DNA of 64,000 nucleotides. Origin: Patescibacteria group bacterium. Its GTDB lineage: Bacteria > Patescibacteriota > Patescibacteriia > 2-01-FULL-39-33. Position numbers and translations under genes: made by a program. Below are positions 1 to 64,000 of this stretch, piece by piece. The DNA is taken from contig JBAZMW010000002.1 of the NCBI GenBank assembly GCA_041649575.1, positions 148,487 through 212,486 of the forward strand. Direction: 5' to 3'. The notes beneath the pieces are model-generated. The model ran no database searches and was not told where the DNA came from. It saw only the letters and a program-made list of their open reading frames with translations. How positions within the stretch are numbered: position 1 is the stretch's first letter; every line of letters starts with the position of its first letter.

Positions 1-876
1 GGCCTACTCTTTGTGGCCAGTTTGGTTAGTCTTTTCCTTTGGGGCCTAAGACCCGGTTTGGATTTTACCGGCGGCAGTCTCATGGAGCTGTCTTTTGCCA
101 CCAGTCGCCCCGGTTCTCAAGAAGTCTCCGCCGCGCTGGTGCCGTTGAATCTAGGGGATTTGATAGTTCAGCAGGCCGGGGAAAAAGAAATAATGTTGCG
201 TTTTAAGGCCGTTGACGAAGCGACGCATCAGGGTATTTTACAAACTATTAGCGATAAATTTGCCGCTGATTCTCCGGAACAAATCAAAGAATTGCAGTTT
301 GAATCCATTGGTCCGGTTATCGGTAAAGAGTTGCAGCAAAAAGCCTGGTGGCAGATATTTTTGGTTTCTTTGGGCATTATTATTTACATCGCTTTTGCTT
401 TTCGAAAGGTTTCCAAACCGCTGGCCTCCTGGAAATATGGCGTCTCGGCCATTATCGCCTTGCTTCACGACATTGTTATTGTTGCCGGCTTTTTCTCGGT
501 CTTGGGGCATTTCTTTAATGTAGAAATCGACGCCTTGTTTATTACGGCTCTTTTAACCATCATGGGTTTTTCCGTTCATGACACCATTGTGGTTTTTGAC
601 CGTACCAGAGAAAATATCACCCGTCATCATGGCGGCACTTTTGCCGAAGTGGTTAATGATAGCGTCAACCAGACCATTGTTCGCTCCGTCAACACTTCTC
701 TAACGGTGCTATTGGTGTTGTTGTCGCTTTATATTTTGGGAGGCGCGACTATCAAAAACTTTGTTTTGGCTCTGCTTTTTGGCATTGCCATTGGCACTTA
801 TTCCTCTATCTTTGTCGCCAGTCCGGTAATTGTTGACTGGAATAATTTTGGCAAGAAAACAAAATCAGCCAGATAA
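1..876 (+). CDS. secF: Protein-export membrane protein SecF, 5' partial
   Basis: Open frame from the window edge. TM-rich C-terminal half with VFDRTRENI...LYILGG matches the SecF C-terminus (E. coli VFDRIRENF...LYLFGG). Confidence 0.75.
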   Translation, partial: GLLFVASLVSLFLWGLRPGLDFTGGSLMELSFATSRPGSQEVSAALVPLNLGDLIVQQAGEKEIMLRFKAVDEATHQGILQTISDKFAADSPEQIKELQFESIGPVIGKELQQKAWWQIFLVSLGIIIYIAFAFRKVSKPLASWKYGVSAIIALLHDIVIVAGFFSVLGHFFNVEIDALFITALLTIMGFSVHDTIVVFDRTRENITRHHGGTFAEVVNDSVNQTIVRSVNTSLTVLLVLLSLYILGGATIKNFVLALLFGIAIGTYSSIFVASPVIVDWNNFGKKTKSAR

Positions 877-1023
877 TTATTAATCATTTTAGTCAAGCAA
901 GCTCTAAAAAAATAGAGTTTGTTTTTTTATTGACAAAAATATTTATTTTTGATATAATAAAGTAAATAATAAAAAGTTTATTATTTTTTAGCTAGATTTA
1001 GCTGAAATATTTATATTTTTAAT

Positions 1024-2181
1024 ATGTCTATTTTAGATCAAGTTAGAAAAAATCAATTTCAGGACAATTTAGCCGGTTTTAATCCCGTGTCCACTCTTAA
1101 TACTTTATTTTCCAGTCTAAGCGACAAAGAAAGAGATGTTGTTAGGCGGCGTTTTGGCTTGGGTACGGATCGCAAATATACCTTGGAAGAAATCGGCAAA
1201 CAATACGGCATTACTCGGGAAAGAGTGCGCCAGATAGAGAGTTTAAGCATCAAAAAATTAAAAGAACTTCAAGAATTGAAAGAAGAAATCGAAAAAGCCG
1301 AAAAAGTTGTGGTTCAGCTGTTGGAGCAGTATGGCGGCGTTATGGAACAAGATTTCTTTTTGGAAAAAGTCCTTAATTATTTAGAGGCCCAAGAAAATAT
1401 CGAGAATGTCTTGTTGTTTTTGGCCGAACACATTTTTTCCGACAATGTCTCCAAGGTCCGCCAGGACAAGGAATTCAATAATTTATGGAGAACCGATAGC
1501 GCCGATGTCACCTCGCTGAAGGATATTGTTAATGAGATGGTCCGAGTGATCAGTCAAAACAATCAGCCCGTTCAGCTGCAGAACTTGCTTAACAGTTTCA
1601 AAGACTCCGAATTCTATCAAAAAAACAAAGATAAAATTCTTTCTCGGGCGGTTTTTTTGGAAGCCACCGAAGAGGACGTGGATAAAATTTTAGAGAGTTA
1701 TCTGCGCGCTAGCCGCAAAATCAAATCCAATTTGTTTGACGAGTGGGGCTTGGTCTCTTGGGGCACTGTTCAACCCAAGAAGATCAATGATAAAATATAT
1801 ATGGCCCTAAAGAAAGCCGGCAAGCCTTTGCATTTCACCGAGATTGCCAATTTAATCAACGAAACCAAGTTCGACGATAAAATCGCTTATCCGCCCACCG
1901 TTCATAATGAATTGATTTTGGATGACAAATATGTTTTGGTCGGCCGCGGTATTTACGCTCTGAAAGAATGGGGCTATAATCCCGGCAATGTGGCCGATGT
2001 TTTAGAGGAAGTGTTAAAGGAAAATGGTCCTTTAACCCGCGACGAAGTTATCGAAAAAGTTTTGGCCAAGCGCCAAGTCAAGAAATCAACCGTCTATTTG
2101 TCGCTGATGAACAACAGCCAGATCAAGAAAAACGAGCAGGGCAAATACTATTTACTGGACGATACTGCCAAAAGTTTATAA
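1024..2181 (+). CDS. Sigma-70 region-4 HTH domain protein with a C-terminal region of unknown function
   Basis: RRRFGLGTD..YTLEEIGKQYGITRERVRQIE is a classic sigma-70 r4 / HTH_Sigma70 motif. The remaining ~300 aa has no recognisable domain. Confidence 0.6.
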   Translation: MSILDQVRKNQFQDNLAGFNPVSTLNTLFSSLSDKERDVVRRRFGLGTDRKYTLEEIGKQYGITRERVRQIESLSIKKLKELQELKEEIEKAEKVVVQLLEQYGGVMEQDFFLEKVLNYLEAQENIENVLLFLAEHIFSDNVSKVRQDKEFNNLWRTDSADVTSLKDIVNEMVRVISQNNQPVQLQNLLNSFKDSEFYQKNKDKILSRAVFLEATEEDVDKILESYLRASRKIKSNLFDEWGLVSWGTVQPKKINDKIYMALKKAGKPLHFTEIANLINETKFDDKIAYPPTVHNELILDDKYVLVGRGIYALKEWGYNPGNVADVLEEVLKENGPLTRDEVIEKVLAKRQVKKSTVYLSLMNNSQIKKNEQGKYYLLDDTAKSL

Positions 2182-2256
2182 ACTTTAATTGTCAGCTAAA
2201 GTTAGCGTTTCAGACGCTAATCTAAGATAGTCTAAAACTCAGGAAGGTGACAAGGT

Positions 2257-3804
2257 ATGGGAATTGAACTTAATTTTGATTTGGCTTCAGTTTGGGAAAG
2301 TTTCGTAATTTTTGCTTCCCAGGATCCAATTACCATTGGCATTCAACTGTTTCTTAAAGGTGGTTGGGTGATTTTTTTAATTGTAATACTGACTGTTTTT
2401 TACGATGCGTGGCTAGATGCCCGCCAAGGCCAGTATGCCGGCAAGTGGCAGCATGTTCTCTTGGCTATCGATATTCCCAAAAACAATGAACAAACACCTA
2501 AGGCGGTAGAAAATCTTTTTGTCGCTTTGGCCGGTACGCAATCCAGCGGCAATTTGATTGATCGTTATTGGCATGGCAAAATACAAGAAAGTTTTTCCTT
2601 CGAAATCGTCAGTCTCGAAGGCTATATCCAATTTTTGGTGCGCACTCCCGTTCATTTCAGGGATCTGGTGGAGGCCGCTGTTTATGCCCAGTATCCGGAA
2701 GCGGAAATCACCGAAGTCGAGGATTACGCCAAGGATTATGCCGGATTGCGTTTTCCCAATGAGCAATATAATTTGTGGGGCACCGAATTGGTTCTGACCA
2801 AGGATTACCCCTATCCCATCAAAACTTATATTGATTTTGAACACACTTTGACCGGCAATTTTTTGGATCCCATGGCGGGGTTATTGGAGATTTTGAGCCG
2901 CTTCGGTCCCGGCGAGCAGCTCTGGCTGCAGCTGGTGGTGACGCCGTGGAAGCCGGACTGGGGCGAAAAAGCCAAAAAAGCCATCAAGACTCTTAAAGGA
3001 GAAAATTATGCTCCGCCGACCACCATAGCCGACAGGATAGCCAAACCAATCGAGTGGTTGGGCACTCAGGCCTTAAATGTCGCTAATGAATTTGCCGGCG
3101 GCGGGGGAGAGGGAGCCAGCAAAAAAGAGGAAGATCAGTGGAAAATGTTCAAACTTACTCCTGGAGAAAGACTGGTTTTTGAAAAAATTCAGCATAAATT
3201 GTCCAAAATTCCTTTCCGGGTGAAATTTCGCATGATTTATTTGGCCAAAAAAGATGTTTTTGCCAAAGGCCGGGGCGTAGCGGCTGTGATTGGCAATATT
3301 CAGCAGTTTAATGTCTCCGACGCCAATGGCTTCAAACCCGGCCCGAAAACCAAGACGGCGGTCGATTATTTTCGCGTTAAGAAAAGATTGGCGGAAAGGC
3401 AAAAAAGGATTTTGCGTCGTTTTATTGGCCGCAGTAATTTTTATGGCGAACCGGTCAGTAATATGTTTTTGAGTACCGAGGAATTAGCCACCCTTTGGCA
3501 TTTCCCGGTGATGACCGTTAAGGCGCCCAGGCTGGAAATGATTGGCTCCAGGCGAGCCGTTCCGCCCACTCGTTTGCCCTACAAAAGTCGTGGTTTTACC
3601 GTTGAAAAAGAGAGAGTTAGAACTTTGGCGGAAAGAGACGGCAGGATTGAAGAAAAAATTGAAGGTTCACTGGAATCTCATCCCCGGTCGCCAAAGTTAC
3701 CAGCGGTAGCGCCGCTGGTTCGGCCGGCCAATTTAACGGACAAATCGACCGAACCGCCGCCGCGAAGAAATCCCGAACCGCCGGCCAACTTACCCACTGT
3801 TTAA
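2257..3804 (+). CDS. Hypothetical membrane protein, N-terminal TM helix, probable partner of the downstream ATPase
   Basis: 515-aa ORF with a hydrophobic N-terminus (ITIGIQLFLKGGWVIFLIVILTVF). Ends 13 nt before the next ORF, so probably an operon. Confidence 0.45.
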   Translation: MGIELNFDLASVWESFVIFASQDPITIGIQLFLKGGWVIFLIVILTVFYDAWLDARQGQYAGKWQHVLLAIDIPKNNEQTPKAVENLFVALAGTQSSGNLIDRYWHGKIQESFSFEIVSLEGYIQFLVRTPVHFRDLVEAAVYAQYPEAEITEVEDYAKDYAGLRFPNEQYNLWGTELVLTKDYPYPIKTYIDFEHTLTGNFLDPMAGLLEILSRFGPGEQLWLQLVVTPWKPDWGEKAKKAIKTLKGENYAPPTTIADRIAKPIEWLGTQALNVANEFAGGGGEGASKKEEDQWKMFKLTPGERLVFEKIQHKLSKIPFRVKFRMIYLAKKDVFAKGRGVAAVIGNIQQFNVSDANGFKPGPKTKTAVDYFRVKKRLAERQKRILRRFIGRSNFYGEPVSNMFLSTEELATLWHFPVMTVKAPRLEMIGSRRAVPPTRLPYKSRGFTVEKERVRTLAERDGRIEEKIEGSLESHPRSPKLPAVAPLVRPANLTDKSTEPPPRRNPEPPANLPTV

Positions 3805-3816
3805 ATTTTCTAAAAA

Positions 3817-5418
3817 ATGACAGAAGAAAGCGTCGAACAAAAAAAAGAAATAACCATTTTTGCCGAAACCAATTTCCGCAACCAGCGGCGCAGTTTTGGT
3901 ATTAAGCGCGATGATCGCCGGCGCCATATGTATATTATCGGTAAGACCGGCATGGGCAAAACCACGCTTTTGGAAAACATGATTATTTCCGATATCATCA
4001 ACGGCGAAGGTTGTTGCTATATTGATCCTCATGGCGATACCGCCGAAAAAATTCTAAATTATATTCCTTCCCACCGGGTTAACGACGTGGTCTATTTCAA
4101 CCCGTCCGATACGGATTTTCCCATCGCTTTCAATATTCTGGAGGCGGTTGACGAAAAAAGCAAGCACTTGATCGCTTCCGGCTTGGTCGGAGTTTTCAAG
4201 AAGCAATTCGCCGACAGCTGGGGCCCGCGTTTGGAATATATTTTAAGAAATGCTATTTTAGCTCTTTTGGATTATCCCGGTAGTACGCTTTTGGGTATCA
4301 TGAGGATTTTGGTTGACGCCGATTATCGCGACAAGGTGATTGAGAAAGTCACTGATCCGGTGGTCAGGTCTTTTTGGACCAATGAATACACCAAATGGAA
4401 CGACCGGGTTTTGCAAGAGGTCATTTCGCCGATTCAAAACAAAGTGGGCCAATTTTTATCTAATTTTTTAATTCGCAACATCGTCGGTCAGGTCAAATCG
4501 ACCATTGATATGCGCGAGATCATCGACAACAAAAAAATAATGATAATGAACTTGTCCAAGGGCCGTATCGGCGAAGACACCATGCAGCTTTTGGGATCGA
4601 TGATTGTCACTAAATTGTATTTAGCGGCCATGAGCCGCGTTGATGTTCCCGAGCAGCAGCGCCAAGATTTTTATCTTTACGTTGATGAGTTCCAAAATTT
4701 TGCTACCGACAGTTTTGCCGATATTTTGTCAGAAGCCAGAAAATATCGCCTGAACCTGGTTATTGCCCACCAGTACATCGAGCAACTGCCGGAGCTGGTG
4801 ACTGCCGCGGTTTTTGGCAACGTGGGCACGCTGATCAGTTTCCGGGTGGGCGCTTCCGATGCCGAGAGCTTGGTGCGGGAATTCACTCCTACCTTTACTG
4901 AAGAAGACCTGGTTAACCTGCCTTCTTTTAATGTCTATCTGAAATTAATGATTGACGGCATTTCTTCCGATCCGTTCTCCGCCACCACTTTACCACCACT
5001 TTTCGACGAAATGATCACCGACAGCAGTGAAAAGGTCATTAAAGTTTCTCGCGAACGTTATGCCCATGGTCGTAAGGTAATAGAAGACAAAATTAACCGC
5101 TGGAGTGGCATTGATCTAAGTGAAAAGTTGGCCGAAGCCACCGTGGGCAAGGGAGTGCCGGTTGTCATTTCCGCTTCCGGCGACGGCGCGAAGAAGAAGA
5201 AAAAAAAGAAGAAAAAGAGCCAGGCCACCGCTGGCAATAATTTTTCCGTGGCCTGCGCTTCCTGCGGCACGCCGGTCAAGCTGAACTTTCAGCCCGATGG
5301 CAAGCGCCCGATTTTTTGCGAGAATTGCCTTAATCAAATGGCCAAAGAAGAAGTCAAGTCCGACGAGGACGATGGCTACCAGAGTTTGGAAGATTTAAAA
5401 AAGATTCTGGGCCGATAA
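3817..5418 (+). CDS. TraD/TraG/VirD4-family (T4SS coupling-protein-like) P-loop ATPase with poly-Lys tract and C-terminal Cys4 zinc ribbon
   Basis: Walker A GKTGMGKTT and Walker B LYVDEFQNF. Overall TraD/VirD4 architecture. C-terminus has K9 followed by CASCG..x17..CENC. Confidence 0.55.
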   Translation: MTEESVEQKKEITIFAETNFRNQRRSFGIKRDDRRRHMYIIGKTGMGKTTLLENMIISDIINGEGCCYIDPHGDTAEKILNYIPSHRVNDVVYFNPSDTDFPIAFNILEAVDEKSKHLIASGLVGVFKKQFADSWGPRLEYILRNAILALLDYPGSTLLGIMRILVDADYRDKVIEKVTDPVVRSFWTNEYTKWNDRVLQEVISPIQNKVGQFLSNFLIRNIVGQVKSTIDMREIIDNKKIMIMNLSKGRIGEDTMQLLGSMIVTKLYLAAMSRVDVPEQQRQDFYLYVDEFQNFATDSFADILSEARKYRLNLVIAHQYIEQLPELVTAAVFGNVGTLISFRVGASDAESLVREFTPTFTEEDLVNLPSFNVYLKLMIDGISSDPFSATTLPPLFDEMITDSSEKVIKVSRERYAHGRKVIEDKINRWSGIDLSEKLAEATVGKGVPVVISASGDGAKKKKKKKKKSQATAGNNFSVACASCGTPVKLNFQPDGKRPIFCENCLNQMAKEEVKSDEDDGYQSLEDLKKILGR

Positions 5419-5486
5419 AGCTATAAGCTAAGAGAGCGGCGCAGGAGCCGCTTTTATTTATCTTTAAAATGTGTTAAATTTTTCAT

Positions 5487-6035
5487 ATGTGGTCTGTTGT
5501 TTGGCAAGCTTTTTATTTGGCCTGGCCGGCTTATTTGGCCAATATGGCGCCGGTTATTTTCAAAAATTTTGGTTGGTTAAAATTTTTGGATCGGCCGATA
5601 GATGGCGGCAAAAAATTCGGCGGTGATTATCTTTTTGGACGGCACAAGACTTGGCGCGGGCTCCTGGCCGCTATCGTCGGCGGAGCTTTGGCCAGCTTTT
5701 TTCAGCTGATTCTTTATCGTTATCAGTTTTTCAGTTCTTTTTCTCTTTTTGACTACAACCAGCAGTGGCTGCTGGTCGGTTTACTTGGTGGTCTGGGCGC
5801 TATCCTGGGTGATTTGGCAAAAAGTTTTTTCAAACGTCGCCTGAAGATCGCCTCGGGCCGGTCTTGGCCGGTTTTTGACCAGTTGGATTTTATTTTTGGT
5901 TTTTTTGTTTTTGTTTATCTAACAGTCAGGCCGCCACTATTAGTGGTTGTCGTTGTTTTTCTAATCACCCTTATTCTTCATCCTTTGACTAATGTTTTTG
6001 CTTATCTTTTGAGATTTAAAAAAGTTTGGTGGTAA
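5487..6035 (+). CDS. CDP-archaeol synthase-like (DUF46/CarS family) membrane protein
   Basis: N-terminus AYLANMAPVIFKN..GGKKFGGDYLFG.HKTWRG is typical of the CarS family. Polytopic and small. Confidence 0.55.
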   Translation: MWSVVWQAFYLAWPAYLANMAPVIFKNFGWLKFLDRPIDGGKKFGGDYLFGRHKTWRGLLAAIVGGALASFFQLILYRYQFFSSFSLFDYNQQWLLVGLLGGLGAILGDLAKSFFKRRLKIASGRSWPVFDQLDFIFGFFVFVYLTVRPPLLVVVVVFLITLILHPLTNVFAYLLRFKKVWW

Positions 6036-6934
6036 TCAAGATGAAAAAAGCGTTAATTATTTTTAACCCCACCGCCGGCCTGGTTAGCAGACAGGATGTC
6101 CGCGGGCTGGTGGAAAAAAAATTGAAAGAGCTGGGCTTCGACTGGGAATTGTTTTTGCTTAACTCGGAGTTTGAAAAAAATATCTCCAGCTTTGATTTTT
6201 CCGGGCTCAAGTTGGTGGTGGCGGTGGGCGGTGACGGCACGATCAAGGTGGCGGCCCGCACCATTTTAAAAAACAAACTGACTTGCCCGTTGGCGGTCGT
6301 GCCTTTTGGTTCGGCCAATGTGATAGCTTCCACCCTGGCCATCCCCATTAGTATTAAAGAAGCTTTAAAGCTTTTAGACAAACCTAGTACCAAAAAAATC
6401 GACGTCGGCCTGATTAATGGCAACCGTTATTTTTTGGTCGGTTTTTCCTTGGGCTATATCTCCGACATCGTTATTAATACCGGCAAAGGACTGAAAAATC
6501 GTTTTGGTATGCTGGGCTATTTTTGGCGATTATTTTTTAATAAAATCAGAATCTCCCGGCTTAAATTCAAAATCCAAACCCGCAACAGGACTTTCTGGCT
6601 CAAGGGCAATAGCCTGATAATTTTTAACGCTTTCAATTATTTTGGTTTCCGGCCCAAAAGGCCTATCAGCATCAGCGACGGCATTTTTAATCTCTACGTC
6701 ATTACTAATAAGACTTTTTTTTCTTTGATCCGGGCTGGATTTTATATCCTGCTCTACCACCAGCCGCCGCGTTATGTTTTTACTTTGGATAATAATTTCT
6801 TTAGAATAACTCTGCGCCGTCAACACTTTCTCAAAACCGCTCAAATCGACGGCGATCATCTCAATTTGCCGCGGGAAATAATCATCGAGGTATTGCCCCG
6901 GGCGCTAGAAATGGTGGTAAAAAATAATGGCTAA
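6026..6934 (+). CDS. Lipid kinase of the DAGK_cat family (YegS/BmrU-like)
   Basis: VAVGGDGTI diacylglycerol-kinase catalytic motif. Overlaps the upstream CarS-like gene by 10 nt. Confidence 0.55.
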   Translation: MVVIKMKKALIIFNPTAGLVSRQDVRGLVEKKLKELGFDWELFLLNSEFEKNISSFDFSGLKLVVAVGGDGTIKVAARTILKNKLTCPLAVVPFGSANVIASTLAIPISIKEALKLLDKPSTKKIDVGLINGNRYFLVGFSLGYISDIVINTGKGLKNRFGMLGYFWRLFFNKIRISRLKFKIQTRNRTFWLKGNSLIIFNAFNYFGFRPKRPISISDGIFNLYVITNKTFFSLIRAGFYILLYHQPPRYVFTLDNNFFRITLRRQHFLKTAQIDGDHLNLPREIIIEVLPRALEMVVKNNG

Positions 6935-8045
6935 AGAAAAAGTGGTAGTAGCGATGAGTGGTGGCGTTGATTCCTCCGTCGCTGCGGCCTTACTCAAAAA
7001 ACAAGACTATGAAGTGGTTGGAGTTTTTATGCAGTTTTGGTTTCCCTTGTCTCGCCAGGGACAAGCGGAGGCGGGCTCGTTTACTAAAAATAAAACCATT
7101 CAGTCAAGTATAAATACCAAGGTTTACGAAGAAAACCGCTGTTGTAGTTTGAGGTCTTGGAACGAAGCGCAACAAGTGGCGCGAATTCTGGATTTTCCTG
7201 TTCGCAAGGTAAATTTCGGACGGCAATTCAAAAAACTGATTGTTGATGAATTTTTGCGTGAGTACAGACTGGGTCGCACTCCCAACCCTTGTGTCGCTTG
7301 CAATAAATTTATCAAATTTGATTTGTTGTTGAAATATGCGAGAACTGTTTTTGGTGCGGATTATTTGGCTACCGGGCACTATGCTAGCTTGGTGTCATTC
7401 AAATTAGGACGGCCCAAAGACAGACAAAAAGACCAGACTTATTTTTTGTATAATTTAAAACAAGCACAATTAAAGCACCTGCTTTTTCCGCTTGGTAATT
7501 ATACTAAAAATGAGGTCAGAAAATTGGCTAAGAAGTTTAAGCTGCCGGTTTTTGATAAGCCGGACAGCCAGGAAATCTGTTTTGTGGGGCAGTCACATTA
7601 TGATTTTTTGAAGAAATATTTGCGCTTACAGCCGGGTAAAATCATTAGCAACCAAGGAAAAATATTGAGAACGCATCAGGGTCTGCCCTTGTATACCCTG
7701 GGCCAAAGGAGCGGCTTGGGGCTTTCGGGCGGACCGTGGTATGTGGCTGAAATGGATTATAAAAAAAATCGGCTGGTTGTCACCAAAAAAGAAAAGCAGT
7801 CAGCAATCTTTCGAAAAGAATTAGTCGCCCAAAAAGTTAATTGGCTTTTTGGCGAACCAAAATTTCCTCTCATATGCCAGGCGCAAATTCGTTATCATGC
7901 CCGGTCGGCCAGTTGTCTGGTGAAAAAGCAGGACCAAAAGATTGTTGTTGAATTCAGGCAAAAGCAGCGGGCGATAATGCCCGGCCAATCTGTGGTTTTT
8001 TATCAAGGTGATGAGCTGTTGGGCGGGGGAGTGATAGTGGGTTAG
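6927..8045 (+). CDS. mnmA: tRNA-specific 2-thiouridylase MnmA
   Basis: VVAMSGGVDSSVAA PP-loop, RTPNPCVACN, GADYLATGHYA and DQTYFLY motifs. Carries a ~24-aa insertion after the PP-loop. Confidence 0.85.
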   Translation: MAKEKVVVAMSGGVDSSVAAALLKKQDYEVVGVFMQFWFPLSRQGQAEAGSFTKNKTIQSSINTKVYEENRCCSLRSWNEAQQVARILDFPVRKVNFGRQFKKLIVDEFLREYRLGRTPNPCVACNKFIKFDLLLKYARTVFGADYLATGHYASLVSFKLGRPKDRQKDQTYFLYNLKQAQLKHLLFPLGNYTKNEVRKLAKKFKLPVFDKPDSQEICFVGQSHYDFLKKYLRLQPGKIISNQGKILRTHQGLPLYTLGQRSGLGLSGGPWYVAEMDYKKNRLVVTKKEKQSAIFRKELVAQKVNWLFGEPKFPLICQAQIRYHARSASCLVKKQDQKIVVEFRQKQRAIMPGQSVVFYQGDELLGGGVIVG

Positions 8046-8173
8046 TACAGAAGGAGTCAGGTTAATAATAAAAAAAGAAGACAAAGATCGGGCAGAAGAG
8101 GTTTTAGAAATTGGTAATAAGTAAATTATTAATAATAAACAAAGATTTAACGTTTGACATAATTTTGAAAGCA

Positions 8174-8205
8174 TAATAAGATAATATATCTTTCTCCAGA
8201 GAGAA
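8174..8205 (+). promoter_or_regulatory. Sigma-70-like promoter (TTGACA..N17..TAAGATAAT) for high-GC cassette A
   Basis: TTGACA at 8174 and a TAAGATAAT -10 region. The same TAAGATAAT motif recurs at 9196-9231. Confidence 0.4.
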
Positions 8206-8284
8206 TGATTCATAGTCCACTTGTGGTGGAAGATGATTGCACAAAAGACAAGGGAACAGGAACCCAAGAAGGAGGCTGTACGTC

Positions 8285-9106
8285 ATGATTAAAAGAACCG
8301 TCGTGGGGCGACTTTTCCGTGATTCTGGCGCATTCGGCCAGTTGACGCCGCCGCCCGGTCTGGAGGGAACCATTGGTGATCCCGATTGGGATTTCTTCTC
8401 GAAGCTGCCGCCGCGTTTTGATTTTCTGGAACTCTGCGATCGGGTCGGCCACGCTTTTGAGATGTCCGAGTCACCCATCTCGCCCTCCGACTGGGAGGAC
8501 CAGTTCGAAAGTCAGAAGGAGCGGCTGCTCGCTCTGTCCGGCTGCTCTGATGGCCATGGCATCGTGCTTTTGCCCGGCCTATTGCCAGTGGCTCCCGGTG
8601 ATTGTATCAGGAAGAGCCTTTTCAATGTCTACATCCCGGCGGTAGAACGCGGCTACGGGGCGATCTATCCCAAGAGGGCTTTTGAGGATTGGTGTGATGG
8701 TCGGGCGGACAGTGTCGCGGCTTTTCCCGGAGTGGGCCACGAGCATCTAATCCACCTCGCCAGTAAAGGCTTGGTCGCCGTCTTCGTCTACATCGCCCAT
8801 TGTATGCGGGCGTGGCCCGTCTCGACCCAGCGCCGACTGCCACGGAAGTTGTTCAAATCGAATTTCTCCTTGGCCGGCGGCTGTGACACGCTTTCCGTCC
8901 TGTCTCTGCACCCTGATATTCTCGCCGCTGGTTTCTGTAGCCCGACGATCGAGCTCAGTGCCTTGCAGACAGATTCGCCGCGCCTCTCGATCTGCGTGGT
9001 GCCAGAAGACAAACGCCTCAGACTCGACATCTGGGGTAATCCCGACGATTTCGCGCCTGAAGCTTCAGGAGGGCTTTCGTTCTGGAAGGAGCAACCTGTC
9101 TTCTAG
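8285..9106 (+). CDS. Hypothetical protein, high-GC, no recognised domain
   Basis: AAGGAGG sits 10 nt upstream of ATG 8285. GC is far above the flanks. The 273-aa product has no motif I recognise. Confidence 0.5.
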   Translation: MIKRTVVGRLFRDSGAFGQLTPPPGLEGTIGDPDWDFFSKLPPRFDFLELCDRVGHAFEMSESPISPSDWEDQFESQKERLLALSGCSDGHGIVLLPGLLPVAPGDCIRKSLFNVYIPAVERGYGAIYPKRAFEDWCDGRADSVAAFPGVGHEHLIHLASKGLVAVFVYIAHCMRAWPVSTQRRLPRKLFKSNFSLAGGCDTLSVLSLHPDILAAGFCSPTIELSALQTDSPRLSICVVPEDKRLRLDIWGNPDDFAPEASGGLSFWKEQPVF

Positions 9107-9277
9107 CTGGCGCGCCTTAGCCGGCTGCCGGAGTTCTCTAATTGGGGCTAGTGATCATACCAATCACCGGCCTCTGTTTTTTGTTTTAAGCGTAGTTGAC
9201 ATTGATAATGAAAACCCTTAAGATAATCTTTCGATCTTTCAAGTTAAACTAGTAAGGCAACCATGGAGGGAGCTGCC

Positions 9278-10015
9278 ATGTTTCTGGTATTATTTTCCAT
9301 TCTGGTCTACCCAGTGGCCTTTGTCACCTTCGTCGTTTGCGCCTCAATCTACCTGGCGTTTGTCTTTGTCTTCAAGTCGCTGGGCTGGGAGCTGCAGTAC
9401 CTGGGGCCGTTGGTTCGGTTTCTGGCTCGCGTGATTCTCTTGAGTTGTGGCCAATGGCTCAAGGTTGGGGGCAACTGGCCCTCTCCGACTATCGGGCCTT
9501 GCATCTTTCTCTTCAACCACAGCTCTATCCTGGATGCTCTGGTGGCTGGCGCGGTGCTAAAAGGACGGTTCACTGGCGTGGCTGCCCAGGAGTATTTCTT
9601 TTGGCCGCTGTGGGGAACCATTATGCGCTGGCACAATATCATTCCCATCAAGCGCAAGTGCCACGACGAGGCCATAGAGAGCATGCGGCGGGCGGAAGAG
9701 GCGATAAAAAACGGCTGGTCAATAGGCGGCTTTCCCGAGGGCACCAGAAGCAAGACAGGAGAGTTGCAGCCGTTCAAAAAGGGCCTTTTCTATGTGGCCA
9801 AGGCCACGGGCGCGCCGATCGTGGTGATAGCCATCAAGGGGGCGTACCGTGCCAAGAGTCGCGTCGGTTGGTGTGTTCGGCCGGGAGTGATAACGGCCAC
9901 TATCGGCAAACCCTGGACCCTGTGGTCTAACGGAAAGCAACGGTATGCGGCCTTGTCGGTGGAAGAGTTAAGGCAACTGGCCGAAGGGCTCATGGCAACC
10001 ATGCTCGAAAGTTGA
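9278..10015 (+). CDS. 1-acyl-sn-glycerol-3-phosphate acyltransferase-like (PlsC/LPLAT family), high-GC
   Basis: NHSSILD (HX4D) and FPEGTRS acyltransferase motifs. Has its own TTGACA..TAAGATAAT promoter at 9196-9231 and a GGAGGG SD before ATG 9278. Confidence 0.7.
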   Translation: MFLVLFSILVYPVAFVTFVVCASIYLAFVFVFKSLGWELQYLGPLVRFLARVILLSCGQWLKVGGNWPSPTIGPCIFLFNHSSILDALVAGAVLKGRFTGVAAQEYFFWPLWGTIMRWHNIIPIKRKCHDEAIESMRRAEEAIKNGWSIGGFPEGTRSKTGELQPFKKGLFYVAKATGAPIVVIAIKGAYRAKSRVGWCVRPGVITATIGKPWTLWSNGKQRYAALSVEELRQLAEGLMATMLES

Positions 10016-10046
10016 GCGTCAGGCGGTTCCCGCTAGCGTAAGTATC

Positions 10047-10078
10047 CGGCAACAGCGATGTTTGCCGGTTTTTCTTTA
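10047..10078 (+). terminator. Intrinsic terminator closing high-GC cassette A
   Basis: ccggcaacagcgatgtttgccgg hairpin followed by TTTTTCTTT. Confidence 0.6.
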
Positions 10079-10123
10079 CTTGATAAAATCTCCTAATTTG
10101 TTATAATTCAGTCAAACATTTTT

Positions 10124-11941
10124 ATGACCGCCAAAGAACTCAAACAAAAATATTTAGAATTTTTTGAGCGCCACGGCCACCAGATTATTCCTGGCGCCTC
10201 ACTGATTCCGGAGAACGACCCGACGGTTTTATTTACCACGGCCGGCATGCATCCGCTCGTGCCTTATCTGCTTGGCGAAAAGCATCCCGCCGGCACACGC
10301 CTGGCCGATGTCCAAAAATGCATCAGGACCGGCGACATCGACAGCGTGGGCGACGACTGGCATCTGACTTTTTTTGAAATGCTGGGCAATTGGTCGCTGG
10401 GCGACCCCAAGGATCCCAAAGGGATCGGGGCAGGTTATTTCAAAAAAGAAGCCATTGAGATGAGTTTTGAATTTTTAACCAAAGAGTTAAATATACCTTT
10501 GGAAAAATTGGCGGTTTCTTGCTTCGCCGGCGATGATGATGCGCCAAAAGACGAAGAATCGGCGAGTGCTTGGCGTTCGCTGGGGATCAGTGACAAACGG
10601 ATTGCTTTTTTGAGTAAGGAAGATAATTGGTGGCCGGCCGGTGGCAAAATGCCCGGTCCTCAAGGCCCGGACACGGAGATGTTTTATTGGAACTCGGATG
10701 AGTCGGCGCCGGAAGATTTCGACCCACAGGACAAGCGCTGGGTGGAAATCTGGAATGATGTTTTTATGCAATATAACAAGGCCGCCGACGGCAGCTACCA
10801 GCCGCTGGTGCAACAAAATGTCGATACCGGCATGGGATTGGAGCGTACCGTTGCTATCTTAAACGGCAAAAAAAGCGTCTACGAAATCGAGCCGCTCTTA
10901 ACCGTTTGTTCGCAAGTAACGGCTTTATTCGAGAGCACCCTGGAAGAACTGGAAGCCGAACAAACCAAAGCCGTCAGAATCATTGCCGATCATTTGCGCG
11001 CCGCCGTCTTTATTTTGGCCGAGAGCGTGGCGCCCTCCAACGTTGAACGTGGCTATGTCCTGCGCCGGCTGATTCGGCGCGCTATTCGCTATGGCAAGCA
11101 ACTGGGCATCAAAGACGCTTTCACTGCCAAAGTGGCCGAAGTGGTCATCGCGCAAATGGGCGGATTTTATAAGGAACTAAGAGAACAGCGAGATTTCATT
11201 ATCGATGAATTAAACAACGAAGAAGAAAAGTTTAGCGCTACTTTAGAAAACGGCTTAAAAAAGTTTGAAAAATTAAAAATTGACGAGCAAAAAAAGATCA
11301 GCGGCCAAGATGCTTTTATTCTTTTTTCCACTTATGGTTTCCCTTTGGAGATTACCAAAGACTTGGCCACCGAGCGCGGTTGGCAAGTTGACGAAGAAAA
11401 TTTTAATCTAGAATTTGCCAAGCATCAGGACATTTCCCGAAAAGGCGCCGAGCAAAAATTCAAGGGCGGTTTGGCCGATAATAGCGAAGTGACGGCCAAG
11501 ATGCATACCGCCACGCATTTGATGTTGGCGGCTTTGCGCCGGGTGTTGGGCGATCACGTTTACCAAAAAGGTGCCAACATCACCAGCGAGCGCATTCGCT
11601 TTGATTTTTCCCATGGCGAAAAAATGACAGCAGAACAAATCAAGCAAGTGGAAGACTTGGTCAATGAACAAATTAATAAAAAGATTCCCGTGGTCTGCGA
11701 AGAAATGACGCTAGAAGAAGCCAAGGAGAGGGGAGCGATGGGAGTTTTTAAAAATAAATACGGCGAGCGGGTTAAGGTTTATACCGTCGGCGATCCCTCG
11801 GCAGGATCGGGACAGGTTTTTTCCAAAGAGATTTGCGGCGGTCCGCATGCCGCCAACACCGGTGATCTGGGCCACTTCAAAATCCAAAAAGAAGAATCCA
11901 GCTCCGCCGGAGTCAGAAGAATTAAGGCGGTTCTGGAGTGA
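10124..11941 (+). CDS. alaS: Alanine--tRNA ligase, short form lacking the C-terminal C-Ala/DHHA1 region
   Basis: N-terminus LEFFERHGHQIIPGASLIPENDPTVLFTTAGM is AlaS class II. Editing-site HTATHLMLAALR and CGGPH are present. Only 605 aa versus ~870 typical. Confidence 0.85.
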   Translation: MTAKELKQKYLEFFERHGHQIIPGASLIPENDPTVLFTTAGMHPLVPYLLGEKHPAGTRLADVQKCIRTGDIDSVGDDWHLTFFEMLGNWSLGDPKDPKGIGAGYFKKEAIEMSFEFLTKELNIPLEKLAVSCFAGDDDAPKDEESASAWRSLGISDKRIAFLSKEDNWWPAGGKMPGPQGPDTEMFYWNSDESAPEDFDPQDKRWVEIWNDVFMQYNKAADGSYQPLVQQNVDTGMGLERTVAILNGKKSVYEIEPLLTVCSQVTALFESTLEELEAEQTKAVRIIADHLRAAVFILAESVAPSNVERGYVLRRLIRRAIRYGKQLGIKDAFTAKVAEVVIAQMGGFYKELREQRDFIIDELNNEEEKFSATLENGLKKFEKLKIDEQKKISGQDAFILFSTYGFPLEITKDLATERGWQVDEENFNLEFAKHQDISRKGAEQKFKGGLADNSEVTAKMHTATHLMLAALRRVLGDHVYQKGANITSERIRFDFSHGEKMTAEQIKQVEDLVNEQINKKIPVVCEEMTLEEAKERGAMGVFKNKYGERVKVYTVGDPSAGSGQVFSKEICGGPHAANTGDLGHFKIQKEESSSAGVRRIKAVLE

Positions 11942-12009
11942 GTTTTTGGTATAATATAGAGTTCTATAAAATAAAACATTTATTTGGAAAGGCAGTGTTG
12001 CCTTTTTGT

Positions 12010-12235
12010 TTTCATTTCTGCGAGCGCATGAAAATTTAGCAACAAAACAGGCGGAGTTCGAGCGTAAATTTTAATTTGTTTGAGCAAAAGCCACCAGTAA
12101 ACTGGTGGCTTTTGCGAGTTATTAAAATTAGCGAGAACAACCCTGTTTTGTCTAAATTTTCATTTAGCTCGCGCTTTTTTCTTTTGTGTCAGCTTTTCTT
12201 TTTACTAAAAAAAGAAAAGCTGACACAAAAAAAGA
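12010..12235. repeat. MITE-like repeat family, copy 1, with TIRs and a terminal perfect hairpin
   Basis: gcgagcgcatgaaaattt (12020) and its inverse aaattttcatttagctcgcgc (12154), plus the hairpin gtgtcagcttttcttttt-actaaaa-aaagaaaagctgacac. Related copies at 22158-22430 and 24650-24842. Confidence 0.6.
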
Positions 12236-12252
12236 GTATATTTAATAAACTA

Positions 12253-12283
12253 TTGACAGAATTCTAATTATATGCTATTATAA
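12253..12283 (+). promoter_or_regulatory. Consensus-like promoter for high-GC cassette B
   Basis: TTGACA-17 nt-TATTAT, then a ~70-nt UTR and GAAGGAG before ATG 12358. Confidence 0.45.
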
Positions 12284-12357
12284 TAAGAAGTACCTTTTAC
12301 CACTGTGAGCTGGCCGACTTAGTCGGAAAACTAAGAACGAAGAAGGAGAAACACATC

Positions 12358-12714
12358 ATGAGTCAAAAGACTGGCATACTATTGCTGCTGTTGCGGCCGA
12401 AAGACGGAGCGGCCGTCTTCTTGGACTGGACCCAGAACGCCCTCTTCATGCTGGAGAGCGCGAGTGCCACAGGCGTTTCGCCGTTGGCCGAGAGGGAAGA
12501 TCTGGCCAAGTGTATGAAGGGTTACGAGCTGTGTCCCGCGCTTGGCTACGGCCTATGCGCCAGGTGCCCTATGTCAGTCACCGGCGGTGCTCTCTGTAAT
12601 TTCTGGGCTTCCCAGGGATTCGCCCGCGTGCTCGACGCGCGCACAGAAGAGGAGGCGACCTTTGCCGATCTCGATGCCATGCGCGCCGCGCTCACCGCTT
12701 CCATTACCGGCTGA
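12358..12714 (+). CDS. Hypothetical Cys-containing small protein, high-GC
   Basis: Strong SD GAAGGAG. 118 aa with LCPALGYGLCARCP. GC is far above the flanks. Confidence 0.5.
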   Translation: MSQKTGILLLLLRPKDGAAVFLDWTQNALFMLESASATGVSPLAEREDLAKCMKGYELCPALGYGLCARCPMSVTGGALCNFWASQGFARVLDARTEEEATFADLDAMRAALTASITG

Positions 12715-12729
12715 AAGGAGAACACGGAC

Positions 12730-13107
12730 ATGCCAACGGTACAAGTGGCCGCGATAAATCTGCCGGCTGGCGCCTTCCTTTTCTTCTATCCGGAACACGC
12801 CACCCCCCAGTACCTTCTGTACAAGAATATCTGGCTGGGACAGACGATGTTCAGGCAGAAGCTAAACGAAGACGAACTTCAGGCTCTCCTCGCCGCCGGT
12901 CGAAATGGGTGGGAGGAAGTGGGCGAGGTGACTCGACGAGAGTTGCAGGCCGCGGATCTCTCTGGACTGGTTCGCAATCTCAAGACCAGGTGCGTCTGGC
13001 CCGAGAATGCGACCGCGTCAATCGCTGTCAGTCCTGACTGCAGCGGACGATGCTCGGAGTGTCGCGGGTGCTATAGCGACATGGAGCCAGTCACAGTAGA
13101 GCGATAG
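12730..13107 (+). CDS. Hypothetical Cys-rich small protein, high-GC
   Basis: SD AAAGGAG and a 15-nt gap from the upstream ORF, so probably an operon. C-terminal CSGRCSECRGC cluster. Confidence 0.5.
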   Translation: MPTVQVAAINLPAGAFLFFYPEHATPQYLLYKNIWLGQTMFRQKLNEDELQALLAAGRNGWEEVGEVTRRELQAADLSGLVRNLKTRCVWPENATASIAVSPDCSGRCSECRGCYSDMEPVTVER

Positions 13108-13125
13108 TCACACTGTGGTTCGTAT

Positions 13126-13172
13126 CCGGGGGTTGTTGGTCGAGAAAGACCGGCAACCCTCTTTTTTTTTAT
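13126..13172 (+). terminator. Intrinsic terminator closing cassette B
   Basis: 12-bp GC-rich stem (gggttgttggtc / gaccggcaaccc) followed by T9. Confidence 0.65.
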
Positions 13173-13378
13173 TTAAATTTTAGAATCCCATTATTTCCTT
13201 GACATTTTTCGGTTCTTGCTTTAAAATACTTAAAGTTGTTGACAAATTAATCAAAATTGCTATAATTAGCTTGAGCTTAAAAGTTTCAAAATTTAGCTTA
13301 ATTAGTGTAAAATTCTAGGCCGACTAGAAGCTTATAAGTTGCCAAGAATTTTATTTTTATCTAAAATATTTAAGCTGC

Positions 13379-13618
13379 ATGAATCAAAAACAAGGCAATA
13401 CCCCCGATTCCAAAGATTTTTTGGAAGTCGATGGAGAAGTACTGGAGCTTTTGCCGGCCGCCAGTTTCCGGGTGAAGCTGGAAAGCGGCCCGGAAATTTT
13501 GGCCCACTTGTCAGGCAAAATGAGGATGTTTAACATCCGCATCCTGCCCGGCGATCGCGTCAAGATCCAGATGACTCCTTACGATTTGACTCGGGGCAGG
13601 ATAATCTACCGTTATTAA
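13379..13618 (+). CDS. infA: Translation initiation factor IF-1
   Basis: S1-like OB fold; [52 protein letters not shown]. Confidence 0.9.
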
Positions 13619-13623
13619 AAATT

Positions 13624-13737
13624 ATGAAAGTCAGATCATCGGTAAAAAAAATCTGCAAAGATTGCAAGCTTGTCCGTCGCAAAAAACGGCTGGTTGTCAT
13701 TTGCAAAAACCCTAAACATAAACAAAGACAGGGCTAG
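13624..13737 (+). CDS. rpmJ: 50S ribosomal protein L36
   Basis: 37-aa product [37 protein letters not shown]. Below the ORF-track length cutoff, found by eye. Confidence 0.85.
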
Positions 13738-13836
13738 TGGCAGATGGCTTGTGGCATATAGCAAATAGTTAAAACTAAAAAACTATAAGCTATATACTAT
13801 ACGCTATAAGCCATTTGCTATACGCTAATAAATATT

Positions 13837-14229
13837 ATGGCTTTAAGAATTGCCGGTACAACTCTGCCAAACGACAAGCGCATCGAAGTGGGCTTGACTT
13901 ATATTTTCGGCATCGGCCGCAATTTGGCCGTCAAGATTTTGGCCGAAGCCAAAGTCAGTCCCGATATTCGCGTCAAGAACTTGAGCGAAGAGCAAGCCAA
14001 TAAGCTAAGAGTTATTGTCGAAAAGAATTATCGGGTTGAAGGTGAATTAAAAAGAGAAATTTTGGGTAATATCAAAAGATTAAAGGAAATCAAGGCTTAT
14101 CGCGGCACCCGTCATGCCAGAGGCTTGCCGGCTCGCGGCCAACGCACCAAGACCAACAATCGCACCGTGCGGGGCAATGTCAGAAAAACCATGGGTTCGG
14201 GCAAGAAACCGTCCGCTCAGAAGACTTAA
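13837..14229 (+). CDS. rpsM: 30S ribosomal protein S13
   Basis: [25 protein letters not shown] is an S13 signature. Confidence 0.9.
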
Positions 14230-14241
14230 TTTATTATCAAC

Positions 14242-14712
14242 ATGACCGAAGAAACAAATCCAATCGAAGAAGCTGCTAAGAGCGCTCCTGTGGCCGAAAA
14301 AGAAAGCGCGGCTGCTGGCAAAAAAGTTATCAAGCCCAGAGCCAAAAAAACCGTCGCTTATCGCCAGGTGAGCTCCGGCCGTGTTTATGTTAAGGCCAGC
14401 TACAACAATACCATGGTGACTTTTACCGATCAGAACGGCAATGTCTTGTCCTGGTCTTCGGCGGGCCAATGCGGCTTTAAGGGTCCCAAAAAAGCTACGC
14501 CCTATGCCGCCACCATTATCGTCAAAAATTGTTTTGAAAAGGTCAAAAATTACGGTTTGAAAGAAGTGGCAGTCTTTGTTAAAGGCATTGGCGGCGGCCG
14601 GGAAGCGGCCATTCGCGCCTTAAATGCCAACGGTTTGATTGTCACCGGCATTAAGGATGTCACTCCCATTCCTCACAACGGTTGCCGTCCCAAGAAACCG
14701 CGGCGCGTCTAA
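14242..14712 (+). CDS. rpsK: 30S ribosomal protein S11
   Basis: YVKASYNNTMVTFTDQNGN..FKG.KKATPYAA is an S11 signature, with an N-terminal extension. Confidence 0.9.
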   Translation: MTEETNPIEEAAKSAPVAEKESAAAGKKVIKPRAKKTVAYRQVSSGRVYVKASYNNTMVTFTDQNGNVLSWSSAGQCGFKGPKKATPYAATIIVKNCFEKVKNYGLKEVAVFVKGIGGGREAAIRALNANGLIVTGIKDVTPIPHNGCRPKKPRRV

Positions 14713-14727
14713 TCCTATAAATTATTT

Positions 14728-15330
14728 ATGAAAAAGAGTACTCACAAAGCCTGCCGTCGTTATGGCGTTAAACTGTGCCAATCGGATAAGTGCCCGGTCA
14801 TCAGACGCAATTATCCGCCGGGCATGCATGGTCCTAAAGGCGCCAGAAAACTCACCGAATACGGCCGGCAACTGGCCGAGAAGCAAAAAGCCAAGATTGT
14901 TTATGGTTTAAGAGAGAAACAGTTTGCCAATTATTTTGACGCCGCTTTTAAGAAAGTCGGCAACACCGCCGAACTGTTGTTTAAGCTTTTGGAAAGCCGT
15001 CTGGACAACGTGGTCTATCGGTTCGGCTTTGCCAAAACCAGGACTCAAGCCAGGCAACTGGTCAGCCACGGCCACGTTGAGGTTAACGGCAAGAAAGTCG
15101 ACATCCCTTCTTTTCAAACCAAAATCGGCGATGCCATTTCCCTTAGAGAAAAAACTTTGAAAACCAACGCTTTTGCCAATTTAGCCGAAGCGCTCAAAGA
15201 CAAAGAAGTCATGTCCTGGCTTAGTTTAGACGCCAAGGAACTAAAGGGTAAAATAGTCGATCTGCCTAAATTAGGCGAAGTGGAAATGAATATCGACTGG
15301 CGCATGATTGTCGAATTTTATTCCAAATAA
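14728..15330 (+). CDS. rpsD: 30S ribosomal protein S4
   Basis: S4 N-terminal zinc-finger-like region and S4 RNA-binding domain (LESRLDNVVYRFGFA.TRTQARQLVSHGH). Confidence 0.9.
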   Translation: MKKSTHKACRRYGVKLCQSDKCPVIRRNYPPGMHGPKGARKLTEYGRQLAEKQKAKIVYGLREKQFANYFDAAFKKVGNTAELLFKLLESRLDNVVYRFGFAKTRTQARQLVSHGHVEVNGKKVDIPSFQTKIGDAISLREKTLKTNAFANLAEALKDKEVMSWLSLDAKELKGKIVDLPKLGEVEMNIDWRMIVEFYSK

Positions 15331-15388
15331 AAAGTTATTTTAAAAATATTAAAATATAAATTAATTAGCTTAAGGAGGAATAAAAATT

Positions 15389-16261
15389 ATGAAATATATT
15401 TCCTTGCCAAAGAAATTCATTGTTGAGGAAGAGGCCAGAGGCACCAAGGCGAAGATCATCATCGAGCCCTGTTATCCCGGCTACGGCTTGACTTTGGGCA
15501 ATGCCTTAAGACGGGTGATGCTGTCTTCTCTGCCGGGCGGCGCTGTCACCGCTGTTAAAATCAAGGGAGTGGGTCATGAGTTTAGCGCCATAAAAAATGT
15601 TTCCGAAGACGTTGTCGATATTATTTTGAACTTAAAGCAGTTGCGCATCAAGGTTTATGCCGATGAACCGGTGACTTTGCAGCTCAAAGCCAGGGGCGAA
15701 AAAAAGGTTACTGGCGCCGATATCGAGCCTTCTTCCGACGCCGAGGTTATTAACAAAGATTGTTTTATTGCCAGCCTCAATGATAAAGACGGCGAGCTGG
15801 AGATGGAGCTGACTGTTGCCAAGGGAGTCGGCTATGTGCCTACCGAAGAACAAGTAAAAAGCAAGGGCAAAGGCGAGATTGGTTTGATTTTGGTCGATTC
15901 TATTTTTACGCCGGTTCTTAATGTTCGTCTGAACATCGAAGCCACTCGTGTTGGTCAGCGCGTCGATTATGACAAGATTGTTTTGGAAATAGAAACAGAC
16001 GGGACCATTTCCCCAGAAGAAGCGTTGCAGAAAGCCGCCGAAATCCTGGCCAATCAGTTCAGCTGGCTGATGGAAGGCGGCAGGCAGGAATTGGTCGAAG
16101 TTGATCTGGAAGCGCCGGTGGCTTTGCCGGAAAACAAAGAAGCGGAGTTATTAAAGGAAGTCGCTTCGTCAGACGGTTTGGACGAAAGCCAAGTAGCGGC
16201 CGAGACAGAAGTTGTCGAAGACAAACCCAAAAAACGAGGTCGTCCCAAGAAAGTTGAATAA
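15389..16261 (+). CDS. rpoA: DNA-directed RNA polymerase subunit alpha
   Basis: GYGLTLGNALRRVMLSSLPGGAV is the RpoA N-terminal domain signature. AAGGAGG SD. Confidence 0.9.
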   Translation: MKYISLPKKFIVEEEARGTKAKIIIEPCYPGYGLTLGNALRRVMLSSLPGGAVTAVKIKGVGHEFSAIKNVSEDVVDIILNLKQLRIKVYADEPVTLQLKARGEKKVTGADIEPSSDAEVINKDCFIASLNDKDGELEMELTVAKGVGYVPTEEQVKSKGKGEIGLILVDSIFTPVLNVRLNIEATRVGQRVDYDKIVLEIETDGTISPEEALQKAAEILANQFSWLMEGGRQELVEVDLEAPVALPENKEAELLKEVASSDGLDESQVAAETEVVEDKPKKRGRPKKVE

Positions 16262-16270
16262 AGCGTTTTT

Positions 16271-16621
16271 ATGAAACATCAGAAAAGAGGAAAAACTTTA
16301 GGCAGAACCAGATCGGTGCGTGAAGCGTTGATGAGAAATCTAACGACCAGTTTTATAATTTATGAAAAAATAAAAACCACCAAAGCCAAAGCCAAACTAT
16401 TGAGGCCTAAAGTGGAAAAGCTGATTACTTTGTCCAAGCATGACACCCTGACCAATCGGCGACAGGCCTTAAGGGTTTTATATTTTGATAAAGCGGTCAA
16501 AAAATTGTTTGAGGTTTTGGGTCCTCGGTATCAAGAAAGAAATAGCGGCTATACCAGGATTGTCAAGTTGCCGCCGCGCAAAGGCGATGCCGCTGAAATG
16601 GCAATTTTGGAATTAGTTTAA
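16271..16621 (+). CDS. rplQ: 50S ribosomal protein L17
   Basis: MKHQKRGKTLGRT..ALMRNL....EKI.TT is an L17 signature. Confidence 0.9.
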   Translation: MKHQKRGKTLGRTRSVREALMRNLTTSFIIYEKIKTTKAKAKLLRPKVEKLITLSKHDTLTNRRQALRVLYFDKAVKKLFEVLGPRYQERNSGYTRIVKLPPRKGDAAEMAILELV

Positions 16622-16628
16622 TTCAAGT

Positions 16629-16985
16629 ATGAAAAAAATAGAAAGAAAAATTCATTCACTAGATGCCAGCGGCCGGCCGCTGGGCCGATTGGCCAGTCAG
16701 GTGGCGATGATTTTGATGGGCAAAAATCGGCCCGATTATCAGCCCCAATTGGATAACGGCGATATAGTAGAAGTTGTTAATTGCGATAAAATCAAGCTGA
16801 CCGGTAAAAAGCTGGAGCAGAAGGAATATATCTGGCATTCTCATCATCCGGGCGGCTTAAAACGCAAGAAAGTCAAATTGGTTTTGGCGGCAGATCCGGG
16901 AGAAGTCTTGCGCCGGGCGGTAGTCGGCATGTTGCCCAAAAACCGGTTGCAACGGCCGCGGCTTAAACGCCTGAAAATAAAATAA
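16629..16985 (+). CDS. rplM: 50S ribosomal protein L13
   Basis: GRLASQVAMILMGKNRPDY is an L13 signature. Confidence 0.9.
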   Translation: MKKIERKIHSLDASGRPLGRLASQVAMILMGKNRPDYQPQLDNGDIVEVVNCDKIKLTGKKLEQKEYIWHSHHPGGLKRKKVKLVLAADPGEVLRRAVVGMLPKNRLQRPRLKRLKIK

Positions 16986-16992
16986 TTTTATT

Positions 16993-17433
16993 ATGGAGAA
17001 AGAAAAAAAAGAGAAAATAGAAAAAGAAAAGAAGGTGGTTAAGAATAAGTATCTTTATGCCAAAGGCGCCAGAAAAACCTCGGTAGCCCAGGTGCGTTTG
17101 TATAGAAAGGGTAGCGGCAATTTTGAAGTTAATGGCAAAAAGTTTAATGAATATTTTAGAACCGAAAATCTGCAGAGAATTTTTTTGGCCGCTTTGACTG
17201 CCGTCAACCATCTGCAAGATATTGACCTTACTATCAAAACCCAGGGCGGCGGAATCACCTCGCAGTCGCAGGCTTGCCGACATGGCATTGCTCGCGCCTT
17301 GGTTGAACTGGATAAGGAATTGCGGCCGCTCTTAAGAGCCGAAGGCTTTTTGACCCGCGATCCGCGCGTCAAAGAAAGAAAGAAACCGGGCCTGAAGCGC
17401 GCCAGAAAAGCGCCGCAATGGAGCAAACGTTAA
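16993..17433 (+). CDS. rpsI: 30S ribosomal protein S9
   Basis: C-terminal GFLTRDPRVKERKKPGLKRARKAPQWSKR is an S9 signature. Confidence 0.9.
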   Translation: MEKEKKEKIEKEKKVVKNKYLYAKGARKTSVAQVRLYRKGSGNFEVNGKKFNEYFRTENLQRIFLAALTAVNHLQDIDLTIKTQGGGITSQSQACRHGIARALVELDKELRPLLRAEGFLTRDPRVKERKKPGLKRARKAPQWSKR

Positions 17434-17446
17434 GGGAAAATTTATC

Positions 17447-17482
17447 AGCTGGGGCCAAAATTGGCCCCAGCTTTTTTTATTA
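17447..17482 (+). terminator. Intrinsic terminator after rpsI
   Basis: agctggggccaaaattggccccagct hairpin followed by T7. Confidence 0.7.
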
Positions 17483-17520
17483 TTGTTAATCTGTTAGAAT
17501 TACTTTAGTTTTAAGCAGCT

Positions 17521-20500
17521 ATGCCAGAAAAAGGACTATCTTTAAATGCCGAGCAACAAGCCGCGGTTCTTCATGATCAAGGGCCGCTTTTAATCGTGGC
17601 TGGCGCCGGCACCGGCAAAACCACGGTGATTACCGAAAGAATAGCTTATTTGATAAAAAACAAAAATTGCCGGCCGGAGGAAATTTTGGCCCTAACCTTT
17701 ACCGACAAAGCCGCCGGTGAAATGGAGGAGAGAGTCGATCGTCTTTTGCCTTACGGTTATGTCGATTTATGGATTCACACCTTTCACGCTTTTGCCGAAA
17801 AAGTTTTACACGACCACGGCCTGGAAATTGGTCTGCCCAATGATTTTAAGCTGCTCAGTACCACCGAGCAATGGCTTTTGGTTCGTCAAAATTTGGAAAA
17901 ATTTCCACTGGATTATTACCGGCCGCTGGGCAACCCGGTCAAGTTTATCCATGCCTTGTTAAAACATTTTTCGCGCGCCAAGGACGAGAATATTTCTCCC
18001 GCAGATTATCTAAATTATGTCCAGGAATTAAAGCTTAATGCCGATGGCGCAGAATTTATTAAAACCATCATCGACGAAGAGACCAAAAAACAATTAAGCA
18101 AAAAAGAACTTAAAGAAATTTTGGCCCAGGAAATCGCCAAGCAGACAGAGGTGGCCGAAGCCTATCACAGCTATCAGCAGTTGCTTTTGGCCAACAGCGC
18201 GCTGGATTTTGGCGATCTAATCAATTACGCCCTGAAACTCTTTACCACCAGAAAGAATATTCTTTTGAAATACCGCAACCAGTTCAAATATATTTTGGTT
18301 GATGAATTTCAAGACACCAATTACGCTCAATATGAATTATTGAAGCTTTTGGTCGGGCCTCAAAGCAACCTGACGGTGGTCGGCGATGACGACCAGTCGA
18401 TTTATAAGTTTCGGGGCGCTTCCATTTCCAATATTTTACAGTTCAAAGACGATTATCCGCAGGCCAAAGAAATTTTTCTCAACCAGAATTACCGCAGTTG
18501 TCAGAATATTTTAGATTTGGCTTATCGTTTTATCAAGCAGAACGATCCTTATCGTTTGGAAGTCAAGCTGGCTGGCGCCAGACAGCTTTCCAAAAAGCTC
18601 TCGGCTCAAAAGGACGGCCAAGGGGAAATCATTCATCTCCATGGCCGCCAGTTGGCCGACGAAGTGAAACTGGTGGTGGAAAAAATAATCAAGCTTTATA
18701 ACAACTCTCAAGCCGTCTCCTGGTCGGACTTCGCCGTTCTGGTTCGAGCCAATTCCAGCGCCGATGATTTTTGCTACGCTCTGGAAATGGCTGGCGTTCC
18801 TTTTAATTTTGTCGCTTCCAAGGGCCTCTATTCCAAGGCGGTGGTTTTGGATCTTTTGGCATACCTGAAACTATTGGACAATTATCACGAGGGGCCGGCT
18901 ATGTATCGCTTTTTGACGTTGCCGGTTTGGCAGATAAGTCAGAGCGATATCGTCAACTTGAATTATTGGGCCAAGAGGAAAGGCCAGTCGCTTTATGAGA
19001 CTCTCAAGCAGTCGGCGGCTCTAAACAATTTTACCCCAGATTTCCAGAGGCAGATTGGTCAGCTTTTGGCGGTGCTGGAGAAGCACGCCCAGCTGGTCAG
19101 AGAAAACAAAAAAACCACCGAAATTGTCCAAGCTTTTCTGGGCGACACCGGATATCTGAAGCAGCTTTCGGCCACGGATTCTCTGGCCAGTCGCGAACAG
19201 CTCGGCTATCTCAATCAGTTCTATAAAAAAATCCAAAATTTTGAACAGACTAGCGCCCACAACTCGGTTAAAGATTTTTTGTCTCTGGTGGAGCTGGAGC
19301 TGGAAGCTGGCGAAGAGGGGAGTTTGGAGGTCAACCTGGAGGAAGAAGGCCCCGATACCGTGAAAATCATGACCATTCATGCCGCCAAAGGCTTGGAATT
19401 CAAATATGTTTTTATCTCTAATTTGGTTGACAAGCGTCTGCCGACAATCGAGAGAAAAGACCCGATAGAATTGCCGGACAAGCTGGTCAAAGAAATTATT
19501 CCCGAGGGCGATATTCATTTACAGGAAGAGAGACGGCTGATGTATGTGGCCATGACTCGCGCCAAAGACGGTCTGTACCTGACTTCGGCCGCTGATTATG
19601 GCGGCGTCAGAAAAAAGAAACTCTCTCGTTTTCTGACGGAGCTTGCCGATTTGGGTTTGCCGCTGGCGGCCGAAATCAAAGCCGAGAGAGTCGGCGATTT
19701 GTCGGCCCGCCGACCTGCTCTAAGCGATAAGACCAGAGAAAAGGCCCCCGGCTTTTTACCCAGTAAATTCTCTTTTACCCAACTCAAGGCTTTTGAGAGC
19801 TGCCCTTATCAATATCGCTTCGCCCATGTCTTGAAGATCCCAGTCAAAGGCAAGGCCCAATTTTCTTTTGGCAAAAGCATGCACGGAACTTTGCAGAAAT
19901 TTTTTCTGTTGCTTAAGACCAAGCAAAACAAACGCCAGGGTGATTTGTTCGGCGCTAAAGATGGCAGTTCTGTCGAGGCCAGCGAAGCCGAGCTCTTAAA
20001 GATTTATCAAGAGACTTTTATCGACGATTGGTATGCCAGCAGAAAGGAGCGTGACGAATATTTTGCCAAAGGCCAGAGGGCGCTTAAAGGATTTTTTGCC
20101 CTGCACCAGCTCAACTGGCCAAGGGTGGCGGCGCTGGAACAGTCTTTTAATTTTAAGATTGCCGACGGCGGCGTTTATACTCTTTACGGTTTTATGGATC
20201 GTCTCGACGAGGTCGAGGGCGGCCTAAGAATCGTCGATTATAAAACCGGCCAGGCCAAAACCAAACTCTCCCCGGAAGACAAGGAACAGCTTTTGATTTA
20301 TCAGCTGGCGGCCGAAAAGGTGCTGGCCGAAAAAGTCAAAGAGTTGGTTTTCTATTATCTCGATGAAAACAAAGCGGTTTCTTTTTTGGGCGACGATAAA
20401 GAGCTGGCCGCTCTAAGGAAAAAAATCATGGCCATCATAGATGAGATCAAAAAAGGGGAATTCCCGCCCAAGCCGGGAGAAATCTGCAAGTATTGTGATT

Positions 20501-28334: not shown

Positions 28335-28510
28335 TAAAGTGGTCGGTTGACGGGAATGACAGCCCCAAAAGGCCAAGAGTCCAGGGAAAGGTACTAGGAG
28401 CACTGACCGCTTTGAAAGCAACCGTCTAGCAAGTAAGCCAGAAGGCCTGGCTGGACGATTCTGTCGACCGATTCCGGGGAGCTCGCGGAGGCAAAAGCGG
28501 CTCCCCTTTA
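28335..28510 (+). ncRNA. Candidate GC-rich small RNA or leader upstream of lysS, with its own terminator
   Basis: ~175-nt ORF-free GC-rich island in an AT-rich spacer. Long-range pair agtccag/ctggact. Ends ggggagc..gctcccc followed by TTTAT. Confidence 0.3.
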
Positions 28511-28570
28511 TCGATCTTGATTATTTAATCCTTTTTTTGTAAAATTAAAACATTAAACCATTCCCAATTT

Positions 28571-30067
28571 ATGCCAGAAGACAAAAATAAGACCGATTTA
28601 GACGAACGCAAAATGCGCTTGAAGCGCTTGGAAAATATCAAAAAATCGGGCAGCAATCCGTATCCGGAAAAATTTGACAAACAACAAACACTGGCCGACG
28701 CCAAAACTCTAAAAGAGGGGACCGAGGTCAAAACCGCCGGCCGCATTCTTACCATTCGCGACATGGGCAAAATTATTTTTTGCCATTTGCAAGATTTTAG
28801 CGGTAAGTTACAAGTTGTTTTGAAAGAAGATGAGGTTGGCAAAGAAAAATTAAAATGGTTTTTGGATAATTTTGATCTGGGCGATTTTGTCGGCGTGGCC
28901 GGCGAGATTTTCACCACCAAAAAAGGTGAGATCTCCATTTTGGTTAAAAAATACGATTTTTTGGGCAAAGCGCTGTTGCCTTTGCCGGAGAAATGGCATG
29001 GCCTTAAAGACGCGGAGCTTATCTATCGCCAAAGATACTTGGATTTGGTAGCCAATGAAGAATCGATGGCGCGCTTCAAATTACGTTCAGAAATTGTCAA
29101 GGCGCTGCGCGAGTTTTATTGGGGCAGGGGATTTATCGAGGTAGAAACGCCGATTCTCTGCAATACCGCCTCCGGCGCTATTGCCAAGCCGTTTGTCACT
29201 CATTACAACGCTTTGGATTTGGACGTCTATTTGCGTATTGCTCCGGAAATTTATCTCAAAGAATGCATTATCGGCGGACTGGAAAAGGTTTTTGAAATTG
29301 GCCGCTGTTTCAGAAATGAGGGCATGGATCCGTCGCATCTGCAGGATTTTACCATGGTGGAGCATTACGCGGCTTATTGGAATTATGAGGACAACATGAA
29401 GTTCACCGAAGAATTGATTTGCCATCTCCTGGATAAATTTTTCGGCGGCCGAAAAATAAAAATCAAGGATCGAAAAGGGGAGCTAAAAGAAGTCGATTTT
29501 ATGCCGCCTTGGCCGCGGGTGAGTCTGCGGGAACTGATAAAAAAAGACAGCGGTATCGATATTGACAGAGCCGTCACCGCCGAAGAATTGGCTAAAGAAA
29601 TAAAAAAGAAAAAAATTGAAATCGAAGGCGCCGAAAGGTTGAGCCGCGGCGGCTTGATCGACTCTTTGTACAAGCAGGTTTCTCGGTCCAAGCTGATTCA
29701 GCCGACTTTTTTAATCCAGCATCCGCTCGATTTGTCGCCACTGGCTCGGCGCAGCGACGACAATCCGGCCGTTGTCGATCGTTTTCAGCTGATTGTAAAT
29801 ACCTGGGAGCTTTGCAATGCTTATTCAGAATTAGTCGACCCGCTGGATCAGAAAGAAAGATTCGAAAAACAGTCAGTCGCCAAGGACGCTGGCGATAGCG
29901 AGGCCCATGGCAAAGACGATGAATTTGTGGAGGCCCTGGAGCATGGCGCGCCGCCAATTTCCGGCTGGGGTCTGGGCGTTGATCGTTTGGTGGCCTTGCT
30001 GACTCAACAGGATAATTTGCGGGATGTTGTTTTGTTTCCCCTTATGCGACCCCAAAATAAAGAATAA
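28571..30067 (+). CDS. lysS: Lysine--tRNA ligase (class II)
   Basis: N-terminal OB anticodon-binding domain. Class II motifs FIEVETPIL, FRNEG and GLGVDRLV. Confidence 0.9.
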   Translation: MPEDKNKTDLDERKMRLKRLENIKKSGSNPYPEKFDKQQTLADAKTLKEGTEVKTAGRILTIRDMGKIIFCHLQDFSGKLQVVLKEDEVGKEKLKWFLDNFDLGDFVGVAGEIFTTKKGEISILVKKYDFLGKALLPLPEKWHGLKDAELIYRQRYLDLVANEESMARFKLRSEIVKALREFYWGRGFIEVETPILCNTASGAIAKPFVTHYNALDLDVYLRIAPEIYLKECIIGGLEKVFEIGRCFRNEGMDPSHLQDFTMVEHYAAYWNYEDNMKFTEELICHLLDKFFGGRKIKIKDRKGELKEVDFMPPWPRVSLRELIKKDSGIDIDRAVTAEELAKEIKKKKIEIEGAERLSRGGLIDSLYKQVSRSKLIQPTFLIQHPLDLSPLARRSDDNPAVVDRFQLIVNTWELCNAYSELVDPLDQKERFEKQSVAKDAGDSEAHGKDDEFVEALEHGAPPISGWGLGVDRLVALLTQQDNLRDVVLFPLMRPQNKE

Positions 30068-30083
30068 AAAATAATTTAAGTTT

Positions 30084-30650
30084 ATGAAAAGAAAAAAAAT
30101 TATAGTAGTTATTATCATTGTAATCATCATTGTCGTTATTACTTTGTTTTTTATTTTTTTAAAACCACTTTCTTCTTACTTTAAATCGAAAATCCTGGAT
30201 TATCAAGAGAGCCAATGTGAGAAGCAAAACGGATTATGGTCGTGTAATGAGTCGTTTGGTGGCTGCATGGGTGGTTATGCGTGTATTTTGCCTTTTAAAG
30301 ACGCCAGAAAGCCGTGTCAGAATCCAGGTCAATGCTCAGGCAAACATTGTATTTTGTCAGATGAGCAGTTGAATCAACTAAAAGTAGTACATATAAACGG
30401 ATTTTTTTATTCTTATTTTAGCAGTCAGAAAGTTCCGGTTTTTCATTCAGAATTGTGCCCGTCTTGTACCTTAGAATTTGATCCATTATATGCTACGAAA
30501 TATGAAGAGTGGCCTGAAATTATGGACTTGCCGTCGGGTTTTAGTAATCAAGGGGTTTGTATCTCTTATCCGATGGGAAATTGTGATGGAATTTTGGAAA
30601 TGGATAATAATAAAATTAAAATATTAGCTAATGAATGTCTTTTTTACTAA
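30084..30650 (+). CDS. Membrane-anchored Cys-rich (13 Cys) extracytoplasmic protein, hypothetical
   Basis: Poly-Ile/Val TM anchor followed by a domain with many Cys pairs (CEKQNGLWSC, CQNPGQCSGKHC). Confidence 0.4.
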   Translation: MKRKKIIVVIIIVIIIVVITLFFIFLKPLSSYFKSKILDYQESQCEKQNGLWSCNESFGGCMGGYACILPFKDARKPCQNPGQCSGKHCILSDEQLNQLKVVHINGFFYSYFSSQKVPVFHSELCPSCTLEFDPLYATKYEEWPEIMDLPSGFSNQGVCISYPMGNCDGILEMDNNKIKILANECLFY

Positions 30651-30651
30651 T

Positions 30652-31110
30652 ATGAAAAAACTTTTTTTTCTCCTCTTGCCGGCTGCGGTTTTAGTTTTAG
30701 CCGGTTGCGGCTCCCAGCAACCCAACGCCAACACTATCGGCGGAGTTTTGGATTTAAGTAAATCGGCCCAGGAAATACAGAAAGACAGTGCCAGCCAGTC
30801 GGCTGTCACCTCCGAGGATAACGTGGACAACATCTATAAATTCTATAATTTGAACAATCAGGTCAAGGATGAAGCGGCTGCCAAAGACGCCATCAGCCAA
30901 GGCCTGGCAGACGGCAAAAATCAGACGGAATTAAATAAAACCCTGGCCAGAGACAAAGATTTTGGTTCGGCCTATCTTTTGGGCTACACCTTTGGCTGTA
31001 AAGCCACCGGCAAAGCCGAAACGGATTGCCAAAACGAGATGGGGCAGAAGCTCTCGGAAATCATGGTGGAGGATCTGCAAAATCAAATTCCCGGCGCCAC
31101 GCAGCAATAA
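30652..31110 (+). CDS. Lipoprotein, hypothetical
   Basis: Signal peptide with lipobox LAGC (MKKLFFLLLPAAVLVLAGCGS). Confidence 0.5.
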   Translation: MKKLFFLLLPAAVLVLAGCGSQQPNANTIGGVLDLSKSAQEIQKDSASQSAVTSEDNVDNIYKFYNLNNQVKDEAAAKDAISQGLADGKNQTELNKTLARDKDFGSAYLLGYTFGCKATGKAETDCQNEMGQKLSEIMVEDLQNQIPGATQQ

Positions 31111-31125
31111 TTTTATAATAAAAAT

Positions 31126-32379
31126 ATGTTAGACATTAACAAAATTAGAAACGAACTGGAGGAAGTCAAAAAAGCCCTAGCTAAAAGAATGCCACTAGCC
31201 GCTATTGATAGCGCTTTCAAAAAAATAATTACGCTTGACAATGAGCGGCGTGAACTCTTAAAAAAATCAGAAGAACTAAAATCAGAGAGAAATATTGCCA
31301 GTAAAACCAAGCCCACTCCGAAAATTATTGCCAAAATGAAAGCGGTGGGCGAGGAGATTCAGGGATTTGATGAAAAGTTAAAAAAAGTGGAATCAAATTT
31401 TAACGAAGCTATGGCCGAGCTGCCCAATATTCCGGCTGCTGATGTCCTGCCGGGTGGCAAAGAAAATAATCGGGTCATCAAGACCTTTGGCGAAAAGAGG
31501 GAATTCAATTTTACACCCAAAGATCATTACGATTTAGCTGTAGCTTTAGATATTATTGATTATGAACGCGCCGTCAAAATGTCTGGTTCCGGTTTTTGGA
31601 TTTACAAAGGTGCCGGCGCCATTTTGGAATGGGCCATTTTATCGTATTTTATAAAATTCCATCAGGCTAATGGCTATATTTTCATGATCCCGCCCTTTTT
31701 GCTCACCGAGCAGTCAGCTTATACTTCCGGCCACCTGCCTAAATTCAGAGACGATTTATTTTGGACTCAAGACAAGCAGTGTCTCAATGCCACCAGCGAA
31801 ATGATGTTGGGCAATTACCATCGTGACGAAATTATTCCCGAGCAGTCGTTGCCTCTTAAATATTGCGCTTACTCGGCTTGTTTCCGGCGTGAAGCCGGCA
31901 GTTACCGCAAAGAAGAAAGGGGAATGATCCGCGGCCATCAATTTAATAAAATAGAAATGTTCCATTATACTCGGCCAGAGCAATCCTGGGATAGTTTTGC
32001 CGAGCTGGTGGCCAGTGCCGAGAAATTAGTTGAGGGTCTAGGTCTGCATTATCAATCAGTACAATTAGCAGCCGAAGACGCCAGCGCCGCCATGGCCAAA
32101 ACCATTGATGTAGAGGCCTGGATTCCTAGTATGGCTAGTTATAAAGAGGTAAGCAGTGTTTCCAATGCGCTTGATTACCAGGCCAGGCGAGGCAATGTGC
32201 GTTACAAAAATAAGGAAACAGGCAAAAATGAATTTGTTCATACTCTAAATGCCTCTGGTTTGGCCACTAGCCGTTTGATTCCGGCAATTTTGGAACAACT
32301 CCAGAACGCGGACGGCTCGGTGGACGTGCCAGAAGTTTTGCAGCCATTCTGCGGTTTTGATAAAATTTTCAAGTGCTAA
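31126..32379 (+). CDS. serS: Serine--tRNA ligase
   Basis: N-terminal coiled-coil arm. Class II core with FRREAGS and GLATSR. Confidence 0.9.
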   Translation: MLDINKIRNELEEVKKALAKRMPLAAIDSAFKKIITLDNERRELLKKSEELKSERNIASKTKPTPKIIAKMKAVGEEIQGFDEKLKKVESNFNEAMAELPNIPAADVLPGGKENNRVIKTFGEKREFNFTPKDHYDLAVALDIIDYERAVKMSGSGFWIYKGAGAILEWAILSYFIKFHQANGYIFMIPPFLLTEQSAYTSGHLPKFRDDLFWTQDKQCLNATSEMMLGNYHRDEIIPEQSLPLKYCAYSACFRREAGSYRKEERGMIRGHQFNKIEMFHYTRPEQSWDSFAELVASAEKLVEGLGLHYQSVQLAAEDASAAMAKTIDVEAWIPSMASYKEVSSVSNALDYQARRGNVRYKNKETGKNEFVHTLNASGLATSRLIPAILEQLQNADGSVDVPEVLQPFCGFDKIFKC

Positions 32380-32452
32380 GTTTTAAATGAAAATAAAACG
32401 AGCTGGCCGAATCGTGTTGATTCAGCCAGCTCGGTTGTAGCGTGGTGGCTTA

Positions 32453-32950
32453 CTATCTGAGGTGTAGAGCTTTCACCTCCGGTCCCTCACCGAAACACTT
32501 GCGTCCCGCCGGTGACCCCGCAAGAAGCCGCAGACTGCAGGTTCGCTTGGCTTTCTCGACTTCCTCCATCAGGATTTGCAGTACGTAGAGGAGTCGGTCG
32601 ACCGAGATCAACCTGGTCTTCAACTGCACACTTTCGGTCTCCACGTCGATACTGCCGACATGTTGCATCCGCCGCGTGACTTGCAGTTTGGGTCTGCGGC
32701 CCTCGACGGCTTTGACCGCCTCCCGTGTCAAGACGATGACGTCAGAGCAGTTGAACTCCGATTCCCTCAGTCGTCGGCCGAATTCCCGGATGTGTTTTCC
32801 GTCCGTGCCGGATTCGCCATCCGGGTCAGGCATTTCGAACAGGAACATACGCTCCAAGGCTCTCCGCAGGTCATCTCGTGGGTCGATCCCGACGCTCCTC
32901 TCTTCTTCCGACAACTCTTGTTCTCCCATTTCTGGCTTACCTTTCAGCAT
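32453..32950 (-). CDS. Hypothetical protein (165 aa), high-GC, acidic
   Basis: On the minus strand: consensus promoter (TTGACA-17-GTATAAT, plus-strand 33019-33048), GAGGAG SD and ATG. Terminator hairpin cgagctggc..gccagctcg plus T-run at 32400-32440. Confidence 0.5.
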   Translation of the reverse strand: MLKGKPEMGEQELSEEERSVGIDPRDDLRRALERMFLFEMPDPDGESGTDGKHIREFGRRLRESEFNCSDVIVLTREAVKAVEGRRPKLQVTRRMQHVGSIDVETESVQLKTRLISVDRLLYVLQILMEEVEKAKRTCSLRLLAGSPAGRKCFGEGPEVKALHLR

Positions 32951-33042
32951 ATGTTTCCTCGCTCCTCAATGTTTTCCACCATAGTCCTAGCAAGCCACCG
33001 TTGCTAAGGTACTAATTATATTATACCCCATAAACCCAAAAC

Positions 33043-33900
33043 TTGTCAAGAGAAATGATAGAAGACAAAAACCAATTTAATTACCGGCCGAAAATTCAGG
33101 TCAAAAAGGATTATTACCGCCAGCGCTTTATCAATCCTTATTTTAATAAGGATAAAAAAAATAAATACCAGGGTTTCAACACCAGATTTTATCTAAAAAT
33201 TTTAGTGGCGGTTTTTTTGTTGTACCTGATAGTTTACAGTGATTTATTCAAGATAGGGGAGATAAGCATTTCCGGCACCGATATGATCAGCCAAACCGAA
33301 TTTCGGCAAATGGTGGAAAAGGAAATAAATACCTGGCGTTGGCATTTTTGGCCGCAGAGGAACCAGCTTTTGCTTAGTAAAAAACGATTGGCGCAAAAGA
33401 TCACCAGCCAATACAGTCTTAGTAAGCTGGAAATAAAAAAGGGTTGGCGCCGGCTGCAAATCAATCTGGAAGAAAAAATTTCTTACCTGATGGTTTTTAA
33501 TCGCGGCAAGTTTTACTTTACCGACGCCTGGGGCAATGTCACCCGGGAAATTTCTCCGGAGGAAGCCCAAAAATACTGGACCAGATTTCCCATTTTAAAC
33601 ACCGACCAAGAACGGGTCGATATCGGCAGCCAGATAACTTCCGAAAAAATGGTTAATTTCATTTTGGCTCTCAGTGGAAAGATAAAAGAAATGAAGCTGG
33701 CCATCTCTGGCTACGAGAGTCGGGGACAGGAGGAAGTGTCTCTGGTGGCCAAAGCCGGCTGGCGGGCTTATTTTGATATTGACTCCGATGTTGCCAAGTC
33801 CGTGGAAAACTTGGAATTGGTACTGAAAGAAAAAATCAAAGACCAGAAAAATTTGCAATATATTGATTTACGTTTCGGCGATAAGATTTATTACAAATAG
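33043..33900 (+). CDS. FtsQ/DivIB-like cell division protein (TM anchor plus POTRA)
   Basis: Single TM helix (ILVAVFLLYLIVY) followed by a POTRA-like region IGEISISGTDMISQTEF. Confidence 0.5.
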   Translation: MSREMIEDKNQFNYRPKIQVKKDYYRQRFINPYFNKDKKNKYQGFNTRFYLKILVAVFLLYLIVYSDLFKIGEISISGTDMISQTEFRQMVEKEINTWRWHFWPQRNQLLLSKKRLAQKITSQYSLSKLEIKKGWRRLQINLEEKISYLMVFNRGKFYFTDAWGNVTREISPEEAQKYWTRFPILNTDQERVDIGSQITSEKMVNFILALSGKIKEMKLAISGYESRGQEEVSLVAKAGWRAYFDIDSDVAKSVENLELVLKEKIKDQKNLQYIDLRFGDKIYYK

Positions 33901-34002
33901 AGGAGTGGGGATAACTGTAATTGTTTGTTTATCCTTTTTATTTTATAATACCTTTAATGTCGCATAATATAGCTTAAGCGATAATAAAGCAAGTAATTAA
34001 TC

Positions 34003-34968
34003 ATGAAGAAATCAAATCTGCCTATTCTCAGTCAGTTTTCGGACTTTCTGGCCTATTGCGAGGTAGAAAAAGGTCTTAGCCCCATTTCTACCAGAAATTA
34101 CCACAATTTTTTGAGAATGTTCGAAGGTTGGCTAAAAATCAAACATTTAACGCAGCTCAAGCCGCATGAGCTCACTCCAGAGCATGTCTGGGACTACCGG
34201 CTTTATCTTTCCCGTCGGCAAGACCGCTCTGGTCGCTATATCAAAAAAACCACTCAAAATTATTATTTAATCGCCCTTAGGAACCTTTTGAACTACTTCG
34301 CCGATAAAGATATTATCTCTTTGCCTTCAGAAAAAGTTAAATTACCAAAATTAACCGAAAAAGACAAAGCGATAAAGTTTCTAAAGTTTGATCAGATAGA
34401 AAAGTTATTACAGGTGCCGGATGTCACCACTCTTGAAGGCCTAAGGGACAGAACGATTCTCGAAATTCTCTTCTCTACTGGTATGCGGGTTTCGGAGTTA
34501 ACGTCGCTTAATATCAAACAGTTTGATCGCCTAGCTTTACTAAAAAATAATTTTTCTGATCAAGAGTTAAGCATCGCTGGTAAAGGTGGTAGAACAAGAA
34601 CGGTTTATTTTTCTCATCGAGCTTTGGGTTGGCTGGCTAGATACTTAAAAAACAGAAACGACCTCTATCCCCCGCTTTTTATTAACTATCGTCCCCATAA
34701 TGACAGAGATGACGAGCACCGTTTAACGCCTCGTTCGGTTGAAAGATTGGTAAAAAGACACACCGTGATGGCCGGGTTGCCTGTTGATGCCACGCCGCAC
34801 ACCCTGCGTCATAGCTATGCCACGGATTTATTGGATCAGGGAGCAGATTTGCGCAGTGTCCAGGAGCTTTTGGGGCATAAAAATATTGTTACCACTCAAA
34901 TTTATACTCACGTCACCAATCAAAAGCTTCGCTCCATTCATAAAAAATTTCATAGTGGCAATCATTGA
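34003..34968 (+). CDS. Tyrosine-type site-specific recombinase (XerC/XerD-like)
   Basis: C-terminal catalytic box HTLRHSYATDLLDQGADLRSVQELLGHKNIVTTQIYTHV (R..H..R..Y). Confidence 0.85.
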   Translation: MKKSNLPILSQFSDFLAYCEVEKGLSPISTRNYHNFLRMFEGWLKIKHLTQLKPHELTPEHVWDYRLYLSRRQDRSGRYIKKTTQNYYLIALRNLLNYFADKDIISLPSEKVKLPKLTEKDKAIKFLKFDQIEKLLQVPDVTTLEGLRDRTILEILFSTGMRVSELTSLNIKQFDRLALLKNNFSDQELSIAGKGGRTRTVYFSHRALGWLARYLKNRNDLYPPLFINYRPHNDRDDEHRLTPRSVERLVKRHTVMAGLPVDATPHTLRHSYATDLLDQGADLRSVQELLGHKNIVTTQIYTHVTNQKLRSIHKKFHSGNH

Positions 34969-34971
34969 AAT

Positions 34972-35006
34972 AAAAACTACGTCCCGATAACCGGGACGGA
35001 GTTTTT
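34972..35006. terminator. Bidirectional intrinsic terminator
   Basis: aaaaac-gtcccg-ataacc-cgggac-ggagttttt, with A-run and T-run on either side. Confidence 0.6.
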
Positions 35007-35029
35007 CAGAGAATAAAATCGTCTTTTGT

Positions 35030-35158
35030 TTATTCTTTCTCTTTGCAACCGCAGCCGCAACCGGCCCCGCAGGAACAGCAATGAAAACAAACCTCCGGCT
35101 CGCAGGAACAGCGGGTTTCTTCGTCTATGGGCATCTCGCATTTAGCGCATTTATCCAT
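35030..35158 (-). CDS. Unannotated 42-aa peptide with 12 Cys (metallothionein-like or RiPP-precursor-like)
   Basis: Hand translation of the minus strand gives MDKCAKCEMPIDEETRCSCEPEVCFHCCSCGAGCGCGCKEKE. It lies 39 nt downstream of the M23 peptidase gene on the same strand, before the terminator. No SD. Confidence 0.35.
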   Translation of the reverse strand: MDKCAKCEMPIDEETRCSCEPEVCFHCCSCGAGCGCGCKEKE

Positions 35159-35197
35159 AAAATTTGGTTAATTATTTAATAATATCTAATTTCTAGT

Positions 35198-36451
35198 TTA
35201 AGGCAAGTAGGTCGAGGGGCTGACTGGGATGCCATTAGAGCGCACCTCGAAATGTAAATGGGGACCGGTAGAAAATCCCGTGTTGCCGCTGTAACCGATA
35301 ATTTGTCCTTTGGTGACATATTGATCACCTTTAACATTAATACTGCTTAAATGGCCATATAGAGTCGAGAGATTGTTGTTATGAATGATCATGACGTAGG
35401 TGCCATACCAGCGGGTGTTGGCGGCTACTTTGGCCACATAGCCGGATTCGGCCGCTTTTACTGGTGTGCCGATTTTGGCCGCTAGGTCGATTCCCGAATG
35501 TTCAAAGAGATTACGAAACGGGTAATCGGGATCATGAAAATAACAAGTAATCCGGGGATTGTTAATGGGCCAGATCAAAGCGGCTTCTCCCAGAGAATTA
35601 AATTTTTCCTGACTCCCCTTTTTTTCCAGCTCTTGTCGAATTTTTCTTTCCAAGGCGGCGATTTGATTATTGGCCGCCGTTTGTTCTTTTTTGAGATCGG
35701 TAATCAGGTTTTGAAATTTGACCTCCGATTTTTTGGTCTCGACAATCAGATACTGTTTGGCGCCCTTTTGTTCGCCCAGCGCCGTCTTTTCCTGTTCCAG
35801 CTTGTTTAGCAAGTCTGAAAGTTGATCGCGTTCGCCGTTTAATTTTTCTTTTTGCTTGTTCAAAGTTTCTACCAGTTCTTGCACGCGGTTCAGGGTTTTT
35901 TGTAAATCACCTTCTATATTTTCCAAAGCTTTTACCTGATCGAAAAATTCCGAAAAAGAATTGTTGCTTAGTAAAACAAAAAGATAATTTTTGTCGTCAT
36001 AATGATCGAGAGCGCGGATAAAAGCGGCCAGCCGTTCCTTGTCTTTATTGATCATCAGCTCATTTTCTTTGATTTTCAGGCCGATTTTTTCTATTTCCAG
36101 TTCGGTTGATTTAATCTCCTCTTCTTTGGCGGTGATGTCTAGTCCCATTTTGGCGATCTGATTATCCAAAATATAAACTTGATTTTTAAAGTTGGCCGCT
36201 TGGCCCTGGGCTTTTTTGATGCTGTCTTTGTGCTTGTTTATCTCCTCGGCTAATTTGTCTATTTTTTCCTGTTGGGCTTCAATTTGCTTGTTTAAATTGG
36301 CTATCAAAGCTTCATTAGAGCCGGAGTCGCCAGCTGTCTCTTGCGCTCGCCCTATTTCTCTGGACATCAAAAAAACACCGCCAAAAATAATTAACGGCAT
36401 CAAAATTGACGCTAAAATATGATATTTTAGCTTTTTCAGTTCGGCAAGCAT
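35198..36451 (-). CDS. Peptidase M23 family protein with N-terminal coiled coil (EnvC-like)
   Basis: N-terminal TM helix and a long heptad-rich region. C-terminus has HxxxD...TGxSTGPHLHFE M23 motifs. Confidence 0.8.
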   Translation of the reverse strand: MLAELKKLKYHILASILMPLIIFGGVFLMSREIGRAQETAGDSGSNEALIANLNKQIEAQQEKIDKLAEEINKHKDSIKKAQGQAANFKNQVYILDNQIAKMGLDITAKEEEIKSTELEIEKIGLKIKENELMINKDKERLAAFIRALDHYDDKNYLFVLLSNNSFSEFFDQVKALENIEGDLQKTLNRVQELVETLNKQKEKLNGERDQLSDLLNKLEQEKTALGEQKGAKQYLIVETKKSEVKFQNLITDLKKEQTAANNQIAALERKIRQELEKKGSQEKFNSLGEAALIWPINNPRITCYFHDPDYPFRNLFEHSGIDLAAKIGTPVKAAESGYVAKVAANTRWYGTYVMIIHNNNLSTLYGHLSSINVKGDQYVTKGQIIGYSGNTGFSTGPHLHFEVRSNGIPVSPSTYLP

Positions 36452-36500
36452 GGAAAGAAGATTATTTTAATCTTATTCTACAAGAATTATATAACAATTC

Positions 36501-36529
36501 TTGACAAAAATCAATCTCAAAGCTATTAT
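36501..36529 (+). promoter_or_regulatory. Consensus promoter (TTGACA-N17-TATTAT) for high-GC cassette E
   Basis: ttgacaaaaatcaatctcaaagctattatt. Confidence 0.45.
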
Positions 36530-36584
36530 TTTTATTAAGTTGTCCTTTGGCTTTTGGTGAAGTTTCAACAACGGAGGGAGAAAC

Positions 36585-36848
36585 ATGGGACTCGTCGCTC
36601 CTGACACTCGCGGCAACGCGTGCTGGCTGATTAAATGCAACAACTGCGGCCATCAGGCGGCTTGGGATGGCTCCAATGCCGAGCAAACCCTTAGCCTGGC
36701 CGAGAATGATGGTTGGACGGTAACTCGAGGCAAGGGCCCAGGTGAGGTGGTCGCTCTGTGCCCCGAATGCAGGAAGAAACAACAGAAAGTCACTCCAGCC
36801 GCCATTGTCAGCCTGATGGATTTCCGCCAAGCATTGCCCAGGCGGTGA
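36585..36848 (+). CDS. Small zinc-ribbon protein (87 aa), high-GC
   Basis: GGAGGGAG SD. Product CNNCGH...CPEC. Terminator aaggcttg..caagcctt plus T-run at 36878-36925. The antisense ORF 36462..36890 is rejected. Confidence 0.5.
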   Translation: MGLVAPDTRGNACWLIKCNNCGHQAAWDGSNAEQTLSLAENDGWTVTRGKGPGEVVALCPECRKKQQKVTPAAIVSLMDFRQALPRR

Positions 36849-36909
36849 GCCGCGGGAGGTTTCCGAGATTCCCAACGTCAAAGGTTTCAAGGCTTGGACC
36901 GAGCGCGGT

Positions 36910-38418
36910 TCAAGCCTTTTCTGTCTTTAAGCGCTCCAGCGCTTGCCTGATTCTTAGTAAACTTTTTTCTGGTCCCAAAATTTCCGCCACCTCAAACGGC
37001 GTTGGCGATTTTTCCATTCCCGTCAGCGCCACTCTCATCGGCCACAGCACTTCGCCGTTGGTCAGATTGTTTTTAGTGATAAAAGTTTTTAATTTATTTT
37101 CCAATACTCCCCTTTCCCAGTCGCTGGCAGAATATTTTTCCAACTCCTGCAAAGTTAATTGCAAATTTTTTTTAGCCGCTTCCGCGCTAGATTTTTTCCA
37201 GACCAGCAAGCTCGGGTTATAACTTAGCTCAGCGGTAAAGAAAAAATTTATCCTCCCCCCTACTTCGTTCAAGCGGCTAACCCTTTCTTGTTCTAGTTTT
37301 AGTATTTTTTCCAAATCCAAATCAGTTGGCATTTGACCGACATTCTTTTCCAAATACGGCTTGGCTAGTTGGGCAAATTTAGTATTGGTCAGTTTCTTAA
37401 GGTATTCGCCATTGAGCCAGTCTAGTTTGGCTAGATCAAAAATGGCTCCGGCCTTGTGCACCTTGGCCAGAGAAAAAGCCTGAATAAGTTCTGGCAGGAG
37501 AAAAATTTCTTGTTCAGTGCCCGGATTCCAACCCAAAAGCGCCACAAAATTTAGGAGCGCTTCCGGCAAATAGCCTTTGTCGCGGTAATCCTCCACCGCC
37601 ACGTCGCCTTGTCGTTTGGACAGTTTGCTGCGGTCGGCGTTTAAGATCAGAGGCAAATGGGCAAACAGCGGCGGCGTCCAGCCCAAAAATTTGTACAACA
37701 ATAAATGCTTTGGCGTCGAAGACAGCCACTCTTCGCCGCGAATGACATGGGAGATTTTCATCAGATGGTCGTCAACCACCGAAGCCAAGTGATAAGTCGG
37801 AAAGCCATCGGCTTTCAAGATCACTTGGTCGTCTATTTCCCGGCTACGAAATTTTATTTCGCCGCGAATCAAATCATTAAAAACCACTTCTTGATTTTCC
37901 GGCACCTTCATTCTGATGGTGTATTTTTCGCCGGCCGCCAACTTATTTTGCACTTCATCTGGCAACAGATGGCGGCAATGCCAATCATATCTGGTTGGCT
38001 GTTTGGCGGCCTCTTGCTGTCGGCGTAAATTTTCTAACCTTTCCTCACTGCAGAAGCAATAATAGGCCAAACCCTTATTTACTAGCTCGGAGGCGTATTT
38101 CTGATAGATTTCGAGCCTTTTAGACTGCGTGTAGGGCCCAAAATGGCCTTTTTCAACGGCTTTTCCGGCTTTATCGAGTATTACGCCCTCGTCGGGTTTT
38201 AGGCTCGCCCAAGCCAAATTTTTGAGCAAATTTTCTACCGCCCCCGGCACTTCCCTGGTTTGGTCGGTATCTTCGATTCTCAGCACAAAAGACCCTTTAT
38301 TTTGTTTGGCAAAAATATAGGCATAGAGCGCGGTGCGTAGTCCCCCGACATGCAAATAGCCAGTCGGACTCGGCGCAAAGCGGGTGCGGACCTTTAATTT
38401 GTTTAGAAAAGAAAACAT
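36910..38418 (-). CDS. gltX: Glutamate--tRNA ligase
   Basis: RFAPSPTGYLHVGG (HIGH) and KLSKRQG (KMSKS) motifs. Confidence 0.9.
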   Translation of the reverse strand: MFSFLNKLKVRTRFAPSPTGYLHVGGLRTALYAYIFAKQNKGSFVLRIEDTDQTREVPGAVENLLKNLAWASLKPDEGVILDKAGKAVEKGHFGPYTQSKRLEIYQKYASELVNKGLAYYCFCSEERLENLRRQQEAAKQPTRYDWHCRHLLPDEVQNKLAAGEKYTIRMKVPENQEVVFNDLIRGEIKFRSREIDDQVILKADGFPTYHLASVVDDHLMKISHVIRGEEWLSSTPKHLLLYKFLGWTPPLFAHLPLILNADRSKLSKRQGDVAVEDYRDKGYLPEALLNFVALLGWNPGTEQEIFLLPELIQAFSLAKVHKAGAIFDLAKLDWLNGEYLKKLTNTKFAQLAKPYLEKNVGQMPTDLDLEKILKLEQERVSRLNEVGGRINFFFTAELSYNPSLLVWKKSSAEAAKKNLQLTLQELEKYSASDWERGVLENKLKTFITKNNLTNGEVLWPMRVALTGMEKSPTPFEVAEILGPEKSLLRIRQALERLKTEKA

Positions 38419-38421
38419 AAA

Positions 38422-39291
38422 TTATTTTTTCTTTACCACCAGCCACCCAAATTTAATGGTGGCATTATAAATCCTACTTAACCGGCGCGGTTCTTGGATT
38501 AGCCGATATAGCCATTCTAACCCCAATCGCCTCAAAAATAAAGGCGCGCGTCTCACCTGTCCCGACAAAAAATCAAAAGTCCCGCCGACGCCAATCGCCA
38601 CTTTAATTTTTGGCACTTTGGCTAAGTTGTCTCTGATCCACTTCTCCTGCCTCACTTGCGGCAAGGCCACCAACAGAATATTGGCTTCGCTGGCATTAAT
38701 TTTTTCCAGCACCTGATTGTTGTTTTCAAATTGCCAACATTTGTTTTCTATGGGATCCCCACGGCCGGCTTCGCCGGCCTCGGGATGACATTGTAGAAGC
38801 GGCCCGCCTTGGTCAAAGCCAGCCACTTTGCCAATATATTTTTCTGCCACTTGTTTTGCCGCTCCTTCTTTTCCGCCCAGTAAATAAATTTTATAAATGT
38901 CATTGCGAGGGAGCGCGAGCGACCGTCCGCCTAGGCTCGGCGAGACTGGTGGCAATCCCGTGGGATCACCGCGTTGCCCGGTCATTTGACCGGGCTCCTC
39001 GGGATGACAACTTAGAAGTGCCTCTATTAGATCCACGCCCGTCACTCTCTCTAATTTTTCTTGTTTTAAAAATTTAGCCGCCCAAACCAGCCCAGCGCCA
39101 TCGCAGGTGGCCAAATCAGCATTATTTAAAATATTTCTGAAAACTTCGTCTTTTTGCGCCGCCACCACAAATTCCGGATTAATCGTCACCACCTGCCTTT
39201 GGCCTTCCGCTGTCAGCCATTTTTTAATTAACTTCAAGGCTTCTGGCAAATTGACCTGATCGATTTTTATTCCCAGTATTTCTATTTTCAT
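38422..39291 (-). CDS. WecB/TagA/CpsF-family glycosyltransferase carrying two in-frame GC-rich insertions
   Basis: N-terminus KIDQVNLPEAL..VTINPEFVVAAQKD and C-terminus LEWLYRLIQEPRRL match WecB/TagA. Central region is interrupted by ..LLQCHPEAGEAGRGDP.. and ..LSCHPEEPGQMTGQRGDPTGLPPVSPSLGGRS.. Confidence 0.7.
   Translation of the reverse strand: MKIEILGIKIDQVNLPEALKLIKKWLTAEGQRQVVTINPEFVVAAQKDEVFRNILNNADLATCDGAGLVWAAKFLKQEKLERVTGVDLIEALLSCHPEEPGQMTGQRGDPTGLPPVSPSLGGRSLALPRNDIYKIYLLGGKEGAAKQVAEKYIGKVAGFDQGGPLLQCHPEAGEAGRGDPIENKCWQFENNNQVLEKINASEANILLVALPQVRQEKWIRDNLAKVPKIKVAIGVGGTFDFLSGQVRRAPLFLRRLGLEWLYRLIQEPRRLSRIYNATIKFGWLVVKKK
38752..38815. repeat. GC-rich palindromic in-frame insertion, module Y copy
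   Basis: gggatccccacggccggcttcgccggcctcgggatgacattgtagaagcggcc. Shares ctcgggatgaca..tagaag with 38990-39022. Confidence 0.5.
38898..39022. repeat. GC-rich in-frame insertion (module X, shared with pheT, plus module Y)
   Basis: tgtcattgcgagggagcg..ccgcctaggctcggcgagactggtggcaa is the reverse complement of pheT 25981-26037. Followed by the cccggtcatttgaccggg hairpin and gggatgacaacttagaag. Confidence 0.55.
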
Positions 39292-39294
39292 AAG

Positions 39295-39984
39295 CTACTT
39301 TTTTAGATAATTCACGATGATTTTGGCCTGGCTCTGGTTTTCTTTGTCGTCCTTAAAAGACATCAGGCCAAAAATGTCGCCTTTCCAAAAGCCCAAATTA
39401 ATTTCATAATCTGCCAGATTTTCCTTAAACTCAAAGCCGCTTTCCTTCAGCTTGTTTTTGTAGTAGCCGGCCACCTCTTCTTTCGGCTGGCTTATCTGTT
39501 TCCAGGACAAAGAGGTTGTTTCCATTTTTTTCAGTTCCGGCGAGCTTAGGGCTTTTTTTAATTCCTCCGGCGTAAAACCGCGCGACAAGTCTATTTTATC
39601 GGCAAAACTTTGGCTTAATTTAGCTTTCAAATCATTGGATAAATAAGCCAAAGTCGGCTTAAGCAGCCAGTTTGGTAAAAGGCCCATGATTTTCAAAAGT
39701 TTTTCCTTGCCTTCTGGCGTCTGCAGTTCAATCTCGGCTTTTTCCGGCAGATAAATGGCCAGTTCTTCCGGGAAATCACCCGGCAACTGGTTGACTTTTT
39801 CCACCACCGGAGAGACCGCCAATCTGACAGCGGCAAAAAGAGTAATGAAGATAATTACCAACGCCAAAATTAAACAACCGAAAAATTTGATAAATTCTCG
39901 GCTTCTATTTTTTTCCGGATTGTTCAGGTTGAGTTCCTGCCAATTTTTCATTATTTCCTGGCTAATTTTATTATATTCTAGCAA
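39295..39984 (-). CDS. Hypothetical membrane-anchored protein
   Basis: Single TM helix (FGCLILALVIIFITLFAAV). Lys/Glu-rich extracytoplasmic part. Confidence 0.4.
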   Translation of the reverse strand: MLEYNKISQEIMKNWQELNLNNPEKNRSREFIKFFGCLILALVIIFITLFAAVRLAVSPVVEKVNQLPGDFPEELAIYLPEKAEIELQTPEGKEKLLKIMGLLPNWLLKPTLAYLSNDLKAKLSQSFADKIDLSRGFTPEELKKALSSPELKKMETTSLSWKQISQPKEEVAGYYKNKLKESGFEFKENLADYEINLGFWKGDIFGLMSFKDDKENQSQAKIIVNYLKK

Positions 39985-40289
39985 ATACCAGCCTTTTTTG
40001 CAAAAGTAAATCAGTCTTGTTATAATAAAAGTGGTTCATTTCCTCGAGACCCGAACTGGTCATTTGGGTCTCACCGCTCCGGTGGGGAAGCGAAACCAGC
40101 GCCTTCGCTTCCCCTCTGGCTTAACCAAAGCACCTTGGTAGCACTTCCCGGGTCTACTGAAAGCCGCATCCAGGCAAGCATTAGACCCGTTCCCGCTGTG
40201 GCGGCCGATGGCATCAGTCATCAGCCGTCCTTTTTGTTTATCCACAGTTAAATATTTATAACCAAAGAAATCTTTGCTATAATAAAATC

Positions 40290-40626
40290 ACATTGGACAT
40301 GGGGCTTGTCAAATGGCCCTGCAACCAGTCCGAACGGAGAACGAGCCATGAGAACAAAGACAACGAAGCGAGCAGCAGTGGGCGTGATGGTCGATGGCAC
40401 CGGCGGAACAGCGTACTTGGCGACGTCCTGACCTAACGAGAACGGTCGGACTGGGCGTCAAAGAAGTTCTCCGAGACGCTTGACTCAACCCAAGCGTCTC
40501 GCCGCACCTTAACTCTCCTCGGAGAGTTGTGACTATAGGTTTTCACGCTTTGACAAAGCGTGGACATCCCCCTAAGGTGAGCAGTCGGTTGCTGACAGGT
40601 AGCCGACTCTCTTTTTGTTTTTAAAA
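40290..40626 (+). ncRNA. Candidate ~330-nt GC-rich structured RNA with embedded 27-codon ORF and intrinsic terminator
   Basis: TATAAT at 40276. Perfect hairpins gagacgcttg..caagcgtctc, cacgcttt..aaagcgtg and ctctcc..ggagag. Long-range pair ccagtccga/tcggactgg. Terminator agtcggttgctgacaggtagccgact plus T-run. GGAGAA SD before ATG 40347 (MRTKTTKRAAVGVMVDGTGGTAYLATS). Confidence 0.35.
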
Positions 40627-40755
40627 AATTTAGTTATCCACAGGTACTATTTATTTCTTTAAAAAATAGTTATATAATGAAAGTGCGGAAGGTATTTACG
40701 ATAGCGTACAACCGAAGCAGGCCATCGGCCAAACGATCGGCCAAACGAAAGAAAG

Positions 40756-41259
40756 GTGGGACGGAAGATGAGAAAGTTCGTGTTTTGTACGGTAGTACTG
40801 GCGTTCGCGTTTGTGATGATTCCGGCGACGAATACTCCGGCATACGCGACGCAACTCGATCAAGGCAAGGCAGTGGCGACGGCTCCGACGACGATGGGGA
40901 CGACGCAGCAGGACGTGCAGACGGCGATGAAGAGCAACCTGGTCCTCGACGGCACCGGGCAGAAAGTCGCTGAAGTGATGAAGGCGCCGACTCTTGACTC
41001 CGGACGAGTGATTGCGCAGACGGCGACGACGAAGACGGCACGCGAAGAGCAGACGAAGATCACGGCGAAGAGTGACACGGTTGTAACGGCGAAGATCGAA
41101 GCGCAAGGCATGGGCGAGCAGATGGCAGCGGCTGGCGAAGATGACGCTGGCACGATCATCGTGGCGACGAAGAGTGACACCTATGCGACGAGAATCGAGG
41201 GCCGTATCGCTCACGACGCGGACGCGACCTTCAATGCGAACGTTCTGATCATCGGCTAA
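40756..41259 (+). CDS. Secreted low-complexity Thr/Ala-rich protein, high-GC
   Basis: AAAGGTGGGACGGAAG SD region. Signal peptide MRKFVFCTVVLAFAFVMIPATNTPAYA. The rest is T/A/K-rich with no domain. Confidence 0.5.
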   Translation: MGRKMRKFVFCTVVLAFAFVMIPATNTPAYATQLDQGKAVATAPTTMGTTQQDVQTAMKSNLVLDGTGQKVAEVMKAPTLDSGRVIAQTATTKTAREEQTKITAKSDTVVTAKIEAQGMGEQMAAAGEDDAGTIIVATKSDTYATRIEGRIAHDADATFNANVLIIG

Positions 41260-41431
41260 CCACGCGGGCAGCGCCGAAAGTCAGAACGAGTAGTACCTTG
41301 GATACACAACCGATACCGGCCAACAGTCGGATCGGCCACCTCCAGAGTTGGGTCAGCTGGCAACGGCGACCCTCTCTTTTTTTGTTTTGAAAAAATTTGC
41401 CAAAATTTTATAAATTTTTTATACTATAAGC

Positions 41432-41756
41432 AAGCGGTTCCTGCTGTGGGAACCGTGCACATTGGGTCAACGGGTCAACCGGAGGGTACAAGCAATATGA
41501 AAAAGGAAATGAGAGCGCAGGGTTTGGTCGTGGCGAAATGGAAGTAGGCTAGACCGTAGCAAGGCAACTTAGCGTTGTTGGGCGGAGGCCCCAACTAACA
41601 GTGGGCCTCCGCTGAATCTTTCCCTCGCTTGAGCGGGGTGCTGGTATATCCTTCTCTGAAGGGGTTCCCCCGTTGGGAAGTGTTGCCCATTCAACGCCTC
41701 CTGACCGCACAGGCTGCAATTTGTCGCAAGACGAAGGGCAGCCTGAATTATTTTTT
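41432..41756 (+). ncRNA. Candidate ~320-nt GC-rich structured RNA with 16-codon ORF, upstream of the radical SAM gene
   Basis: 11-bp hairpin ggcggaggccc..gggcctccgcc. GGAGGG SD before ATG 41497 (MKKEMRAQGLVVAKWK). Ends with stem caggctgc..gcagcctg plus T-run immediately before the radical-SAM promoter. Confidence 0.3.
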
Positions 41757-41781
41757 GCTATACTTAATTTATACTGAATTT

Positions 41782-42657
41782 ATGAGAGCAGCCAAATTTT
41801 ACAAAAAATCAGGGGCTAATGTTAAATGTCAGCTTTGTCGGCATTTTTGTCTGATTGCCCCAGCCAAGTTCGGCCTCTGCGGCATGAGGAAGAATATCGA
41901 CGGCCGGCTTTATTCTCTTAATTACGGTAAAATCATTGCCAGCCAGATTGACCCGATCGAAAAAAAACCGCTCTATCATTTTTTGCCAGGCAGTTTTGCT
42001 TATTCTTTGGCTTGCCCCGGCTGTAATTTTAAATGCCTTAATTGCCAAAATTCCGATCTTTCCCAAATCACCCCGGCTTTACAAAAGGCCGTTGATTCTT
42101 TGCCGGAAACCAGGCCGGAAGAGATTGTCGAGGCGGCCTGGGAAAACAATTGCCCGTCAATCGCTTATACCTATACCGAGCCCACCATTTTTGCCGAGTT
42201 TGCTCTCGACTGCATGGAGCTGGCCAGAGACAGTAATCTAAAAAATATCTGGGTTTCCAATGGCTATCTGTCGCCCGGTTGTCTGGAGGCCATCAGCCCC
42301 TATCTTGACGCCATTAATATTGATTTGAAATTTTTTAGCGATAAAAATTATCAAAAAATTTGCGGCGCTCGCCTAAAACCAGTCTTGGATAATCTGGTTG
42401 CTTTTAAAACAGCCAAAATTCATTTGGAAATCACCACTTTAATCATTCCCTCACTTAATGATAGCGATGAAGAGTTAACCGCTCTGGCAGAGTTTATTTA
42501 TCAAAAATTGGGCGACGACACGCCCTGGCATCTGGGCGCCTTTCACCCCGCTTACAAATTAAAAAATTTACCGGCTACGCCGACAGAAACCATCAAGCGG
42601 GCCCAGGCAATCGGGAAAAATATCGGCCTGAAATATGTTTATCCGGGAAATGTTTGA
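41782..42657 (+). CDS. AmmeMemoRadiSam-system radical SAM enzyme (PflA-like)
   Basis: AKFYKK...KCQLCRHFC...GLCGMRKN.DGRLYSLNYGK...DPIEKKPLYHFLPGS...CPGCNFKCLNCQN matches the family signature. Start moved downstream from the ORF-track start to MRAAKF. Confidence 0.7.
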   Translation: MRAAKFYKKSGANVKCQLCRHFCLIAPAKFGLCGMRKNIDGRLYSLNYGKIIASQIDPIEKKPLYHFLPGSFAYSLACPGCNFKCLNCQNSDLSQITPALQKAVDSLPETRPEEIVEAAWENNCPSIAYTYTEPTIFAEFALDCMELARDSNLKNIWVSNGYLSPGCLEAISPYLDAINIDLKFFSDKNYQKICGARLKPVLDNLVAFKTAKIHLEITTLIIPSLNDSDEELTALAEFIYQKLGDDTPWHLGAFHPAYKLKNLPATPTETIKRAQAIGKNIGLKYVYPGNV

Positions 42658-42753
42658 CTCTAATTTAAACCGGATTGTTTTTTTGGCTGTCTTAACGCCT
42701 GAATTTTTGTTATAATGATTTATGGTGCATGAAAGATTAGTAAACAAAATTAA

Positions 42754-44109
42754 ATGAGAAAAAACTACCAATTAGCGGTATTATTTTGTTTTTTGCTTTT
42801 TTTGCTTTTACCCTTTACGGTTGGGGCGGCCGATTTCGATCCCGATTATCTGATTTCTGATACCGAATTGGCCAATCACAATTCTTTGGACCTGTCTGAT
42901 ATTCAAAGATTTTTGGACAAAAGAAATGGCACGCTCAAGGGTTATGTCACCCTTGATAAAGAAGGCAACCTAAAAACCGCCGTCCAGGCTTTTTTCGAGG
43001 TGGCGCAGAAGTGGCTGATCAACCCCAAATATTTGTTGGTGTTGGTACAAAAAGAGCAAAGCTTACTCGAAGATACCAATCCCTCCCAGGGCCAATATGA
43101 CCGCGCTACCGGTTATGGTTGTCCCGATACCGGCGGTTGCGACGACCGCTGGAAGGGCTTCTATCGCCAGGTAAATTCCGCCGCGGCTCAAACCCGCTAT
43201 TATCTGGACAATATTAATGAGTTTACTTATCAGCCGGGAAAGGCCTATAATATTGACGGGCAGTCTGTCACTCCCAAAAACACCGCCACCGCCGGTTTGT
43301 ACAATTATACCCCCCATCTTCACGGCAATCAGAATTTCTGGAACCTTTGGAACCAGTATTTTGGCAAAAAATGGCCTAATGGCGCCCTGTTGCAAGCCGA
43401 AGGCGACGCTAGCAAGGTTTATTTGATTGAAAACGAAGAAAAACGCGAAATTATATCCAAAGCGGTTTTTGCCTCCCGCTTCGACAGTAAAAAAATAATC
43501 ACTGTCGGCCAGGAAGATCTGGATTCTTATGACTCTGGCGTGCCCATAAAATACCTCAATTTTTCCCTGCTTAAAAGCAGCCGCGGCGACATTTACATGA
43601 TCGTTGACGACCAAAAAAGAAAAATTGCCAGTCAGGAAGTTTTCAAAAAAATCGGTTTTATGGAAGATGAGGTGATTCCGGCGGATGACAGCGAGCTGGG
43701 CCTTTATAAAGACGGTCCCGAGATTACCAGCTATACCCTTTATCCCGCCGGGACGCTTTTGCAAGACAGCCAGACTAAACAAATTTTTTATGTCATCAGC
43801 GGCAAGAAGCGGCCAATAATCAATAAAGAAATCCTGGCTTTTAATTTTAACGGCTTGCCGGTCAAAAAAGTTTCTCCCGTCGAACTGGAATCGTACCGCT
43901 CTGGCAATCCCGTCACCTTGCCCGATGGTGAACTGGTCAAAATCAAGGGAGCCAATACGGTTTACGTGATTTCCAATGGCAAACGTCTGCCGATTTTCAA
44001 CGCCAAGATTTTCGAAAAAATGAATTATAAATGGACTAACGTCAAAACCGTTTCCAAAGAGACCCTGGAAGTTCATGAGCTGGGTCAAACCATCACCGGC
44101 GATTGGTAA
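42754..44109 (+). CDS. Secreted protein with four ~55-aa internal repeats
   Basis: Signal peptide MRKNYQLAVLFCFLLFLLLPFTVGAA. Four repeats of the type KVYLIENEEKREIISKAVF / DIYMIVDDQKRKIASQEVF / KQIFYVISGKKRPIINKEIL / NTVYVISNGKRLPIFNAKIF. Confidence 0.5.
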   Translation: MRKNYQLAVLFCFLLFLLLPFTVGAADFDPDYLISDTELANHNSLDLSDIQRFLDKRNGTLKGYVTLDKEGNLKTAVQAFFEVAQKWLINPKYLLVLVQKEQSLLEDTNPSQGQYDRATGYGCPDTGGCDDRWKGFYRQVNSAAAQTRYYLDNINEFTYQPGKAYNIDGQSVTPKNTATAGLYNYTPHLHGNQNFWNLWNQYFGKKWPNGALLQAEGDASKVYLIENEEKREIISKAVFASRFDSKKIITVGQEDLDSYDSGVPIKYLNFSLLKSSRGDIYMIVDDQKRKIASQEVFKKIGFMEDEVIPADDSELGLYKDGPEITSYTLYPAGTLLQDSQTKQIFYVISGKKRPIINKEILAFNFNGLPVKKVSPVELESYRSGNPVTLPDGELVKIKGANTVYVISNGKRLPIFNAKIFEKMNYKWTNVKTVSKETLEVHELGQTITGDW

Positions 44110-44138
44110 AGATTGCTATCTAAATTAATCAAAAACAT

Positions 44139-44930
44139 ATGTCTCTAGTTTTCGCGGCCATTGTGCCGCATCCGCCAATTCTCATACCCACCATTGGCAA
44201 AGAAAATTTGGAAAAGATACAAAAAACCCAAAAAGCCATGGAGCGTTTGGAGCAAGACCTTTATGCTTCCAAACCAGACATTCTAATCATAATTTCCCCT
44301 CATGGCGAAGTTCAGCATGATTTTTTTACCATCAACTTGTCTAATCAGTACCAAATTAGTTTTAACGACTTCGGCGATTTTGCCACCAAATTAGAAACCG
44401 GTGGCGACACTATCCTTATCTCGGTCAATAAAGAAAAAATCAACAGCCGCTCCCCTATCAATATTATTTCCGAGCCTAACTTGGACCACGGAATTGGCGT
44501 CCCTTTTTATTATTTGGGCCAACACCTCAAGGAAACCAAGCTGATCCCGATTTATTTTTCTTTGCTGGATAATTTGGCTCATTTGGAATTCGGCAAAAAT
44601 CTGAAAGAGGCCATTATGGGCACCGAAAAAAGAGTGGCCGTGGTGGCTTCCGGCGATTTGTCGCACTGCCTGACCGAAAACGCGCCAGCGCCTTTTAGTC
44701 CGGCTGGCAAAGAATTTGATGAAAAATTAATCGCTTTGCTCAAAAATGGCGATACCCAGGGGGTGATTAATCTGGAACCAAAATTCATCGAAAGCGCCGC
44801 CGAATGCGGCCTGCGTTCGATTTTAATTCTTTTGGGAGTTTTGAATAACATTAGCTTTCAATCGGAAATCTTGAGTTATGAGGCGCCTTTCGGCGTCGGC
44901 TACCTGGTGGCGAATTTCAAATTGGAATAA
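44139..44930 (+). CDS. MEMO1-family protein (AmmeMemoRadiSam system protein B-like; LigB superfamily)
   Basis: AIVPHPP, NLDHGIGVP, SGDLSHC, AECG and SYEAPFGVGYLVANF line up with MEMO1 family motifs APHAGY, DEHS[IL]E, SDFCH, ICG and SY..AG. Confidence 0.55.
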   Translation: MSLVFAAIVPHPPILIPTIGKENLEKIQKTQKAMERLEQDLYASKPDILIIISPHGEVQHDFFTINLSNQYQISFNDFGDFATKLETGGDTILISVNKEKINSRSPINIISEPNLDHGIGVPFYYLGQHLKETKLIPIYFSLLDNLAHLEFGKNLKEAIMGTEKRVAVVASGDLSHCLTENAPAPFSPAGKEFDEKLIALLKNGDTQGVINLEPKFIESAAECGLRSILILLGVLNNISFQSEILSYEAPFGVGYLVANFKLE

Positions 44931-44943
44931 AGATTAATTTTTT

Positions 44944-44975
44944 AAAACCGCCCTCGTTGGCGGTTTTTTTATTTG
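44944..44975. terminator. Bidirectional intrinsic terminator
   Basis: aaaaccgcc-ctcgtt-ggcggttttttt. Confidence 0.6.
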
Positions 44976-45283
44976 TCTGCCAGTACTTTAAAAAAATATT
45001 TCCACCTCTCTTTTTGCGCCAGTTCCTTGGTCTCGTTTAAGGCTCTCTCTATTATAATCTGGTTATTTTCTTTGCAAACCTTAAAAACAGAATTCCGCTT
45101 AAAAGCCGGCACGCCCAGCTCCTTGATTATTTTTAGAGCCAGTTCTTGCCATTGGTAAGCGGGCGGCTTTTTTGACTGCCGATTGGTAAAAATATCACTT
45201 AATGATTGAAGTCCTTTATTGTCTTTCATACCTAAGGAATTGTAATGGGATTTCTTTAAAAAGTTAAGAGGTGCGAAAATCAA
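44969..45283 (-). CDS. Hypothetical protein (104 aa)
   Basis: ORF only, no recognised domain. Its 3' end overlaps the terminator. Confidence 0.3.
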   Translation of the reverse strand: MIFAPLNFLKKSHYNSLGMKDNKGLQSLSDIFTNRQSKKPPAYQWQELALKIIKELGVPAFKRNSVFKVCKENNQIIIERALNETKELAQKERWKYFFKVLADK

Positions 45284-45368
45284 GTAATATTTTGCACCTC
45301 GTTTTTATTTAAAAAAATTGACAAAACTTAGTATAAATTAATATAATATAAAAAACTTAAATAAATTC

Positions 45369-45827
45369 ATGCTTCAAATACTAACCAATCCCAATCCAAT
45401 TTTGCGCCAAAAATCAGTCTTGGTCGCCGATTTTACTAATGAAGAAGTCCAGAAACTGGTGCCGGAAATGGCCGAGACTATGCTCAAAAAAGACGGGCTC
45501 GGTCTGGCCGCGCCACAAATTGGTAAAAATATCAGATTGATAGTAGTGAGCCATAAGGATGGTGTTTTGGCTCTGTTTAACCCAAAAATTATTAAAAAAT
45601 CTTGGTTTAAAGAATGGGGCGAAGAGGGTTGTTTGTCTCTGCCGGATAAATACGGCGAAGTCAAACGTCATAAGAATATAACTGTAAAATTCGATGATAC
45701 CACAGGCAAATCAGAATGTTTGGAAGCCAAGGGTTTATTGGCCAGAGTAATTCAGCATGAAATCGACCACTTGGACGGAGTTTTGTTTATTGATAAAGCT
45801 AGAAAAATCGTAAATATCGACAAATAA
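45369..45827 (+). CDS. def: Peptide deformylase
   Basis: GLGLAAPQIG, EGCLSLP and HEIDHLDG metal-binding motifs. Confidence 0.9.
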   Translation: MLQILTNPNPILRQKSVLVADFTNEEVQKLVPEMAETMLKKDGLGLAAPQIGKNIRLIVVSHKDGVLALFNPKIIKKSWFKEWGEEGCLSLPDKYGEVKRHKNITVKFDDTTGKSECLEAKGLLARVIQHEIDHLDGVLFIDKARKIVNIDK

Positions 45828-45892
45828 AACACGAAGAACGGGCACCGGTTGGCACCCGTTCGGTTCCACAGAACAAACTCACGTCGCCTTGA

Positions 45893-46093
45893 TCACGCTG
45901 GCTCCAGCAGTCTGAAGCATATCATCATGCCGATGAAGCAACAGGCCGCCACAACCATTAAGCGCTCGATTCTCCTTTCCCAACCATGCCTCATGTTTTC
46001 ATAGACGAGTGGGATCGCAAAGCCGGAGAATAAGCCAATTAGGCCAAGAACCACCATGACCACTAGCAATGCACCGTGATATGCGGTAAACAT
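45893..46093 (-). CDS. Small two-TM membrane protein (66 aa), high-GC
   Basis: GGAGGG SD 8 nt before ATG at 46093 (the ORF track's TTG start is rejected). Hairpin plus T-run terminator on the minus strand at 45830-45892. Inserted between def and fmt. Confidence 0.45.
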   Translation of the reverse strand: MFTAYHGALLVVMVVLGLIGLFSGFAIPLVYENMRHGWERRIERLMVVAACCFIGMMICFRLLEPA

Positions 46094-46157
46094 GTCCAAG
46101 ACCCTCCTGTGTCTGTTGAAATTGTGCTTGTCAAAAACATACCATTAAAATTTACAA

Positions 46158-47096
46158 ATGTCAAAAACAAAAATCATCTTTGCCGGCACGCCGGAATTCG
46201 CCGTGCCGTTTTTAAAAGCTCTGACCGAAGACTCCGATTTTGAAATTATTGGCGTCATTACTCAACCTGATAAGCCTTCCGGCCGAAAACAAGAATTTGT
46301 CCCCTCACCTATCAAACAACTGGCTCTGAAACTTGGTTTAAAAATTTGGCAACCAGGCAGTGTTAAGAATAATCCCGAGTTAGAAAAAGAATTAAAACAA
46401 GTTAGTCCGGATTTATTAGTAGTAGTCGCCTTCGGTCAAATTATTCCGCAAGAAATTTTGGACTTAGCCAAATTTGGCAATATTAATGTCCACCCCTCTC
46501 TTTTACCCAAATACCGCGGGGCTTCTCCGGTTCAGAGTGCCATTTTGACCGGCGAAACAAAGACGGGTGTCACTATCATGCTGATGGACCAAAAAATGGA
46601 TCACGGGCCAATTTTGAGCCAAAAAACCCTACTCCTTAATAGCGAAGAAACCAATCAATCCCTACACCAGGCCTTGGCAGAGCTGGGGGTGCCGCTTTTA
46701 CTGACCACCATCAAAGGCTTTTTGGGGGGTAAAATTAAGCCCCAGGAACAAAATCACGAGTCAGCCACTTTTTGCCAGACCATAACCAAAGACAGTGCCA
46801 AAATTGATTGGTCCAACGCGGCAATTGAGATCAAAAGAAAAATTTATGCTTTTTATCCCTGGCCAGGCGTTTGGGCTATTTGGGGTGGCAAGAGGATCAA
46901 GTTTTTTCCGCCAGCAGAAATCGTCAATGATTCAAAAAAACCGGGTGAAATTTTTTTGTCTGGAGACGGCTTAGCTGTTGGTTGTGGCCAAGGGTCGTTG
47001 AAAATTTCCAAGTTGCAACTGGAAGGCAAAAAAGAAATGACCGCCCAAGAGTTTTTGCGCGGCTATAACAAAGTTGTTGGTGAAATTCTAAAATAA
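46158..47096 (+). CDS. fmt: Methionyl-tRNA formyltransferase
   Basis: IIFAGTPEFAVP N-terminus, HPSLLPKYRG and the formyl-transferase C-terminal domain. Confidence 0.9.
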   Translation: MSKTKIIFAGTPEFAVPFLKALTEDSDFEIIGVITQPDKPSGRKQEFVPSPIKQLALKLGLKIWQPGSVKNNPELEKELKQVSPDLLVVVAFGQIIPQEILDLAKFGNINVHPSLLPKYRGASPVQSAILTGETKTGVTIMLMDQKMDHGPILSQKTLLLNSEETNQSLHQALAELGVPLLLTTIKGFLGGKIKPQEQNHESATFCQTITKDSAKIDWSNAAIEIKRKIYAFYPWPGVWAIWGGKRIKFFPPAEIVNDSKKPGEIFLSGDGLAVGCGQGSLKISKLQLEGKKEMTAQEFLRGYNKVVGEILK

Positions 47097-47134
47097 AACT
47101 ACGGCTTCCGATGATTTATAATATACTATCTAAG

Positions 47135-48424
47135 TCAAGCTCGTTTTGTCAATTTATGGCTGATAGGCAGCCCAACCAGCAGGATTAAAATTATATCCAA
47201 ATAAAATTCTTCGCGCATCAAATAATTGGTATAAATGCTCATAACCGTCACGAAGCTGAAATAAGCAAAAAGCATAACCGACAAAACAGTCGGTTTTTTG
47301 GTCACCCAGTTATAAATAACAGCCAAAAGCACTCCCCAAAAAATTGCCGCCACGATTATCCCCAGCCAGCCGAAATCTACCCAATAATTGAACAAAAAAG
47401 TCGCTGTCACCCACCAGGGCAAAAACATTTCTTTCCAAGCAATGGCGCCGTTTAGCTCCGGAGCGCCGAAAATTTTTAAGAACGAATTGAAAGTCGATAA
47501 ACCGTAACCGCCCCAGTGCCAATTAGCATAACTGAAATAATCGGTAGCCCTGAAAAACGCTTGCAGATTAAAGGCGGGAATCAAATAAAGCGGAATCAGG
47601 AAGTCGAGTTGGGCGGGCAGATTAAGTTTTGACAGGTCGGCCAAGTAGGTAAAAGCGTTGTAATCGACATCCGCATAATAATCGCGGTAAGTGATAAAAT
47701 GTCTGAACATCGGTATGGCCACAGAGATCACCAAGACCAAAATAAGCACCACCATCGAAGCCACAGCGATTTTGCGCCAATTGATTTTTTTAATCTTTAT
47801 AATCAGATAACCGAAATAGCTCATCAGTATCGGTAAAATTATCACCAGGCGCGAGGCATAAAGCGACAAGAGCAAAAAGCCCAACAAAATGTTAATAAAA
47901 ATTATTATTTTGACCACCCGGCTTCTGCGGCCGCTCAAGAGGAAGATAAAAGCCAGAGGAATAATAATTCTGGGCAGTAGCGCGGCATATTCCCAAAGTC
48001 CGAAAACTTGTTTGTTGATAATAAAACGCATTTTGTCGGGAACCGACGAGAGTATCGGCAAAGTGCCAAAACGGCTGAAAATATAAGCGTTAGCCGCCAA
48101 ACTCAGAATTGTTAAAATTAGAATCGTTATTAAAAATATTTTACTATTGGTCGTCTCTATTATCTGGCCAGCTTTAATTTTTCGGTTAGCCAACCGGCTG
48201 AAAATCACGTAACTCAAATAAAAAAGTAAAAAAAATAAGGCTAAAATCAGCCAGAATTTGCCGCTCCAGGCCGCTTCATACGGACTAAGCCGCAACTGCG
48301 CTACACCAATCGCCAGGAGCCACAGCGACAAGAGCAATTTGGCCGGGGAAAATTTATTGTTGCCAAAAAAATAGCTCAAACCGACGGCCATGCCCAAGAT
48401 TATAAAAACAAAAAATAGAACCAT
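47135..48424 (-). CDS. Polytopic membrane protein, Wzy-like oligosaccharide repeat-unit polymerase or O-antigen-ligase-like
   Basis: About 11 predicted TM helices. Position in the glycan locus next to GT2s and Wzx. Confidence 0.45.
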   Translation of the reverse strand: MVLFFVFIILGMAVGLSYFFGNNKFSPAKLLLSLWLLAIGVAQLRLSPYEAAWSGKFWLILALFFLLFYLSYVIFSRLANRKIKAGQIIETTNSKIFLITILILTILSLAANAYIFSRFGTLPILSSVPDKMRFIINKQVFGLWEYAALLPRIIIPLAFIFLLSGRRSRVVKIIIFINILLGFLLLSLYASRLVIILPILMSYFGYLIIKIKKINWRKIAVASMVVLILVLVISVAIPMFRHFITYRDYYADVDYNAFTYLADLSKLNLPAQLDFLIPLYLIPAFNLQAFFRATDYFSYANWHWGGYGLSTFNSFLKIFGAPELNGAIAWKEMFLPWWVTATFLFNYWVDFGWLGIIVAAIFWGVLLAVIYNWVTKKPTVLSVMLFAYFSFVTVMSIYTNYLMREEFYLDIILILLVGLPISHKLTKRA

Positions 48425-48427
48425 AAA

Positions 48428-49201
48428 TCAATTTTTAAAACCATATTTTTTAAAATACAACCAAGCGCTTTTGAAAAACTGCCATTGCTTGTTTATCACG
48501 CCTTGCTGAGAAAAACTCTGGCCGCCATGATGAATTATTTGCGCCTGGGGCGTGTAGAAAACCTGATAGCCTTTTTGTCTGGCCCGGCGGCAAAAATCAA
48601 CTTCCTCAAACCAGATAAAAAATCTTTCATCGAGCGGGCCAATCTCGCCGATAACCCTCTTGGGCAGCAGCATAAAAGCGCCCATTACCTGATCGACCGT
48701 CTGTTCTTTCTGATAATCAAAATCCTTAGCCAGATAGCGGTTGACTGATTTAAAACTAAAAAACTTTGGCAGTTTTAGAAACAGCAGCAGTATCGGCCAA
48801 AGTCGCGGAAATCGCCGTACCGATGGCTGGACGCTTTTGTCGGAATTTAATAACTGGCAGCCCAAAATTCCTATCCGGGGATTATCTTTTATGATTGCCA
48901 AACATTTTTCTAAACTTCCAGACAAAACTTCCGTATCGGGATTTAGCAGTAGAATAAATTCGCCCTGGGCTTCTTTCAGGGCTAGGTTGTTGGCCTTGGC
49001 AAAACCCAAGTTTTGTTTATTGGCTATCAGTTTCACCTCAGGGAATTTTTGCCTGACCGTTTCCACTGTGCCGTCTGAAGAAGCATTGTCTACTAATACG
49101 ATTTCCCAACTCAAGCCAGCGCTGTTTTTGCTGATAGTTGTCAGGCATTTATTTAATAATTCTTTGACATTCCAGGAAACTATGACAATTGATAAATCCA
49201 T
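48428..49201 (-). CDS. Glycosyltransferase family 2
   Basis: LSIVIVSWN...VDNASSDGT and DxD-type core. Confidence 0.75.
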   Translation of the reverse strand: MDLSIVIVSWNVKELLNKCLTTISKNSAGLSWEIVLVDNASSDGTVETVRQKFPEVKLIANKQNLGFAKANNLALKEAQGEFILLLNPDTEVLSGSLEKCLAIIKDNPRIGILGCQLLNSDKSVQPSVRRFPRLWPILLLFLKLPKFFSFKSVNRYLAKDFDYQKEQTVDQVMGAFMLLPKRVIGEIGPLDERFFIWFEEVDFCRRARQKGYQVFYTPQAQIIHHGGQSFSQQGVINKQWQFFKSAWLYFKKYGFKN

Positions 49202-49202
49202 A

Positions 49203-49886
49203 CTAAGTTAGTTGGTGTTTTTTTTGTATTAATTCTTTGGCTTTCAGATATTTTTCTTTATTTTTTGTTTTTACCGGCAACTGATAAATAAAACTGGGCA
49301 GCCAGTGGCTCATGGTGCCGCCGGTTTTAATTGTAAACAAAACCTCATCCAGCCAAATTCCCCGTCCGCCTCGCTCGCTGATGGTTAAAAACAAATCCCA
49401 GTCCTGAAATTTTTTTAAACTCTCGTCCCAACCAGGAAAAAACTTTCTTCTAATCAGCGAGGTGGAATGAATATAAGGAAGCTGTTTTAACTTTTCGGAG
49501 TCAAACGGCCAAAGTCTGAACTTCTTCCAGCCGAATTTAAACGAAGAATAAGCAAAAGCCGCTGACTCATCGTTTTCCAAAGCCGTCAGCATCTTTTCTA
49601 GGGCCGAGAGTTTCAGAATGATATCGGCATCGCAAAAAAACAAATACTGGCCGCCGCTTTCTTTAAAGCCGGCGTTTCTGGCCGCCGCCGCGCCTTTGTT
49701 TTCCTGGCGGATTAATCTGATCCCCTCTTGCCAGGGAGCTACGGCCGTAGCGATAGCCTCTTTTGATCCATCGTCGACAATGATCAGCTCGAAATCCCTA
49801 AAAGTCTGGCTAAAAAGACTAACCAAACACTTCTGGAGCGACTTGGCCTGGTTGTAAACAGGTATAATGATGCTAATTTTTGGCAT
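49203..49886 (-). CDS. Glycosyltransferase family 2
   Basis: ISIIIPVYNQ...IIVDDGS; FFCDADI. Confidence 0.75.
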   Translation of the reverse strand: MPKISIIIPVYNQAKSLQKCLVSLFSQTFRDFELIIVDDGSKEAIATAVAPWQEGIRLIRQENKGAAAARNAGFKESGGQYLFFCDADIILKLSALEKMLTALENDESAAFAYSSFKFGWKKFRLWPFDSEKLKQLPYIHSTSLIRRKFFPGWDESLKKFQDWDLFLTISERGGRGIWLDEVLFTIKTGGTMSHWLPSFIYQLPVKTKNKEKYLKAKELIQKKHQLT

Positions 49887-50730
49887 TCTGTTTGTATTTT
49901 AAATAACCCCGGACAGCGCCCATAAAATGATACCAGCCTCCCAGCTTGGCTATCATTTTGACCTTAAGTCTGTCTGATAAAGACGGCTTTTGGAATGGAG
50001 TAAAACTATTTAAACTGTCACCGCTCTTGATTTTTTGATAGTTAAAAATTAAATCGCCAAAGTTTTTTATCTCTTTGATTTTTAAATAAGCTGTTTTTTC
50101 GCCGAATTTCCTTTGTTTGTCAAGATAATTTTTTATACTACTGGCGTAATCATGATAAATTATTACATCGGGATAATACCTTATTTTGTATTCTTTTCGA
50201 CAACGGCCAATAAATTCCCGGCCCTCATGGCCATAATCAAGATTGGCGTCGAACAAGCCTACTTTAGCAAAAACTTCGCGCTTAATGGCGCAATTACCCT
50301 CGAGCAGCACTGGCGATTCAGTCGGCTGGTCTCCCTGATAATAATGAGGCGCAAAGTATTGCCAAAGATTATTATTTAACGGTTTGACTCGGCCGGTAAT
50401 TATCGCTTCGTGGAGCATAATTTCGCTGATGTTTTTTAGCCAGTTTTTGTCGGCCAAGGCGTCGTCGTCAAAAAAAACAATTATTTCTCCGCCAGAATTT
50501 TTAACGCCACTGTTTCTGGCCTGCGACACGCCGCCGTGTTCTTCCTTTAAATATTTCAAACTCAACCTATCTTTAAACTGCTTGGCTGTTTTTTCCGTGT
50601 CATCAATACTGCCGTCATCGACAACTATCACCTCGAATTTCTCCTTGGCAAAATCCTGCTCTACCAAGCTTGCCAGAGCCTTGGATAAATAGTTGGCCCG
50701 ATTATAAGTTGGAATCACTACTGACAGCAT
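49873..50730 (-). CDS. Glycosyltransferase family 2
   Basis: LSVVIPTYNR...VIVVDDGSIDDT; FFDDDA. Confidence 0.75.
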   Translation of the reverse strand: MLSVVIPTYNRANYLSKALASLVEQDFAKEKFEVIVVDDGSIDDTEKTAKQFKDRLSLKYLKEEHGGVSQARNSGVKNSGGEIIVFFDDDALADKNWLKNISEIMLHEAIITGRVKPLNNNLWQYFAPHYYQGDQPTESPVLLEGNCAIKREVFAKVGLFDANLDYGHEGREFIGRCRKEYKIRYYPDVIIYHDYASSIKNYLDKQRKFGEKTAYLKIKEIKNFGDLIFNYQKIKSGDSLNSFTPFQKPSLSDRLKVKMIAKLGGWYHFMGAVRGYLKYKQNAKN

Positions 50731-52168
50731 TTTCTTTTTTGAATAATAATGATTTAGTCTGCATGATATCTTTTTTTGAAAAACCCCCCACCAGTACCAG
50801 CGTAACCAGATAAACCAGTGCTCCTAGCGGCGCAGTTATTACAAAAGACCAATAACCTTTTAGCCACACAACCACCAGACTCATCACCAGACAGCTAAAG
50901 GTTATTTTGGCAAAAGAAATCAATAAATATTTTTTATCATATTTGACGATTTTTTCAATCACCACTATGCCCAGAGCAAACAAAACAACATAACTGATCA
51001 AAGCGGCTACGGCAGCCCCATTATAACCGTAAAGCGGTATTAGAATTAAATTTAAAATTATATTCAAAACGGCGATAATGCCCAGATGAACGGTGTTTCT
51101 GGTTTGTTTGTCGCAGGCGTTGAGCATGGCGCCTATCGGAAAGCACAAAAAAACCAAAACCAAAGAAGAAATCAGGATTTGCAAAGGCAAAATCGCCCCT
51201 TGATATTCTTGGCCGAAAATCGGCGGCAGGAATTTATCCGCCAGAACAATTACCCCGAAAGATATGGGCAAAGAAATCAACATCAGAAAATACATCGATT
51301 TGGCGAAAGTTTTAGACAACAATTCCTTGGAAGCGACAAAATATCTGCAAAAAGCCGGATAAATGCTGGCCGAAAAAGCCACGGCTACAAACTGCAGGGC
51401 AAAAGTGATTTTGTAAGCCACGCTATAGAGGCCAACCGCTTTATCATTAGCCAGCTTGGACAATAACACGATATCCATCGAAGAATAAATTCTGATAAAA
51501 AATCCGGCGATGGCAAAAGGCAGAGCCAGCCGAAAGAGTTCTTTGATTATTTTTTTATCAAATCGGAAAATGGTTAGAATTTTTAATTTTATTTTCAAAA
51601 ATAGCGCGGCATAAAAAAAGTTGAACAGACTGCCCAGTAGATAAGCGCCCATCAAAATTACCAAGCCCAACTGCAATTTTATAATTACCAGTCCCGCCCC
51701 CAAAACGATCAGTTGGTTTAAAATCACACCGTAGCTCTCGAATCTCAAGTTTTGGTGGCCGCGTAAAATGCCGTAAAAACTCAAGGCGAATGAATCCAAA
51801 AGCATCACAAAACCGGAAACATAAACTAATTGTTTGGTGATTTCCGGATAACCCATCAGATTGATAACCACTATTACCAAAGCATAAATTATTACCGACC
51901 CAAGAAGCTTGAGGCCCAGGACATTGGCCAGGTATTTTTGAGAATTTTTTATATCCCGGGCGCTTTCTCGAATAAGTATTTGCGTCAGACCAAAATCGAG
52001 AAACATGGCAAAAATAGTGGTAAAACTCAAAGCGAAAGAATATTTGCCGGTGTTTTCCACGCCGATGCTTCGCGCTACCAGAATAAAATATACAAAAGAA
52101 AGAATCTTTTGTATGGTTAGGGCGGCAGTAAAAAAAGTAGTATTTTTGACGAGGTTGCTGCTAGACAT
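50702..52168 (-). CDS. Wzx-type oligosaccharide flippase (MOP superfamily)
   Basis: 488 aa with ~14 TM helices. N-terminus TAALTIQKILSFVYFILVAR resembles polysaccharide biosynthesis/flippase proteins. Confidence 0.65.
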   Translation of the reverse strand: MSSSNLVKNTTFFTAALTIQKILSFVYFILVARSIGVENTGKYSFALSFTTIFAMFLDFGLTQILIRESARDIKNSQKYLANVLGLKLLGSVIIYALVIVVINLMGYPEITKQLVYVSGFVMLLDSFALSFYGILRGHQNLRFESYGVILNQLIVLGAGLVIIKLQLGLVILMGAYLLGSLFNFFYAALFLKIKLKILTIFRFDKKIIKELFRLALPFAIAGFFIRIYSSMDIVLLSKLANDKAVGLYSVAYKITFALQFVAVAFSASIYPAFCRYFVASKELLSKTFAKSMYFLMLISLPISFGVIVLADKFLPPIFGQEYQGAILPLQILISSLVLVFLCFPIGAMLNACDKQTRNTVHLGIIAVLNIILNLILIPLYGYNGAAVAALISYVVLFALGIVVIEKIVKYDKKYLLISFAKITFSCLVMSLVVVWLKGYWSFVITAPLGALVYLVTLVLVGGFSKKDIMQTKSLLFKKENAVSSDSNL

Positions 52169-52196
52169 GCGGTTGATTATAATAAGCTAACTTTCC

Positions 52197-52895
52197 TTAA
52201 CCAAAATAGATATTTTTCAACTCTTTATTATTTAAGATGTCTTTATTTCCCTCAAGCGCCACTTGACCATTTTCTAAAACATAAGTCCGATTGGCCAGCT
52301 CTACGGCCTGTCTGGCATTTTGTTCAACAATCATAATCGAAACACCGGTGCTACTTATTTGTTTTATAGTAACAAAAATTTCTTTCATGGCTCTTGGAGA
52401 TAAACCTAGCGACGGTTCGTCTAAAAGCAATAATTGCGGGCTCTGTATTAACGCTCGGCTAATGGCCAAAAGTTGCTGTTGACCTCCCGATAGATTAGCG
52501 GTTCTTTGTTTTTGTTTTTCTTTTAAAATTGGGAATTGATTAAAAATCTTTTTTATTTTCTCAGCCACGCTTTTTCTGTCTTTAAAAATAAATGCCCCCA
52601 TTTCTAAATTCTCTTTTACGGTCATATTGCCAAAAACTTGCCGACCCTGTGGAACATAGCTTATACCTAATTCAATTAGTTTGTAGGTGGGAATCTTGGT
52701 GATTTCCCGATCATTCCAGATTATTTGGCCAGCATAAATATCGCACTGGTTGAAAATGCTTTTTAGAACCGTGGATTTACCAGCCCCATTGGGTCCGATT
52801 ATGGCCACTATCTCCCCTTCTTTGACTGTAATATCAACACCAAAGAGAATTTGCAGTTTTTCGTAGCCGGATTCGATTTTTTTTAGCTCCAACAT
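52197..52895 (-). CDS. ABC transporter ATP-binding protein (LivF-like)
   Basis: GPNGAGKST Walker A, LSGGQQQ signature, LLLDEPS Walker B. Confidence 0.8.
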   Translation of the reverse strand: MLELKKIESGYEKLQILFGVDITVKEGEIVAIIGPNGAGKSTVLKSIFNQCDIYAGQIIWNDREITKIPTYKLIELGISYVPQGRQVFGNMTVKENLEMGAFIFKDRKSVAEKIKKIFNQFPILKEKQKQRTANLSGGQQQLLAISRALIQSPQLLLLDEPSLGLSPRAMKEIFVTIKQISSTGVSIMIVEQNARQAVELANRTYVLENGQVALEGNKDILNNKELKNIYFG

Positions 52896-52964
52896 GCTTT
52901 TATCTTAGCAAAATTTCTATAATTTTAAAACCCCGCCACGGGGGCGGGGCTTAGGACTAACTTA

Positions 52965-54116
52965 TTAGTTTTGATAAGGCACGAATTGGCCGTTTTTGAT
53001 TTGTTGCATCATAGAAGTCATGTGGGAGTCGCCATTACTGTCGATAGTGATGGGTCCACTGACGCCATCATAATTTTTTACCCCATACAGGTAGTTTTTT
53101 ACGCCATCAGGATTATAGCCGCTACTCTTTATGGCGTTTAGTAACAGATTAGTGCCATCATAGGAATTGGCCACGGCGCTCATAATCGGCGGATCTTGAT
53201 TGTAGGCGGAGATGTATTTTGTTTTGAGGTCTTTGACTTTTTGATTTTGATCATCTAGGGCGGAGGTGATAAAAATTGCTCCTTCGGCGGCGCTGTCGCC
53301 GGCTGTCACCACTTCTTTGACACCAAAATTGTCAGAGCCAATAATTTGAGCATTAATTCCCAGCTCTCTGGCTTGTTTGGCGATCAATCCCCCTTCGCTG
53401 CCATAACTTATAATCACTAATGATGTCGGATTTTTTTCTTTTATTTTTGTCAGGGCGGTTCGGAAGTCAGTCGCTTCCGGCAAGTAGGTTTCGGCATCTA
53501 AAATTTTTCCGCCGCTAGCTTCATAGGTGCTTTTAAAATTATCGAAAAAACCGACGCCGTAGTCATTGCTGGCATAAATGACGGCCACCTCTGGAGTGTT
53601 TAACTGGTGGTAAAGAAAATCGGCCAGATTAGCGCCTTGCACCGCGTCAGAAATGCAAGTCCGAAAAATATAATTGCCAGCTTGGGAGATTTTGGCAGCT
53701 GAAGCCAGCGTGGTCAGTAGGATAACCTTACTTTGTTCAGCAATGGGAGCTGTGGCCAAGACCGACCCGGAACAGCCAACCATGGTGGCTTTGACTTTAT
53801 CAACACTGATTAATTTATTAAAAGCAGTGACGGCCTCGGTTTTGTCGCAAGTCTTATTATCCTCAAAAATCAATTGGATTTGTTGGCCATTTATTCCGCC
53901 GCGATCGTTCCATTCTTTGACGGCGATTTCTATACCACCCTTCATTGATCCACCCCAATTAACTAAGTCACCAGTCAGCGGCGCAATCACCCCGATTTTT
54001 ATAGGCTCGGTATCTTGCGAATTAGCTTTGTTGGTGAGTGCCAAGGCATAGCCAATGATGGCGATAATCACCACCAGAGCAATTATCAGCCAGATAATTT
54101 TTGTTTTCTTTGACAT
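52965..54116 (-). CDS. ABC transporter substrate-binding protein (LivK/LivJ-like), TM-anchored
   Basis: N-terminal anchor, then IKIGVIAPLTGDLVNWGGSMKGGIEIAVKEWN periplasmic-binding type I fold. Confidence 0.7.
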   Translation of the reverse strand: MSKKTKIIWLIIALVVIIAIIGYALALTNKANSQDTEPIKIGVIAPLTGDLVNWGGSMKGGIEIAVKEWNDRGGINGQQIQLIFEDNKTCDKTEAVTAFNKLISVDKVKATMVGCSGSVLATAPIAEQSKVILLTTLASAAKISQAGNYIFRTCISDAVQGANLADFLYHQLNTPEVAVIYASNDYGVGFFDNFKSTYEASGGKILDAETYLPEATDFRTALTKIKEKNPTSLVIISYGSEGGLIAKQARELGINAQIIGSDNFGVKEVVTAGDSAAEGAIFITSALDDQNQKVKDLKTKYISAYNQDPPIMSAVANSYDGTNLLLNAIKSSGYNPDGVKNYLYGVKNYDGVSGPITIDSNGDSHMTSMMQQIKNGQFVPYQN

Positions 54117-54269
54117 GGTTCTTGGGATATTTTATTTGTCTTGAATTCAAGAATAATGAAATATGGGACTTATCGTCAATTTATATTACAGAAATTTAGT
54201 GATATTTTAGCTAATTTGACAAATATTTAGCTATATTATATAATATCTGTAAATATTTTTTACAACAAT

Positions 54270-55001
54270 ATGCTGGACAAAATTATTGATTATTTCAATT
54301 TAGAAGAAAAAGAAGCCAAAGTCTATCTGGCTGCTCTGGAATTGGGCAATTCTAAGGTCAGTGAAATAGCCAAAAAAGCCGGTTTAAATCGCATTACGGC
54401 TTATGAAATTTTGAAACGATTAAGACAAAAGGGGTTGGCCGTGAGCTTAACTAGAAATAACGTTTTGACTTTTCGGGTGATTGATCCTGAAAAAGTTATT
54501 AAGAAAATGGAAAGCAAGTTATCCTTGTCTCGGGAGCTTTTGCCGGCGCTGGTGCTACTAAAAAATAACAGCGGCAAAAAGCCGAAGATCGAGTACTTTG
54601 ACGGTCGTGAAGGATTAAGGGCTTTGTGCAACGATTCCTTAAACTGTCAAGAAAAAATAATTTATGATTTGGCGGAACCCACCAATCTGTTGAAAACTAT
54701 CGGCGAGGATTTTTTTAATTCTTTTGTCAGACAAAGAGTCAAAAAAGGAATAAAGGTCAAGTTGTTGCTGCCTAAAAACAAAGAGAACAAAAAATATCTC
54801 GGGGTAGTAAAAAGAGATTTAAGAGAATTAAGATTTATTGATGATGATTTGTATCCCAATGAGTTTTATATTTATGACAATAAAGTCGCCATACTCTCCT
54901 TCTCCGGCAAGATGGGAGTATTAATTGAAGACGAGGAAATCGCCAAATCAATGAAGTCCATCTGGAGATTCTTATGGAATCACTCTGACAAAAATTTTTA
55001 A
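54270..55001 (+). CDS. TrmB-family HTH transcriptional regulator
   Basis: LEEKEAKVYLAALELGNSKVSEIAKKAGLNRITAYEILKRL wHTH plus the TrmB C-terminal domain. Confidence 0.7.
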   Translation: MLDKIIDYFNLEEKEAKVYLAALELGNSKVSEIAKKAGLNRITAYEILKRLRQKGLAVSLTRNNVLTFRVIDPEKVIKKMESKLSLSRELLPALVLLKNNSGKKPKIEYFDGREGLRALCNDSLNCQEKIIYDLAEPTNLLKTIGEDFFNSFVRQRVKKGIKVKLLLPKNKENKKYLGVVKRDLRELRFIDDDLYPNEFYIYDNKVAILSFSGKMGVLIEDEEIAKSMKSIWRFLWNHSDKNF

Positions 55002-55003
55002 CT

Positions 55004-55036
55004 TAAAACACCCGCCAATGAGGCGGGTGTTTTAAG
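55004..55036. terminator. Bidirectional intrinsic terminator
   Basis: aaaacacccgcc-aatgag-gcgggtgtttt. Confidence 0.65.
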
Positions 55037-55052
55037 AATATGTGGTTTTTAA

Positions 55053-56102
55053 CTAATTTACCTTCTCCAGATACATCGGAATAACAATATCATTATTTGT
55101 AATATCTTTGGCTACTCCAGTCACGCCACTGACTTCTTTTTTGTTGGTCAGACAGCTTTCAATACTATCTTTGGGACAAGTGGCCAAAAGGTTGACAATA
55201 TCAAAACCAAAGGCGGCCACGAAGTTGGGTTCTTTGCCATATTTGGCTTTGTATCTGGTTTTGAACTGCTCGCTATTACCGGGAATAGAAAAAGCAAATT
55301 GATTGGTGTAGAAAGTCATTTTGGGAGCTTTGGCTTGCGTTTCCGGATCGGATTGGACATTAGAGACTTCAACTATCGGGATATTAAACTTTAATTCTTC
55401 TATTTTTTTCAAAATGCCCAGTGATTCGCTTGGTGGTGTTGGGACGAATAACAGAGCTTCCGGTCCAGCGTCTTTGGCCTTACTAACGATGGTGGAAAAG
55501 TCAGTCGTGTTGGGAACATATGATTCCATGAAGACTATCTTTTTGCCGGATTCATCACAGAGTTGTTTGATTTTGTCAGCCACCGATTGGGCATACTCGT
55601 CTTTTCTGTAGATGACTGCTATTTTCTTGACGTTTTTGAGCGGTGAAATGTCTGATTCAAATGATGGCGTGGCAAAATGACTGGCGTCGGTATAATATCT
55701 GAAAGCATAATCATTAGTAATATTGTTAGCCGCGCTTTGAGTGATAACCATGGGAATTTTGTCCTCTTTGGCGAGTGAGGCCAGCGGCACGCTGACAATA
55801 CTAAGAGCTGTCACAAAAACATCCGGCTTTTGGAGTTTTAGTTTTTGATAGGCGGTCAAACCATCGGCGGCAGCGCCTTTGCTATCCTCATAGGTGACGG
55901 CAAGATTGGGGTGGTCTTCCAGCGCTAGATCCATGCCGTTCTTGACACTTTCGCCCCAGATGGCCGATGGGCCGCTTAGAGCCAAAATGGCTCCGATTTG
56001 GGTTTTATCATCACTGGTAGCAGCTTTATTGCCCAAGCCACAGCCGGCTAACACTACGCTTGCCATTAAGGCAACGACAATAATCAAAAATTTTGTTTTC
56101 AT
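55053..56102 (-). CDS. ABC substrate-binding lipoprotein (LivK-like) paralog
   Basis: Lipobox VLAGCGL, then IGAILALSGPSAIWGESVKNG. Confidence 0.7.
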   Translation of the reverse strand: MKTKFLIIVVALMASVVLAGCGLGNKAATSDDKTQIGAILALSGPSAIWGESVKNGMDLALEDHPNLAVTYEDSKGAAADGLTAYQKLKLQKPDVFVTALSIVSVPLASLAKEDKIPMVITQSAANNITNDYAFRYYTDASHFATPSFESDISPLKNVKKIAVIYRKDEYAQSVADKIKQLCDESGKKIVFMESYVPNTTDFSTIVSKAKDAGPEALLFVPTPPSESLGILKKIEELKFNIPIVEVSNVQSDPETQAKAPKMTFYTNQFAFSIPGNSEQFKTRYKAKYGKEPNFVAAFGFDIVNLLATCPKDSIESCLTNKKEVSGVTGVAKDITNNDIVIPMYLEKVN

Positions 56103-56126
56103 ACGACGTTTTATTATTGTTTAGTT

Positions 56127-57254
56127 TTAATAAGGTATTATTTCACTATTTTTAATCTGATAAAGAATAAAATGTGCATTTTTTCTGTCATTGTTCTTAT
56201 CGAAGCTAATTTCGCCGCCAGCTCCAGAGTAATTAATATTTTTTAGAGACTCTACTGCCTGACTCATGTCCATATTATTTTTTCCAGCTGCTTCGGCCAA
56301 GATATAGATGTCATCGTACATGCCGATACAGGCGTTTTGCTGGGGACAATCGGCGCCGTATTTTTCTTTGTAAGTGTCTAATAAATTTTTTACTGAAACG
56401 ATATTTTCTATGGCAAAATCAGTACTAATAGCCCCATCTAAATAATTTTTATATTTTGAATTTAAATCGGCCGAATGCATAATTGCCTCATTTACTAACA
56501 AAGTTTTAGGTCGAAAATTAATTTCTTTTGCCTCCTTCAAAACTTTATCACCAGAAGTTGGGCTTTGAACGCTCATTAATAAAACATCGGGGTTAGCGTT
56601 TTTGAGTTTTAAAAGTGGGGTGCGGACATCGGTGGCATCCGTTGTAAAGCCCTCGCTTACAATTTTTACTTCCTTATTTTCAAGATTTTTTTCCAGCATC
56701 AATTTCATGCCTTTAGCGTAATCCGTTTCTTCATAGATAATCGCAATTTTTCTTAAATTATTATTAACAATATATTCTCCAAATAAGCGAGCCCCGTCAG
56801 CATCAGAAGCATAATTTCTAAAAACCGAGGGAGAAACCCCGGTCACCTTAACCGAGCTCACAACTGTGGCAATTAAGATCTGATCTGACTTTAATAAAGG
56901 CGCGATTCCTAATACTGTTCCACTACAGGCCACGGAAGAAAAAAGCTTTAGGCCGTTTACATTTGAAAGTTGTTGAAAGGCTGAAATGGCCGCTTGAGGG
57001 GCGCATTGATGGTCTTGATAATTAATTTCTATTTTGTGTCCATTTATTCCGCCTTTGGCATTTATTTCCTCTACAGCGATTTCAGCCGCTTTTTGCGCTG
57101 AGTCGCCATAAATAGCTGCTCCTCCGGTCAAAGGTAATAAAGCCCCGATTTTGATAGTTTCTTTATTGTTTTTGCTAATATTGCTCAGGCTGCAACCGGC
57201 CGTGGCCACGACAATTAACGCCAAAATGATGATGAATAGGGATTTTCTTTTCAT
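56127..57254 (-). CDS. ABC substrate-binding lipoprotein (LivK-like) paralog
   Basis: Lipobox ATAGCSL, then IKIGALLPLTGGAAIYGDSAQKAAEIAVEEIN. Confidence 0.7.
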   Translation of the reverse strand: MKRKSLFIIILALIVVATAGCSLSNISKNNKETIKIGALLPLTGGAAIYGDSAQKAAEIAVEEINAKGGINGHKIEINYQDHQCAPQAAISAFQQLSNVNGLKLFSSVACSGTVLGIAPLLKSDQILIATVVSSVKVTGVSPSVFRNYASDADGARLFGEYIVNNNLRKIAIIYEETDYAKGMKLMLEKNLENKEVKIVSEGFTTDATDVRTPLLKLKNANPDVLLMSVQSPTSGDKVLKEAKEINFRPKTLLVNEAIMHSADLNSKYKNYLDGAISTDFAIENIVSVKNLLDTYKEKYGADCPQQNACIGMYDDIYILAEAAGKNNMDMSQAVESLKNINYSGAGGEISFDKNNDRKNAHFILYQIKNSEIIPY

Positions 57255-57277
57255 GATTTTACTATATTATTATTATA

Positions 57278-58015
57278 TTAACTCCCCAGATACGCCTCTA
57301 ATACCAGCTTATTCTCCCTTATATCTTTGGGCTTGCCTTCGGCAATAACTTTTCCTGCGTCCATAACAATTATATAATCTGCCACCGTAAAAGTAAAATT
57401 CATATCATGTTCAATCAGTAGGACAGTCTCGCCCTGTTTTTTTAAGTCCTTTAGGATGCTTTTAATACGGTCGCGCAACACCGGATTTACTCCGGCTACC
57501 GGTTCGTCCAGGATGAGCAGCTGATGCGGATTGAGGATCGCTCGCGCTAGCTCCACCAGCCGTTTCTGTCCGTAGCTTAATTCTCCGCAAAGATGCTTGG
57601 GCGATTTATCCAAGCCAATCAGATCCAGGACATCTTGGATTTTTTTCTTTTTTTTCGAGCCGTAATAATTCAGGCCCAAAAGATTTTTGGCAAACTTCAT
57701 GTCTTCATTGTCAAGAGCAATGGATAAGTTTTCTTCTATGCTTAAGTTATTAAATAAATGCGCTTGCTGGAAAACACGGGATAGGCCCAGATTGGAAATT
57801 TTGTCAGGTGATAGGTTGGTGATATTTTTTCCAGCTAAAACTATCTCGCCGCTTTCGGCTTTTAAAATGCCGGAAATTAAGTTAAAGATGGTGGTTTTAC
57901 CGCTACCGTTGGGACCAATGAGCGCCGTGATTTGATTTTGGCCAATCTCAAAACTGCAGTCGTCGACCGCATGCACCCCGCCAAAATATTTTTTTAAGTG
58001 TTGAATTTTGAGCAT
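57278..58015 (-). CDS. ABC transporter ATP-binding protein (LivG-like)
   Basis: GPNGSGKTT, LSYGQKR, LILDEP. Confidence 0.8.
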   Translation of the reverse strand: MLKIQHLKKYFGGVHAVDDCSFEIGQNQITALIGPNGSGKTTIFNLISGILKAESGEIVLAGKNITNLSPDKISNLGLSRVFQQAHLFNNLSIEENLSIALDNEDMKFAKNLLGLNYYGSKKKKKIQDVLDLIGLDKSPKHLCGELSYGQKRLVELARAILNPHQLLILDEPVAGVNPVLRDRIKSILKDLKKQGETVLLIEHDMNFTFTVADYIIVMDAGKVIAEGKPKDIRENKLVLEAYLGS

Positions 58016-58020
58016 TATTA

Positions 58021-64000: not shown

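Follow-up and report, generated by a model that had tools for sequence, protein, structure and literature searches.

Organization of the locus

The locus lies in a 64-kb window (the whole stretch of DNA analysed) of a MAG from the Patescibacteria (CPR), in which the annotated neighbours are housekeeping genes throughout. It comprises two genes on the plus strand, in one frame and separated by 12 nt: the first encodes a DUF8128 membrane protein and the second a P-loop ATPase of the VirD4/TrwB type (Table 1). An earlier sequence-only reading of this DNA had described a membrane protein paired with a VirD4/TraD-like ATPase and no other T4SS genes in the window. The coordinates, the transmembrane stretch, the P-loop and the Pfam matches all agree with that description, and no T4SS, pilin or relaxase gene was found across the whole 64 kb. 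The DUF8128 gene is preceded by a Shine-Dalgarno-like AGGAAGGTG and by a gene for a protein that contains sigma-70 region 4 only (residues 29–81) and an RNAP-delta-like HARE-HTH domain (residues 256–316). The promoter-like site upstream of this neighbour is a possible start of a three-gene transcript, as judged from its sequence, and the intergenic gap at 2181–2257 contains no terminator-like site, the weak terminator-like matches within the ORFs being disregarded. An Rfam search of positions 800–6200 gave no match.

Table 1. Coordinates of the genes and predicted features of the locus
Feature	Position	Strand	Basis
Promoter-like site, sigma-70-type (TTGACA-17-TATAAT, with TG)	930–958	+	12/12 matches; pattern match only
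Sigma-r4/HARE-HTH gene, 385 aa	1024–2181	+	Conserved neighbour upstream of DUF8128
DUF8128 (PF26449) membrane protein, 515 aa	2257–3804	+	Precomputed Pfam assignment for identical protein
Single transmembrane helix, about aa 25–50	2329–2406	+	Hydropathy; AF2 helix 24–62
Globular alpha/beta domain, aa 65–420	2449–3516	+	AF2 pLDDT mostly >90; VirB4 NTD fold
Disordered Pro/Arg-rich tail, aa 425–515	3529–3801	+	AF2 pLDDT <50
VirD4/TrwB-type P-loop ATPase without TMD, 533 aa	3817–5418	+	Pfam/NCBIfam profiles; AF2 pLDDT 82.8
Walker A GKTGMGKT, aa 42–49	3940–3963	+	Invariant in 89 homologues
All-helical insertion in nucleotide-binding domain, aa 113–237	4153–4527	+	AF2 secondary structure
Walker B YLYVDE, D290 and E291 invariant	4672–4689	+	Aligns with TrwB Walker B region
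Disordered basic linker with K9 tract, aa 431–475	5107–5241	+	AF2 pLDDT <50 for aa 445–469
Treble-clef Cys4 zinc finger, CxxC-x17-CxxC (C480, C483, C501, C504)	5242–5340	+	PF23477, TIGR04272
Intrinsic-terminator-like hairpin and T-tract closing the unit	5432–5465	+	9-bp stem, 5 GC pairs, then TTTT ATTTATCTTT

Domain structure of the two proteins

The DUF8128 protein lacks a P-loop, and its hydropathy profile rises to a KD19 maximum of 2.2 in a single, strongly hydrophobic stretch. Its N terminus is acidic, with no K/R and four D/E residues, and three K/R residues follow the helix; because of this charge pattern, the positive-inside rule suggests that the protein is oriented N-out with its globular domain in the cytoplasm. 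The AF2 model (pLDDT 84.4, pTM 0.76) gives this domain the predicted fold of the VirB4 N-terminal domain (NTD), which is its best structural match; the resemblance to EccE of the type VII (ESX) EccE-EccC system is weaker. The link with the VirB4 NTD appears to be structural only and without a sequence-level signal: the DUF8128 profile matched no PDB sequence at E values up to 10, and 91 DUF8128 members scanned against Pfam, also at E up to 10, gave scattered noise and no VirB4-NTD family. The tail of the protein ends in a PPxNLP motif (residues 508–513, nt 3778–3795), in which P508, P509, N511, L512 and P513 are each either invariant or conserved to 90% or more, and this tail may tether the protein to the ATPase half. 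The family is large, a search of a representative library having yielded 3,287 clusters with E values of 1e-3 or below; the best 150 of these are all ordinary DUF8128 proteins.

The ATPase scores above the gathering cut-offs of three Pfam families of T4CPs, namely PF10412 TrwB_AAD_bind (E 1.2e-11, 44.6 bits versus a cut-off of 20.5), PF02534 T4SS-DNA_transf (21.6 bits versus 20.1) and PF12696 TraG-D_C (24.2 bits versus 22). SXT_TraD and the CD1115 VirD4-like family are the top NCBIfam matches, the scores being far under the equivalog cut-offs (TIGR03743, 49.7 of 366 bits; NF045973, 47.5 of 250; TIGR02759, 12.6 of 521), and TrwB and DotL are the top PDB sequence matches. The AF2 model has a RecA-like core, placing the chain among the P-loop nucleotide-binding domains of the FtsK/HerA superfamily, and the predicted helical insertion may correspond to the all-alpha domain of T4CPs, being at the position of that domain, with PF10412 aligning across residues 32–344. 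The hydropathy profile contains no hydrophobic stretch (KD19 maximum 1.41), and the N-terminal TMD of T4CPs is absent. A HerA/FtsK-type housekeeping ATPase, the outcome that the sequence-only reading had set against its own proposal of a type IV coupling-protein module, was rejected on scores, and the chain resolves to neither type by its profiles or closest structural neighbours. The module proposal itself is borne out by the three gathering scores and by the fusion of DUF8128 to the same type of ATPase elsewhere.

The CxxC-x17-CxxC ribbon and the lysine tract that had been noted at the C terminus of the ATPase are both present. PF23477 zf_Tbcl_2 matches residues 475–508 above its cut-off (E 3.2e-9, 36.8 bits versus 27), TIGR04272 CxxC-x17-CxxC falls just below its own (35.1 bits versus 36), and the AF2 model contains a β-hairpin and a helix at a pLDDT of about 90. 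The zinc finger is predicted in 117 of the 120 close homologues listed and, among the complete ATPases encoded downstream in GTDB loci, in 45 of 60. The CxxC-x17-CxxC domain binds zinc in small proteins of M. mazei (PMC12704099).

The lysine tract comprises residues 459–467 (nt 5191–5217), encoded by AAG AAG AAG AAA AAA AAG AAG AAA AAG. The lysine content of the protein predicts about 6e-8 runs of this kind, and the long ORFs of the window contain no other lysine run of at least six. The sequence-only reading had called the homopolymer unusual and had suggested its length as a possible sign of slippage or phase variation. That the tract is a slippage-prone switch for the zinc-finger tail is a reading that we regard as very unlikely. 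The tract does include an A8 run, its longest homopolymer, and a short (GAA)n-like array detected by TRF at 5190–5218, and close relatives have runs of K7 to K10 at the same place. However, an A8 run is ordinary here, there being 20 A/T runs of at least eight in the window, and the mixed AAG and AAA codons interrupt the homopolymer. Moreover, a low-complexity basic linker of varying length and composition occurs in all 120 homologues listed, most of which have K runs of two or three, and runs of at least six occur in only seven of them. A scan of metagenome contigs for length variants gave 0 matches, but it did not find the locus itself in those contigs either. From these sequences, the K9 tract appears to be just one form that a variable basic linker takes.

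Conservation of the pair and its fused homologues

The ATPase gene lies directly 3′ of the DUF8128 gene in 67 of 80 species-representative loci, and two further loci end at a contig edge; 11 of the 78 informative loci have no adjacent ATPase. The pair is usually preceded by secDF and then by the sigma-r4/HARE-HTH gene, which is immediately 5′ of DUF8128 in 51 of the 80 loci, and the order SecD-SecF-SigHARE-DUF8128-ATPase recurs in loci L002 and L003; the sigma-r4/HARE-HTH protein may be part of the module. The median identity of the ATPase is 62% and exceeds that of SecF in 43 of 43 loci. Across at least 578 species, the gene is a conserved, single-copy-like member of the core with a fixed position among housekeeping genes. 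Neither such conservation nor a housekeeping operon linked to secDF is usual in a conjugative T4CP.

The genomic context bears on whether the ATPase could belong to anti-phage defence, as do HerA, DptH and MADS mad8. The chain has the fold and detectable sequence similarity in common with mad8, the DptH/DndH C-domain and HerA; PADLOC matches it to mad8 (E 2.9e-17) and weakly to HerA and DndH. Among 475 plasmid records with tblastn matches, 388 are non-mobilizable, and 127 records are from Pseudomonas, which may represent mad8-type homologues. The defence reading is nevertheless rejected because of the context and retains only the slightest probability: the CPR pair occupies a core housekeeping locus and not a defence island of the variable kind, its neighbours include no effector gene (nuclease, methylase, Sir2 or any other), and DUF8128 has no PADLOC match.

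In many actinobacterial homologues, PF26449 and PF10412 are found within one chain. Fusions occur in Embleya, Streptomyces, Frankia, Nonomuraea and, in the Bacillota, on Priestia megaterium pFDU301A (hmmsearch E 6.6e-19 for the fused copy); homologues of the N-terminal 410 residues of the 812-aa Embleya T4CP (WP_331738717.1) carry PF26449. In hhalign, the CPR DUF8128 alignment is collinear with the actinobacterial N-terminal domains through 300 columns, within which the ELATLWHFP and PPTRLP motifs fall. The fusions and the CPR pair thus have the same two domains in equal order, with both halves collinear and the ATPase 34–36% identical. They differ in that the fusions are single chains, have no zinc finger listed and are much less conserved than the CPR pair. 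The fusion on the Embleya plasmid is flanked on one side by VirB6-like, PrgI/VirB3 and VirB4-like genes and on the other by replication-relaxation and NlpC/P60 genes; it is associated with VirB4/MPF and relaxase-like genes, as the CPR pair is not within 64 kb. Because DUF8128 forms the N-terminal part of one chain with the same ATPase in the Actinobacteria and Priestia, the CPR genes very probably encode a split DUF8128-type T4CP, a member of the VirD4/TrwB family in the FtsK/HerA superfamily that is made as two polypeptides.

The fold of the DUF8128 domain admits a different reading of the split, in which an NTD-like and a CTD-like chain would rebuild a VirB4-type ATPase for assembly or pilus biogenesis rather than a substrate receptor. 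It agrees with the best structural match, and the succession of transmembrane segment, NTD and CTD is that of the VirB3-VirB4 architecture. We consider it improbable, however, since the sequence profiles all favour T4CP families and TIGR00929 matches the P-loop only (21.4 bits versus a cut-off of 643). VirB4 (TrwK of R388; VirB3-VirB4 fusions) shares with DUF8128 a fold but not sequence membership, and the CPR pair is two chains. In the Embleya cluster, moreover, a separate VirB4-like ATPase (TraC_F_IV and AAA_10) stands beside the fusion, which itself holds the T4CP position next to a relaxase-like gene.

Proposed function of the gene pair

As a split T4CP, the pair resembles VirD4, TrwB and TraD in its P-loop nucleotide-binding domain, probably also in the predicted helical insertion, and differs from them in the following respects. 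(i) The ATPase chain has no N-terminal TMD, the membrane part being the separate DUF8128 protein. (ii) The acidic, TraM-binding C-terminal tail of T4CPs is replaced by a zinc finger. (iii) The 64-kb window around the pair contains no T4SS or relaxase genes. A comparable division of labour has been proposed for pIP501, in which membrane anchoring of the coupling protein TraJ would need a separate membrane protein, TraI (PMC12857230). TraI is a small protein with two transmembrane segments, whereas the DUF8128 protein has a 355-aa VirB4-NTD-like cytoplasmic domain.

The domain identities and structural similarities, the relation between split and fused forms, the adjacency of the genes, their strong conservation and their housekeeping context are directly supported, and they frame the mechanism that we propose. 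The DUF8128 protein would supply the membrane anchor, through its one transmembrane helix, and the cytoplasmic domain of VirB4-NTD fold, and the downstream protein would supply the ATPase motor with the helical insertion in its nucleotide-binding domain, probably as a hexamer, together with a CPR-specific tail of disordered lysine-rich linker and treble-clef zinc finger. The two halves would come together on the cytoplasmic side of the membrane, with the PPxNLP tail as a possible point of contact; the linker and the zinc finger would bring in a substrate or adaptor, for which nucleic acid or nucleoprotein is the likeliest candidate; and the motor would pass the substrate to a chromosomal T4SS of the monoderm Patescibacteria type encoded elsewhere. 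One functional T4CP in two chains that hands substrate to a T4SS is the best overall explanation, and we favour it by a little over an even chance. For the T4SS-coupled mechanism taken by itself, we judge the probabilities to be evenly balanced.

VirD4-like T4CPs number 5,713 in 2,918 Patescibacteria genomes, only 148 of them being near virB4, and VirB4 itself is reported in fewer genomes (2,417 of 3,035); relaxases are rare (PMC12102498). In Southlakia epibionticum, no coupling or relaxase proteins are recognisable in the T4SS cluster (PMC10633639), and t4cp is dispensable for epibiotic growth, whereas the T4SS is essential (PMC12102498). The number of T4CPs away from virB4 and the S. epibionticum cluster without a coupling protein speak for the proposed explanation. 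The lack of a T4SS gene within 64 kb, the greater frequency of T4CP homologues than of VirB4, the dispensability of t4cp, the rarity of relaxases, the level of conservation and the secDF linkage all stand against T4SS coupling. The loci that have no adjacent ATPase and the purely structural link between DUF8128 and the VirB4 NTD also count against the explanation as a whole.

The same observations are consistent with exaptation of the split T4CP as a housekeeping translocase that works alone, independently of any T4SS, at the Patescibacteria membrane. Such a translocase might transport DNA or RNA or hold it in place, for example when nucleic acid is taken up or salvaged or when the chromosome is handled during division, with the zinc finger and linker as its grip on nucleic acid. 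The authors of the survey raise exaptation themselves (PMC12102498), and it is in keeping with the housekeeping operon and its conserved linkage to secDF, with an ATPase more conserved than SecF and with a zinc-finger tail that is specific to the CPR. On the other hand, homologous fusions are found in a T4SS cluster, t4cp is often encoded far from virB4 in any case (PMC12102498), and incompleteness of the MAGs could account for some of the genomes with T4CP and without VirB4. We regard exaptation as possible but doubtful. Equally tentative is the broader proposal of a T4SS-independent core translocase throughout the phylum (for example, a motor for import, export or segregation of nucleic acids in organisms unable to make nucleotides), with the succession of transmembrane segment, VirB4-NTD-like domain and T4CP as a possible surviving intermediate between VirB4 and VirD4.

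The identity of the split T4CP matters because Patescibacteria depend on host cells and the T4SS is essential in their sole genetically tractable strain. T4CP homologues are abundant in the phylum and remote from VirB4 (PMC10633639, PMC12102498), and the conserved one is half of a two-gene unit. DUF8128, so far uncharacterised, gains its first structural and contextual annotation, and its combination with a T4CP bears on the divergence of VirB4 and VirD4. This distinct T4CP architecture spans the Patescibacteria, Actinobacteria and Bacillota. The N-terminal 340 residues of a Bradyrhizobium homologue have no DUF8128 match, and a Sulfitobacter homologue is an orphan ATPase next to transposases; the partner is therefore missing from some relatives. 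The architecture possibly extends to haloarchaea, where an ORF upstream of the Halobacterium homologue matches DUF8128 weakly in two collinear pieces (E 1.4e-3), a lead rather than a finding.

The two open reading frames and their conservation

ORF A and ORF B share a frame with a 12-nt gap between them, and their positions, the lysine run and the CxxC-x17-CxxC motif are as the sequence-only reading had described. ORF A, the DUF8128 (PF26449) protein, has a single hydrophobic helix (approximately residues 25–50) and lacks a P-loop; in ORF B a Walker A motif spans residues 42–49 and hydrophobic segments are absent. The proposed resemblance of the ATPase to type IV coupling proteins (T4CPs) is borne out, with ORF B exceeding the gathering scores of PF10412 (TrwB_AAD_bind), PF02534 (T4SS-DNA_transf) and PF12696 (TraG-D_C) and having TrwB and DotL as its top PDB sequence matches. 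Its C-terminal end is the PF23477/TIGR04272 finger.

Features of the gene pair and its flanks (window positions)
Feature	Position	Strand	Detail
Consensus promoter-like site	930-958		5' of the gene preceding ORF A; perfect TTGACA-17-TATAAT
Sigma-region-4/HARE-HTH gene	1024-2181	+	385 aa; sigma-70 region 4 at aa 29-81, no region 2; RNAP-delta-like HARE-HTH domain at aa 256-316
ORF A	2257-3804	+	515 aa
ORF B	3817-5418	+	533 aa
K9 run in ORF B	5191-5217	+	mixed AAG/AAA codons; longest homopolymer A8
Terminator-like hairpin	5432-5455		3' of ORF B
CDP-archaeol-synthase-family (CarS-like), DAGK-family lipid kinase and acyltransferase genes	5487-6934, 9263-10015	+	directly 3' of the pair
ORF in GC-rich stretch	8237-9106	+	289 aa listed, 273 aa called; no Pfam match
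Alanyl-tRNA synthetase	10124-11941	+	605 aa (short); Pfam matches recorded, tRNA-synt_2c and tRNA_SAD only

A Patescibacteria MAG encodes proteins identical to those of ORF A and ORF B on a 235-kb contig. The neighborhood consists of housekeeping genes: rpsB, tsf, gap, secD, secF and a sigma-region-4/HARE-HTH gene upstream, and a CarS-like gene, DAGK, mnmA, alaS, infA, rpsM, rpsK, rpsD and rpoA downstream. The remaining window genes encode aminoacyl-tRNA synthetases, UvrD, glycosyltransferases, a Liv-type ABC transporter and FtsX. As had been claimed, no VirB4, pilin, relaxase or any further type IV secretion system (T4SS) gene is present in the 64-kb window.

The search for ATPase homologues yielded more than 8,000; the best 120 are 60–85% identical to ORF B and retain the zinc finger in 117 cases. 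At least 578 GTDB species representatives encode a DUF8128 relative, and 3,287 clusters at 50% identity contain one. In the 80 best DUF8128 species loci, the ATPase gene lies immediately 3' of DUF8128 in 67 (a contig end intervenes in two others), the sigma-region-4/HARE-HTH gene lies immediately 5' in 51, and secF occurs on the 5' side, inside the retrieved region, in 45. Compared with the window proteins, the ATPases have a median identity of 62%, SecF 51%, DUF8128 41% and MnmA 39%, and the ATPase is more conserved than SecF in 43 of 43 loci.

Fused homologues and a probable coupling-protein architecture

When plasmids were searched by tblastn, 475 records contained relatives. The match on an Embleya plasmid is the C-terminal half of an 812-residue protein whose gene is flanked on one side by VirB6-like, PrgI/VirB3 and VirB4-like genes and on the other by replication-relaxation and NlpC/P60 genes; this cluster is a monoderm T4SS in which the protein occupies the T4CP position. 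PF26449 is found on homologues of its N-terminal 410 residues, and many proteins from Streptomyces, Frankia, Nonomuraea and Acidimicrobiia carry PF26449 and PF10412 on one chain. The Patescibacteria DUF8128 alignment is collinear with those N-terminal domains over ~300 columns (hhalign), a stretch that includes the conserved ELATLWHFP and PPTRLP motifs, which end just before the ATPase. In Priestia megaterium the two parts are fused in a copy that appears to be frameshifted, and the ORF upstream of a Halobacterium T4CP-like gene is weakly DUF8128-like.

Because DUF8128 and the T4CP ATPase are fused and collinear in these proteins, one of them in a T4SS cluster, the Patescibacteria pair is very probably the two-gene version of a separate type of coupling protein. 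The predicted order is a transmembrane segment, DUF8128 with a VirB4-NTD fold, and the T4CP ATPase. Orphan Patescibacteria T4CP homologues are already published and the genes are automatically annotated; the searched literature describes neither DUF8128 as the partner nor the VirB4-NTD-like fold of that domain, and likewise neither the split/fused relation to actinobacterial T4SS-cluster proteins nor the conserved secDF-linked locus.

Proposed mechanism and possible relation to type IV secretion

The best-supported arrangement is an anchor (DUF8128), a ring (ATPase) and a recruiting tail. The DUF8128 protein would hold the motor at the cytoplasmic membrane face, a topology favored by the positive-inside rule; the ATPase would assemble as the usual ring, and its linker and finger would recruit substrate. 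In all 120 homologues compared, this linker is basic, of low complexity and variable in length, and K runs of six or more occur in seven, the closest relatives among them, which makes the K9 tract a local case of a general feature. The lysine homopolymer singled out by the sequence-only reading is real and AAG/AAA-encoded but probably not a special switch, for which the homologue comparison gave no evidence. CxxC-x17-CxxC domains of Methanosarcina small proteins bind zinc (PMC12704099); the basic linker beside the finger suggests a nucleic acid ligand.

There is an even chance that the motor docks on a chromosomal Patescibacteria T4SS: the fused homologue lies within a T4SS cluster, Patescibacteria T4SSs descend from monoderm MPF-FATA systems (PMC12102498), and the S. 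epibionticum T4SS cluster has no recognizable coupling protein (PMC10633639). That the motor acts alone, independent of a T4SS, is a weaker possibility. Among 3,035 genomes, T4CP homologues occur in 2,918 versus 2,417 for VirB4, just 148 of 5,713 T4CP homologues are near virB4, and relaxases are scarce among Patescibacteria (PMC12102498). In S. epibionticum the T4SS is essential while the t4cp, a possible orthologue of the DUF8128-linked form, is dispensable (PMC12102498). The housekeeping-level conservation and surroundings of the ATPase gene here also favor independence.

Other relatives and features of the locus

The closest relative of the ATPase outside Patescibacteria (40% identity) is an orphan 395-residue gene adjoining transposases on a Sulfitobacter plasmid (L086, 7986-9173). 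Among the plasmid records with matches, 388 of 475 are non-mobilizable (127 of these Pseudomonas), and ORF B is similar to mad8, a defence gene of the MADS system (E 2.9e-17, PADLOC). Because of these relatives, the T4CP-like ATPase type may have been recruited repeatedly into non-conjugative roles.

In some species (L042, L069, L070, L074, L077, L078 and L080), the place of the ATPase gene 3' of DUF8128 is taken by a conserved series of genes, first a glycosyltransferase-like one (MKIGIDARFYGP...) and then two large ones. The sigma-region-4/HARE-HTH gene keeps its place upstream even there; its product may be a third module member or an unrelated RNAP-associated factor. SecD, just upstream of the window (L001, the locus with identical proteins, 4306-6132), has internal parvulin-type rotamase (PPIase) domains, also present in L002 (2482-4167) and L003 (2191-4014) and thus kept across three divergent Patescibacteria loci. 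The CarS-like, DAGK and acyltransferase genes look like a lipid-salvage cluster, the first two being conserved solely in the closest relatives (L003, L004 and L007). Local GC is 0.535 at 8001-10000 and 0.512 in a second GC-rich stretch at 40001-42000, against about 0.40–0.46 across most of the window.

Follow-up and report, generated by a model that had tools for sequence, protein, structure and literature searches.

GC-rich transcription units between the housekeeping genes of a Patescibacteria chromosome look like moron-like accessory islets

What are the short GC-rich units that lie between the housekeeping genes of the window, a stretch of 64,000 nucleotides from contig JBAZMW010000002.1, and how did they come to lie there? 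The host chromosome is that of a small-genome member of the Patescibacteria (CPR). About eleven such units are present; each has a promoter and a terminator of its own, and those that code for protein also have a ribosome-binding site (Table 1). The first-pass annotation had listed seven; these proved largely real, while their boundaries, their number and the claim made for their promoters required correction. The units look like gene-by-gene horizontal acquisitions that are built like phage "morons."

Table 1. Position, signals and composition of the GC-rich units. GC of intervals is in %, with z against backbone windows of matched length; intervals are those of the seven units first listed.
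Unit	Extent (strand)	Promoter	Leader and Shine-Dalgarno (SD)	ORF	ORF GC; GC3	Terminator	Interval: GC; z
1a	8154-9192 (+)	TTGACA-N17-TAAGAT, 8154-8182	~95 nt, two hairpins; AAGGAGG	8285-9106 (273 aa, c1a)	0.58; 0.67	weak hairpin + T-run, ~9143-9190	8174-10078: 55.3; 4.6
1b	9196-10078 (+)	TTGACA-N17-TAAGAT, 9196-9224	GGAGGGAG	9278-10015 (245 aa, PlsC, c1b); alternative start 9263	0.57; 0.70	CCGGCAA...TTGCCGG + T-run, ~10043-10078	
2	12253-13172 (+)	TTGACA-N17-TATTAT, 12253-12281	SD before both ORFs	12358-12714 (118 aa, c2a) and 12730-13107 (125 aa, c2b), Cys-rich	0.61 and 0.58; 0.72 and 0.67	strong, 13128-13161 + T9	12253-13172: 56.0; 3.8
3	20711-21522 (+)	perfect, 20711-20739	570-nt leader/RNA, highly structured, 20746-21314	possible, 21315-21503 (62 aa, c3, CxxC...CPxC), behind GAGGAGGG	0.54; 0.54	hairpin + T-run, 21490-21522	20711-21520: 48.4; 1.5
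4	32399-33049 (-)	TTGACA-N18-TATAAT, 33049-33020	~65 nt; GAGGAG	32950-32453 (165 aa, c4)	0.57; 0.68	15-bp, 32433-32399	32400-33048: 54.7; 3.0
5	36501-36925 (+)	TTGACA-N17-TATTAT, 36501-36529	GGAGGGAG	36585-36848 (87 aa, c5, CxxC...CPxC, zinc-ribbon-like)	0.59; 0.64	36889-36918	36501-36925: 53.4; 2.35
6.0	39996-40245 (+)	TTGCAA-N17-TATAAT, 39998-40026				40200-40239	
6.1	40255-40625 (+)	40255-40283	weak SD	40348-40431 (27 codons); 3' part hairpin-rich		40583-40608 + T-run	40250-41760: 52.6; 3.3
6.2	40640-41390 (+)	-10 box TATAAT, 40672-40677; poor -35	90 nt; AAAGGTGGGA	40768-41259 (163 aa, c6, signal peptide, Thr/Ala-rich)	0.59; 0.74	41350-41388	
6.3	41397-41760 (+)	TTGCCA-N17-TATACT, 41397-41425	GGAGGG	41497-41547 (16 codons)		T-run, ~41750	
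7	45830-46164 (-)	TTGACA-N17-TATGTT, 46164-46136	AGGAGGG	46093-45893 (66 aa, c7, two predicted TM helices)	0.50; 0.61	45861-45836	45830-46150: 49.8; 1.4

The GC content of the whole window is 43.7%, and that of the backbone (the window minus the seven listed units) is 42.6%, rather than the ~40% first estimated. A clearly higher GC had been claimed for all seven units. This holds for five of them (53-56%, z 2.4-4.6), but in units 3 and 7 the GC is only mildly raised, to 48-50%, and is equalled by 6-8% of backbone windows. Native genes have a GC of 0.40-0.49 and a GC3 of about 0.43-0.57, and GC3 is 0.54-0.74 in the nine cassette ORFs, or 0.61-0.74 in the eight that remain without c3, whose GC3 is not raised. 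The four ORFs of units 1 and 2 together with c4 span 0.57-0.61 in GC and 0.67-0.72 in GC3. Codon choice differs beyond what GC alone explains, with GCC and ACC for Ala and Thr in the backbone vs GCG and ACG in the cassettes, where AAA and GAA are also replaced by AAG and GAG. The GC-normalised dinucleotide distance between the cassette pool and the backbone is 218, vs 36 ± 13 (maximum 93) under the null. Individually, c1a, c2 and c4 lie 87-116 from each other vs 200-300 from the backbone, and c6, with a CpG ratio of 1.58, has a signature unlike both the other cassettes and the backbone. The description of the units as compositionally foreign is thus borne out by GC, codon preference and dinucleotide signature alike. 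The GC shift does not cover the whole cassette including the promoter; it begins near the start codon and runs approximately to the terminator (8298-10068, 12384-13161, 32399-32912, 36572-36949). The promoters and leaders share the AT-rich composition of the host, which counts against import. Strict GC-outlier genes make up 5 of 63 genes in the window (7.9%) vs 17 of 1,316 (1.3%) in 83 other low-SD loci totalling 1.44 Mb (odds ratio 6.6, p = 0.002).

The signals for translation also set the units apart. An SD 5-mer at -20 to -4 precedes 9 of 9 cassette ORFs vs 5 of 54 native genes (Fisher p = 8.5e-8), in agreement with the earlier remark that strong SDs mark the units while most native genes lack one. 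Each unit does have a promoter of its own, as reported, and TTGACA-N17/18-TATAAT-like sites scoring 10-12 of 12 open all of them except unit 6.2. However, this promoter type is not distinctive, as equally good sites lie upstream of native genes (10080, 13199, 13239 and 45318) and the genome ordinarily uses this type. The promoter of unit 7 overlaps the start of a divergent native gene. As for the hairpin and T-run terminator ascribed to each unit, the strongest matches do close cassettes (units 2, 4, 5, 6.1 and 7), but the hairpin of unit 1a is weak.

Alternatively, the GC-rich patches might be cis-regulatory leaders or genes for non-coding RNA, whose GC is high in any AT-leaning genome, and the small ORFs in them would be incidental. 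Four or so of the units (3, 6.0, 6.1 and 6.3) are mainly highly structured RNA and not protein genes. Unit 3 had been taken for a protein cassette, but it is mostly a non-coding structured leader, with a minimum free energy z of -9.7 in the leader and -5.5 over the ORF region. Its ORF, c3, is doubtful, and the exact product is absent from the protein collection. Similarly, what had been read as a single unit 6 is, at 39996-41760, four consecutive promoter-to-terminator units with one convincing ORF. Unit 6.0 specifies a ~200-nt GC-rich RNA of long perfect hairpins (-88.5 kcal/mol, z = -6.2) without a credible ORF. Unit 6.1 folds with z = -2.6, and with z of -2.0 to -4.9 in 120-nt windows at 40394-40574. 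Unit 6.3 contains ~200 nt of GC-rich hairpins (z = -3.4) directly upstream of a radical SAM gene (AmmeMemoRadiSam, TIGR04337, E = 1.3e-87). A TTG start at 41629 for that gene is spurious; the true start is at 41782, and therefore the stretch of unit 6.3 is non-coding for the radical SAM protein. The same site in the related locus L083 carries two short promoter-RNA-terminator units, one of them GC-rich and sharing the start 'TATAATAAAATCAC' with unit 6.1. As an account of all the units, RNA genes alone are nonetheless distinctly unlikely. The other seven possess ORFs of 66-273 codons with coding-type GC1/GC2/GC3 and well-spaced SDs, and their coding parts fold as ordinary mRNA (z about 0). One product has a Pfam domain and another a fold modelled at pLDDT 92. 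In rRNA, tRNA and Rfam searches no family accounted for any unit, with no Rfam match even at E ≤ 1-10, and no sequence relatives of the RNA parts occur among 170 loci.

The units lie between housekeeping genes, as first noted, and in syntenic relatives these flanking genes stand next to each other or almost so. The units are absent there at the sites of cassettes 1, 5, 6 and 7. In L001, the mnmA-alaS gap is 370 bp with no insert. The M23 peptidase-GluRS spacer that holds unit 5 is shorter in L083 (277 bp) and L084 (55 bp) than in the window (459 bp), and so is the spacer with unit 6 and the radical SAM gene (746 and 266 bp vs 2,770 bp). At the unit 7 site, the distance from a def-like gene (45369-45827) to the gene that follows it (46158-47096) is 331 bp, vs 18 bp in L083. 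These relatives are distant (60-73% amino acid identity in housekeeping proteins), so absence could mean loss in them rather than gain in the window. The alaS-infA spacer, the site of cassette 2, holds a non-homologous GC-rich, SD-led, Cys-rich unit in L003, and GC-rich SD-led units lie directly upstream of alaS in L002, L049 and L063.

The 273-residue product of unit 1a belongs to an unnamed family. Its fold is modelled confidently by AF2 (pLDDT 92, pTM 0.91) and it has 136 remote homologs, although a word-indexed search of 5.8 billion proteins matched only c1a itself. The family is present on seven other contigs, mostly CPR-like, at 25-41% identity, the closest relative being 41% identical. 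The gene lies after dnaN (L166), before secG (L168) and between nusA and tsaD (L170), and occurs also on L167, L172 and L173. It is GC-richer than its flanks in 7 of 7 other contexts, with mostly SD-less neighbors where these are known. Each copy has a TTGAC-type promoter and a leader of 70-150 nt that holds hairpins, an SD can be recognised in six of the seven, and a terminator hairpin follows in the four examined (L167, L170, L172 and L173). In the window and L167, the sequence 'TA(A/G)GATAATATATC' is common to the -10 and start region. The promoter-proximal sequence, structured leader, SD, ORF and terminator thus recur together at different loci and in different genomes, and the leader hairpins are conserved along with the gene. 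No 'home' genome matching the composition of the family was found. With the family GC-richer than its flanks in every context seen, a maintained composition fits as well as repeated import.

The product of unit 1b is a predicted PlsC/LPLAT acyltransferase (PF01553, E = 2.7e-28; TIGR00530, E = 3.5e-24, below the cut-off of that family) with HX4D (NHSSILD) and FPEGTR motifs. It had been paired with c1a as an acyltransferase with an unknown partner. However, each of the two genes is served by its own promoter and terminator, the c1a family is found without PlsC elsewhere, and PlsC adjoins mnmA in a relative. At the mnmA-alaS site, PlsC lies downstream of mnmA in three lineages: the window, L165 (49% identity, the best) and L002 (39%). 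In L165, where MnmA is 64% identical, PlsC directly follows mnmA; c1a is missing there, as it is between mnmA and alaS in L001. The L165 copy has 56.7% GC, a GC3 of 0.69 and its own promoter and SD. A PlsC that is GC-rich and SD-led in two lineages at 49% identity looks like a case of long residence and not recent import.

This gene raises the possibility that the units are old residents of the lineage and form an expression class of their own, marked by a long structured leader and an SD in place of near-leaderless initiation. Their coding sequences would then be actively kept GC-rich; selection on the stability or translation of the mRNA could do this, as could repeated replacement by alleles from relatives. 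At 49% identity, a relic composition should have been erased in the syntenic L165 PlsC. In addition, the dinucleotide signature of c1b is nearer the backbone (141) than the other cassettes (201), the c1a family keeps its high GC and leader hairpins despite its divergence, and searches revealed no outside donor. Nevertheless, this explanation is rather unlikely for the units as a whole. Syntenic relatives lack the units in these spacers, and in L003 one of the spacers carries cargo without homology to that of the window. Members of the c1a family sit at another locus in each genome, c1a, c2 and c4 are strongly unlike the backbone in codon choice and signature, and few genes of this kind occur in other low-SD loci. 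Furthermore, the coding regions are not unusually structured, which argues against selection on RNA structure as the cause of their high GC.

High-GC reads from another organism could also have been stitched into a CPR contig during assembly or binning. The source is a metagenome-assembled contig of 235 kb with a MEGAHIT-style name (k141_2894300), and the compositional jumps are sharp. Such an artefact would require eleven independent insertions, every one of them placed precisely between host-type promoter and terminator in an intergenic spacer, with all flanking genes intact. Contigs from a second assembler (Logan, run SRR8542065) span both junctions of unit 1 with 100% identity to window positions 4950-10257, and another joins c2a and c2b to infA at 100% identity across the right junction of unit 2, although this second assembly is probably from the same read set. 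The record is present in NCBI, ENA and JGI at near-identical size, and the same architecture occurs in independent samples (L165, L166, L167, L168, L170, L172, L173 and L003). Chimeric assembly is therefore extremely unlikely.

Repeated acquisition from a high-GC donor had also been suggested, but no donor emerged from protein, phage, plasmid or viral searches, and the cassette proteins have no relatives in the phage, plasmid and viral collections searched. Those present in the protein collection are all singletons at 90% identity. The unit 2 proteins and c6 have no match in protein-family searches, c5 has sub-threshold zinc-ribbon matches only, and c4 matched only itself among the 5.8 billion proteins and gave an uninformative single-sequence AF2 model (pLDDT 43). 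Relatives were found only for c1a and PlsC, on contigs mostly resembling the window, with the deep homology search covering c1a, PlsC and c4. Similarly, no integrase, transposase, terminal repeat or target duplication was found at the units. The idea of a family of mobile modules fits the c1a unit, which recurs at other loci, but among the cassettes there are no common ends or repeats and no homologous proteins, and they are not one element family. The failure to find a vehicle or donor counts against transfer.

Overall, the reading moderately favored here is that the GC-rich units are small accessory islets, added singly by horizontal transfer to the intergenic spacers of a Patescibacteria chromosome. 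Each islet would bring a gene, a pair of genes or a structured RNA, and would enter by illegitimate or flank-guided recombination. In vivo, each would be transcribed on its own, insulated from its neighbors. A leader of 35-110 nt would start from a sigma-70-type promoter like those used genome-wide, and a strong SD would bring the ribosome to the islet ORF; native genes would instead start 10-20 nt past their -10 box or in AT-rich surroundings that lack an SD. Transcription would then end at a GC-rich hairpin and T-run, ahead of the next native promoter. Spacers adjacent to alaS may be hotspots whose cargo turns over between lineages. Horizontal transfer is concentrated in hotspots between core genes (PMC5635113), and Patescibacteria receive transferred genes mainly from one another (PMC12455944). 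The units probably came from other Patescibacteria, or from mobile elements of theirs that have yet to be sampled, and not from a classical high-GC phylum; more than one source is probable.

Morons are independent transcription units of deviant GC (PMC3594210). The islets have the same unit anatomy as phage morons but lie on a housekeeping chromosome backbone. The units had been called a feature not described in CPR genomes. This is too broad, since horizontal transfer into Patescibacteria has been described (PMC12455944), but limited literature searches found no description of a moron-like unit anatomy or of the split between SD and non-SD genes. The density and form of the islets are unusual, yet the kind of system is already known.

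As judged from its sequence, the window carries moron-like accessory units at unusual density on a Patescibacteria (CPR) chromosome. The units are foreign in composition and Shine-Dalgarno (SD)-dependent, and a few structured RNAs are mixed in with them. The contig corresponds to ENA ERZ27247363 k141_2894300 (235,073 bp; NCBI locus tags WC518_…). The genes neighbouring the units encode CarS-like and DAGK-like lipid proteins, MnmA, a short AlaRS of 605 amino acids, IF-1, S13, S11, S4, RpoA, L17, L13, S9, an AddA-like helicase-nuclease, SerRS, an M23 peptidase, GluRS, a TagA-like transferase and peptide deformylase (Def). AlaRS identity to the nearest GTDB genomes (L001-L003) is 65-71%, and GluRS identity to the nearest metagenome contigs (L083 and L084) is 62-64%. 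The cumulative GC skew peaks at ~32-36 kb, and gene orientation is mostly forward on the left and mostly reverse to the right of 47 kb, so the window probably spans the replication terminus (about 32000-47000). This region of a chromosome is often rich in acquired genes.

The first-pass annotation had described high-GC units in a lower-GC backbone. When GC content and codon usage were computed, this description held for five of the seven units listed and weakly for units 3 and 7 (backbone, 42.6% GC; window, 43.7%). The five units range from 52.6 to 56.0% GC (z of 2.35-4.6 against backbone windows of the same length); no such window reached the GC content of four of them, and 0.09% reached that of the unit at 36501-36925. 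Units 3 and 7 as wholes are mildly elevated at 48.4 and 49.8%, respectively. The ORFs of units 1 and 2 and of unit 4 (c4) have a GC of 0.57-0.61 and a GC3 of 0.67-0.72. The values are 0.59 and 0.64 for the unit 5 ORF (c5), 0.59 and 0.74 for that of unit 6.2 (c6) and 0.50 and 0.61 for that of unit 7 (c7), compared with 0.40-0.49 and about 0.43-0.57 for native genes. The order GC3 > GC1 > GC2 marks the proposed cassette frames as coding, with the exception of the 62-codon ORF of unit 3. Codon preference shifts from GCC, ACC, AAA, GAA and TTG in the backbone to GCG, ACG, AAG, GAG and CTG in the cassettes. Additionally, the GC-normalised dinucleotide distance between the pooled cassettes and the backbone is 218×10^-3, against 36±13 (maximum 93) for equal-sized random backbone samples. 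The units thus deviate from their flanking genes in GC, GC3, codon choice and dinucleotide signature, weakly so for units 3 and 7. The c6 gene has a signature of its own (CpG ratio 1.58), which makes more than one source likely. Within each unit, the GC-rich block runs from near the start codon to the terminator, and the promoters and leaders are AT-rich. Selection for mRNA structure was considered as a cause of the high coding GC and was unsupported, since a sliding-window scan gave mRNA-like folding (z about 0) in the coding parts of all units other than unit 3.

Low-GC outliers were also observed in the window (see the table). They include an isopropylmalate/isocitrate-dehydrogenase-like gene of 36% GC, a 163-aa ORF of 29% GC (GC3 0.19) and a 188-aa ORF of 33% GC. 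The last of these and its 47%-GC neighbour are missing from L083, where the spacer is 107 bp, so low-GC acquisitions seem to occur too. A 65-nt palindromic element resembling a bidirectional terminator occurs in two copies of 91% identity, and its comparison with Rfam returned chance-level miRNA matches only. Furthermore, two genes on opposite strands share an inverted 49-nt stretch with 94% identity, which could reflect gene conversion or a common, recently duplicated segment.

A further difference claimed for the units, a strong SD in cassettes and its absence from most native genes, was upheld. An SD 5-mer lies 4-20 nt before the start of 9/9 cassette ORFs and 5/54 native genes (Fisher p = 8.5e-8), and the cassette SDs read AAGGAGG, GGAGGGAG, AAGGAG and similar; the anti-SD of the 16S rRNA lies outside the window. 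The native first genes are near-leaderless because their starts typically lie 10-20 nt past the TATAAT box, as for alaS at 10124. The sequence therefore suggests that most translation in this genome is initiated without an SD, in near-leaderless or AT-rich contexts, on transcripts from very strong consensus promoters. The near-consensus promoters ascribed to the units are present, with scores of 10-12 of 12, but they are of the ordinary genome type and native sites equal them. Promoter-like sites occur across the region at ~2x the shuffle frequency, with cassette and native promoters alike among the top scorers, and over 29 nt the unit 3 promoter (20711) shares 93% identity with a native promoter at 54216. 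Hairpins with T-runs close each unit, in agreement with the earlier description, and the longest of the region end units 2, 4, 5, 6.1 and 7. Each unit is accordingly predicted to be bracketed by its own promoter and factor-independent terminator; the -35 box of unit 6.2 and the terminator of unit 1a are weak.

The DnaA-box 9-mer TTATCCACA was found in three exact copies against 0.38 expected (0/100 shuffles reach 3). At the homologous place in L083, about 8213-8205 in the minus-strand reading, 'TTATCCACAG' follows the terminator. The 9-mer could be a site for DnaA or another regulator, or a conserved unit boundary.

Features of the window, insertion sites and c1a-family contexts (window positions unless a locus is named)
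Feature	Position	Description	Relatives, flanks or folding
Unit 1 site (mnmA-alaS)	8046-10123	2,078-bp spacer with units 1a and 1b	L001: 370 bp, geneless
65-nt palindrome	12155-12233	just upstream of unit 2 promoter	
65-nt palindrome	24657-24721	right behind low-GC dehydrogenase gene	
Intergenic stretch	20533-20710	170 bp between helicase gene and unit 3; GC merely 12-17%; one DnaA-box match	
Second promoter-like site	20606-20634	within 20533-20710	
TTATCCACA	20581-20589 (-)	AT-rich spacer, ~120 nt upstream of unit 3 promoter	
TTATCCACA	40238-40246 (+)	directly past terminator T-run, at start of next GC-rich RNA unit	
TTATCCACA	40634-40642 (+)	directly past terminator T-run, at start of next GC-rich RNA unit	
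Low-GC outliers	23570-24649, 24854-25345, 30084-30650 (and 30631-31110)		
49-nt stretch	25969-26017	in 822-aa ORF, 25390-27858	
49-nt stretch	38919-38967	in TagA/WecG-like gene, 38422-39291	
Unit 3 site			covered by none of the relatives compared
Unit 4 site		664 bp	L083: 477 bp; ambiguous
Unit 5 site		459 bp	L083: 277 bp; L084: 55 bp
Unit 6 and radical SAM site		2,770 bp	L083: 746 bp; L084: 266 bp
Units 6.0-6.3	39996-41760	four successive promoter-to-terminator units, not one	
Unit 6.0		ORF-less RNA, ~200 nt, long perfect hairpins	z = -6.2
Unit 6.1		just a 27-codon ORF	
Unit 6.2		163-aa Thr/Ala-rich protein with signal peptide	
Unit 6.3		16-codon ORF and more hairpins	z = -3.4
Radical SAM gene	41782-42657	AmmeMemoRadiSam enzyme (TIGR04337, E = 1.3e-87)	
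Unit 7 site		331 bp	L083: 18 bp
tRNA-Gln	62619-62691	single tRNA in window (ARAGORN)	
ORF in L060	7574-7897	repeated CxxC zinc ribbons	GC 0.55 vs 0.43
ORF in L074	7452-7688	Cys-rich	GC 0.51 vs 0.37
ORF in L063	2550-2867	SD AAAGGAGGAG and terminator	GC 0.45 vs 0.34
c1a family, L166		after dnaA-dnaN	GC 0.53 vs about 0.40
c1a family, L167		short contig	GC 0.51 vs 0.38
c1a family, L168/L169		before secG	GC 0.58 vs 0.45-0.50
c1a family, L170		between nusA and tsaD	GC 0.52 vs 0.47
c1a family, L172		short contig	GC 0.56 vs 0.39-0.46
c1a family, L173		short contig	GC 0.58 vs 0.39-0.46

Comparison with syntenic regions showed that the sites of units 1, 5, 6 and 7 are shorter or empty in relatives, which points to insertion at most of the sites. 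These units lie between genes that are adjacent in L001 (unit 1) or in L083 and L084 (units 5, 6 and 7), across genera or families (60-73% amino acid identity), a distance at which gain and loss are not rigorously polarised. L083 is collinear with the window over 25.4-49.9 kb, and its spacer at the unit 6 site contains two short promoter-RNA-terminator units, one beginning 'TATAATAAAATCAC' like unit 6.1. At the unit 2 site, between alaS and infA, another unit occupies the spacer in L003, ahead of the conserved tandem infA promoters, with a TTGACA promoter, the SD CAAGGAGC, an ORF for a 103-aa Cys-rich protein (51% GC; locus, 42%) and a terminator. It has no homology to c2a, a Cys-rich protein of unit 2 (E = 2.5). 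GC-rich, SD-led genes also stand directly upstream of alaS in L002, L049 and L063, the last with 50% GC in a genome of 34% and the SD AAGGAGG. Because their cargo differs between lineages, the alaS-adjacent spacers behave as hotspots with cargo turnover. Isolated ORFs richer in GC than their locus were seen in other fetched Patescibacteria loci as well (L060, L074 and L063); they are like units 2, 3 and 5 in kind and unlike them in sequence. An assembly chimera, in which the GC-rich pieces would have been joined to the chromosome artificially, is very unlikely. Junctions of units 1 and 2 are found again in the Logan contigs, a second assembly, and independent samples show the same architecture.

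The product of unit 1b (c1b) is a predicted member of the PlsC/LPLAT acyltransferase family. It matches PF01553 (E = 2.7e-28) over profile positions 4-132 of 132, scores under the TIGR00530 cut-off, and its translation contains the HX4D motif 'NHSSILD' and 'FPEGTRS'. The protein is highly divergent, the best homolog among 5.8 billion proteins being 49% identical and the next 35-37%. The PlsC gene in L165, among the best matches at 49%, again follows mnmA and has its own promoter and SD, with 56.7% GC and a GC3 of 0.69 between an mnmA fragment of 46.7% GC and a downstream flank of 32%. The PlsC gene at the same site in L002 is 39% identical and lacks the GC excess. Based on this synteny and on a dinucleotide signature nearer the backbone than those of the other cassettes, PlsC has probably long resided in the mnmA-alaS hotspot, beside the CarS-like and DAGK lipid genes. 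The gene of unit 1a, which encodes the 273-aa protein c1a, was probably inserted later in this lineage, between mnmA and PlsC. The first-pass annotation had taken this protein for a partner of the acyltransferase. A functional partnership is ruled out by the separate signals of the two genes and by the occurrence of the c1a family without PlsC.

The c1a family has 136 detectable members. Seven genomic contexts were fetched, four of them with identifiable neighbours, which are mostly SD-less with GC of 38-52%. The c1a-family gene stands alone, with GC above that of its flanks, in 7/7 contexts. A TTGAC-type promoter and a hairpin-bearing leader of 70-150 nt are present in each, a recognisable SD in 6/7, and a 3' terminator hairpin in the four checked (L167, L170, L172 and L173). 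The -10 and start sequence is common to the window and L167. Since promoter, leader, SD and ORF recur together, it is the whole c1a transcription unit, beyond the ORF, that recurs at different loci in different genomes. In single-sequence folds, most leaders have a 5'-proximal hairpin and several a second, GCCAC…GUGGC-like hairpin; RNAalifold on a MAFFT alignment of the leaders gave no consensus structure. The fold of the family is confidently modelled, and the model bears a weak similarity to C-type-lectin/FGE-like folds. The protein had no sequence match in PDB or Pfam, and a BFVD search returned nothing. A role as target of a diversity-generating retroelement (DGR) found no support, the fold similarity being weak and no TR/VR-like repeat having been reported in the window.

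Several units resemble RNA genes. Unit 3 is mainly a 570-nt leader (z = -9.7), and its putative zinc-ribbon ORF of 62 amino acids sits in highly structured RNA (z = -5.5). The coding status of this ORF is doubtful because, in addition, it has no GC3 excess and its product is missing from the protein collection. That the units are structured RNA genes is true for approximately four of them and fails for those that encode proteins. Known RNAs do not account for the GC peaks, as the search for rRNA, tRNA and known ncRNA with Rfam and ARAGORN gave the tRNA-Gln at 62.6 kb only. In the scan of the window with Rfam 15 covariance models no unit matched at the gathering score, and at E ≤ 1-10 units 3, 6.0, 6.1 and 6.3 gave only chance-level matches far below threshold. 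The radical SAM gene behind unit 6 starts at 41782, not 41629. Its native-like GC (0.45) indicates a separate, compositionally inconspicuous insertion beside unit 6. The gene is solitary, with no AmmeMemo or MEMO1-like partners nearby, and neither L083 nor L084 has it in the corresponding spacer.

Repeated acquisition from a high-GC donor had been proposed, but no such donor appeared in protein, phage, plasmid or viral searches. In a word-indexed search of 5.8 billion proteins c1a and c4 matched themselves only, and every cassette protein present in the collection forms a cluster of its own at 90% identity. Except for PlsC, the cassette proteins had no convincing match in Pfam, NCBIfam, PHROGs or PADLOC, the best E in a PHROG scan of nine being 0.018. 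No relatives were found in IMG/VR scans with c1a, c4 and c5, in tblastn searches of PLSDB plasmids with c1a, c2a, c2b (the Cys-rich unit 2 proteins), c3 (the doubtful unit 3 ORF), c5 and c6, or in a tblastn search of INPHARED phages with c1a. AF2 modelling of c4 from its sequence alone gave no informative structure (pLDDT 43). A prophage or defence island was likewise rejected, with unconvincing PHROG matches, none in PADLOC and housekeeping neighbours. The alternative proposal, a family of mobile promoter-ORF-terminator modules, did not survive either in the sense of a single element family. The units have no common ends, and their sole repeats are the promoter hexamer regions, also found in native promoters at 930 and 54216. 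Except for PlsC, the cassette proteins showed no homology to one another or to any fetched locus. No integrase or transposase was found among the unit ORFs, and no terminal repeats or target duplications at the unit ends.

The lack of a donor, the PlsC synteny and the consistently GC-rich c1a family would suit a resident expression class whose GC is actively maintained. This is unlikely in view of the presence/absence pattern of the units, the differing loci that they occupy and the low frequency of such genes elsewhere. Strict GC-outlier genes number 5/63 here and 17/1,316 in 83 other low-SD loci (p = 0.002), in a survey whose SD calls rest on a crude choice of start codons.

Integron cassettes lack promoters, form arrays beside attI and an integrase gene, and terminate in attC sites with conserved R/L boxes. 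The units are similarly compact single-ORF modules with a hairpin 3' element, often ORFans of deviant composition. In contrast, they are dispersed over 38 kb, carry their own promoters, end in sequence-unrelated hairpins and T-runs, and show no attC, no adjacency to intI/attI, no array and no common end repeats. With no integrase, transposase or flanking repeats, a length of 0.3-1.9 kb and the single tRNA of the window at 62619-62691, they also differ from genomic islands and integrative elements, which are several kb long and frequently lie beside a tRNA gene. The closest likeness is to phage morons (Juhala/Hendrix; reviewed by Cumby et al., 2012, PMC3594210). Both are independent transcription units that have a promoter and a factor-independent terminator of their own, deviate in GC, sit between genes found side by side in related genomes, and bring in one or two small genes whose function is accessory or unknown. 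However, the backbone here is a cellular chromosome, not a prophage, and carries ribosomal proteins, aminoacyl-tRNA synthetases and rpoA. The units also differ from their host in translation-initiation mode, and several are RNA-only. Given their housekeeping neighbours and unconvincing PHROG matches, they work like morons yet are not phage morons. In chromosomal HGT hotspots, accessory genes concentrate in few intervals between core genes (Oliveira et al., 2017, PMC5635113), and the cargo of an interval differs between lineages, as it does here in the alaS-infA and mnmA-alaS spacers. Such hotspots are defined within species pangenomes, whereas the present comparison spans genera and families, and the islets here are small, free of mobile-element genes and number about 11 in 38 kb. 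The anatomy had also been held to be undescribed in CPR genomes, and this stands in part. According to the available text of PMC12455944, HGT into Patescibacteria is known, detected by phylogeny and IslandViewer, with donors inferred to be mostly other Patescibacteria and with lipid-related genes such as lysophospholipases among the functions named. That text does not describe single-gene promoter-SD-ORF-terminator units, GC excess or a contrast between SD and non-SD genes, and the words 'promoter', 'codon' and 'Shine-Dalgarno' are absent from it.

The units are therefore best filed as HGT islets at hotspots with moron anatomy rather than as a new kind of element. In such an islet, a host-type sigma-70 promoter would drive each unit as an insulated expression module, the SD-bearing leader would recruit the ribosome independently of the host's near-leaderless mode, and the strong intrinsic terminator would shield the downstream native promoter. 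Entry may have occurred by transformation and illegitimate recombination, by flank-guided replacement or through an unidentified vehicle. Moron anatomy is thus seen on a cellular backbone; its distribution agrees with the hotspot model of chromosomal HGT (PMC5635113) and with the published finding that Patescibacteria trade genes chiefly with one another (PMC12455944). At least two gene families stay GC-rich and SD-led from lineage to lineage, and this persistence is the part worth following. One tentative and rather doubtful reading is that Patescibacteria share a pool of autonomous moron-like units (promoter, conserved structured leader, SD, GC-rich ORF and terminator) that move among hotspots and stay GC-rich and SD-dependent over the long term in hosts that are otherwise SD-less and near-leaderless. 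If so, two translation-initiation regimes would co-exist and separate core from accessory genes, and the units would need either an unidentified vehicle (a CPR plasmid, a phage or a shuttle based on transformation) or some process that actively maintains their composition.

The genomes of CPR/Patescibacteria are tiny and the cells rely on hosts, which raises the question of how new functions are acquired. The window offers an unusually clean case of gene-by-gene gain, in which complete expression units were slotted between housekeeping operons, each addition marked by its composition and a different translation start. Besides the lysophospholipid acyltransferase, the predicted products include a secreted protein rich in Thr and Ala, a peptide with two TM helices, Cys-rich and zinc-ribbon proteins, and a protein with a putative lectin-like fold. 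Among these, the family assignment of PlsC is the one supported, and together their sequences hint at roles in the envelope and at the host interface. The structured RNA units and the unnamed 273-aa family of 136 detectable members are new material for annotation. If the pattern is general, the combination of SD and GC would be a cheap marker of the accessory genome in SD-poor bacteria. It would help to pick out candidate factors of host interaction, among them secreted, membrane, Cys-rich and lipid-remodelling proteins, and provide a test case for the expression of foreign genes where native genes do not use SD.

What the first reader, a model, noticed from the sequence alone, without database searches (positions are those of the whole stretch)
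12253..13172. High-GC operon of two small Cys-rich proteins (118 and 125 aa) between alaS and infA
Both ORFs have strong SDs and lie 15 nt apart. Their Cys patterns (LCPALGYGLCARCP; CSGRCSECRGC) suggest metal-binding or redox peptides. The unit is bounded by a consensus promoter and a 12-bp-stem terminator. I do not recognise either protein.
Basis: seen in the sequence. Interest (0 to 1): 0.55.

Follow-up and report, generated by a model that had tools for sequence, protein, structure and literature searches.

The report
Fast-evolving cysteine-rich gene pair in Patescibacteria
Two real but uncharacterised small cysteine-rich protein genes sit in a promoter-and-terminator-framed slot between alaS and infA of a Patescibacteria genome; relatives are known in only two other genomes, at the same site, where they are by far the most diverged and among the most GC-rich genes of the neighbourhood.

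Summary
ORF1 is 12358-12714 (118 aa) and ORF2 is 12730-13107 (125 aa). Each has an AAGGAG Shine-Dalgarno (SD) site 9 nt upstream, and they lie 15 nt apart. They are framed by a TTGACA-17-TATTAT promoter and a 14-bp terminator. Their GC is 0.58-0.61 in a genome of about 0.43 GC, between alaS and infA.

Both are real genes. An exhaustive phmmer search found two ORF2 homologues (41-44% identity, E 1e-14 to 1e-18). Both sit in the same alaS-infA slot of related Patescibacteria contigs. One of those loci also carries an ORF1 homologue, but in the swapped order. Codon positions 1 and 2 are conserved while position 3 is random.

ORF2 keeps four invariant C-terminal cysteines (C-x-G-x(1-2)-C-x2-C-x(2-4)-C). 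The ORF1 family keeps a 5-Cys cluster before a CNFW motif. All five proteins are acidic and have no signal peptide.

No characterised family explains either protein. A weak MbnC-like hit for ORF2 did not strengthen with a family profile.

Between two otherwise close genomes, ORF2 is 32% identical while 20 neighbouring genes are 64-97.5% identical. It still stays GC-rich.

Best reading: a lineage-restricted, rapidly diverging accessory cassette that encodes probable metal-binding (Zn or Fe-S) proteins. The function is unproven. ORF2 is missing from the NCBI, ENA and JGI annotations.

The parts
12253..12281 (+). Sigma-70-type promoter of the cassette (TTGACA-17-TATTAT, with TG before the -10 box).
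   Evidence: 11 of 12 matches. The homologous promoter is present at the same place in L083 and L084.
12282..12357 (+). 5' UTR of about 70 nt with a small hairpin (ggccgacttagtcgg) and the SD AAGGAG at 12343-12348.
   Evidence: The UTR is not alignable with L083 or L084 beyond about 20 nt after the -10 box.
12358..12714 (+). ORF1: 118 aa, acidic (pI 4.8), with 5 Cys at positions 52, 59, 67, 70 and 80, followed by the CNFWxxQxFxR motif. NCBI locus tag WC518_01890, annotated as hypothetical protein.
   Evidence: The homologue P0007 in L083 gives blastp E 9e-5 with a colinear alignment. Codon-position identity is 0.44/0.51/0.34.
12715..12720 (+). SD (AAGGAG) of ORF2, immediately after the ORF1 stop codon.
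12730..13107 (+). ORF2: 125 aa, acidic (pI 5.2). It has an N-terminal alpha/beta region and then an invariant C104-x-G-x-C108-x2-C111-x2-C114 cluster. It is not annotated in the NCBI, ENA or JGI records.
   Evidence: Homologues are P0003 (E 9e-19) and P0004 (E 1.4e-14). Codon-position identity for positions 1/2/3 is 0.55/0.65/0.42 and 0.56/0.55/0.31.
13128..13170 (+). Intrinsic terminator: 14-pair stem, 6-nt loop, T9.
   Evidence: Analogous GC-rich hairpins end the cassette in L083, L084 and L005.

Best explanation
The region is a self-contained, strongly signalled transcription unit (own promoter, two SD-led cistrons, own terminator). It encodes two lineage-restricted, soluble, acidic small proteins, each with a cluster of about five cysteines. 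It occupies a conserved 'slot' between alaS and the infA/ribosomal-protein operon in a small Patescibacteria clade. In more distant relatives alaS and infA are directly adjacent, so the slot content is an accessory insertion. Inferred mechanism: the four invariant C-terminal cysteines of ORF2 (C-x-G-x(1-2)-C-x-[DE]-C-x(2-4)-C) ligate one metal centre, either Zn2+ or an Fe-S cluster. This centre sits on a flexible tail behind an alpha/beta domain of about 95 aa. ORF1 carries a second Cys cluster and may act together with ORF2. The proteins would then serve as cytoplasmic metal- or redox-dependent accessory factors rather than core housekeeping parts. The cassette diverges far faster than its neighbours, or is exchanged by recombination within the conserved promoter/terminator frame. 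Shown: the genes are real, the family exists, synteny holds, the cysteines are conserved, divergence is extreme and GC is anomalous. Inferred: metal binding, interaction between the two proteins, and accessory or conflict-type biology.
For: Gene reality and family. Exhaustive phmmer over 1.84e9 representatives finds P0003 and P0004. Both lie between alaS and infA on 0.5-0.8 Mb Patescibacteria contigs. L083 also has an ORF1 homologue. Codon positions 1 and 2 are conserved while position 3 is near random. GC3 > GC1 > GC2 holds in the called frame.

Frame conservation. The promoter, terminator and tandem infA promoters are present in all loci.

Cys cluster. C104, G106, C108, C111 and C114 are invariant, among only 30 invariant columns. 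Cys content is 4% against a 0.97% background.

Acidic proteins with no long hydrophobic N-terminal stretch (the absence of a signal peptide was judged by eye, no predictor was run).

Accessory and fast-evolving. ORF2h is 32% identical between L083 and L084, against 64-97.5% for 20 syntenic genes. The cassette is absent from other relatives, where the alaS-infA gap is 99-200 nt. An unrelated 103-aa Cys-rich ORF sits in the same slot in L005.
Against: No experimental or structural evidence exists for metal binding. The AlphaFold2 models had pLDDT 46-49, and Foldseek found nothing with E < 0.9. Cys spacing varies between homologues. The middle cysteines of ORF1 are not positionally conserved. ORF2 occurs without ORF1 in L084, so an obligate pair is unlikely. 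ORF2 was skipped by three annotation pipelines. Only 3 ORF2 and 2 ORF1 sequences are known, so conservation statistics are thin. Synonymous sites between L083 and L084 are nearly saturated, so 'extreme divergence' could simply reflect weak constraint.
Confidence: 0.55

Rival explanations
1. This is a remnant of a RiPP-type system. ORF2 would be an MbnC-like partner or recognition protein of the MNIO/DUF692 world. The Cys-rich stretches (ORF1, or ORF2's own tail) would be the substrates whose cysteines get modified.
For: ORF2 residues 28-70 hit TIGR04061 (E 0.0076), TIGR04160 MbnC (E 0.021) and two PDB MbnC chains (E 0.027 and 0.51), all in the same register with the motif WLxQxxFRxxLxEDxL. MbnBC acts on cysteines of a precursor peptide (PMC8888699).
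Against: The scores are 14-18 bits against curated cut-offs of 124-185. A 3-sequence family profile does not improve the hit (E 0.058). Neither homologue hits these families on its own. Fusing ORF1 and ORF2 does not extend the match. No DUF692/MbnB gene is called within +/-10 kb here, in L083 or in L084. ORF2 is 125 aa against 180-195 aa for MbnC.
Confidence: 0.07
2. This is a novel two-gene conflict module, such as a toxin-antitoxin or a phage-defence/anti-defence pair, carried on a small mobile islet.
For: The unit consists of two adjacent genes of about 120 aa each with their own promoter. Its distribution is patchy. The gene order is reversed in L083 and one gene occurs alone in L084. GC and SD usage are atypical for the host. 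It is the fastest-diverging gene of the neighbourhood.
Against: There are no PADLOC, Pfam or PHROGs hits for any of the five proteins. Both partners are acidic (pI 4.8-5.2), with no basic toxin or DNA-binding antitoxin signature. There are no matches in IMG/VR, INPHARED phages or PLSDB plasmids. No integrase, transposase or flanking repeats bound the cassette.
Confidence: 0.15
3. These are decaying horizontally acquired DNA or chance ORFs in a GC-rich insert, with no function. The GC-rich segment might alternatively be a structured RNA.
For: ORF lengths are not significant in shuffles. ORF2 is not called by NCBI, ENA or JGI. Divergence is near-neutral in magnitude.
Against: Protein-level homologues are detectable while the DNA is not alignable. 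Identity at codon positions 1 and 2 exceeds that at position 3. The Cys cluster is invariant. ORFs, SD sites, promoter and terminator are intact in three or four genomes. There is no Rfam match inside the island even at E <= 1.
Confidence: 0.08

Closest known systems
MbnC / TIGR04061 (partner proteins of MNIO/DUF692 enzymes in methanobactin-type RiPP pathways)
   Same: They share a two-helix motif of about 40 residues (WLxQxxFRxxLxEDxL), and both are associated with cysteine-rich peptides.
   Different: The hit is an order of magnitude below family cut-offs. It is not reinforced by the family profile or by the homologues. There is no MbnB partner gene. ORF2 is shorter and carries its own C-terminal C4 cluster.
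Small C4 zinc-knuckle or zinc-ribbon proteins, and small Fe-S proteins such as WhiB-like [4Fe-4S] proteins (comparison from general knowledge)
   Same: They are soluble proteins of about 100-125 aa with four invariant, closely spaced cysteines. ORF2 has a CxxC core.
   Different: The spacing C-x(3-4)-C-x2-C-x(2-4)-C matches no Pfam zinc-finger or Fe-S model. The Wbl signature (C-x14-22-C-x2-C-x5-C plus a GVWGG turn) is absent.
Replacement-type flexible genomic islets (same chromosomal site, highly divergent content between related strains)
   Same: The flanks and regulatory frame are conserved while the interior is not alignable between L083 and L084. L005 has different content at the same site. 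GC composition is atypical.
   Different: The unit is tiny (0.4-0.8 kb, one or two genes). Its content is still distantly homologous in three genomes. No mobility genes are present. With neutral sites near saturation, in-situ divergence cannot be excluded.
Type II toxin-antitoxin modules
   Same: They consist of two small adjacent genes with their own promoter, a patchy distribution and order reversal.
   Different: No TA domain is detected, both proteins are acidic, and ORF2 occurs alone in one genome.

Membership tests
MbnC / TIGR04160 and TIGR04061 (MNIO partner proteins) | The whole-protein HMM score reaches the curated cut-off (185 and 124 bits). | tested here: not met
   The scores are 14.3 and 16.1 bits. 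The profile against PDB MbnC gives 16.8 bits, E 0.058.
MbnC / TIGR04160 and TIGR04061 (MNIO partner proteins) | An adjacent DUF692/MbnB (MNIO) enzyme gene. | tested here: not met
   No such Pfam family appears among the genes called within +/-10 kb in L001, L083 or L084. The rest of the genome was not examined.
MbnC / TIGR04160 and TIGR04061 (MNIO partner proteins) | The similarity is shared by other members of the query's own family. | tested here: not met
   P0003 and P0004 do not hit either model at E <= 10.
MbnC / TIGR04160 and TIGR04061 (MNIO partner proteins) | [quoted passage not shown] | tested here: inconclusive
   The AlphaFold2 model has pLDDT 48.6, and Foldseek against the PDB gives no hit with E < 0.9.
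C4 zinc-finger / small Fe-S proteins | Four conserved Cys ligands. | tested here: met
   C104, C108, C111 and C114 are invariant in 3 of 3 sequences.
C4 zinc-finger / small Fe-S proteins | A match to a described zinc-finger or Fe-S domain model. | tested here: not met
   There are no Pfam or NCBIfam hits for any family member.
C4 zinc-finger / small Fe-S proteins | Bound metal. | not testable with these tools
   This needs ICP-MS or UV-vis on purified protein.
Type II toxin-antitoxin / defence systems | Recognisable toxin, antitoxin or defence domains. | tested here: not met
   PADLOC, Pfam and PHROGs are all negative for all five proteins.
Type II toxin-antitoxin / defence systems | Growth arrest by one partner, relieved by the other. 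| not testable with these tools
   This needs an expression experiment.
Integron-type gene cassette | An attC-like recombination site and a nearby integrase. | tested here: not met
   The intergenic spacers are only 15 nt and 52 nt. No integrase is called within +/-10 kb. No flanking repeats beyond chance were found.

The most novel reading that the evidence does not exclude
A Patescibacteria clade maintains a dedicated, strongly expressed 'slot' between alaS and infA, with a conserved promoter and terminator frame. The content of the slot is small acidic proteins with cysteine clusters from new families. This content turns over or is exchanged far faster than the rest of the genome. It also stays GC-rich (GC3 0.6-0.7) even though synonymous sites are saturated. 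That combination would point to cassette exchange or GC-biased conversion at a recombination hot spot, and to a new metalloprotein family involved in interaction with hosts, phages or competitors.
Probability: 0.2. Interest if true: 0.7.

Novelty: new variant of a known kind. Interest (0 to 1): 0.45.

Why it matters
Patescibacteria (the Candidate Phyla Radiation, CPR) have tiny genomes full of unannotated genes, and most are treated as noise. Here an 'ORFan' pair is shown to belong to a real, syntenic and very rare family with an invariant four-cysteine site. One member is missing from the public annotation.

The locus gives a compact, testable case of three open issues. First, what small Cys-rich proteins do in ultra-reduced symbionts. 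Second, how a single intergenic site can host hypervariable content within a conserved regulatory frame. Third, what force keeps particular genes GC-rich in an AT-biased genome.

If the proteins bind metal or mediate host or phage interactions, they define new families. If not, the result is a cautionary, well-documented example of a fast-evolving accessory cassette.

Tried and rejected
1. Word-indexed searches of 5.8e9 proteins with each ORF found only self-hits. A search with the ORF1 alignment found only the two known members.

2. Single-sequence AlphaFold2 for both ORFs gave pLDDT 46 and 49. Foldseek of the ORF2 model against the PDB was meaningless.

3. Read-through, selenocysteine or split-gene idea. 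The ORFs share a frame across a single TGA. The fused sequence does not improve any family hit. TGA is an ordinary stop here (8 of 60 ORFs). In L083 the order is reversed and the frames differ. Rejected.

4. Structured-RNA reading of the GC island. Rfam finds nothing inside it, and the sub-threshold 'miRNA' hits all fall on the AT-rich hairpin at 12175-12237. Rejected.

5. MbnC lead: followed up with the family profile and the homologues, and not reinforced.

6. Paralogy of ORF1 and ORF2. blastp finds nothing and hhalign gives a probability of 0.4%. The only similarity is a motif resemblance (NIWLGQxxFR against CNFWxxQxFxR).

7. Relation of the L005 and L010 slot ORFs to ORF1 or ORF2. None was found by blastp or HMM.

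8. Viral, phage and plasmid origin: no matches.

9. An exact-sequence look-up of IF-1 to find strain-level relatives returned only the same genome.

ORF1 therefore never had an exhaustive search.

11. Literature searches for Cys-rich small proteins in Patescibacteria and for the run accession found nothing.

Full report
OBSERVATION. ORF1 (12358-12714, 118 aa) and ORF2 (12730-13107, 125 aa) lie on the + strand, 15 nt apart. Each is preceded by AAGGAG 9 nt before its ATG. A TTGACA-17-TATTAT promoter sits at 12253-12281. A 14-pair hairpin followed by T9 sits at 13128-13170; it folds at -26.4 kcal/mol with z = -4.9. Upstream is a 605-aa AlaRS and downstream is IF-1. The two ORFs have GC 0.611 and 0.582. 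Nearly all other ORFs of the window have 0.36-0.49, and the flanking spacers fall to 0.27-0.33. GC3 > GC1 > GC2 holds in the called frame. Cysteine makes up 4.2% and 4.0% of the residues, against 0.97% in the other 58 ORFs.

ORF length alone proves nothing at this GC. In dinucleotide shuffles of the island, 61% contain an open stretch of at least 118 codons, and 10% contain two on one strand.

SOURCE AND ANNOTATION. The sequence is identical to a 235-kb contig of a Patescibacteria MAG (ENA ERZ27247363 k141_2894300). It also matches an independently assembled 1.5-kb Logan contig that spans the whole island and both AT-rich flanks, so the island is not an assembly chimera. ORF1 is NCBI WC518_01890, annotated as 'hypothetical protein'. 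ORF2 is absent from the NCBI, ENA and JGI gene sets and was called only on the Logan contig.

ARE THEY GENES? Word-indexed searches of 5.8e9 proteins returned only self-hits. The exhaustive phmmer search with ORF2 over 1.84e9 representatives returned two homologues:
- P0003: 125 aa, 44% identity, E 9e-19.
- P0004: 124 aa, 41% identity, E 1.4e-14.

Two further hits (P0005, P0006) are long tandem-repeat proteins whose score is summed over seven weak stretches. I disregard them.

P0003 and P0004 are each encoded between alaS and infA on large Patescibacteria contigs:
- L083 (802 kb): alaS - ORF2h - 121-aa gene - infA.
- L084 (505 kb, same sample as the window): alaS - ORF2h - infA.

The 121-aa gene of L083 (P0007) is a homologue of ORF1. 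Pairwise blastp gives E 9e-5, with a colinear alignment at 25-30% identity and a shared CNFWxxQxFxR motif.

In codon-aware alignments, nucleotide identity is 0.47-0.56 at position 1 and 0.50-0.65 at position 2. At position 3 it is only 0.31-0.42, with a composition-based expectation of about 0.28. The ORF1 pair shows the same pattern. Protein-level conservation without alignable DNA means both ORFs are under selection as proteins.

No further members were found in:
- 80 related alaS loci;
- JGI metagenome contigs, apart from a duplicate of L084;
- IMG/VR;
- phage or plasmid records.

WHAT THE PROTEINS LOOK LIKE. The three ORF2 sequences share 30 invariant columns. These include MP at the N-terminus, FLF, LYxxIxxGQxxF, WExV and WP, plus every residue of the C-terminal pattern C104-x-G106-x-C108-x2-C111-x(2-4)-C114. 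The ORF1 pair shares a hydrophobic N-terminal segment. It also shares a cluster of five cysteines within 20-29 residues, of which only the first, second and last align. The CNFW motif and an acidic C-terminal helix follow. All five proteins are acidic (pI 4.8-5.2), have 5-6 Cys, and lack a long hydrophobic N-terminal segment (the lack of a signal peptide was judged by eye).

Single-sequence AlphaFold2 models were of low confidence (pLDDT 45.7 and 48.6). Foldseek found nothing below E 0.9.

KNOWN FAMILIES. Pfam, NCBIfam, PHROGs, PADLOC and PDB sequence searches give nothing above threshold for any member.

The one lead concerned ORF2 residues 28-70. They hit TIGR04061 (E 0.0076), MbnC TIGR04160 (E 0.021) and two MbnC chains in the PDB (E 0.027 and 0.51) in a consistent register. 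MbnC is the partner of the iron enzyme MbnB, which modifies cysteines of a precursor peptide (PMC8888699), so the lead was attractive. It failed four follow-up tests:
- The family profile does not raise the score (16.8 bits, E 0.058).
- Neither homologue hits these models.
- Fusing ORF1 and ORF2 does not extend the match.
- No DUF692 gene is called within 10 kb in any of the three loci.

I treat the MbnC hit as a probable chance motif match.

THE LOCUS AS A SLOT. In more distant Patescibacteria, alaS is followed directly by infA, with a gap of 99-204 nt in L013, L049, L065 and L066. Other lineages have unrelated insertions at this point. In the window, L083 and L084, the same regulatory frame is present:
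- the alaS terminator;
- a TTGACA-17-TATAyT promoter;
- the cassette;
- a 13-14-bp GC-rich hairpin;
- two tandem infA promoters.

L005 (AlaRS 65% identical) has the same frame. Its cassette is a 103-aa acidic protein with six Cys, and it is GC-elevated (0.52 against 0.42). It shows no detectable similarity to ORF1 or ORF2.

A DNA alignment of L083 and L084 shows 75-83% identity in the 3' end of alaS and 88-94% from the terminator tail through infA. It shows random-level identity from about 20 nt after the -10 box to the terminator.

Across 21 syntenic genes of these two genomes, ORF2h is the outlier at 32% amino-acid identity. The other genes are 64-97.5% identical, and ribosomal proteins are 90-95% identical. 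The window's ORF2 is about equally distant from both (39-41%), although the window genome is the outgroup.

REPLACEMENT OR IN-SITU DIVERGENCE? Fourfold synonymous sites between L083 and L084 are close to saturation, with identity 0.35-0.56 in most genes. A weakly constrained protein could therefore reach about 32% identity without replacement, and I cannot separate the two scenarios.

One fact argues against simple in-situ drift. ORF2 keeps GC3 at 0.61-0.67 in all three genomes, and ORF1 has GC3 0.72. Neighbouring genes have GC3 0.28-0.55 and spacers have GC of about 0.3. plsC, the second most diverged gene, behaves the same way (GC3 0.60-0.70).

The SD sites are also atypical for the host. 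Only 5 of 19 annotated starts in window positions 3.8-22 kb carry AAGGAG. Three of those five belong to GC-rich orphans: 8285, 12358 and 12730.

Three explanations remain open: recurrent import or allelic exchange from a GC-richer pool, GC-biased conversion at a recombination-prone site, or gene-specific selection on composition.

MECHANISM (best estimate). The cassette is transcribed on its own from a near-consensus promoter and is translated from two strong SD sites. It yields two cytoplasmic acidic proteins. ORF2's invariant, closely spaced C4 site, with a conserved acidic residue inside its CxxC, most plausibly binds one metal centre (Zn2+ or Fe-S). ORF1's Cys cluster may do likewise. The two proteins may cooperate, but ORF2 can stand alone, as in L084. 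The unit is dispensable within the clade and evolves quickly, so it is accessory.

Rivals, with my confidence in each:
- a novel conflict or toxin-antitoxin-like pair (0.15);
- an MbnC-like RiPP remnant (0.07);
- non-functional DNA (0.08).

NOVELTY AND SCORE. Neither protein belongs to any described family. The ORF2 family currently has three members and the ORF1 family has two, all annotated as hypothetical or not annotated at all. Small Cys-cluster proteins and hypervariable islets are both known kinds of thing, so I rate this as a new variant of a known kind. Interest is moderate at 0.45. The genes are real, the syntenic-slot pattern and the GC3 paradox are unusual, but the function remains inferential and the family is tiny.

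Noticed in passing
window 12020-12237 and 24657-24721: The alaS terminator and the cassette promoter are separated by a near-perfect long hairpin of about 150 nt (12020-12173) and a 25-bp perfect hairpin (12179-12233). The combined free energy is -110 kcal/mol with z = -14. A 66-nt piece recurs 95% identical and inverted at 24657-24721. The element is absent from L083 and L084. It looks like a repeated palindromic intergenic element (MITE/REP-like). The Rfam 'miRNA' sub-threshold hits there are hairpin artefacts.
   Followed up: partly
window 8237-9106 (annotated start 8285): A GC-rich (0.58) orphan ORF of 273-289 aa with an AAGGAG SD lies between mnmA and plsC. It has no Pfam, NCBIfam, PHROGs or PADLOC hit. 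It is absent from L083, L084 and L003, where mnmA is followed directly by plsC or alaS.
   Followed up: partly
window 9263-10015; L083 7173-7940; L084 7164-7934: The PlsC-type acyltransferase is GC-rich (0.53-0.57, GC3 0.60-0.70) in all three genomes. It is the second most diverged syntenic gene: 64% identical between L083 and L084, and only 32-35% identical to the window copy, against 73% for AlaRS.
   Followed up: partly
window 32453-32950 (-), 40756-41259 (+), 40300-40600: There are further GC-rich (0.57-0.60) islands. One is a 165-aa orphan between serS and an ftsQ-like gene. Another is a 167-aa ORF whose N-terminus looks like a signal peptide. A third is a stretch of about 300 nt at GC 0.58 with no long ORF and no Rfam hit, which could be a non-coding RNA.
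   Followed up: no
window 12358-13107: ORF1 and ORF2 are in the same reading frame, separated only by TGA plus five codons (KENTD). The arrangement is not conserved in L083 (reversed order, different frames), and a fused query hits nothing better.
   Followed up: yes
window 3800-22000 (annotated starts): Only 5 of 19 annotated start codons are preceded by AAGGAG. Three of the five belong to GC-rich orphan genes (8285, 12358, 12730). The others are rpoA and a 126-aa ORF at 21777.
   Followed up: partly
L005 7868-8179: A different 103-aa acidic ORF with six Cys occupies the same promoter/terminator-framed alaS-infA slot in a genome whose AlaRS is 65% identical. It is GC-elevated and annotated MDX9893026.1, hypothetical. 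It has no detectable similarity to ORF1 or ORF2.
   Followed up: partly
window 10124-11941: The AlaRS is a short 605-aa form (catalytic plus tRNA_SAD domains only). Its best matches at 55-62% identity are spread over Patescibacteria, Lentisphaeria, Spirochaetes, Clostridia and others. This suggests a widely shared or transferred short AlaRS type.
   Followed up: no
window 23570-25345 and 30084-30650: These are unusually AT-rich genes (GC 0.29-0.36). The 188-aa ORF at 30084-30650 has 12 Cys (6.4%), the highest Cys fraction in the window.
   Followed up: no

Follow-up and report, generated by a model that had tools for sequence, protein, structure and literature searches.

The window analysed here (the whole stretch of 64,000 nucleotides from the genome of a Patescibacteria group bacterium) carries a locus of three open reading frames on the + strand, at 41782-42657, 42754-44109 and 44139-44930, and the gene calls of the source assembly give the same three genes. 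They encode a radical SAM enzyme (291 aa from the ATG; the open reading frame itself opens at 41629), a secreted protein of 451 residues (the 451-aa protein, encoded by the 451 gene) and a protein termed B. The genes are co-directional with short gaps (97 nt between the radical SAM and 451 genes, 29 nt between the 451 and B genes), frameshifts and internal stops are absent from all three, and one terminator-like hairpin lies at the end. The features of the locus are as follows:

41432-41781, + strand: GC-rich, strongly structured leader, from a promoter-like site to the start codon of the radical SAM gene; membership of the unit uncertain
41782-42657, + strand: AmmeMemoRadiSam-type radical SAM enzyme, short form, 291 aa (TIGR04337, Pfam Radical_SAM)
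42754-44109, + strand: secreted 451-aa protein (signal peptide, lysozyme/GH73-like domain, four repeats)
42754-42828, + strand: predicted signal peptide of the 451-aa protein, about residues 1-25 (MRK, a hydrophobic stretch, VGA/AD)
42832-43377, + strand: lysozyme/GH73-like N-domain by fold comparison, about residues 27-208, including E101
43378-44106, + strand: four tandem repeats of about 60 aa, predicted EccB/PlyCB-like fold
43378-43557, + strand: repeat 1, residues 209-268
43558-43743, + strand: repeat 2, residues 269-330
43744-43923, + strand: repeat 3, residues 331-390
43924-44106, + strand: repeat 4, residues 391-451
44139-44930, + strand: LigB-type (class III extradiol dioxygenase-like) protein B, 263 aa, cytoplasmic (Pfam LigB, fold)
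44944-44977, + strand: intrinsic-terminator-like hairpin with T-run, directly 3' of the B gene
44969-45283, - strand: small conserved gene of at most 104 aa, convergent with B and its usual 3' neighbour in the clade

The promoter-like site (TTGCCA-17-TATACT, 41397-41425) lies upstream of the leader, which gives an RNA fold z of -3.48. The GC-rich stretch upstream of the radical SAM gene gave no Rfam match, whether at the gathering score or with E raised to 1, and similarity to it was not found in any of the fetched loci. At the opposite end, the hairpin comprises a stem of nine pairs (AAAACCGCC/GGCGGTTTT) followed by TTTATTTG; neither intergenic gap holds a terminator-like site, and the hairpin after B is the probable 3' end of a radical SAM-451-B unit, common to the convergent gene too. 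The latter has no Pfam match and is found 3' of B in 51 of 63 loci. Envelope genes are abundant nearby (a WecG-type transferase, a Wzy-like protein, GT2 transferases, a Wzx-type flippase and an M23 peptidase), and since def, fmt, gltX and clpB also occur in the neighbourhood, this envelope theme is not exclusive. A second Memo/LigB gene or a polyprenyl synthetase gene was not found in the window.

The AmmeMemoRadiSam system is made up of an AMMECR1-like protein A (TIGR04335), a Memo-like protein B (TIGR04336) and a radical SAM enzyme (TIGR04337); the literature searched mentions the term in passing only and yielded no functional study. A preliminary description of this DNA had recognised the first gene as a radical SAM gene with the diagnostic Cys-rich N-terminus, which is borne out by scores of 293.9 bits against TIGR04337 (cutoff 220), placing it in the family, and 63.1 bits against Pfam Radical_SAM. 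The N-terminal Cys16, Cys19, Cys23 and Cys33 (C-x2-C-x3-C-x9-C) are kept in 12 of 12 aligned homologues, and the canonical SAM-cluster motif C81-x3-C85-x2-C88 is present. The TIGR04337 match covers profile positions 7-286 of 349, and its end at position 286 indicates that the C-terminal tail is missing, a point which had been overlooked; in an alignment of short and long forms, the enzyme lacks the CxxC..CxxC tail of about 46 aa found in long-form homologues. Enzymes of the short form (286-312 aa) are widespread, at 57-68% identity; they are intact, with every Cys motif retained, and they adjoin AMMECR1 in loci L106, L111, L115, L118, L168 and L170. On a partial classification, tail loss seemed to go with AMMECR1 loss, but the association did not hold over the full set of loci: 23 long-form loci had AMMECR1 and 8 lacked it, against 7 and 8 short-form loci, respectively (Fisher p = 0.10; the sampling is biased).

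Protein B, to which MEMO1-like motifs had been ascribed, bears out that claim only weakly. It scores 33.7 bits against TIGR04336 (cutoff 26) over residues 116-247 only, and as HpaD/LigB models score at least as high, this membership is formal only. Against Pfam LigB it reaches 130.9 bits (gathering score 26.3) over residues 6-257, versus 33.9 bits against Pfam Memo. When the profile of the B family is compared with the PDB, TK2203 is found at E 2.4e-12 and MEMO1 at E 0.41, while the predicted model (pLDDT 95.5) resembles TK2203 with a TM of 0.83 and MEMO1 with a TM of 0.62 (ranked 32nd or lower); TK2203 and the aminophenol, homoprotocatechuate, gallate and DOPA dioxygenases span 0.77-0.85. By sequence and predicted fold, the product of this gene is thus LigB-type and not MEMO1-like. 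TK2203 (Thermococcus kodakarensis, PDB 5HEE), the best match in both comparisons, is a LigB-fold protein of 262 aa, like B in length and deposited as uncharacterised, but it is only about 20% identical to B. MEMO1 (PDB 3BCZ, 7KQ8) has its superfamily in common with B but differs in the profile and fold scores given above; B, unlike MEMO1, has retained E222, the Glu of the 2-His-1-Glu triad. This protocatechuate dioxygenase-Memo superfamily is described in a passage of PMC7694686 as comprising 15 families (Burroughs et al., 2019, as cited there).

The candidate metal site of B consists of H11, H55 and E222/C223; H11, H55 and H176 are invariant, E222 is at least 90% conserved, H117 and E248 are further conserved residues, and the His/Glu residues align with the corresponding motifs of aminophenol dioxygenase beta. 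From the class III extradiol family, H11, H55 and E222 are taken here to be the 2-His-1-Glu iron ligands and H176 the catalytic His, so B appears to keep the predicted metal site. An invariant C223-G224 lies within the stretch weakly matching the Memo profile and is presumably the Cys-Gly motif of Memo. Because its partner, a radical SAM enzyme, is oxygen-labile, B probably does not act here as an O2-dependent ring-cleaving dioxygenase. It has no signal peptide and would therefore act in a different compartment from the 451-aa protein.

The 451-aa protein gave no Pfam or NCBIfam match, even for separated domains at E up to 10, and its N-domain no sequence match to PF01832 (GH73) in Pfam at E up to 10; with sequence searches empty, the informative evidence is that of fold comparison. 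The predicted model matches peptidoglycan hydrolases and wall-binding repeats, and E101, in a QKEQS motif of the N-domain, is invariant. The four repeats show 20-31% pairwise identity, match one another in phmmer and have a common strand/helix pattern in the model, each being a small beta-alpha domain of the fold seen in EccB and PlyCB-type domains, which all four match. The secreted nature of the protein and its four repeats had been noted before and agree with the signal-like N-terminus and the phmmer matches, while the repeat length then given (about 55 aa) has to be corrected to about 60 aa. The closest wall enzymes compared were the GH73 N-acetylglucosaminidases (LytB, AtlE and the Clostridium perfringens autolysin), and its predicted layout is that of an autolysin, with binding repeats behind a signal peptide and a catalytic domain; it differs from them in having no detectable PF01832 or other Pfam similarity and in the tight linkage of its gene to a cytoplasmic LigB-type gene. 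As judged from the model, the protein is most likely a secreted peptidoglycan hydrolase, and its repeats probably bind the cell wall. Its family carries no annotation beyond 'hypothetical' and had not been described before; the members are secreted and resemble peptidoglycan hydrolases.

The absence of AMMECR1 from the window, already remarked upon, was confirmed: an RGCIG motif was not found in any of the six frames, and jackhmmer, hmmsearch and tblastn gave no AMMECR1 match. Nor does the gene lie just outside in canonical order, as had been considered, given that no PF01871 gene occurs in the roughly 10 kb that flank the window on each side. Because the search covered about 83 kb of the 235-kb contig around the cluster, and not other contigs, AMMECR1 may be present elsewhere in the genome.

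Gene order was surveyed in 80 loci of GTDB species representatives carrying the 451 gene, the clade relatives being labelled Falkowbacteria, Buchananbacteria and Uhrbacteria. The 451 gene is directly followed by B in 77 of these loci, with a median gap of 24 nt and four overlaps; in L033 and L079 it occurs without B, and tblastn detected no B remnants there. Its upstream neighbour varies: of 64 loci, 20 have clpB there, 7 the radical SAM gene and 37 some other gene. The order radical SAM-451-B of the window recurs in L007, L009, L011, L015, L018, L026, L031, L048, L067 and L171, and in L026 AMMECR1 completes the series (radical SAM-451-B-AMMECR1). AMMECR1 follows B in L005, L026, L036, L087, L091 and L105, and clpB stands between the radical SAM and 451 genes wherever the former is 2.6-8.6 kb upstream. 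Within 10 kb, the radical SAM gene is found in only 16 of the 80 loci and AMMECR1 in only 3. The layout is therefore common to the whole clade and not a one-off insertion: the part that is stable across loci is the 451-B pair, with the radical SAM gene and AMMECR1 kept beside it in some loci only. The preliminary description had called the 451 gene 'inserted' and the gene order 'unusual', which holds as a description of the locus but fails as an inference, as the order recurs across the clade; its suggestion to check for a conserved neighbourhood with the secreted repeat protein has a positive answer, with radical SAM-451-B found in at least 10 lineages. Given how seldom the radical SAM gene and AMMECR1 are near, B may work without them in most of the clade. 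Part of the 451-B pairing could also be inherited gene order and not functional coupling, since the small convergent gene is conserved as well.

Beyond this clade, about 25 radical SAM-B-AMMECR1 clusters among the loci fetched by an AMMECR1 query have a B protein which scores better against LigB than against Memo. Fusions of LigB to AMMECR1 were found in six loci, with the radical SAM gene following in L161, L166 and L168, which are all three of those with downstream sequence; the LigB halves of these fusions share 33-39% identity with B of the window. Such clusters and fusions (e.g. L106, L116, L126 and L166) have the same B subfamily (LigB 80-184 bits versus Memo at most 56 bits) and the same radical SAM family as the window, but their AMMECR1 is adjacent or fused to B, the 451-family gene is absent and the radical SAM enzyme is mostly of the long form. 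In many uncultured lineages, the protein that regularly accompanies the radical SAM enzyme and AMMECR1 is of LigB type and not of Memo type. These comparisons also speak against the possibility, raised earlier, of a generic LigB dioxygenase unrelated to MEMO1, in that the B subfamily sits in radical SAM-B-AMMECR1 clusters and is fused to AMMECR1 elsewhere. Stand-alone AMMECR1 directly follows a polyprenyl synthetase gene in 13 of the 25 loci with enough upstream sequence, an adjacency that ties the wider system to isoprenoids, while 43 of 80 AMMECR1 loci hold no radical SAM or B partner in the available sequence, several of them with 10 kb flanks.

The reading best supported, and a probable one, is that the locus is a clade-typical, LigB-type variant of AmmeMemoRadiSam without AMMECR1 in the cluster. 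It shares with the known system a clear TIGR04337 enzyme, a B protein above the TIGR04336 cutoff, names assigned by the NCBI pipeline to both genes (the B gene being already called 'AmmeMemoRadiSam system protein B') and related loci with AMMECR1 directly after B. It differs in the missing AMMECR1 (none in about 83 kb), in a B protein of LigB type and not Memo type, in the radical SAM enzyme without its C-terminal Cys-rich tail, and in the 1.36-kb wall-hydrolase-like gene that keeps the co-directional radical SAM and B genes from being adjacent, an order which is itself conserved. An ancestral radical SAM-B-AMMECR1 operon, an arrangement common elsewhere, would have taken up the wall-enzyme gene between radical SAM and B early in the clade and, in many lineages, clpB as well; AMMECR1 would later have left the cluster in most lineages, that of the window included. 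In the present-day locus, the 451 and B genes would be co-transcribed, the radical SAM enzyme may start chemistry on a small-molecule or lipid substrate via a 5'-deoxyadenosyl radical, and the iron-site protein B may process the same substrate in the cytoplasm. The exported 451-aa protein would bind the wall through its repeats and cleave glycan strands with E101 as catalytic acid. A further step, in which the near-constant 451-B pairing would reflect a single envelope pathway, is doubtful: B, joined by the radical SAM enzyme in loci that have it, would modify a polyprenyl-linked precursor of the wall or the carrier lipid itself, and the wall structure so produced would be the target of the exported enzyme.

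The locus is accordingly a variant of a known system that runs through a clade and lacks AMMECR1 in the cluster, with both of its system genes already named by NCBI. It adds that, in a single Patescibacteria clade, linkage of the B gene to the 451 family is tighter than to the partners of its own system, and that B can remain when AMMECR1 and the radical SAM gene are lost from the cluster. Burroughs and co-workers are said to have linked Memo to nucleotide-base and isoprenoid modification. The 451-B pairing, together with the adjacency of AMMECR1 to polyprenyl synthetase, offers a modest, testable lead to an envelope or isoprenoid role, the layout itself being only a modest lead to the substrate of the system. 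Were the envelope-pathway reading true, the locus would hint at an isoprenoid or envelope substrate for the entire AmmeMemoRadiSam system, components of which are spread over all domains of life and whose human relatives, AMMECR1 and MEMO1, are linked to disease and still without a biochemical explanation. Were the pairing only inherited order, the finding would be a clade-specific layout of already annotated genes.

Among the alternatives, the one with the most substantial, though lesser, chance is that the system is complete, AMMECR1 being encoded elsewhere in the genome and the three proteins working as in canonical clusters, so that the locus would be partial only in layout. The frequent separation of AMMECR1 genes near the Patescibacterial type from the radical SAM and B genes (the 43 of 80 loci above) and the restriction of the search to part of the contig fit such an arrangement; the absence of AMMECR1 from the roughly 83 kb covered and its rarity within 10 kb in the clade weigh against it.

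It is also possible, at a lower probability, that the working module is the pair of wall enzyme and LigB-type B, independent of AmmeMemoRadiSam. B would then make or alter an envelope precursor, for example a polyprenyl-linked one, the exported enzyme would handle this precursor or its product in the wall, and the radical SAM enzyme would be an occasional accessory or a chance neighbour. The adjacency of the pair amid variable flanks, with short or overlapping gaps, agrees with such a module, as do the envelope-rich neighbourhood and the isoprenoid tie of stand-alone AMMECR1. Nevertheless, the two proteins differ in compartment, the B subfamily also occurs without a 451 gene, in AMMECR1 fusions and in clusters with the radical SAM gene, the 451 gene occurs without B in two loci, and the nearby genes include the non-envelope set named above.

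A decaying remnant, in which the radical SAM enzyme has lost its zinc-ribbon-like tail, AMMECR1 is gone, the system is non-functional and only the wall enzyme (perhaps also B) remains under selection, is unlikely. The shortened enzyme and the failure to find AMMECR1 could be so explained, but short forms are intact, widespread and also adjoin AMMECR1, their tail loss does not track AMMECR1 loss, and the three genes are free of frameshifts and internal stops. Least credible of all is the earlier notion of a Memo-type system recently split here by an unrelated secreted-protein gene: the order of the three genes and the weak Memo/TIGR04336 match may recall it, but the locus survey contradicts it, the same order being common to lineages in which 451-family proteins share only 39-70% identity, sequence and fold alike mark B as LigB-type, and the insertion peculiar to this genome, by comparison with the fetched loci, is another one, the 1.8-kb GC-rich stretch upstream of the radical SAM gene.

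The locus is a conserved, AMMECR1-less variant of the known AmmeMemoRadiSam system in which protein B is, by profile scores and predicted fold, LigB-type. Both system genes (radical SAM enzyme and protein B) were already annotated, while the secreted gene embedded between them is a predicted peptidoglycan-hydrolase-like member of a family without annotation. The contig with the locus (ENA ERZ27247363, k141_2894300; 235 kb) comes from a metagenome-assembled Patescibacteria genome, and ORF calls agree with the positions assigned to the three genes in the preliminary description, of which the observations largely stand and the interpretation stands in part. The features concerned are:

41782-42657, + strand: radical SAM enzyme, 291 aa
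42754-44109, + strand: secreted protein, 451 aa
44139-44930, + strand: protein B, 263 aa
44969-45283, - strand: small gene, ~90-104 aa, convergent with the protein B gene, without a Pfam match

Housekeeping and envelope genes of the kind usual in small genomes surround the trio: an M23 peptidase, gltX, a WecG-type glycosyltransferase and one hypothetical gene (hyp229) lie upstream, and downstream are def, fmt, a Wzy-like membrane protein, GT2 transferases and a Wzx-type flippase. A terminator-like hairpin (44944-44967) is located directly 3' of the protein B gene, and none was found in either intergenic gap of the trio. The reported absence of AMMECR1 from the window was upheld by motif, jackhmmer, HMM and tblastn searches; likewise, AMMECR1 was not found among the called genes within ~10 kb past either window end (83 kb of contig covered), and it could be encoded elsewhere in the genome.

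The radical SAM enzyme belongs to TIGR04337 as proposed (293.9 bits, cutoff 220), and the Cys-rich N-terminus described for it is present and conserved (C16-x2-C19-x3-C23-x9-C33), together with the radical SAM motif C81-x3-C85-x2-C88. It is a short form: the profile match stops at position 286 of 349, and aligned homologues of 338-349 aa carry a CxxC..CxxC tail of ~46 aa that it lacks. Within the family, short forms (286-312 aa) and long forms (~338-349 aa, with a C-terminal zinc-ribbon-like CxxC..CxxC tail) can be distinguished; among Patescibacteria, the short form is common and intact. A link between it and AMMECR1 loss was tested for and dropped. Each form is seen both with and without AMMECR1. 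On a Portnoybacteria contig (L172, 8001-8885), a short-form gene stands alone amid SufS/NifU, glutaredoxin and thioredoxin-reductase-like genes.

The label “MEMO1-like” given to the 44139 gene has to be replaced, as profile scores, PDB search and predicted fold all place protein B with LigB rather than Memo. Pfam LigB matches it over the full length (130.9 bits), whereas Pfam Memo reaches 33.9 bits in the C-terminal half. Protein B scores 33.7 bits against TIGR04336 and clears this model because the cutoff is only 26 bits; hence the NCBI pipeline name “AmmeMemoRadiSam system protein B”. In the PDB, a profile built from 35 family members retrieves TK2203 (5HEE, E 2.4e-12) along with several class III extradiol dioxygenases, while MEMO1 appears in the same search only at E 0.41. 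The AlphaFold2 model (pLDDT 95.5) superposes on TK2203 with a TM of 0.83 and on LigB-type dioxygenases with 0.77-0.85, as against 0.62 for MEMO1. Residues H11, H55, H117, H176, C223, G224 and E248 are invariant in the family and E222 nearly so; since the His/Glu motifs conserved in aminophenol dioxygenase beta line up with H11, H55, H176 and E222, the 2-His-1-Glu site is probably intact.

Although the Memo label was wrong, protein B is not the generic LigB dioxygenase unrelated to MEMO1 that would have refuted the preliminary description, because the same LigB subfamily clusters and fuses with AMMECR1 and the radical SAM enzyme. Four aligned AMMECR1 proteins of Patescibacteria served as the query for 80 metagenome loci, of which ~25 carry the radical SAM enzyme, protein B and AMMECR1 genes in a row. 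In six (L114, L117, L143, L161, L166, L168), protein B and AMMECR1 are fused into single proteins of ~465 aa, and a TIGR04337-type gene lies 3' of the fusion in the three with downstream sequence (L161, L166, L168). The L166 fusion (9122-10528) was confirmed to hold LigB and AMMECR1 in one 468-aa protein. All protein B sequences and fusion halves scanned score as LigB (80-184 bits) over Memo (<=56 bits), and the window protein shares 33-39% identity with the LigB halves of the fusions. LigB-type protein B is thus a true partner in the AmmeMemoRadiSam system.

The 42754-44109 product is indeed a secreted four-repeat protein, with a signal-peptide-like N-terminus and four repeats of ~60 aa that are 20-31% identical and detect one another by phmmer. 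Its family counts 663 proteins in the collection searched; every one is named “hypothetical” and none has a Pfam domain. In the structural model (pLDDT 88.6), the N-terminal helical domain resembles peptidoglycan-cleaving enzymes of the lysozyme fold (Foldseek probability 1.0 against S. aureus AtlE), and E101, within an invariant QKE motif, is the obvious candidate for the putative catalytic acid. The protein is read here as a secreted autolysin-like enzyme, a prediction made from the fold only.

The trio layout is common to the whole clade. Scanning the family alignment against one genome per GTDB species yielded 80 loci, with proteins 39-69% identical to the window protein. In 77 of the 80 (63 of the 65 with enough downstream sequence), the next gene 3' encodes protein B in the same orientation, at a median gap of 24 nt (<=30 nt in 41 loci, overlapping in 4). 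The gene on the 5' side (64 loci) is more variable: clpB in 20, the radical SAM gene in 7, hyp229 in 5, wecG in 2 and others in 30. The radical SAM gene abuts the secreted-protein gene in L011, L015, L018, L026, L031, L048 and L067, and also in L007, L009 and L171; a further nine loci have it 2.6-8.6 kb 5' in the same orientation, with clpB between. AMMECR1 follows protein B in L005, L026, L036, L087, L091 and L105, and L026 carries all four genes in the order radical SAM, secreted protein, protein B, AMMECR1, overlapping or nearly so; the window represents this arrangement without AMMECR1. The simplest interpretation is that an ancestral operon of radical SAM enzyme, protein B and AMMECR1 would have gained the wall-enzyme gene between the first two early in the clade, with clpB also entering there in many lineages. 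The secreted-protein and protein B genes would then have been retained as a pair almost everywhere, and the radical SAM and AMMECR1 genes relocated or lost in most lineages.

What is shown comprises gene content, conserved order, folds and conserved residues; the steps of action below are proposed. The radical SAM enzyme and the iron-site protein B would share one substrate in the cytoplasm, and protein B, having an oxygen-labile radical SAM enzyme as its partner, probably does not cleave rings in an O2-dependent manner. The secreted protein would be exported and work on the cell wall. The wall enzyme and protein B may serve one shared pathway, as their genes are tightly paired and envelope genes surround the locus. 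A further point in its favour comes from AMMECR1 genes without the other two system genes: 13 of 25 with enough upstream sequence (L094, L095, L098, L100, L102, L120, L121, L138, L145, L147, L148, L159, L160; for example, L121 7919-10510) lie directly 3' of a co-directional polyprenyl synthetase gene (PF00348), often with an IF-2B-family gene 5' of the synthetase. This adjacency is an independent tie of AMMECR1 to isoprenoid metabolism and fits the suggestion, reportedly made by Burroughs et al. in 2019, that these systems modify isoprenoids. However, the two proteins would act in separate compartments, protein B occurs in clusters without any gene of the secreted family, and the latter occurs without protein B in two loci. 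Conservation also extends to the small convergent gene, present 3' of protein B in 51 of 63 related loci, so part of the gene order may simply be inherited. The locus is a moderately interesting lead to the AmmeMemoRadiSam substrate and not a new kind of system.

Several minor features were also observed. The 1.8 kb upstream of the radical SAM gene (39985-41781; GC ~0.51, 0.42-0.45 nearby) resembles a series of three or four small units, in each of which a TATAAT-type promoter-like site is accompanied by a hairpin or T-run and by structured, GC-rich sequence (RNA fold z = -5.15 at 40033-40240 and -3.48 at 41432-41781). The stretch matches nothing in Rfam and resembles none of the ~170 fetched loci; it includes a 163-aa ORF (40768-41259) with a signal-peptide-like start, for which homologues were not found. 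These units may represent undescribed small RNAs, or else foreign DNA peculiar to this genome. In L004 (3497-5722), from a related genome, a single gene call of 741 aa spans the WecG-type transferase and glutamyl-tRNA synthetase, either a true fusion or a missed stop. A second radical SAM gene (61002-62417, - strand, 471 aa), unrelated to the TIGR04337-type one, has tRNA-Gln (62619-62691) and an FtsX-like gene in its vicinity. The host lineage is usually described as without lipid synthesis; at ~5487-6934 (L173 14464-15911), a CarS-like gene (PF01864) adjoins a diacylglycerol-kinase-like gene, with an acyltransferase gene a few kb away, forming a small lipid-related group.
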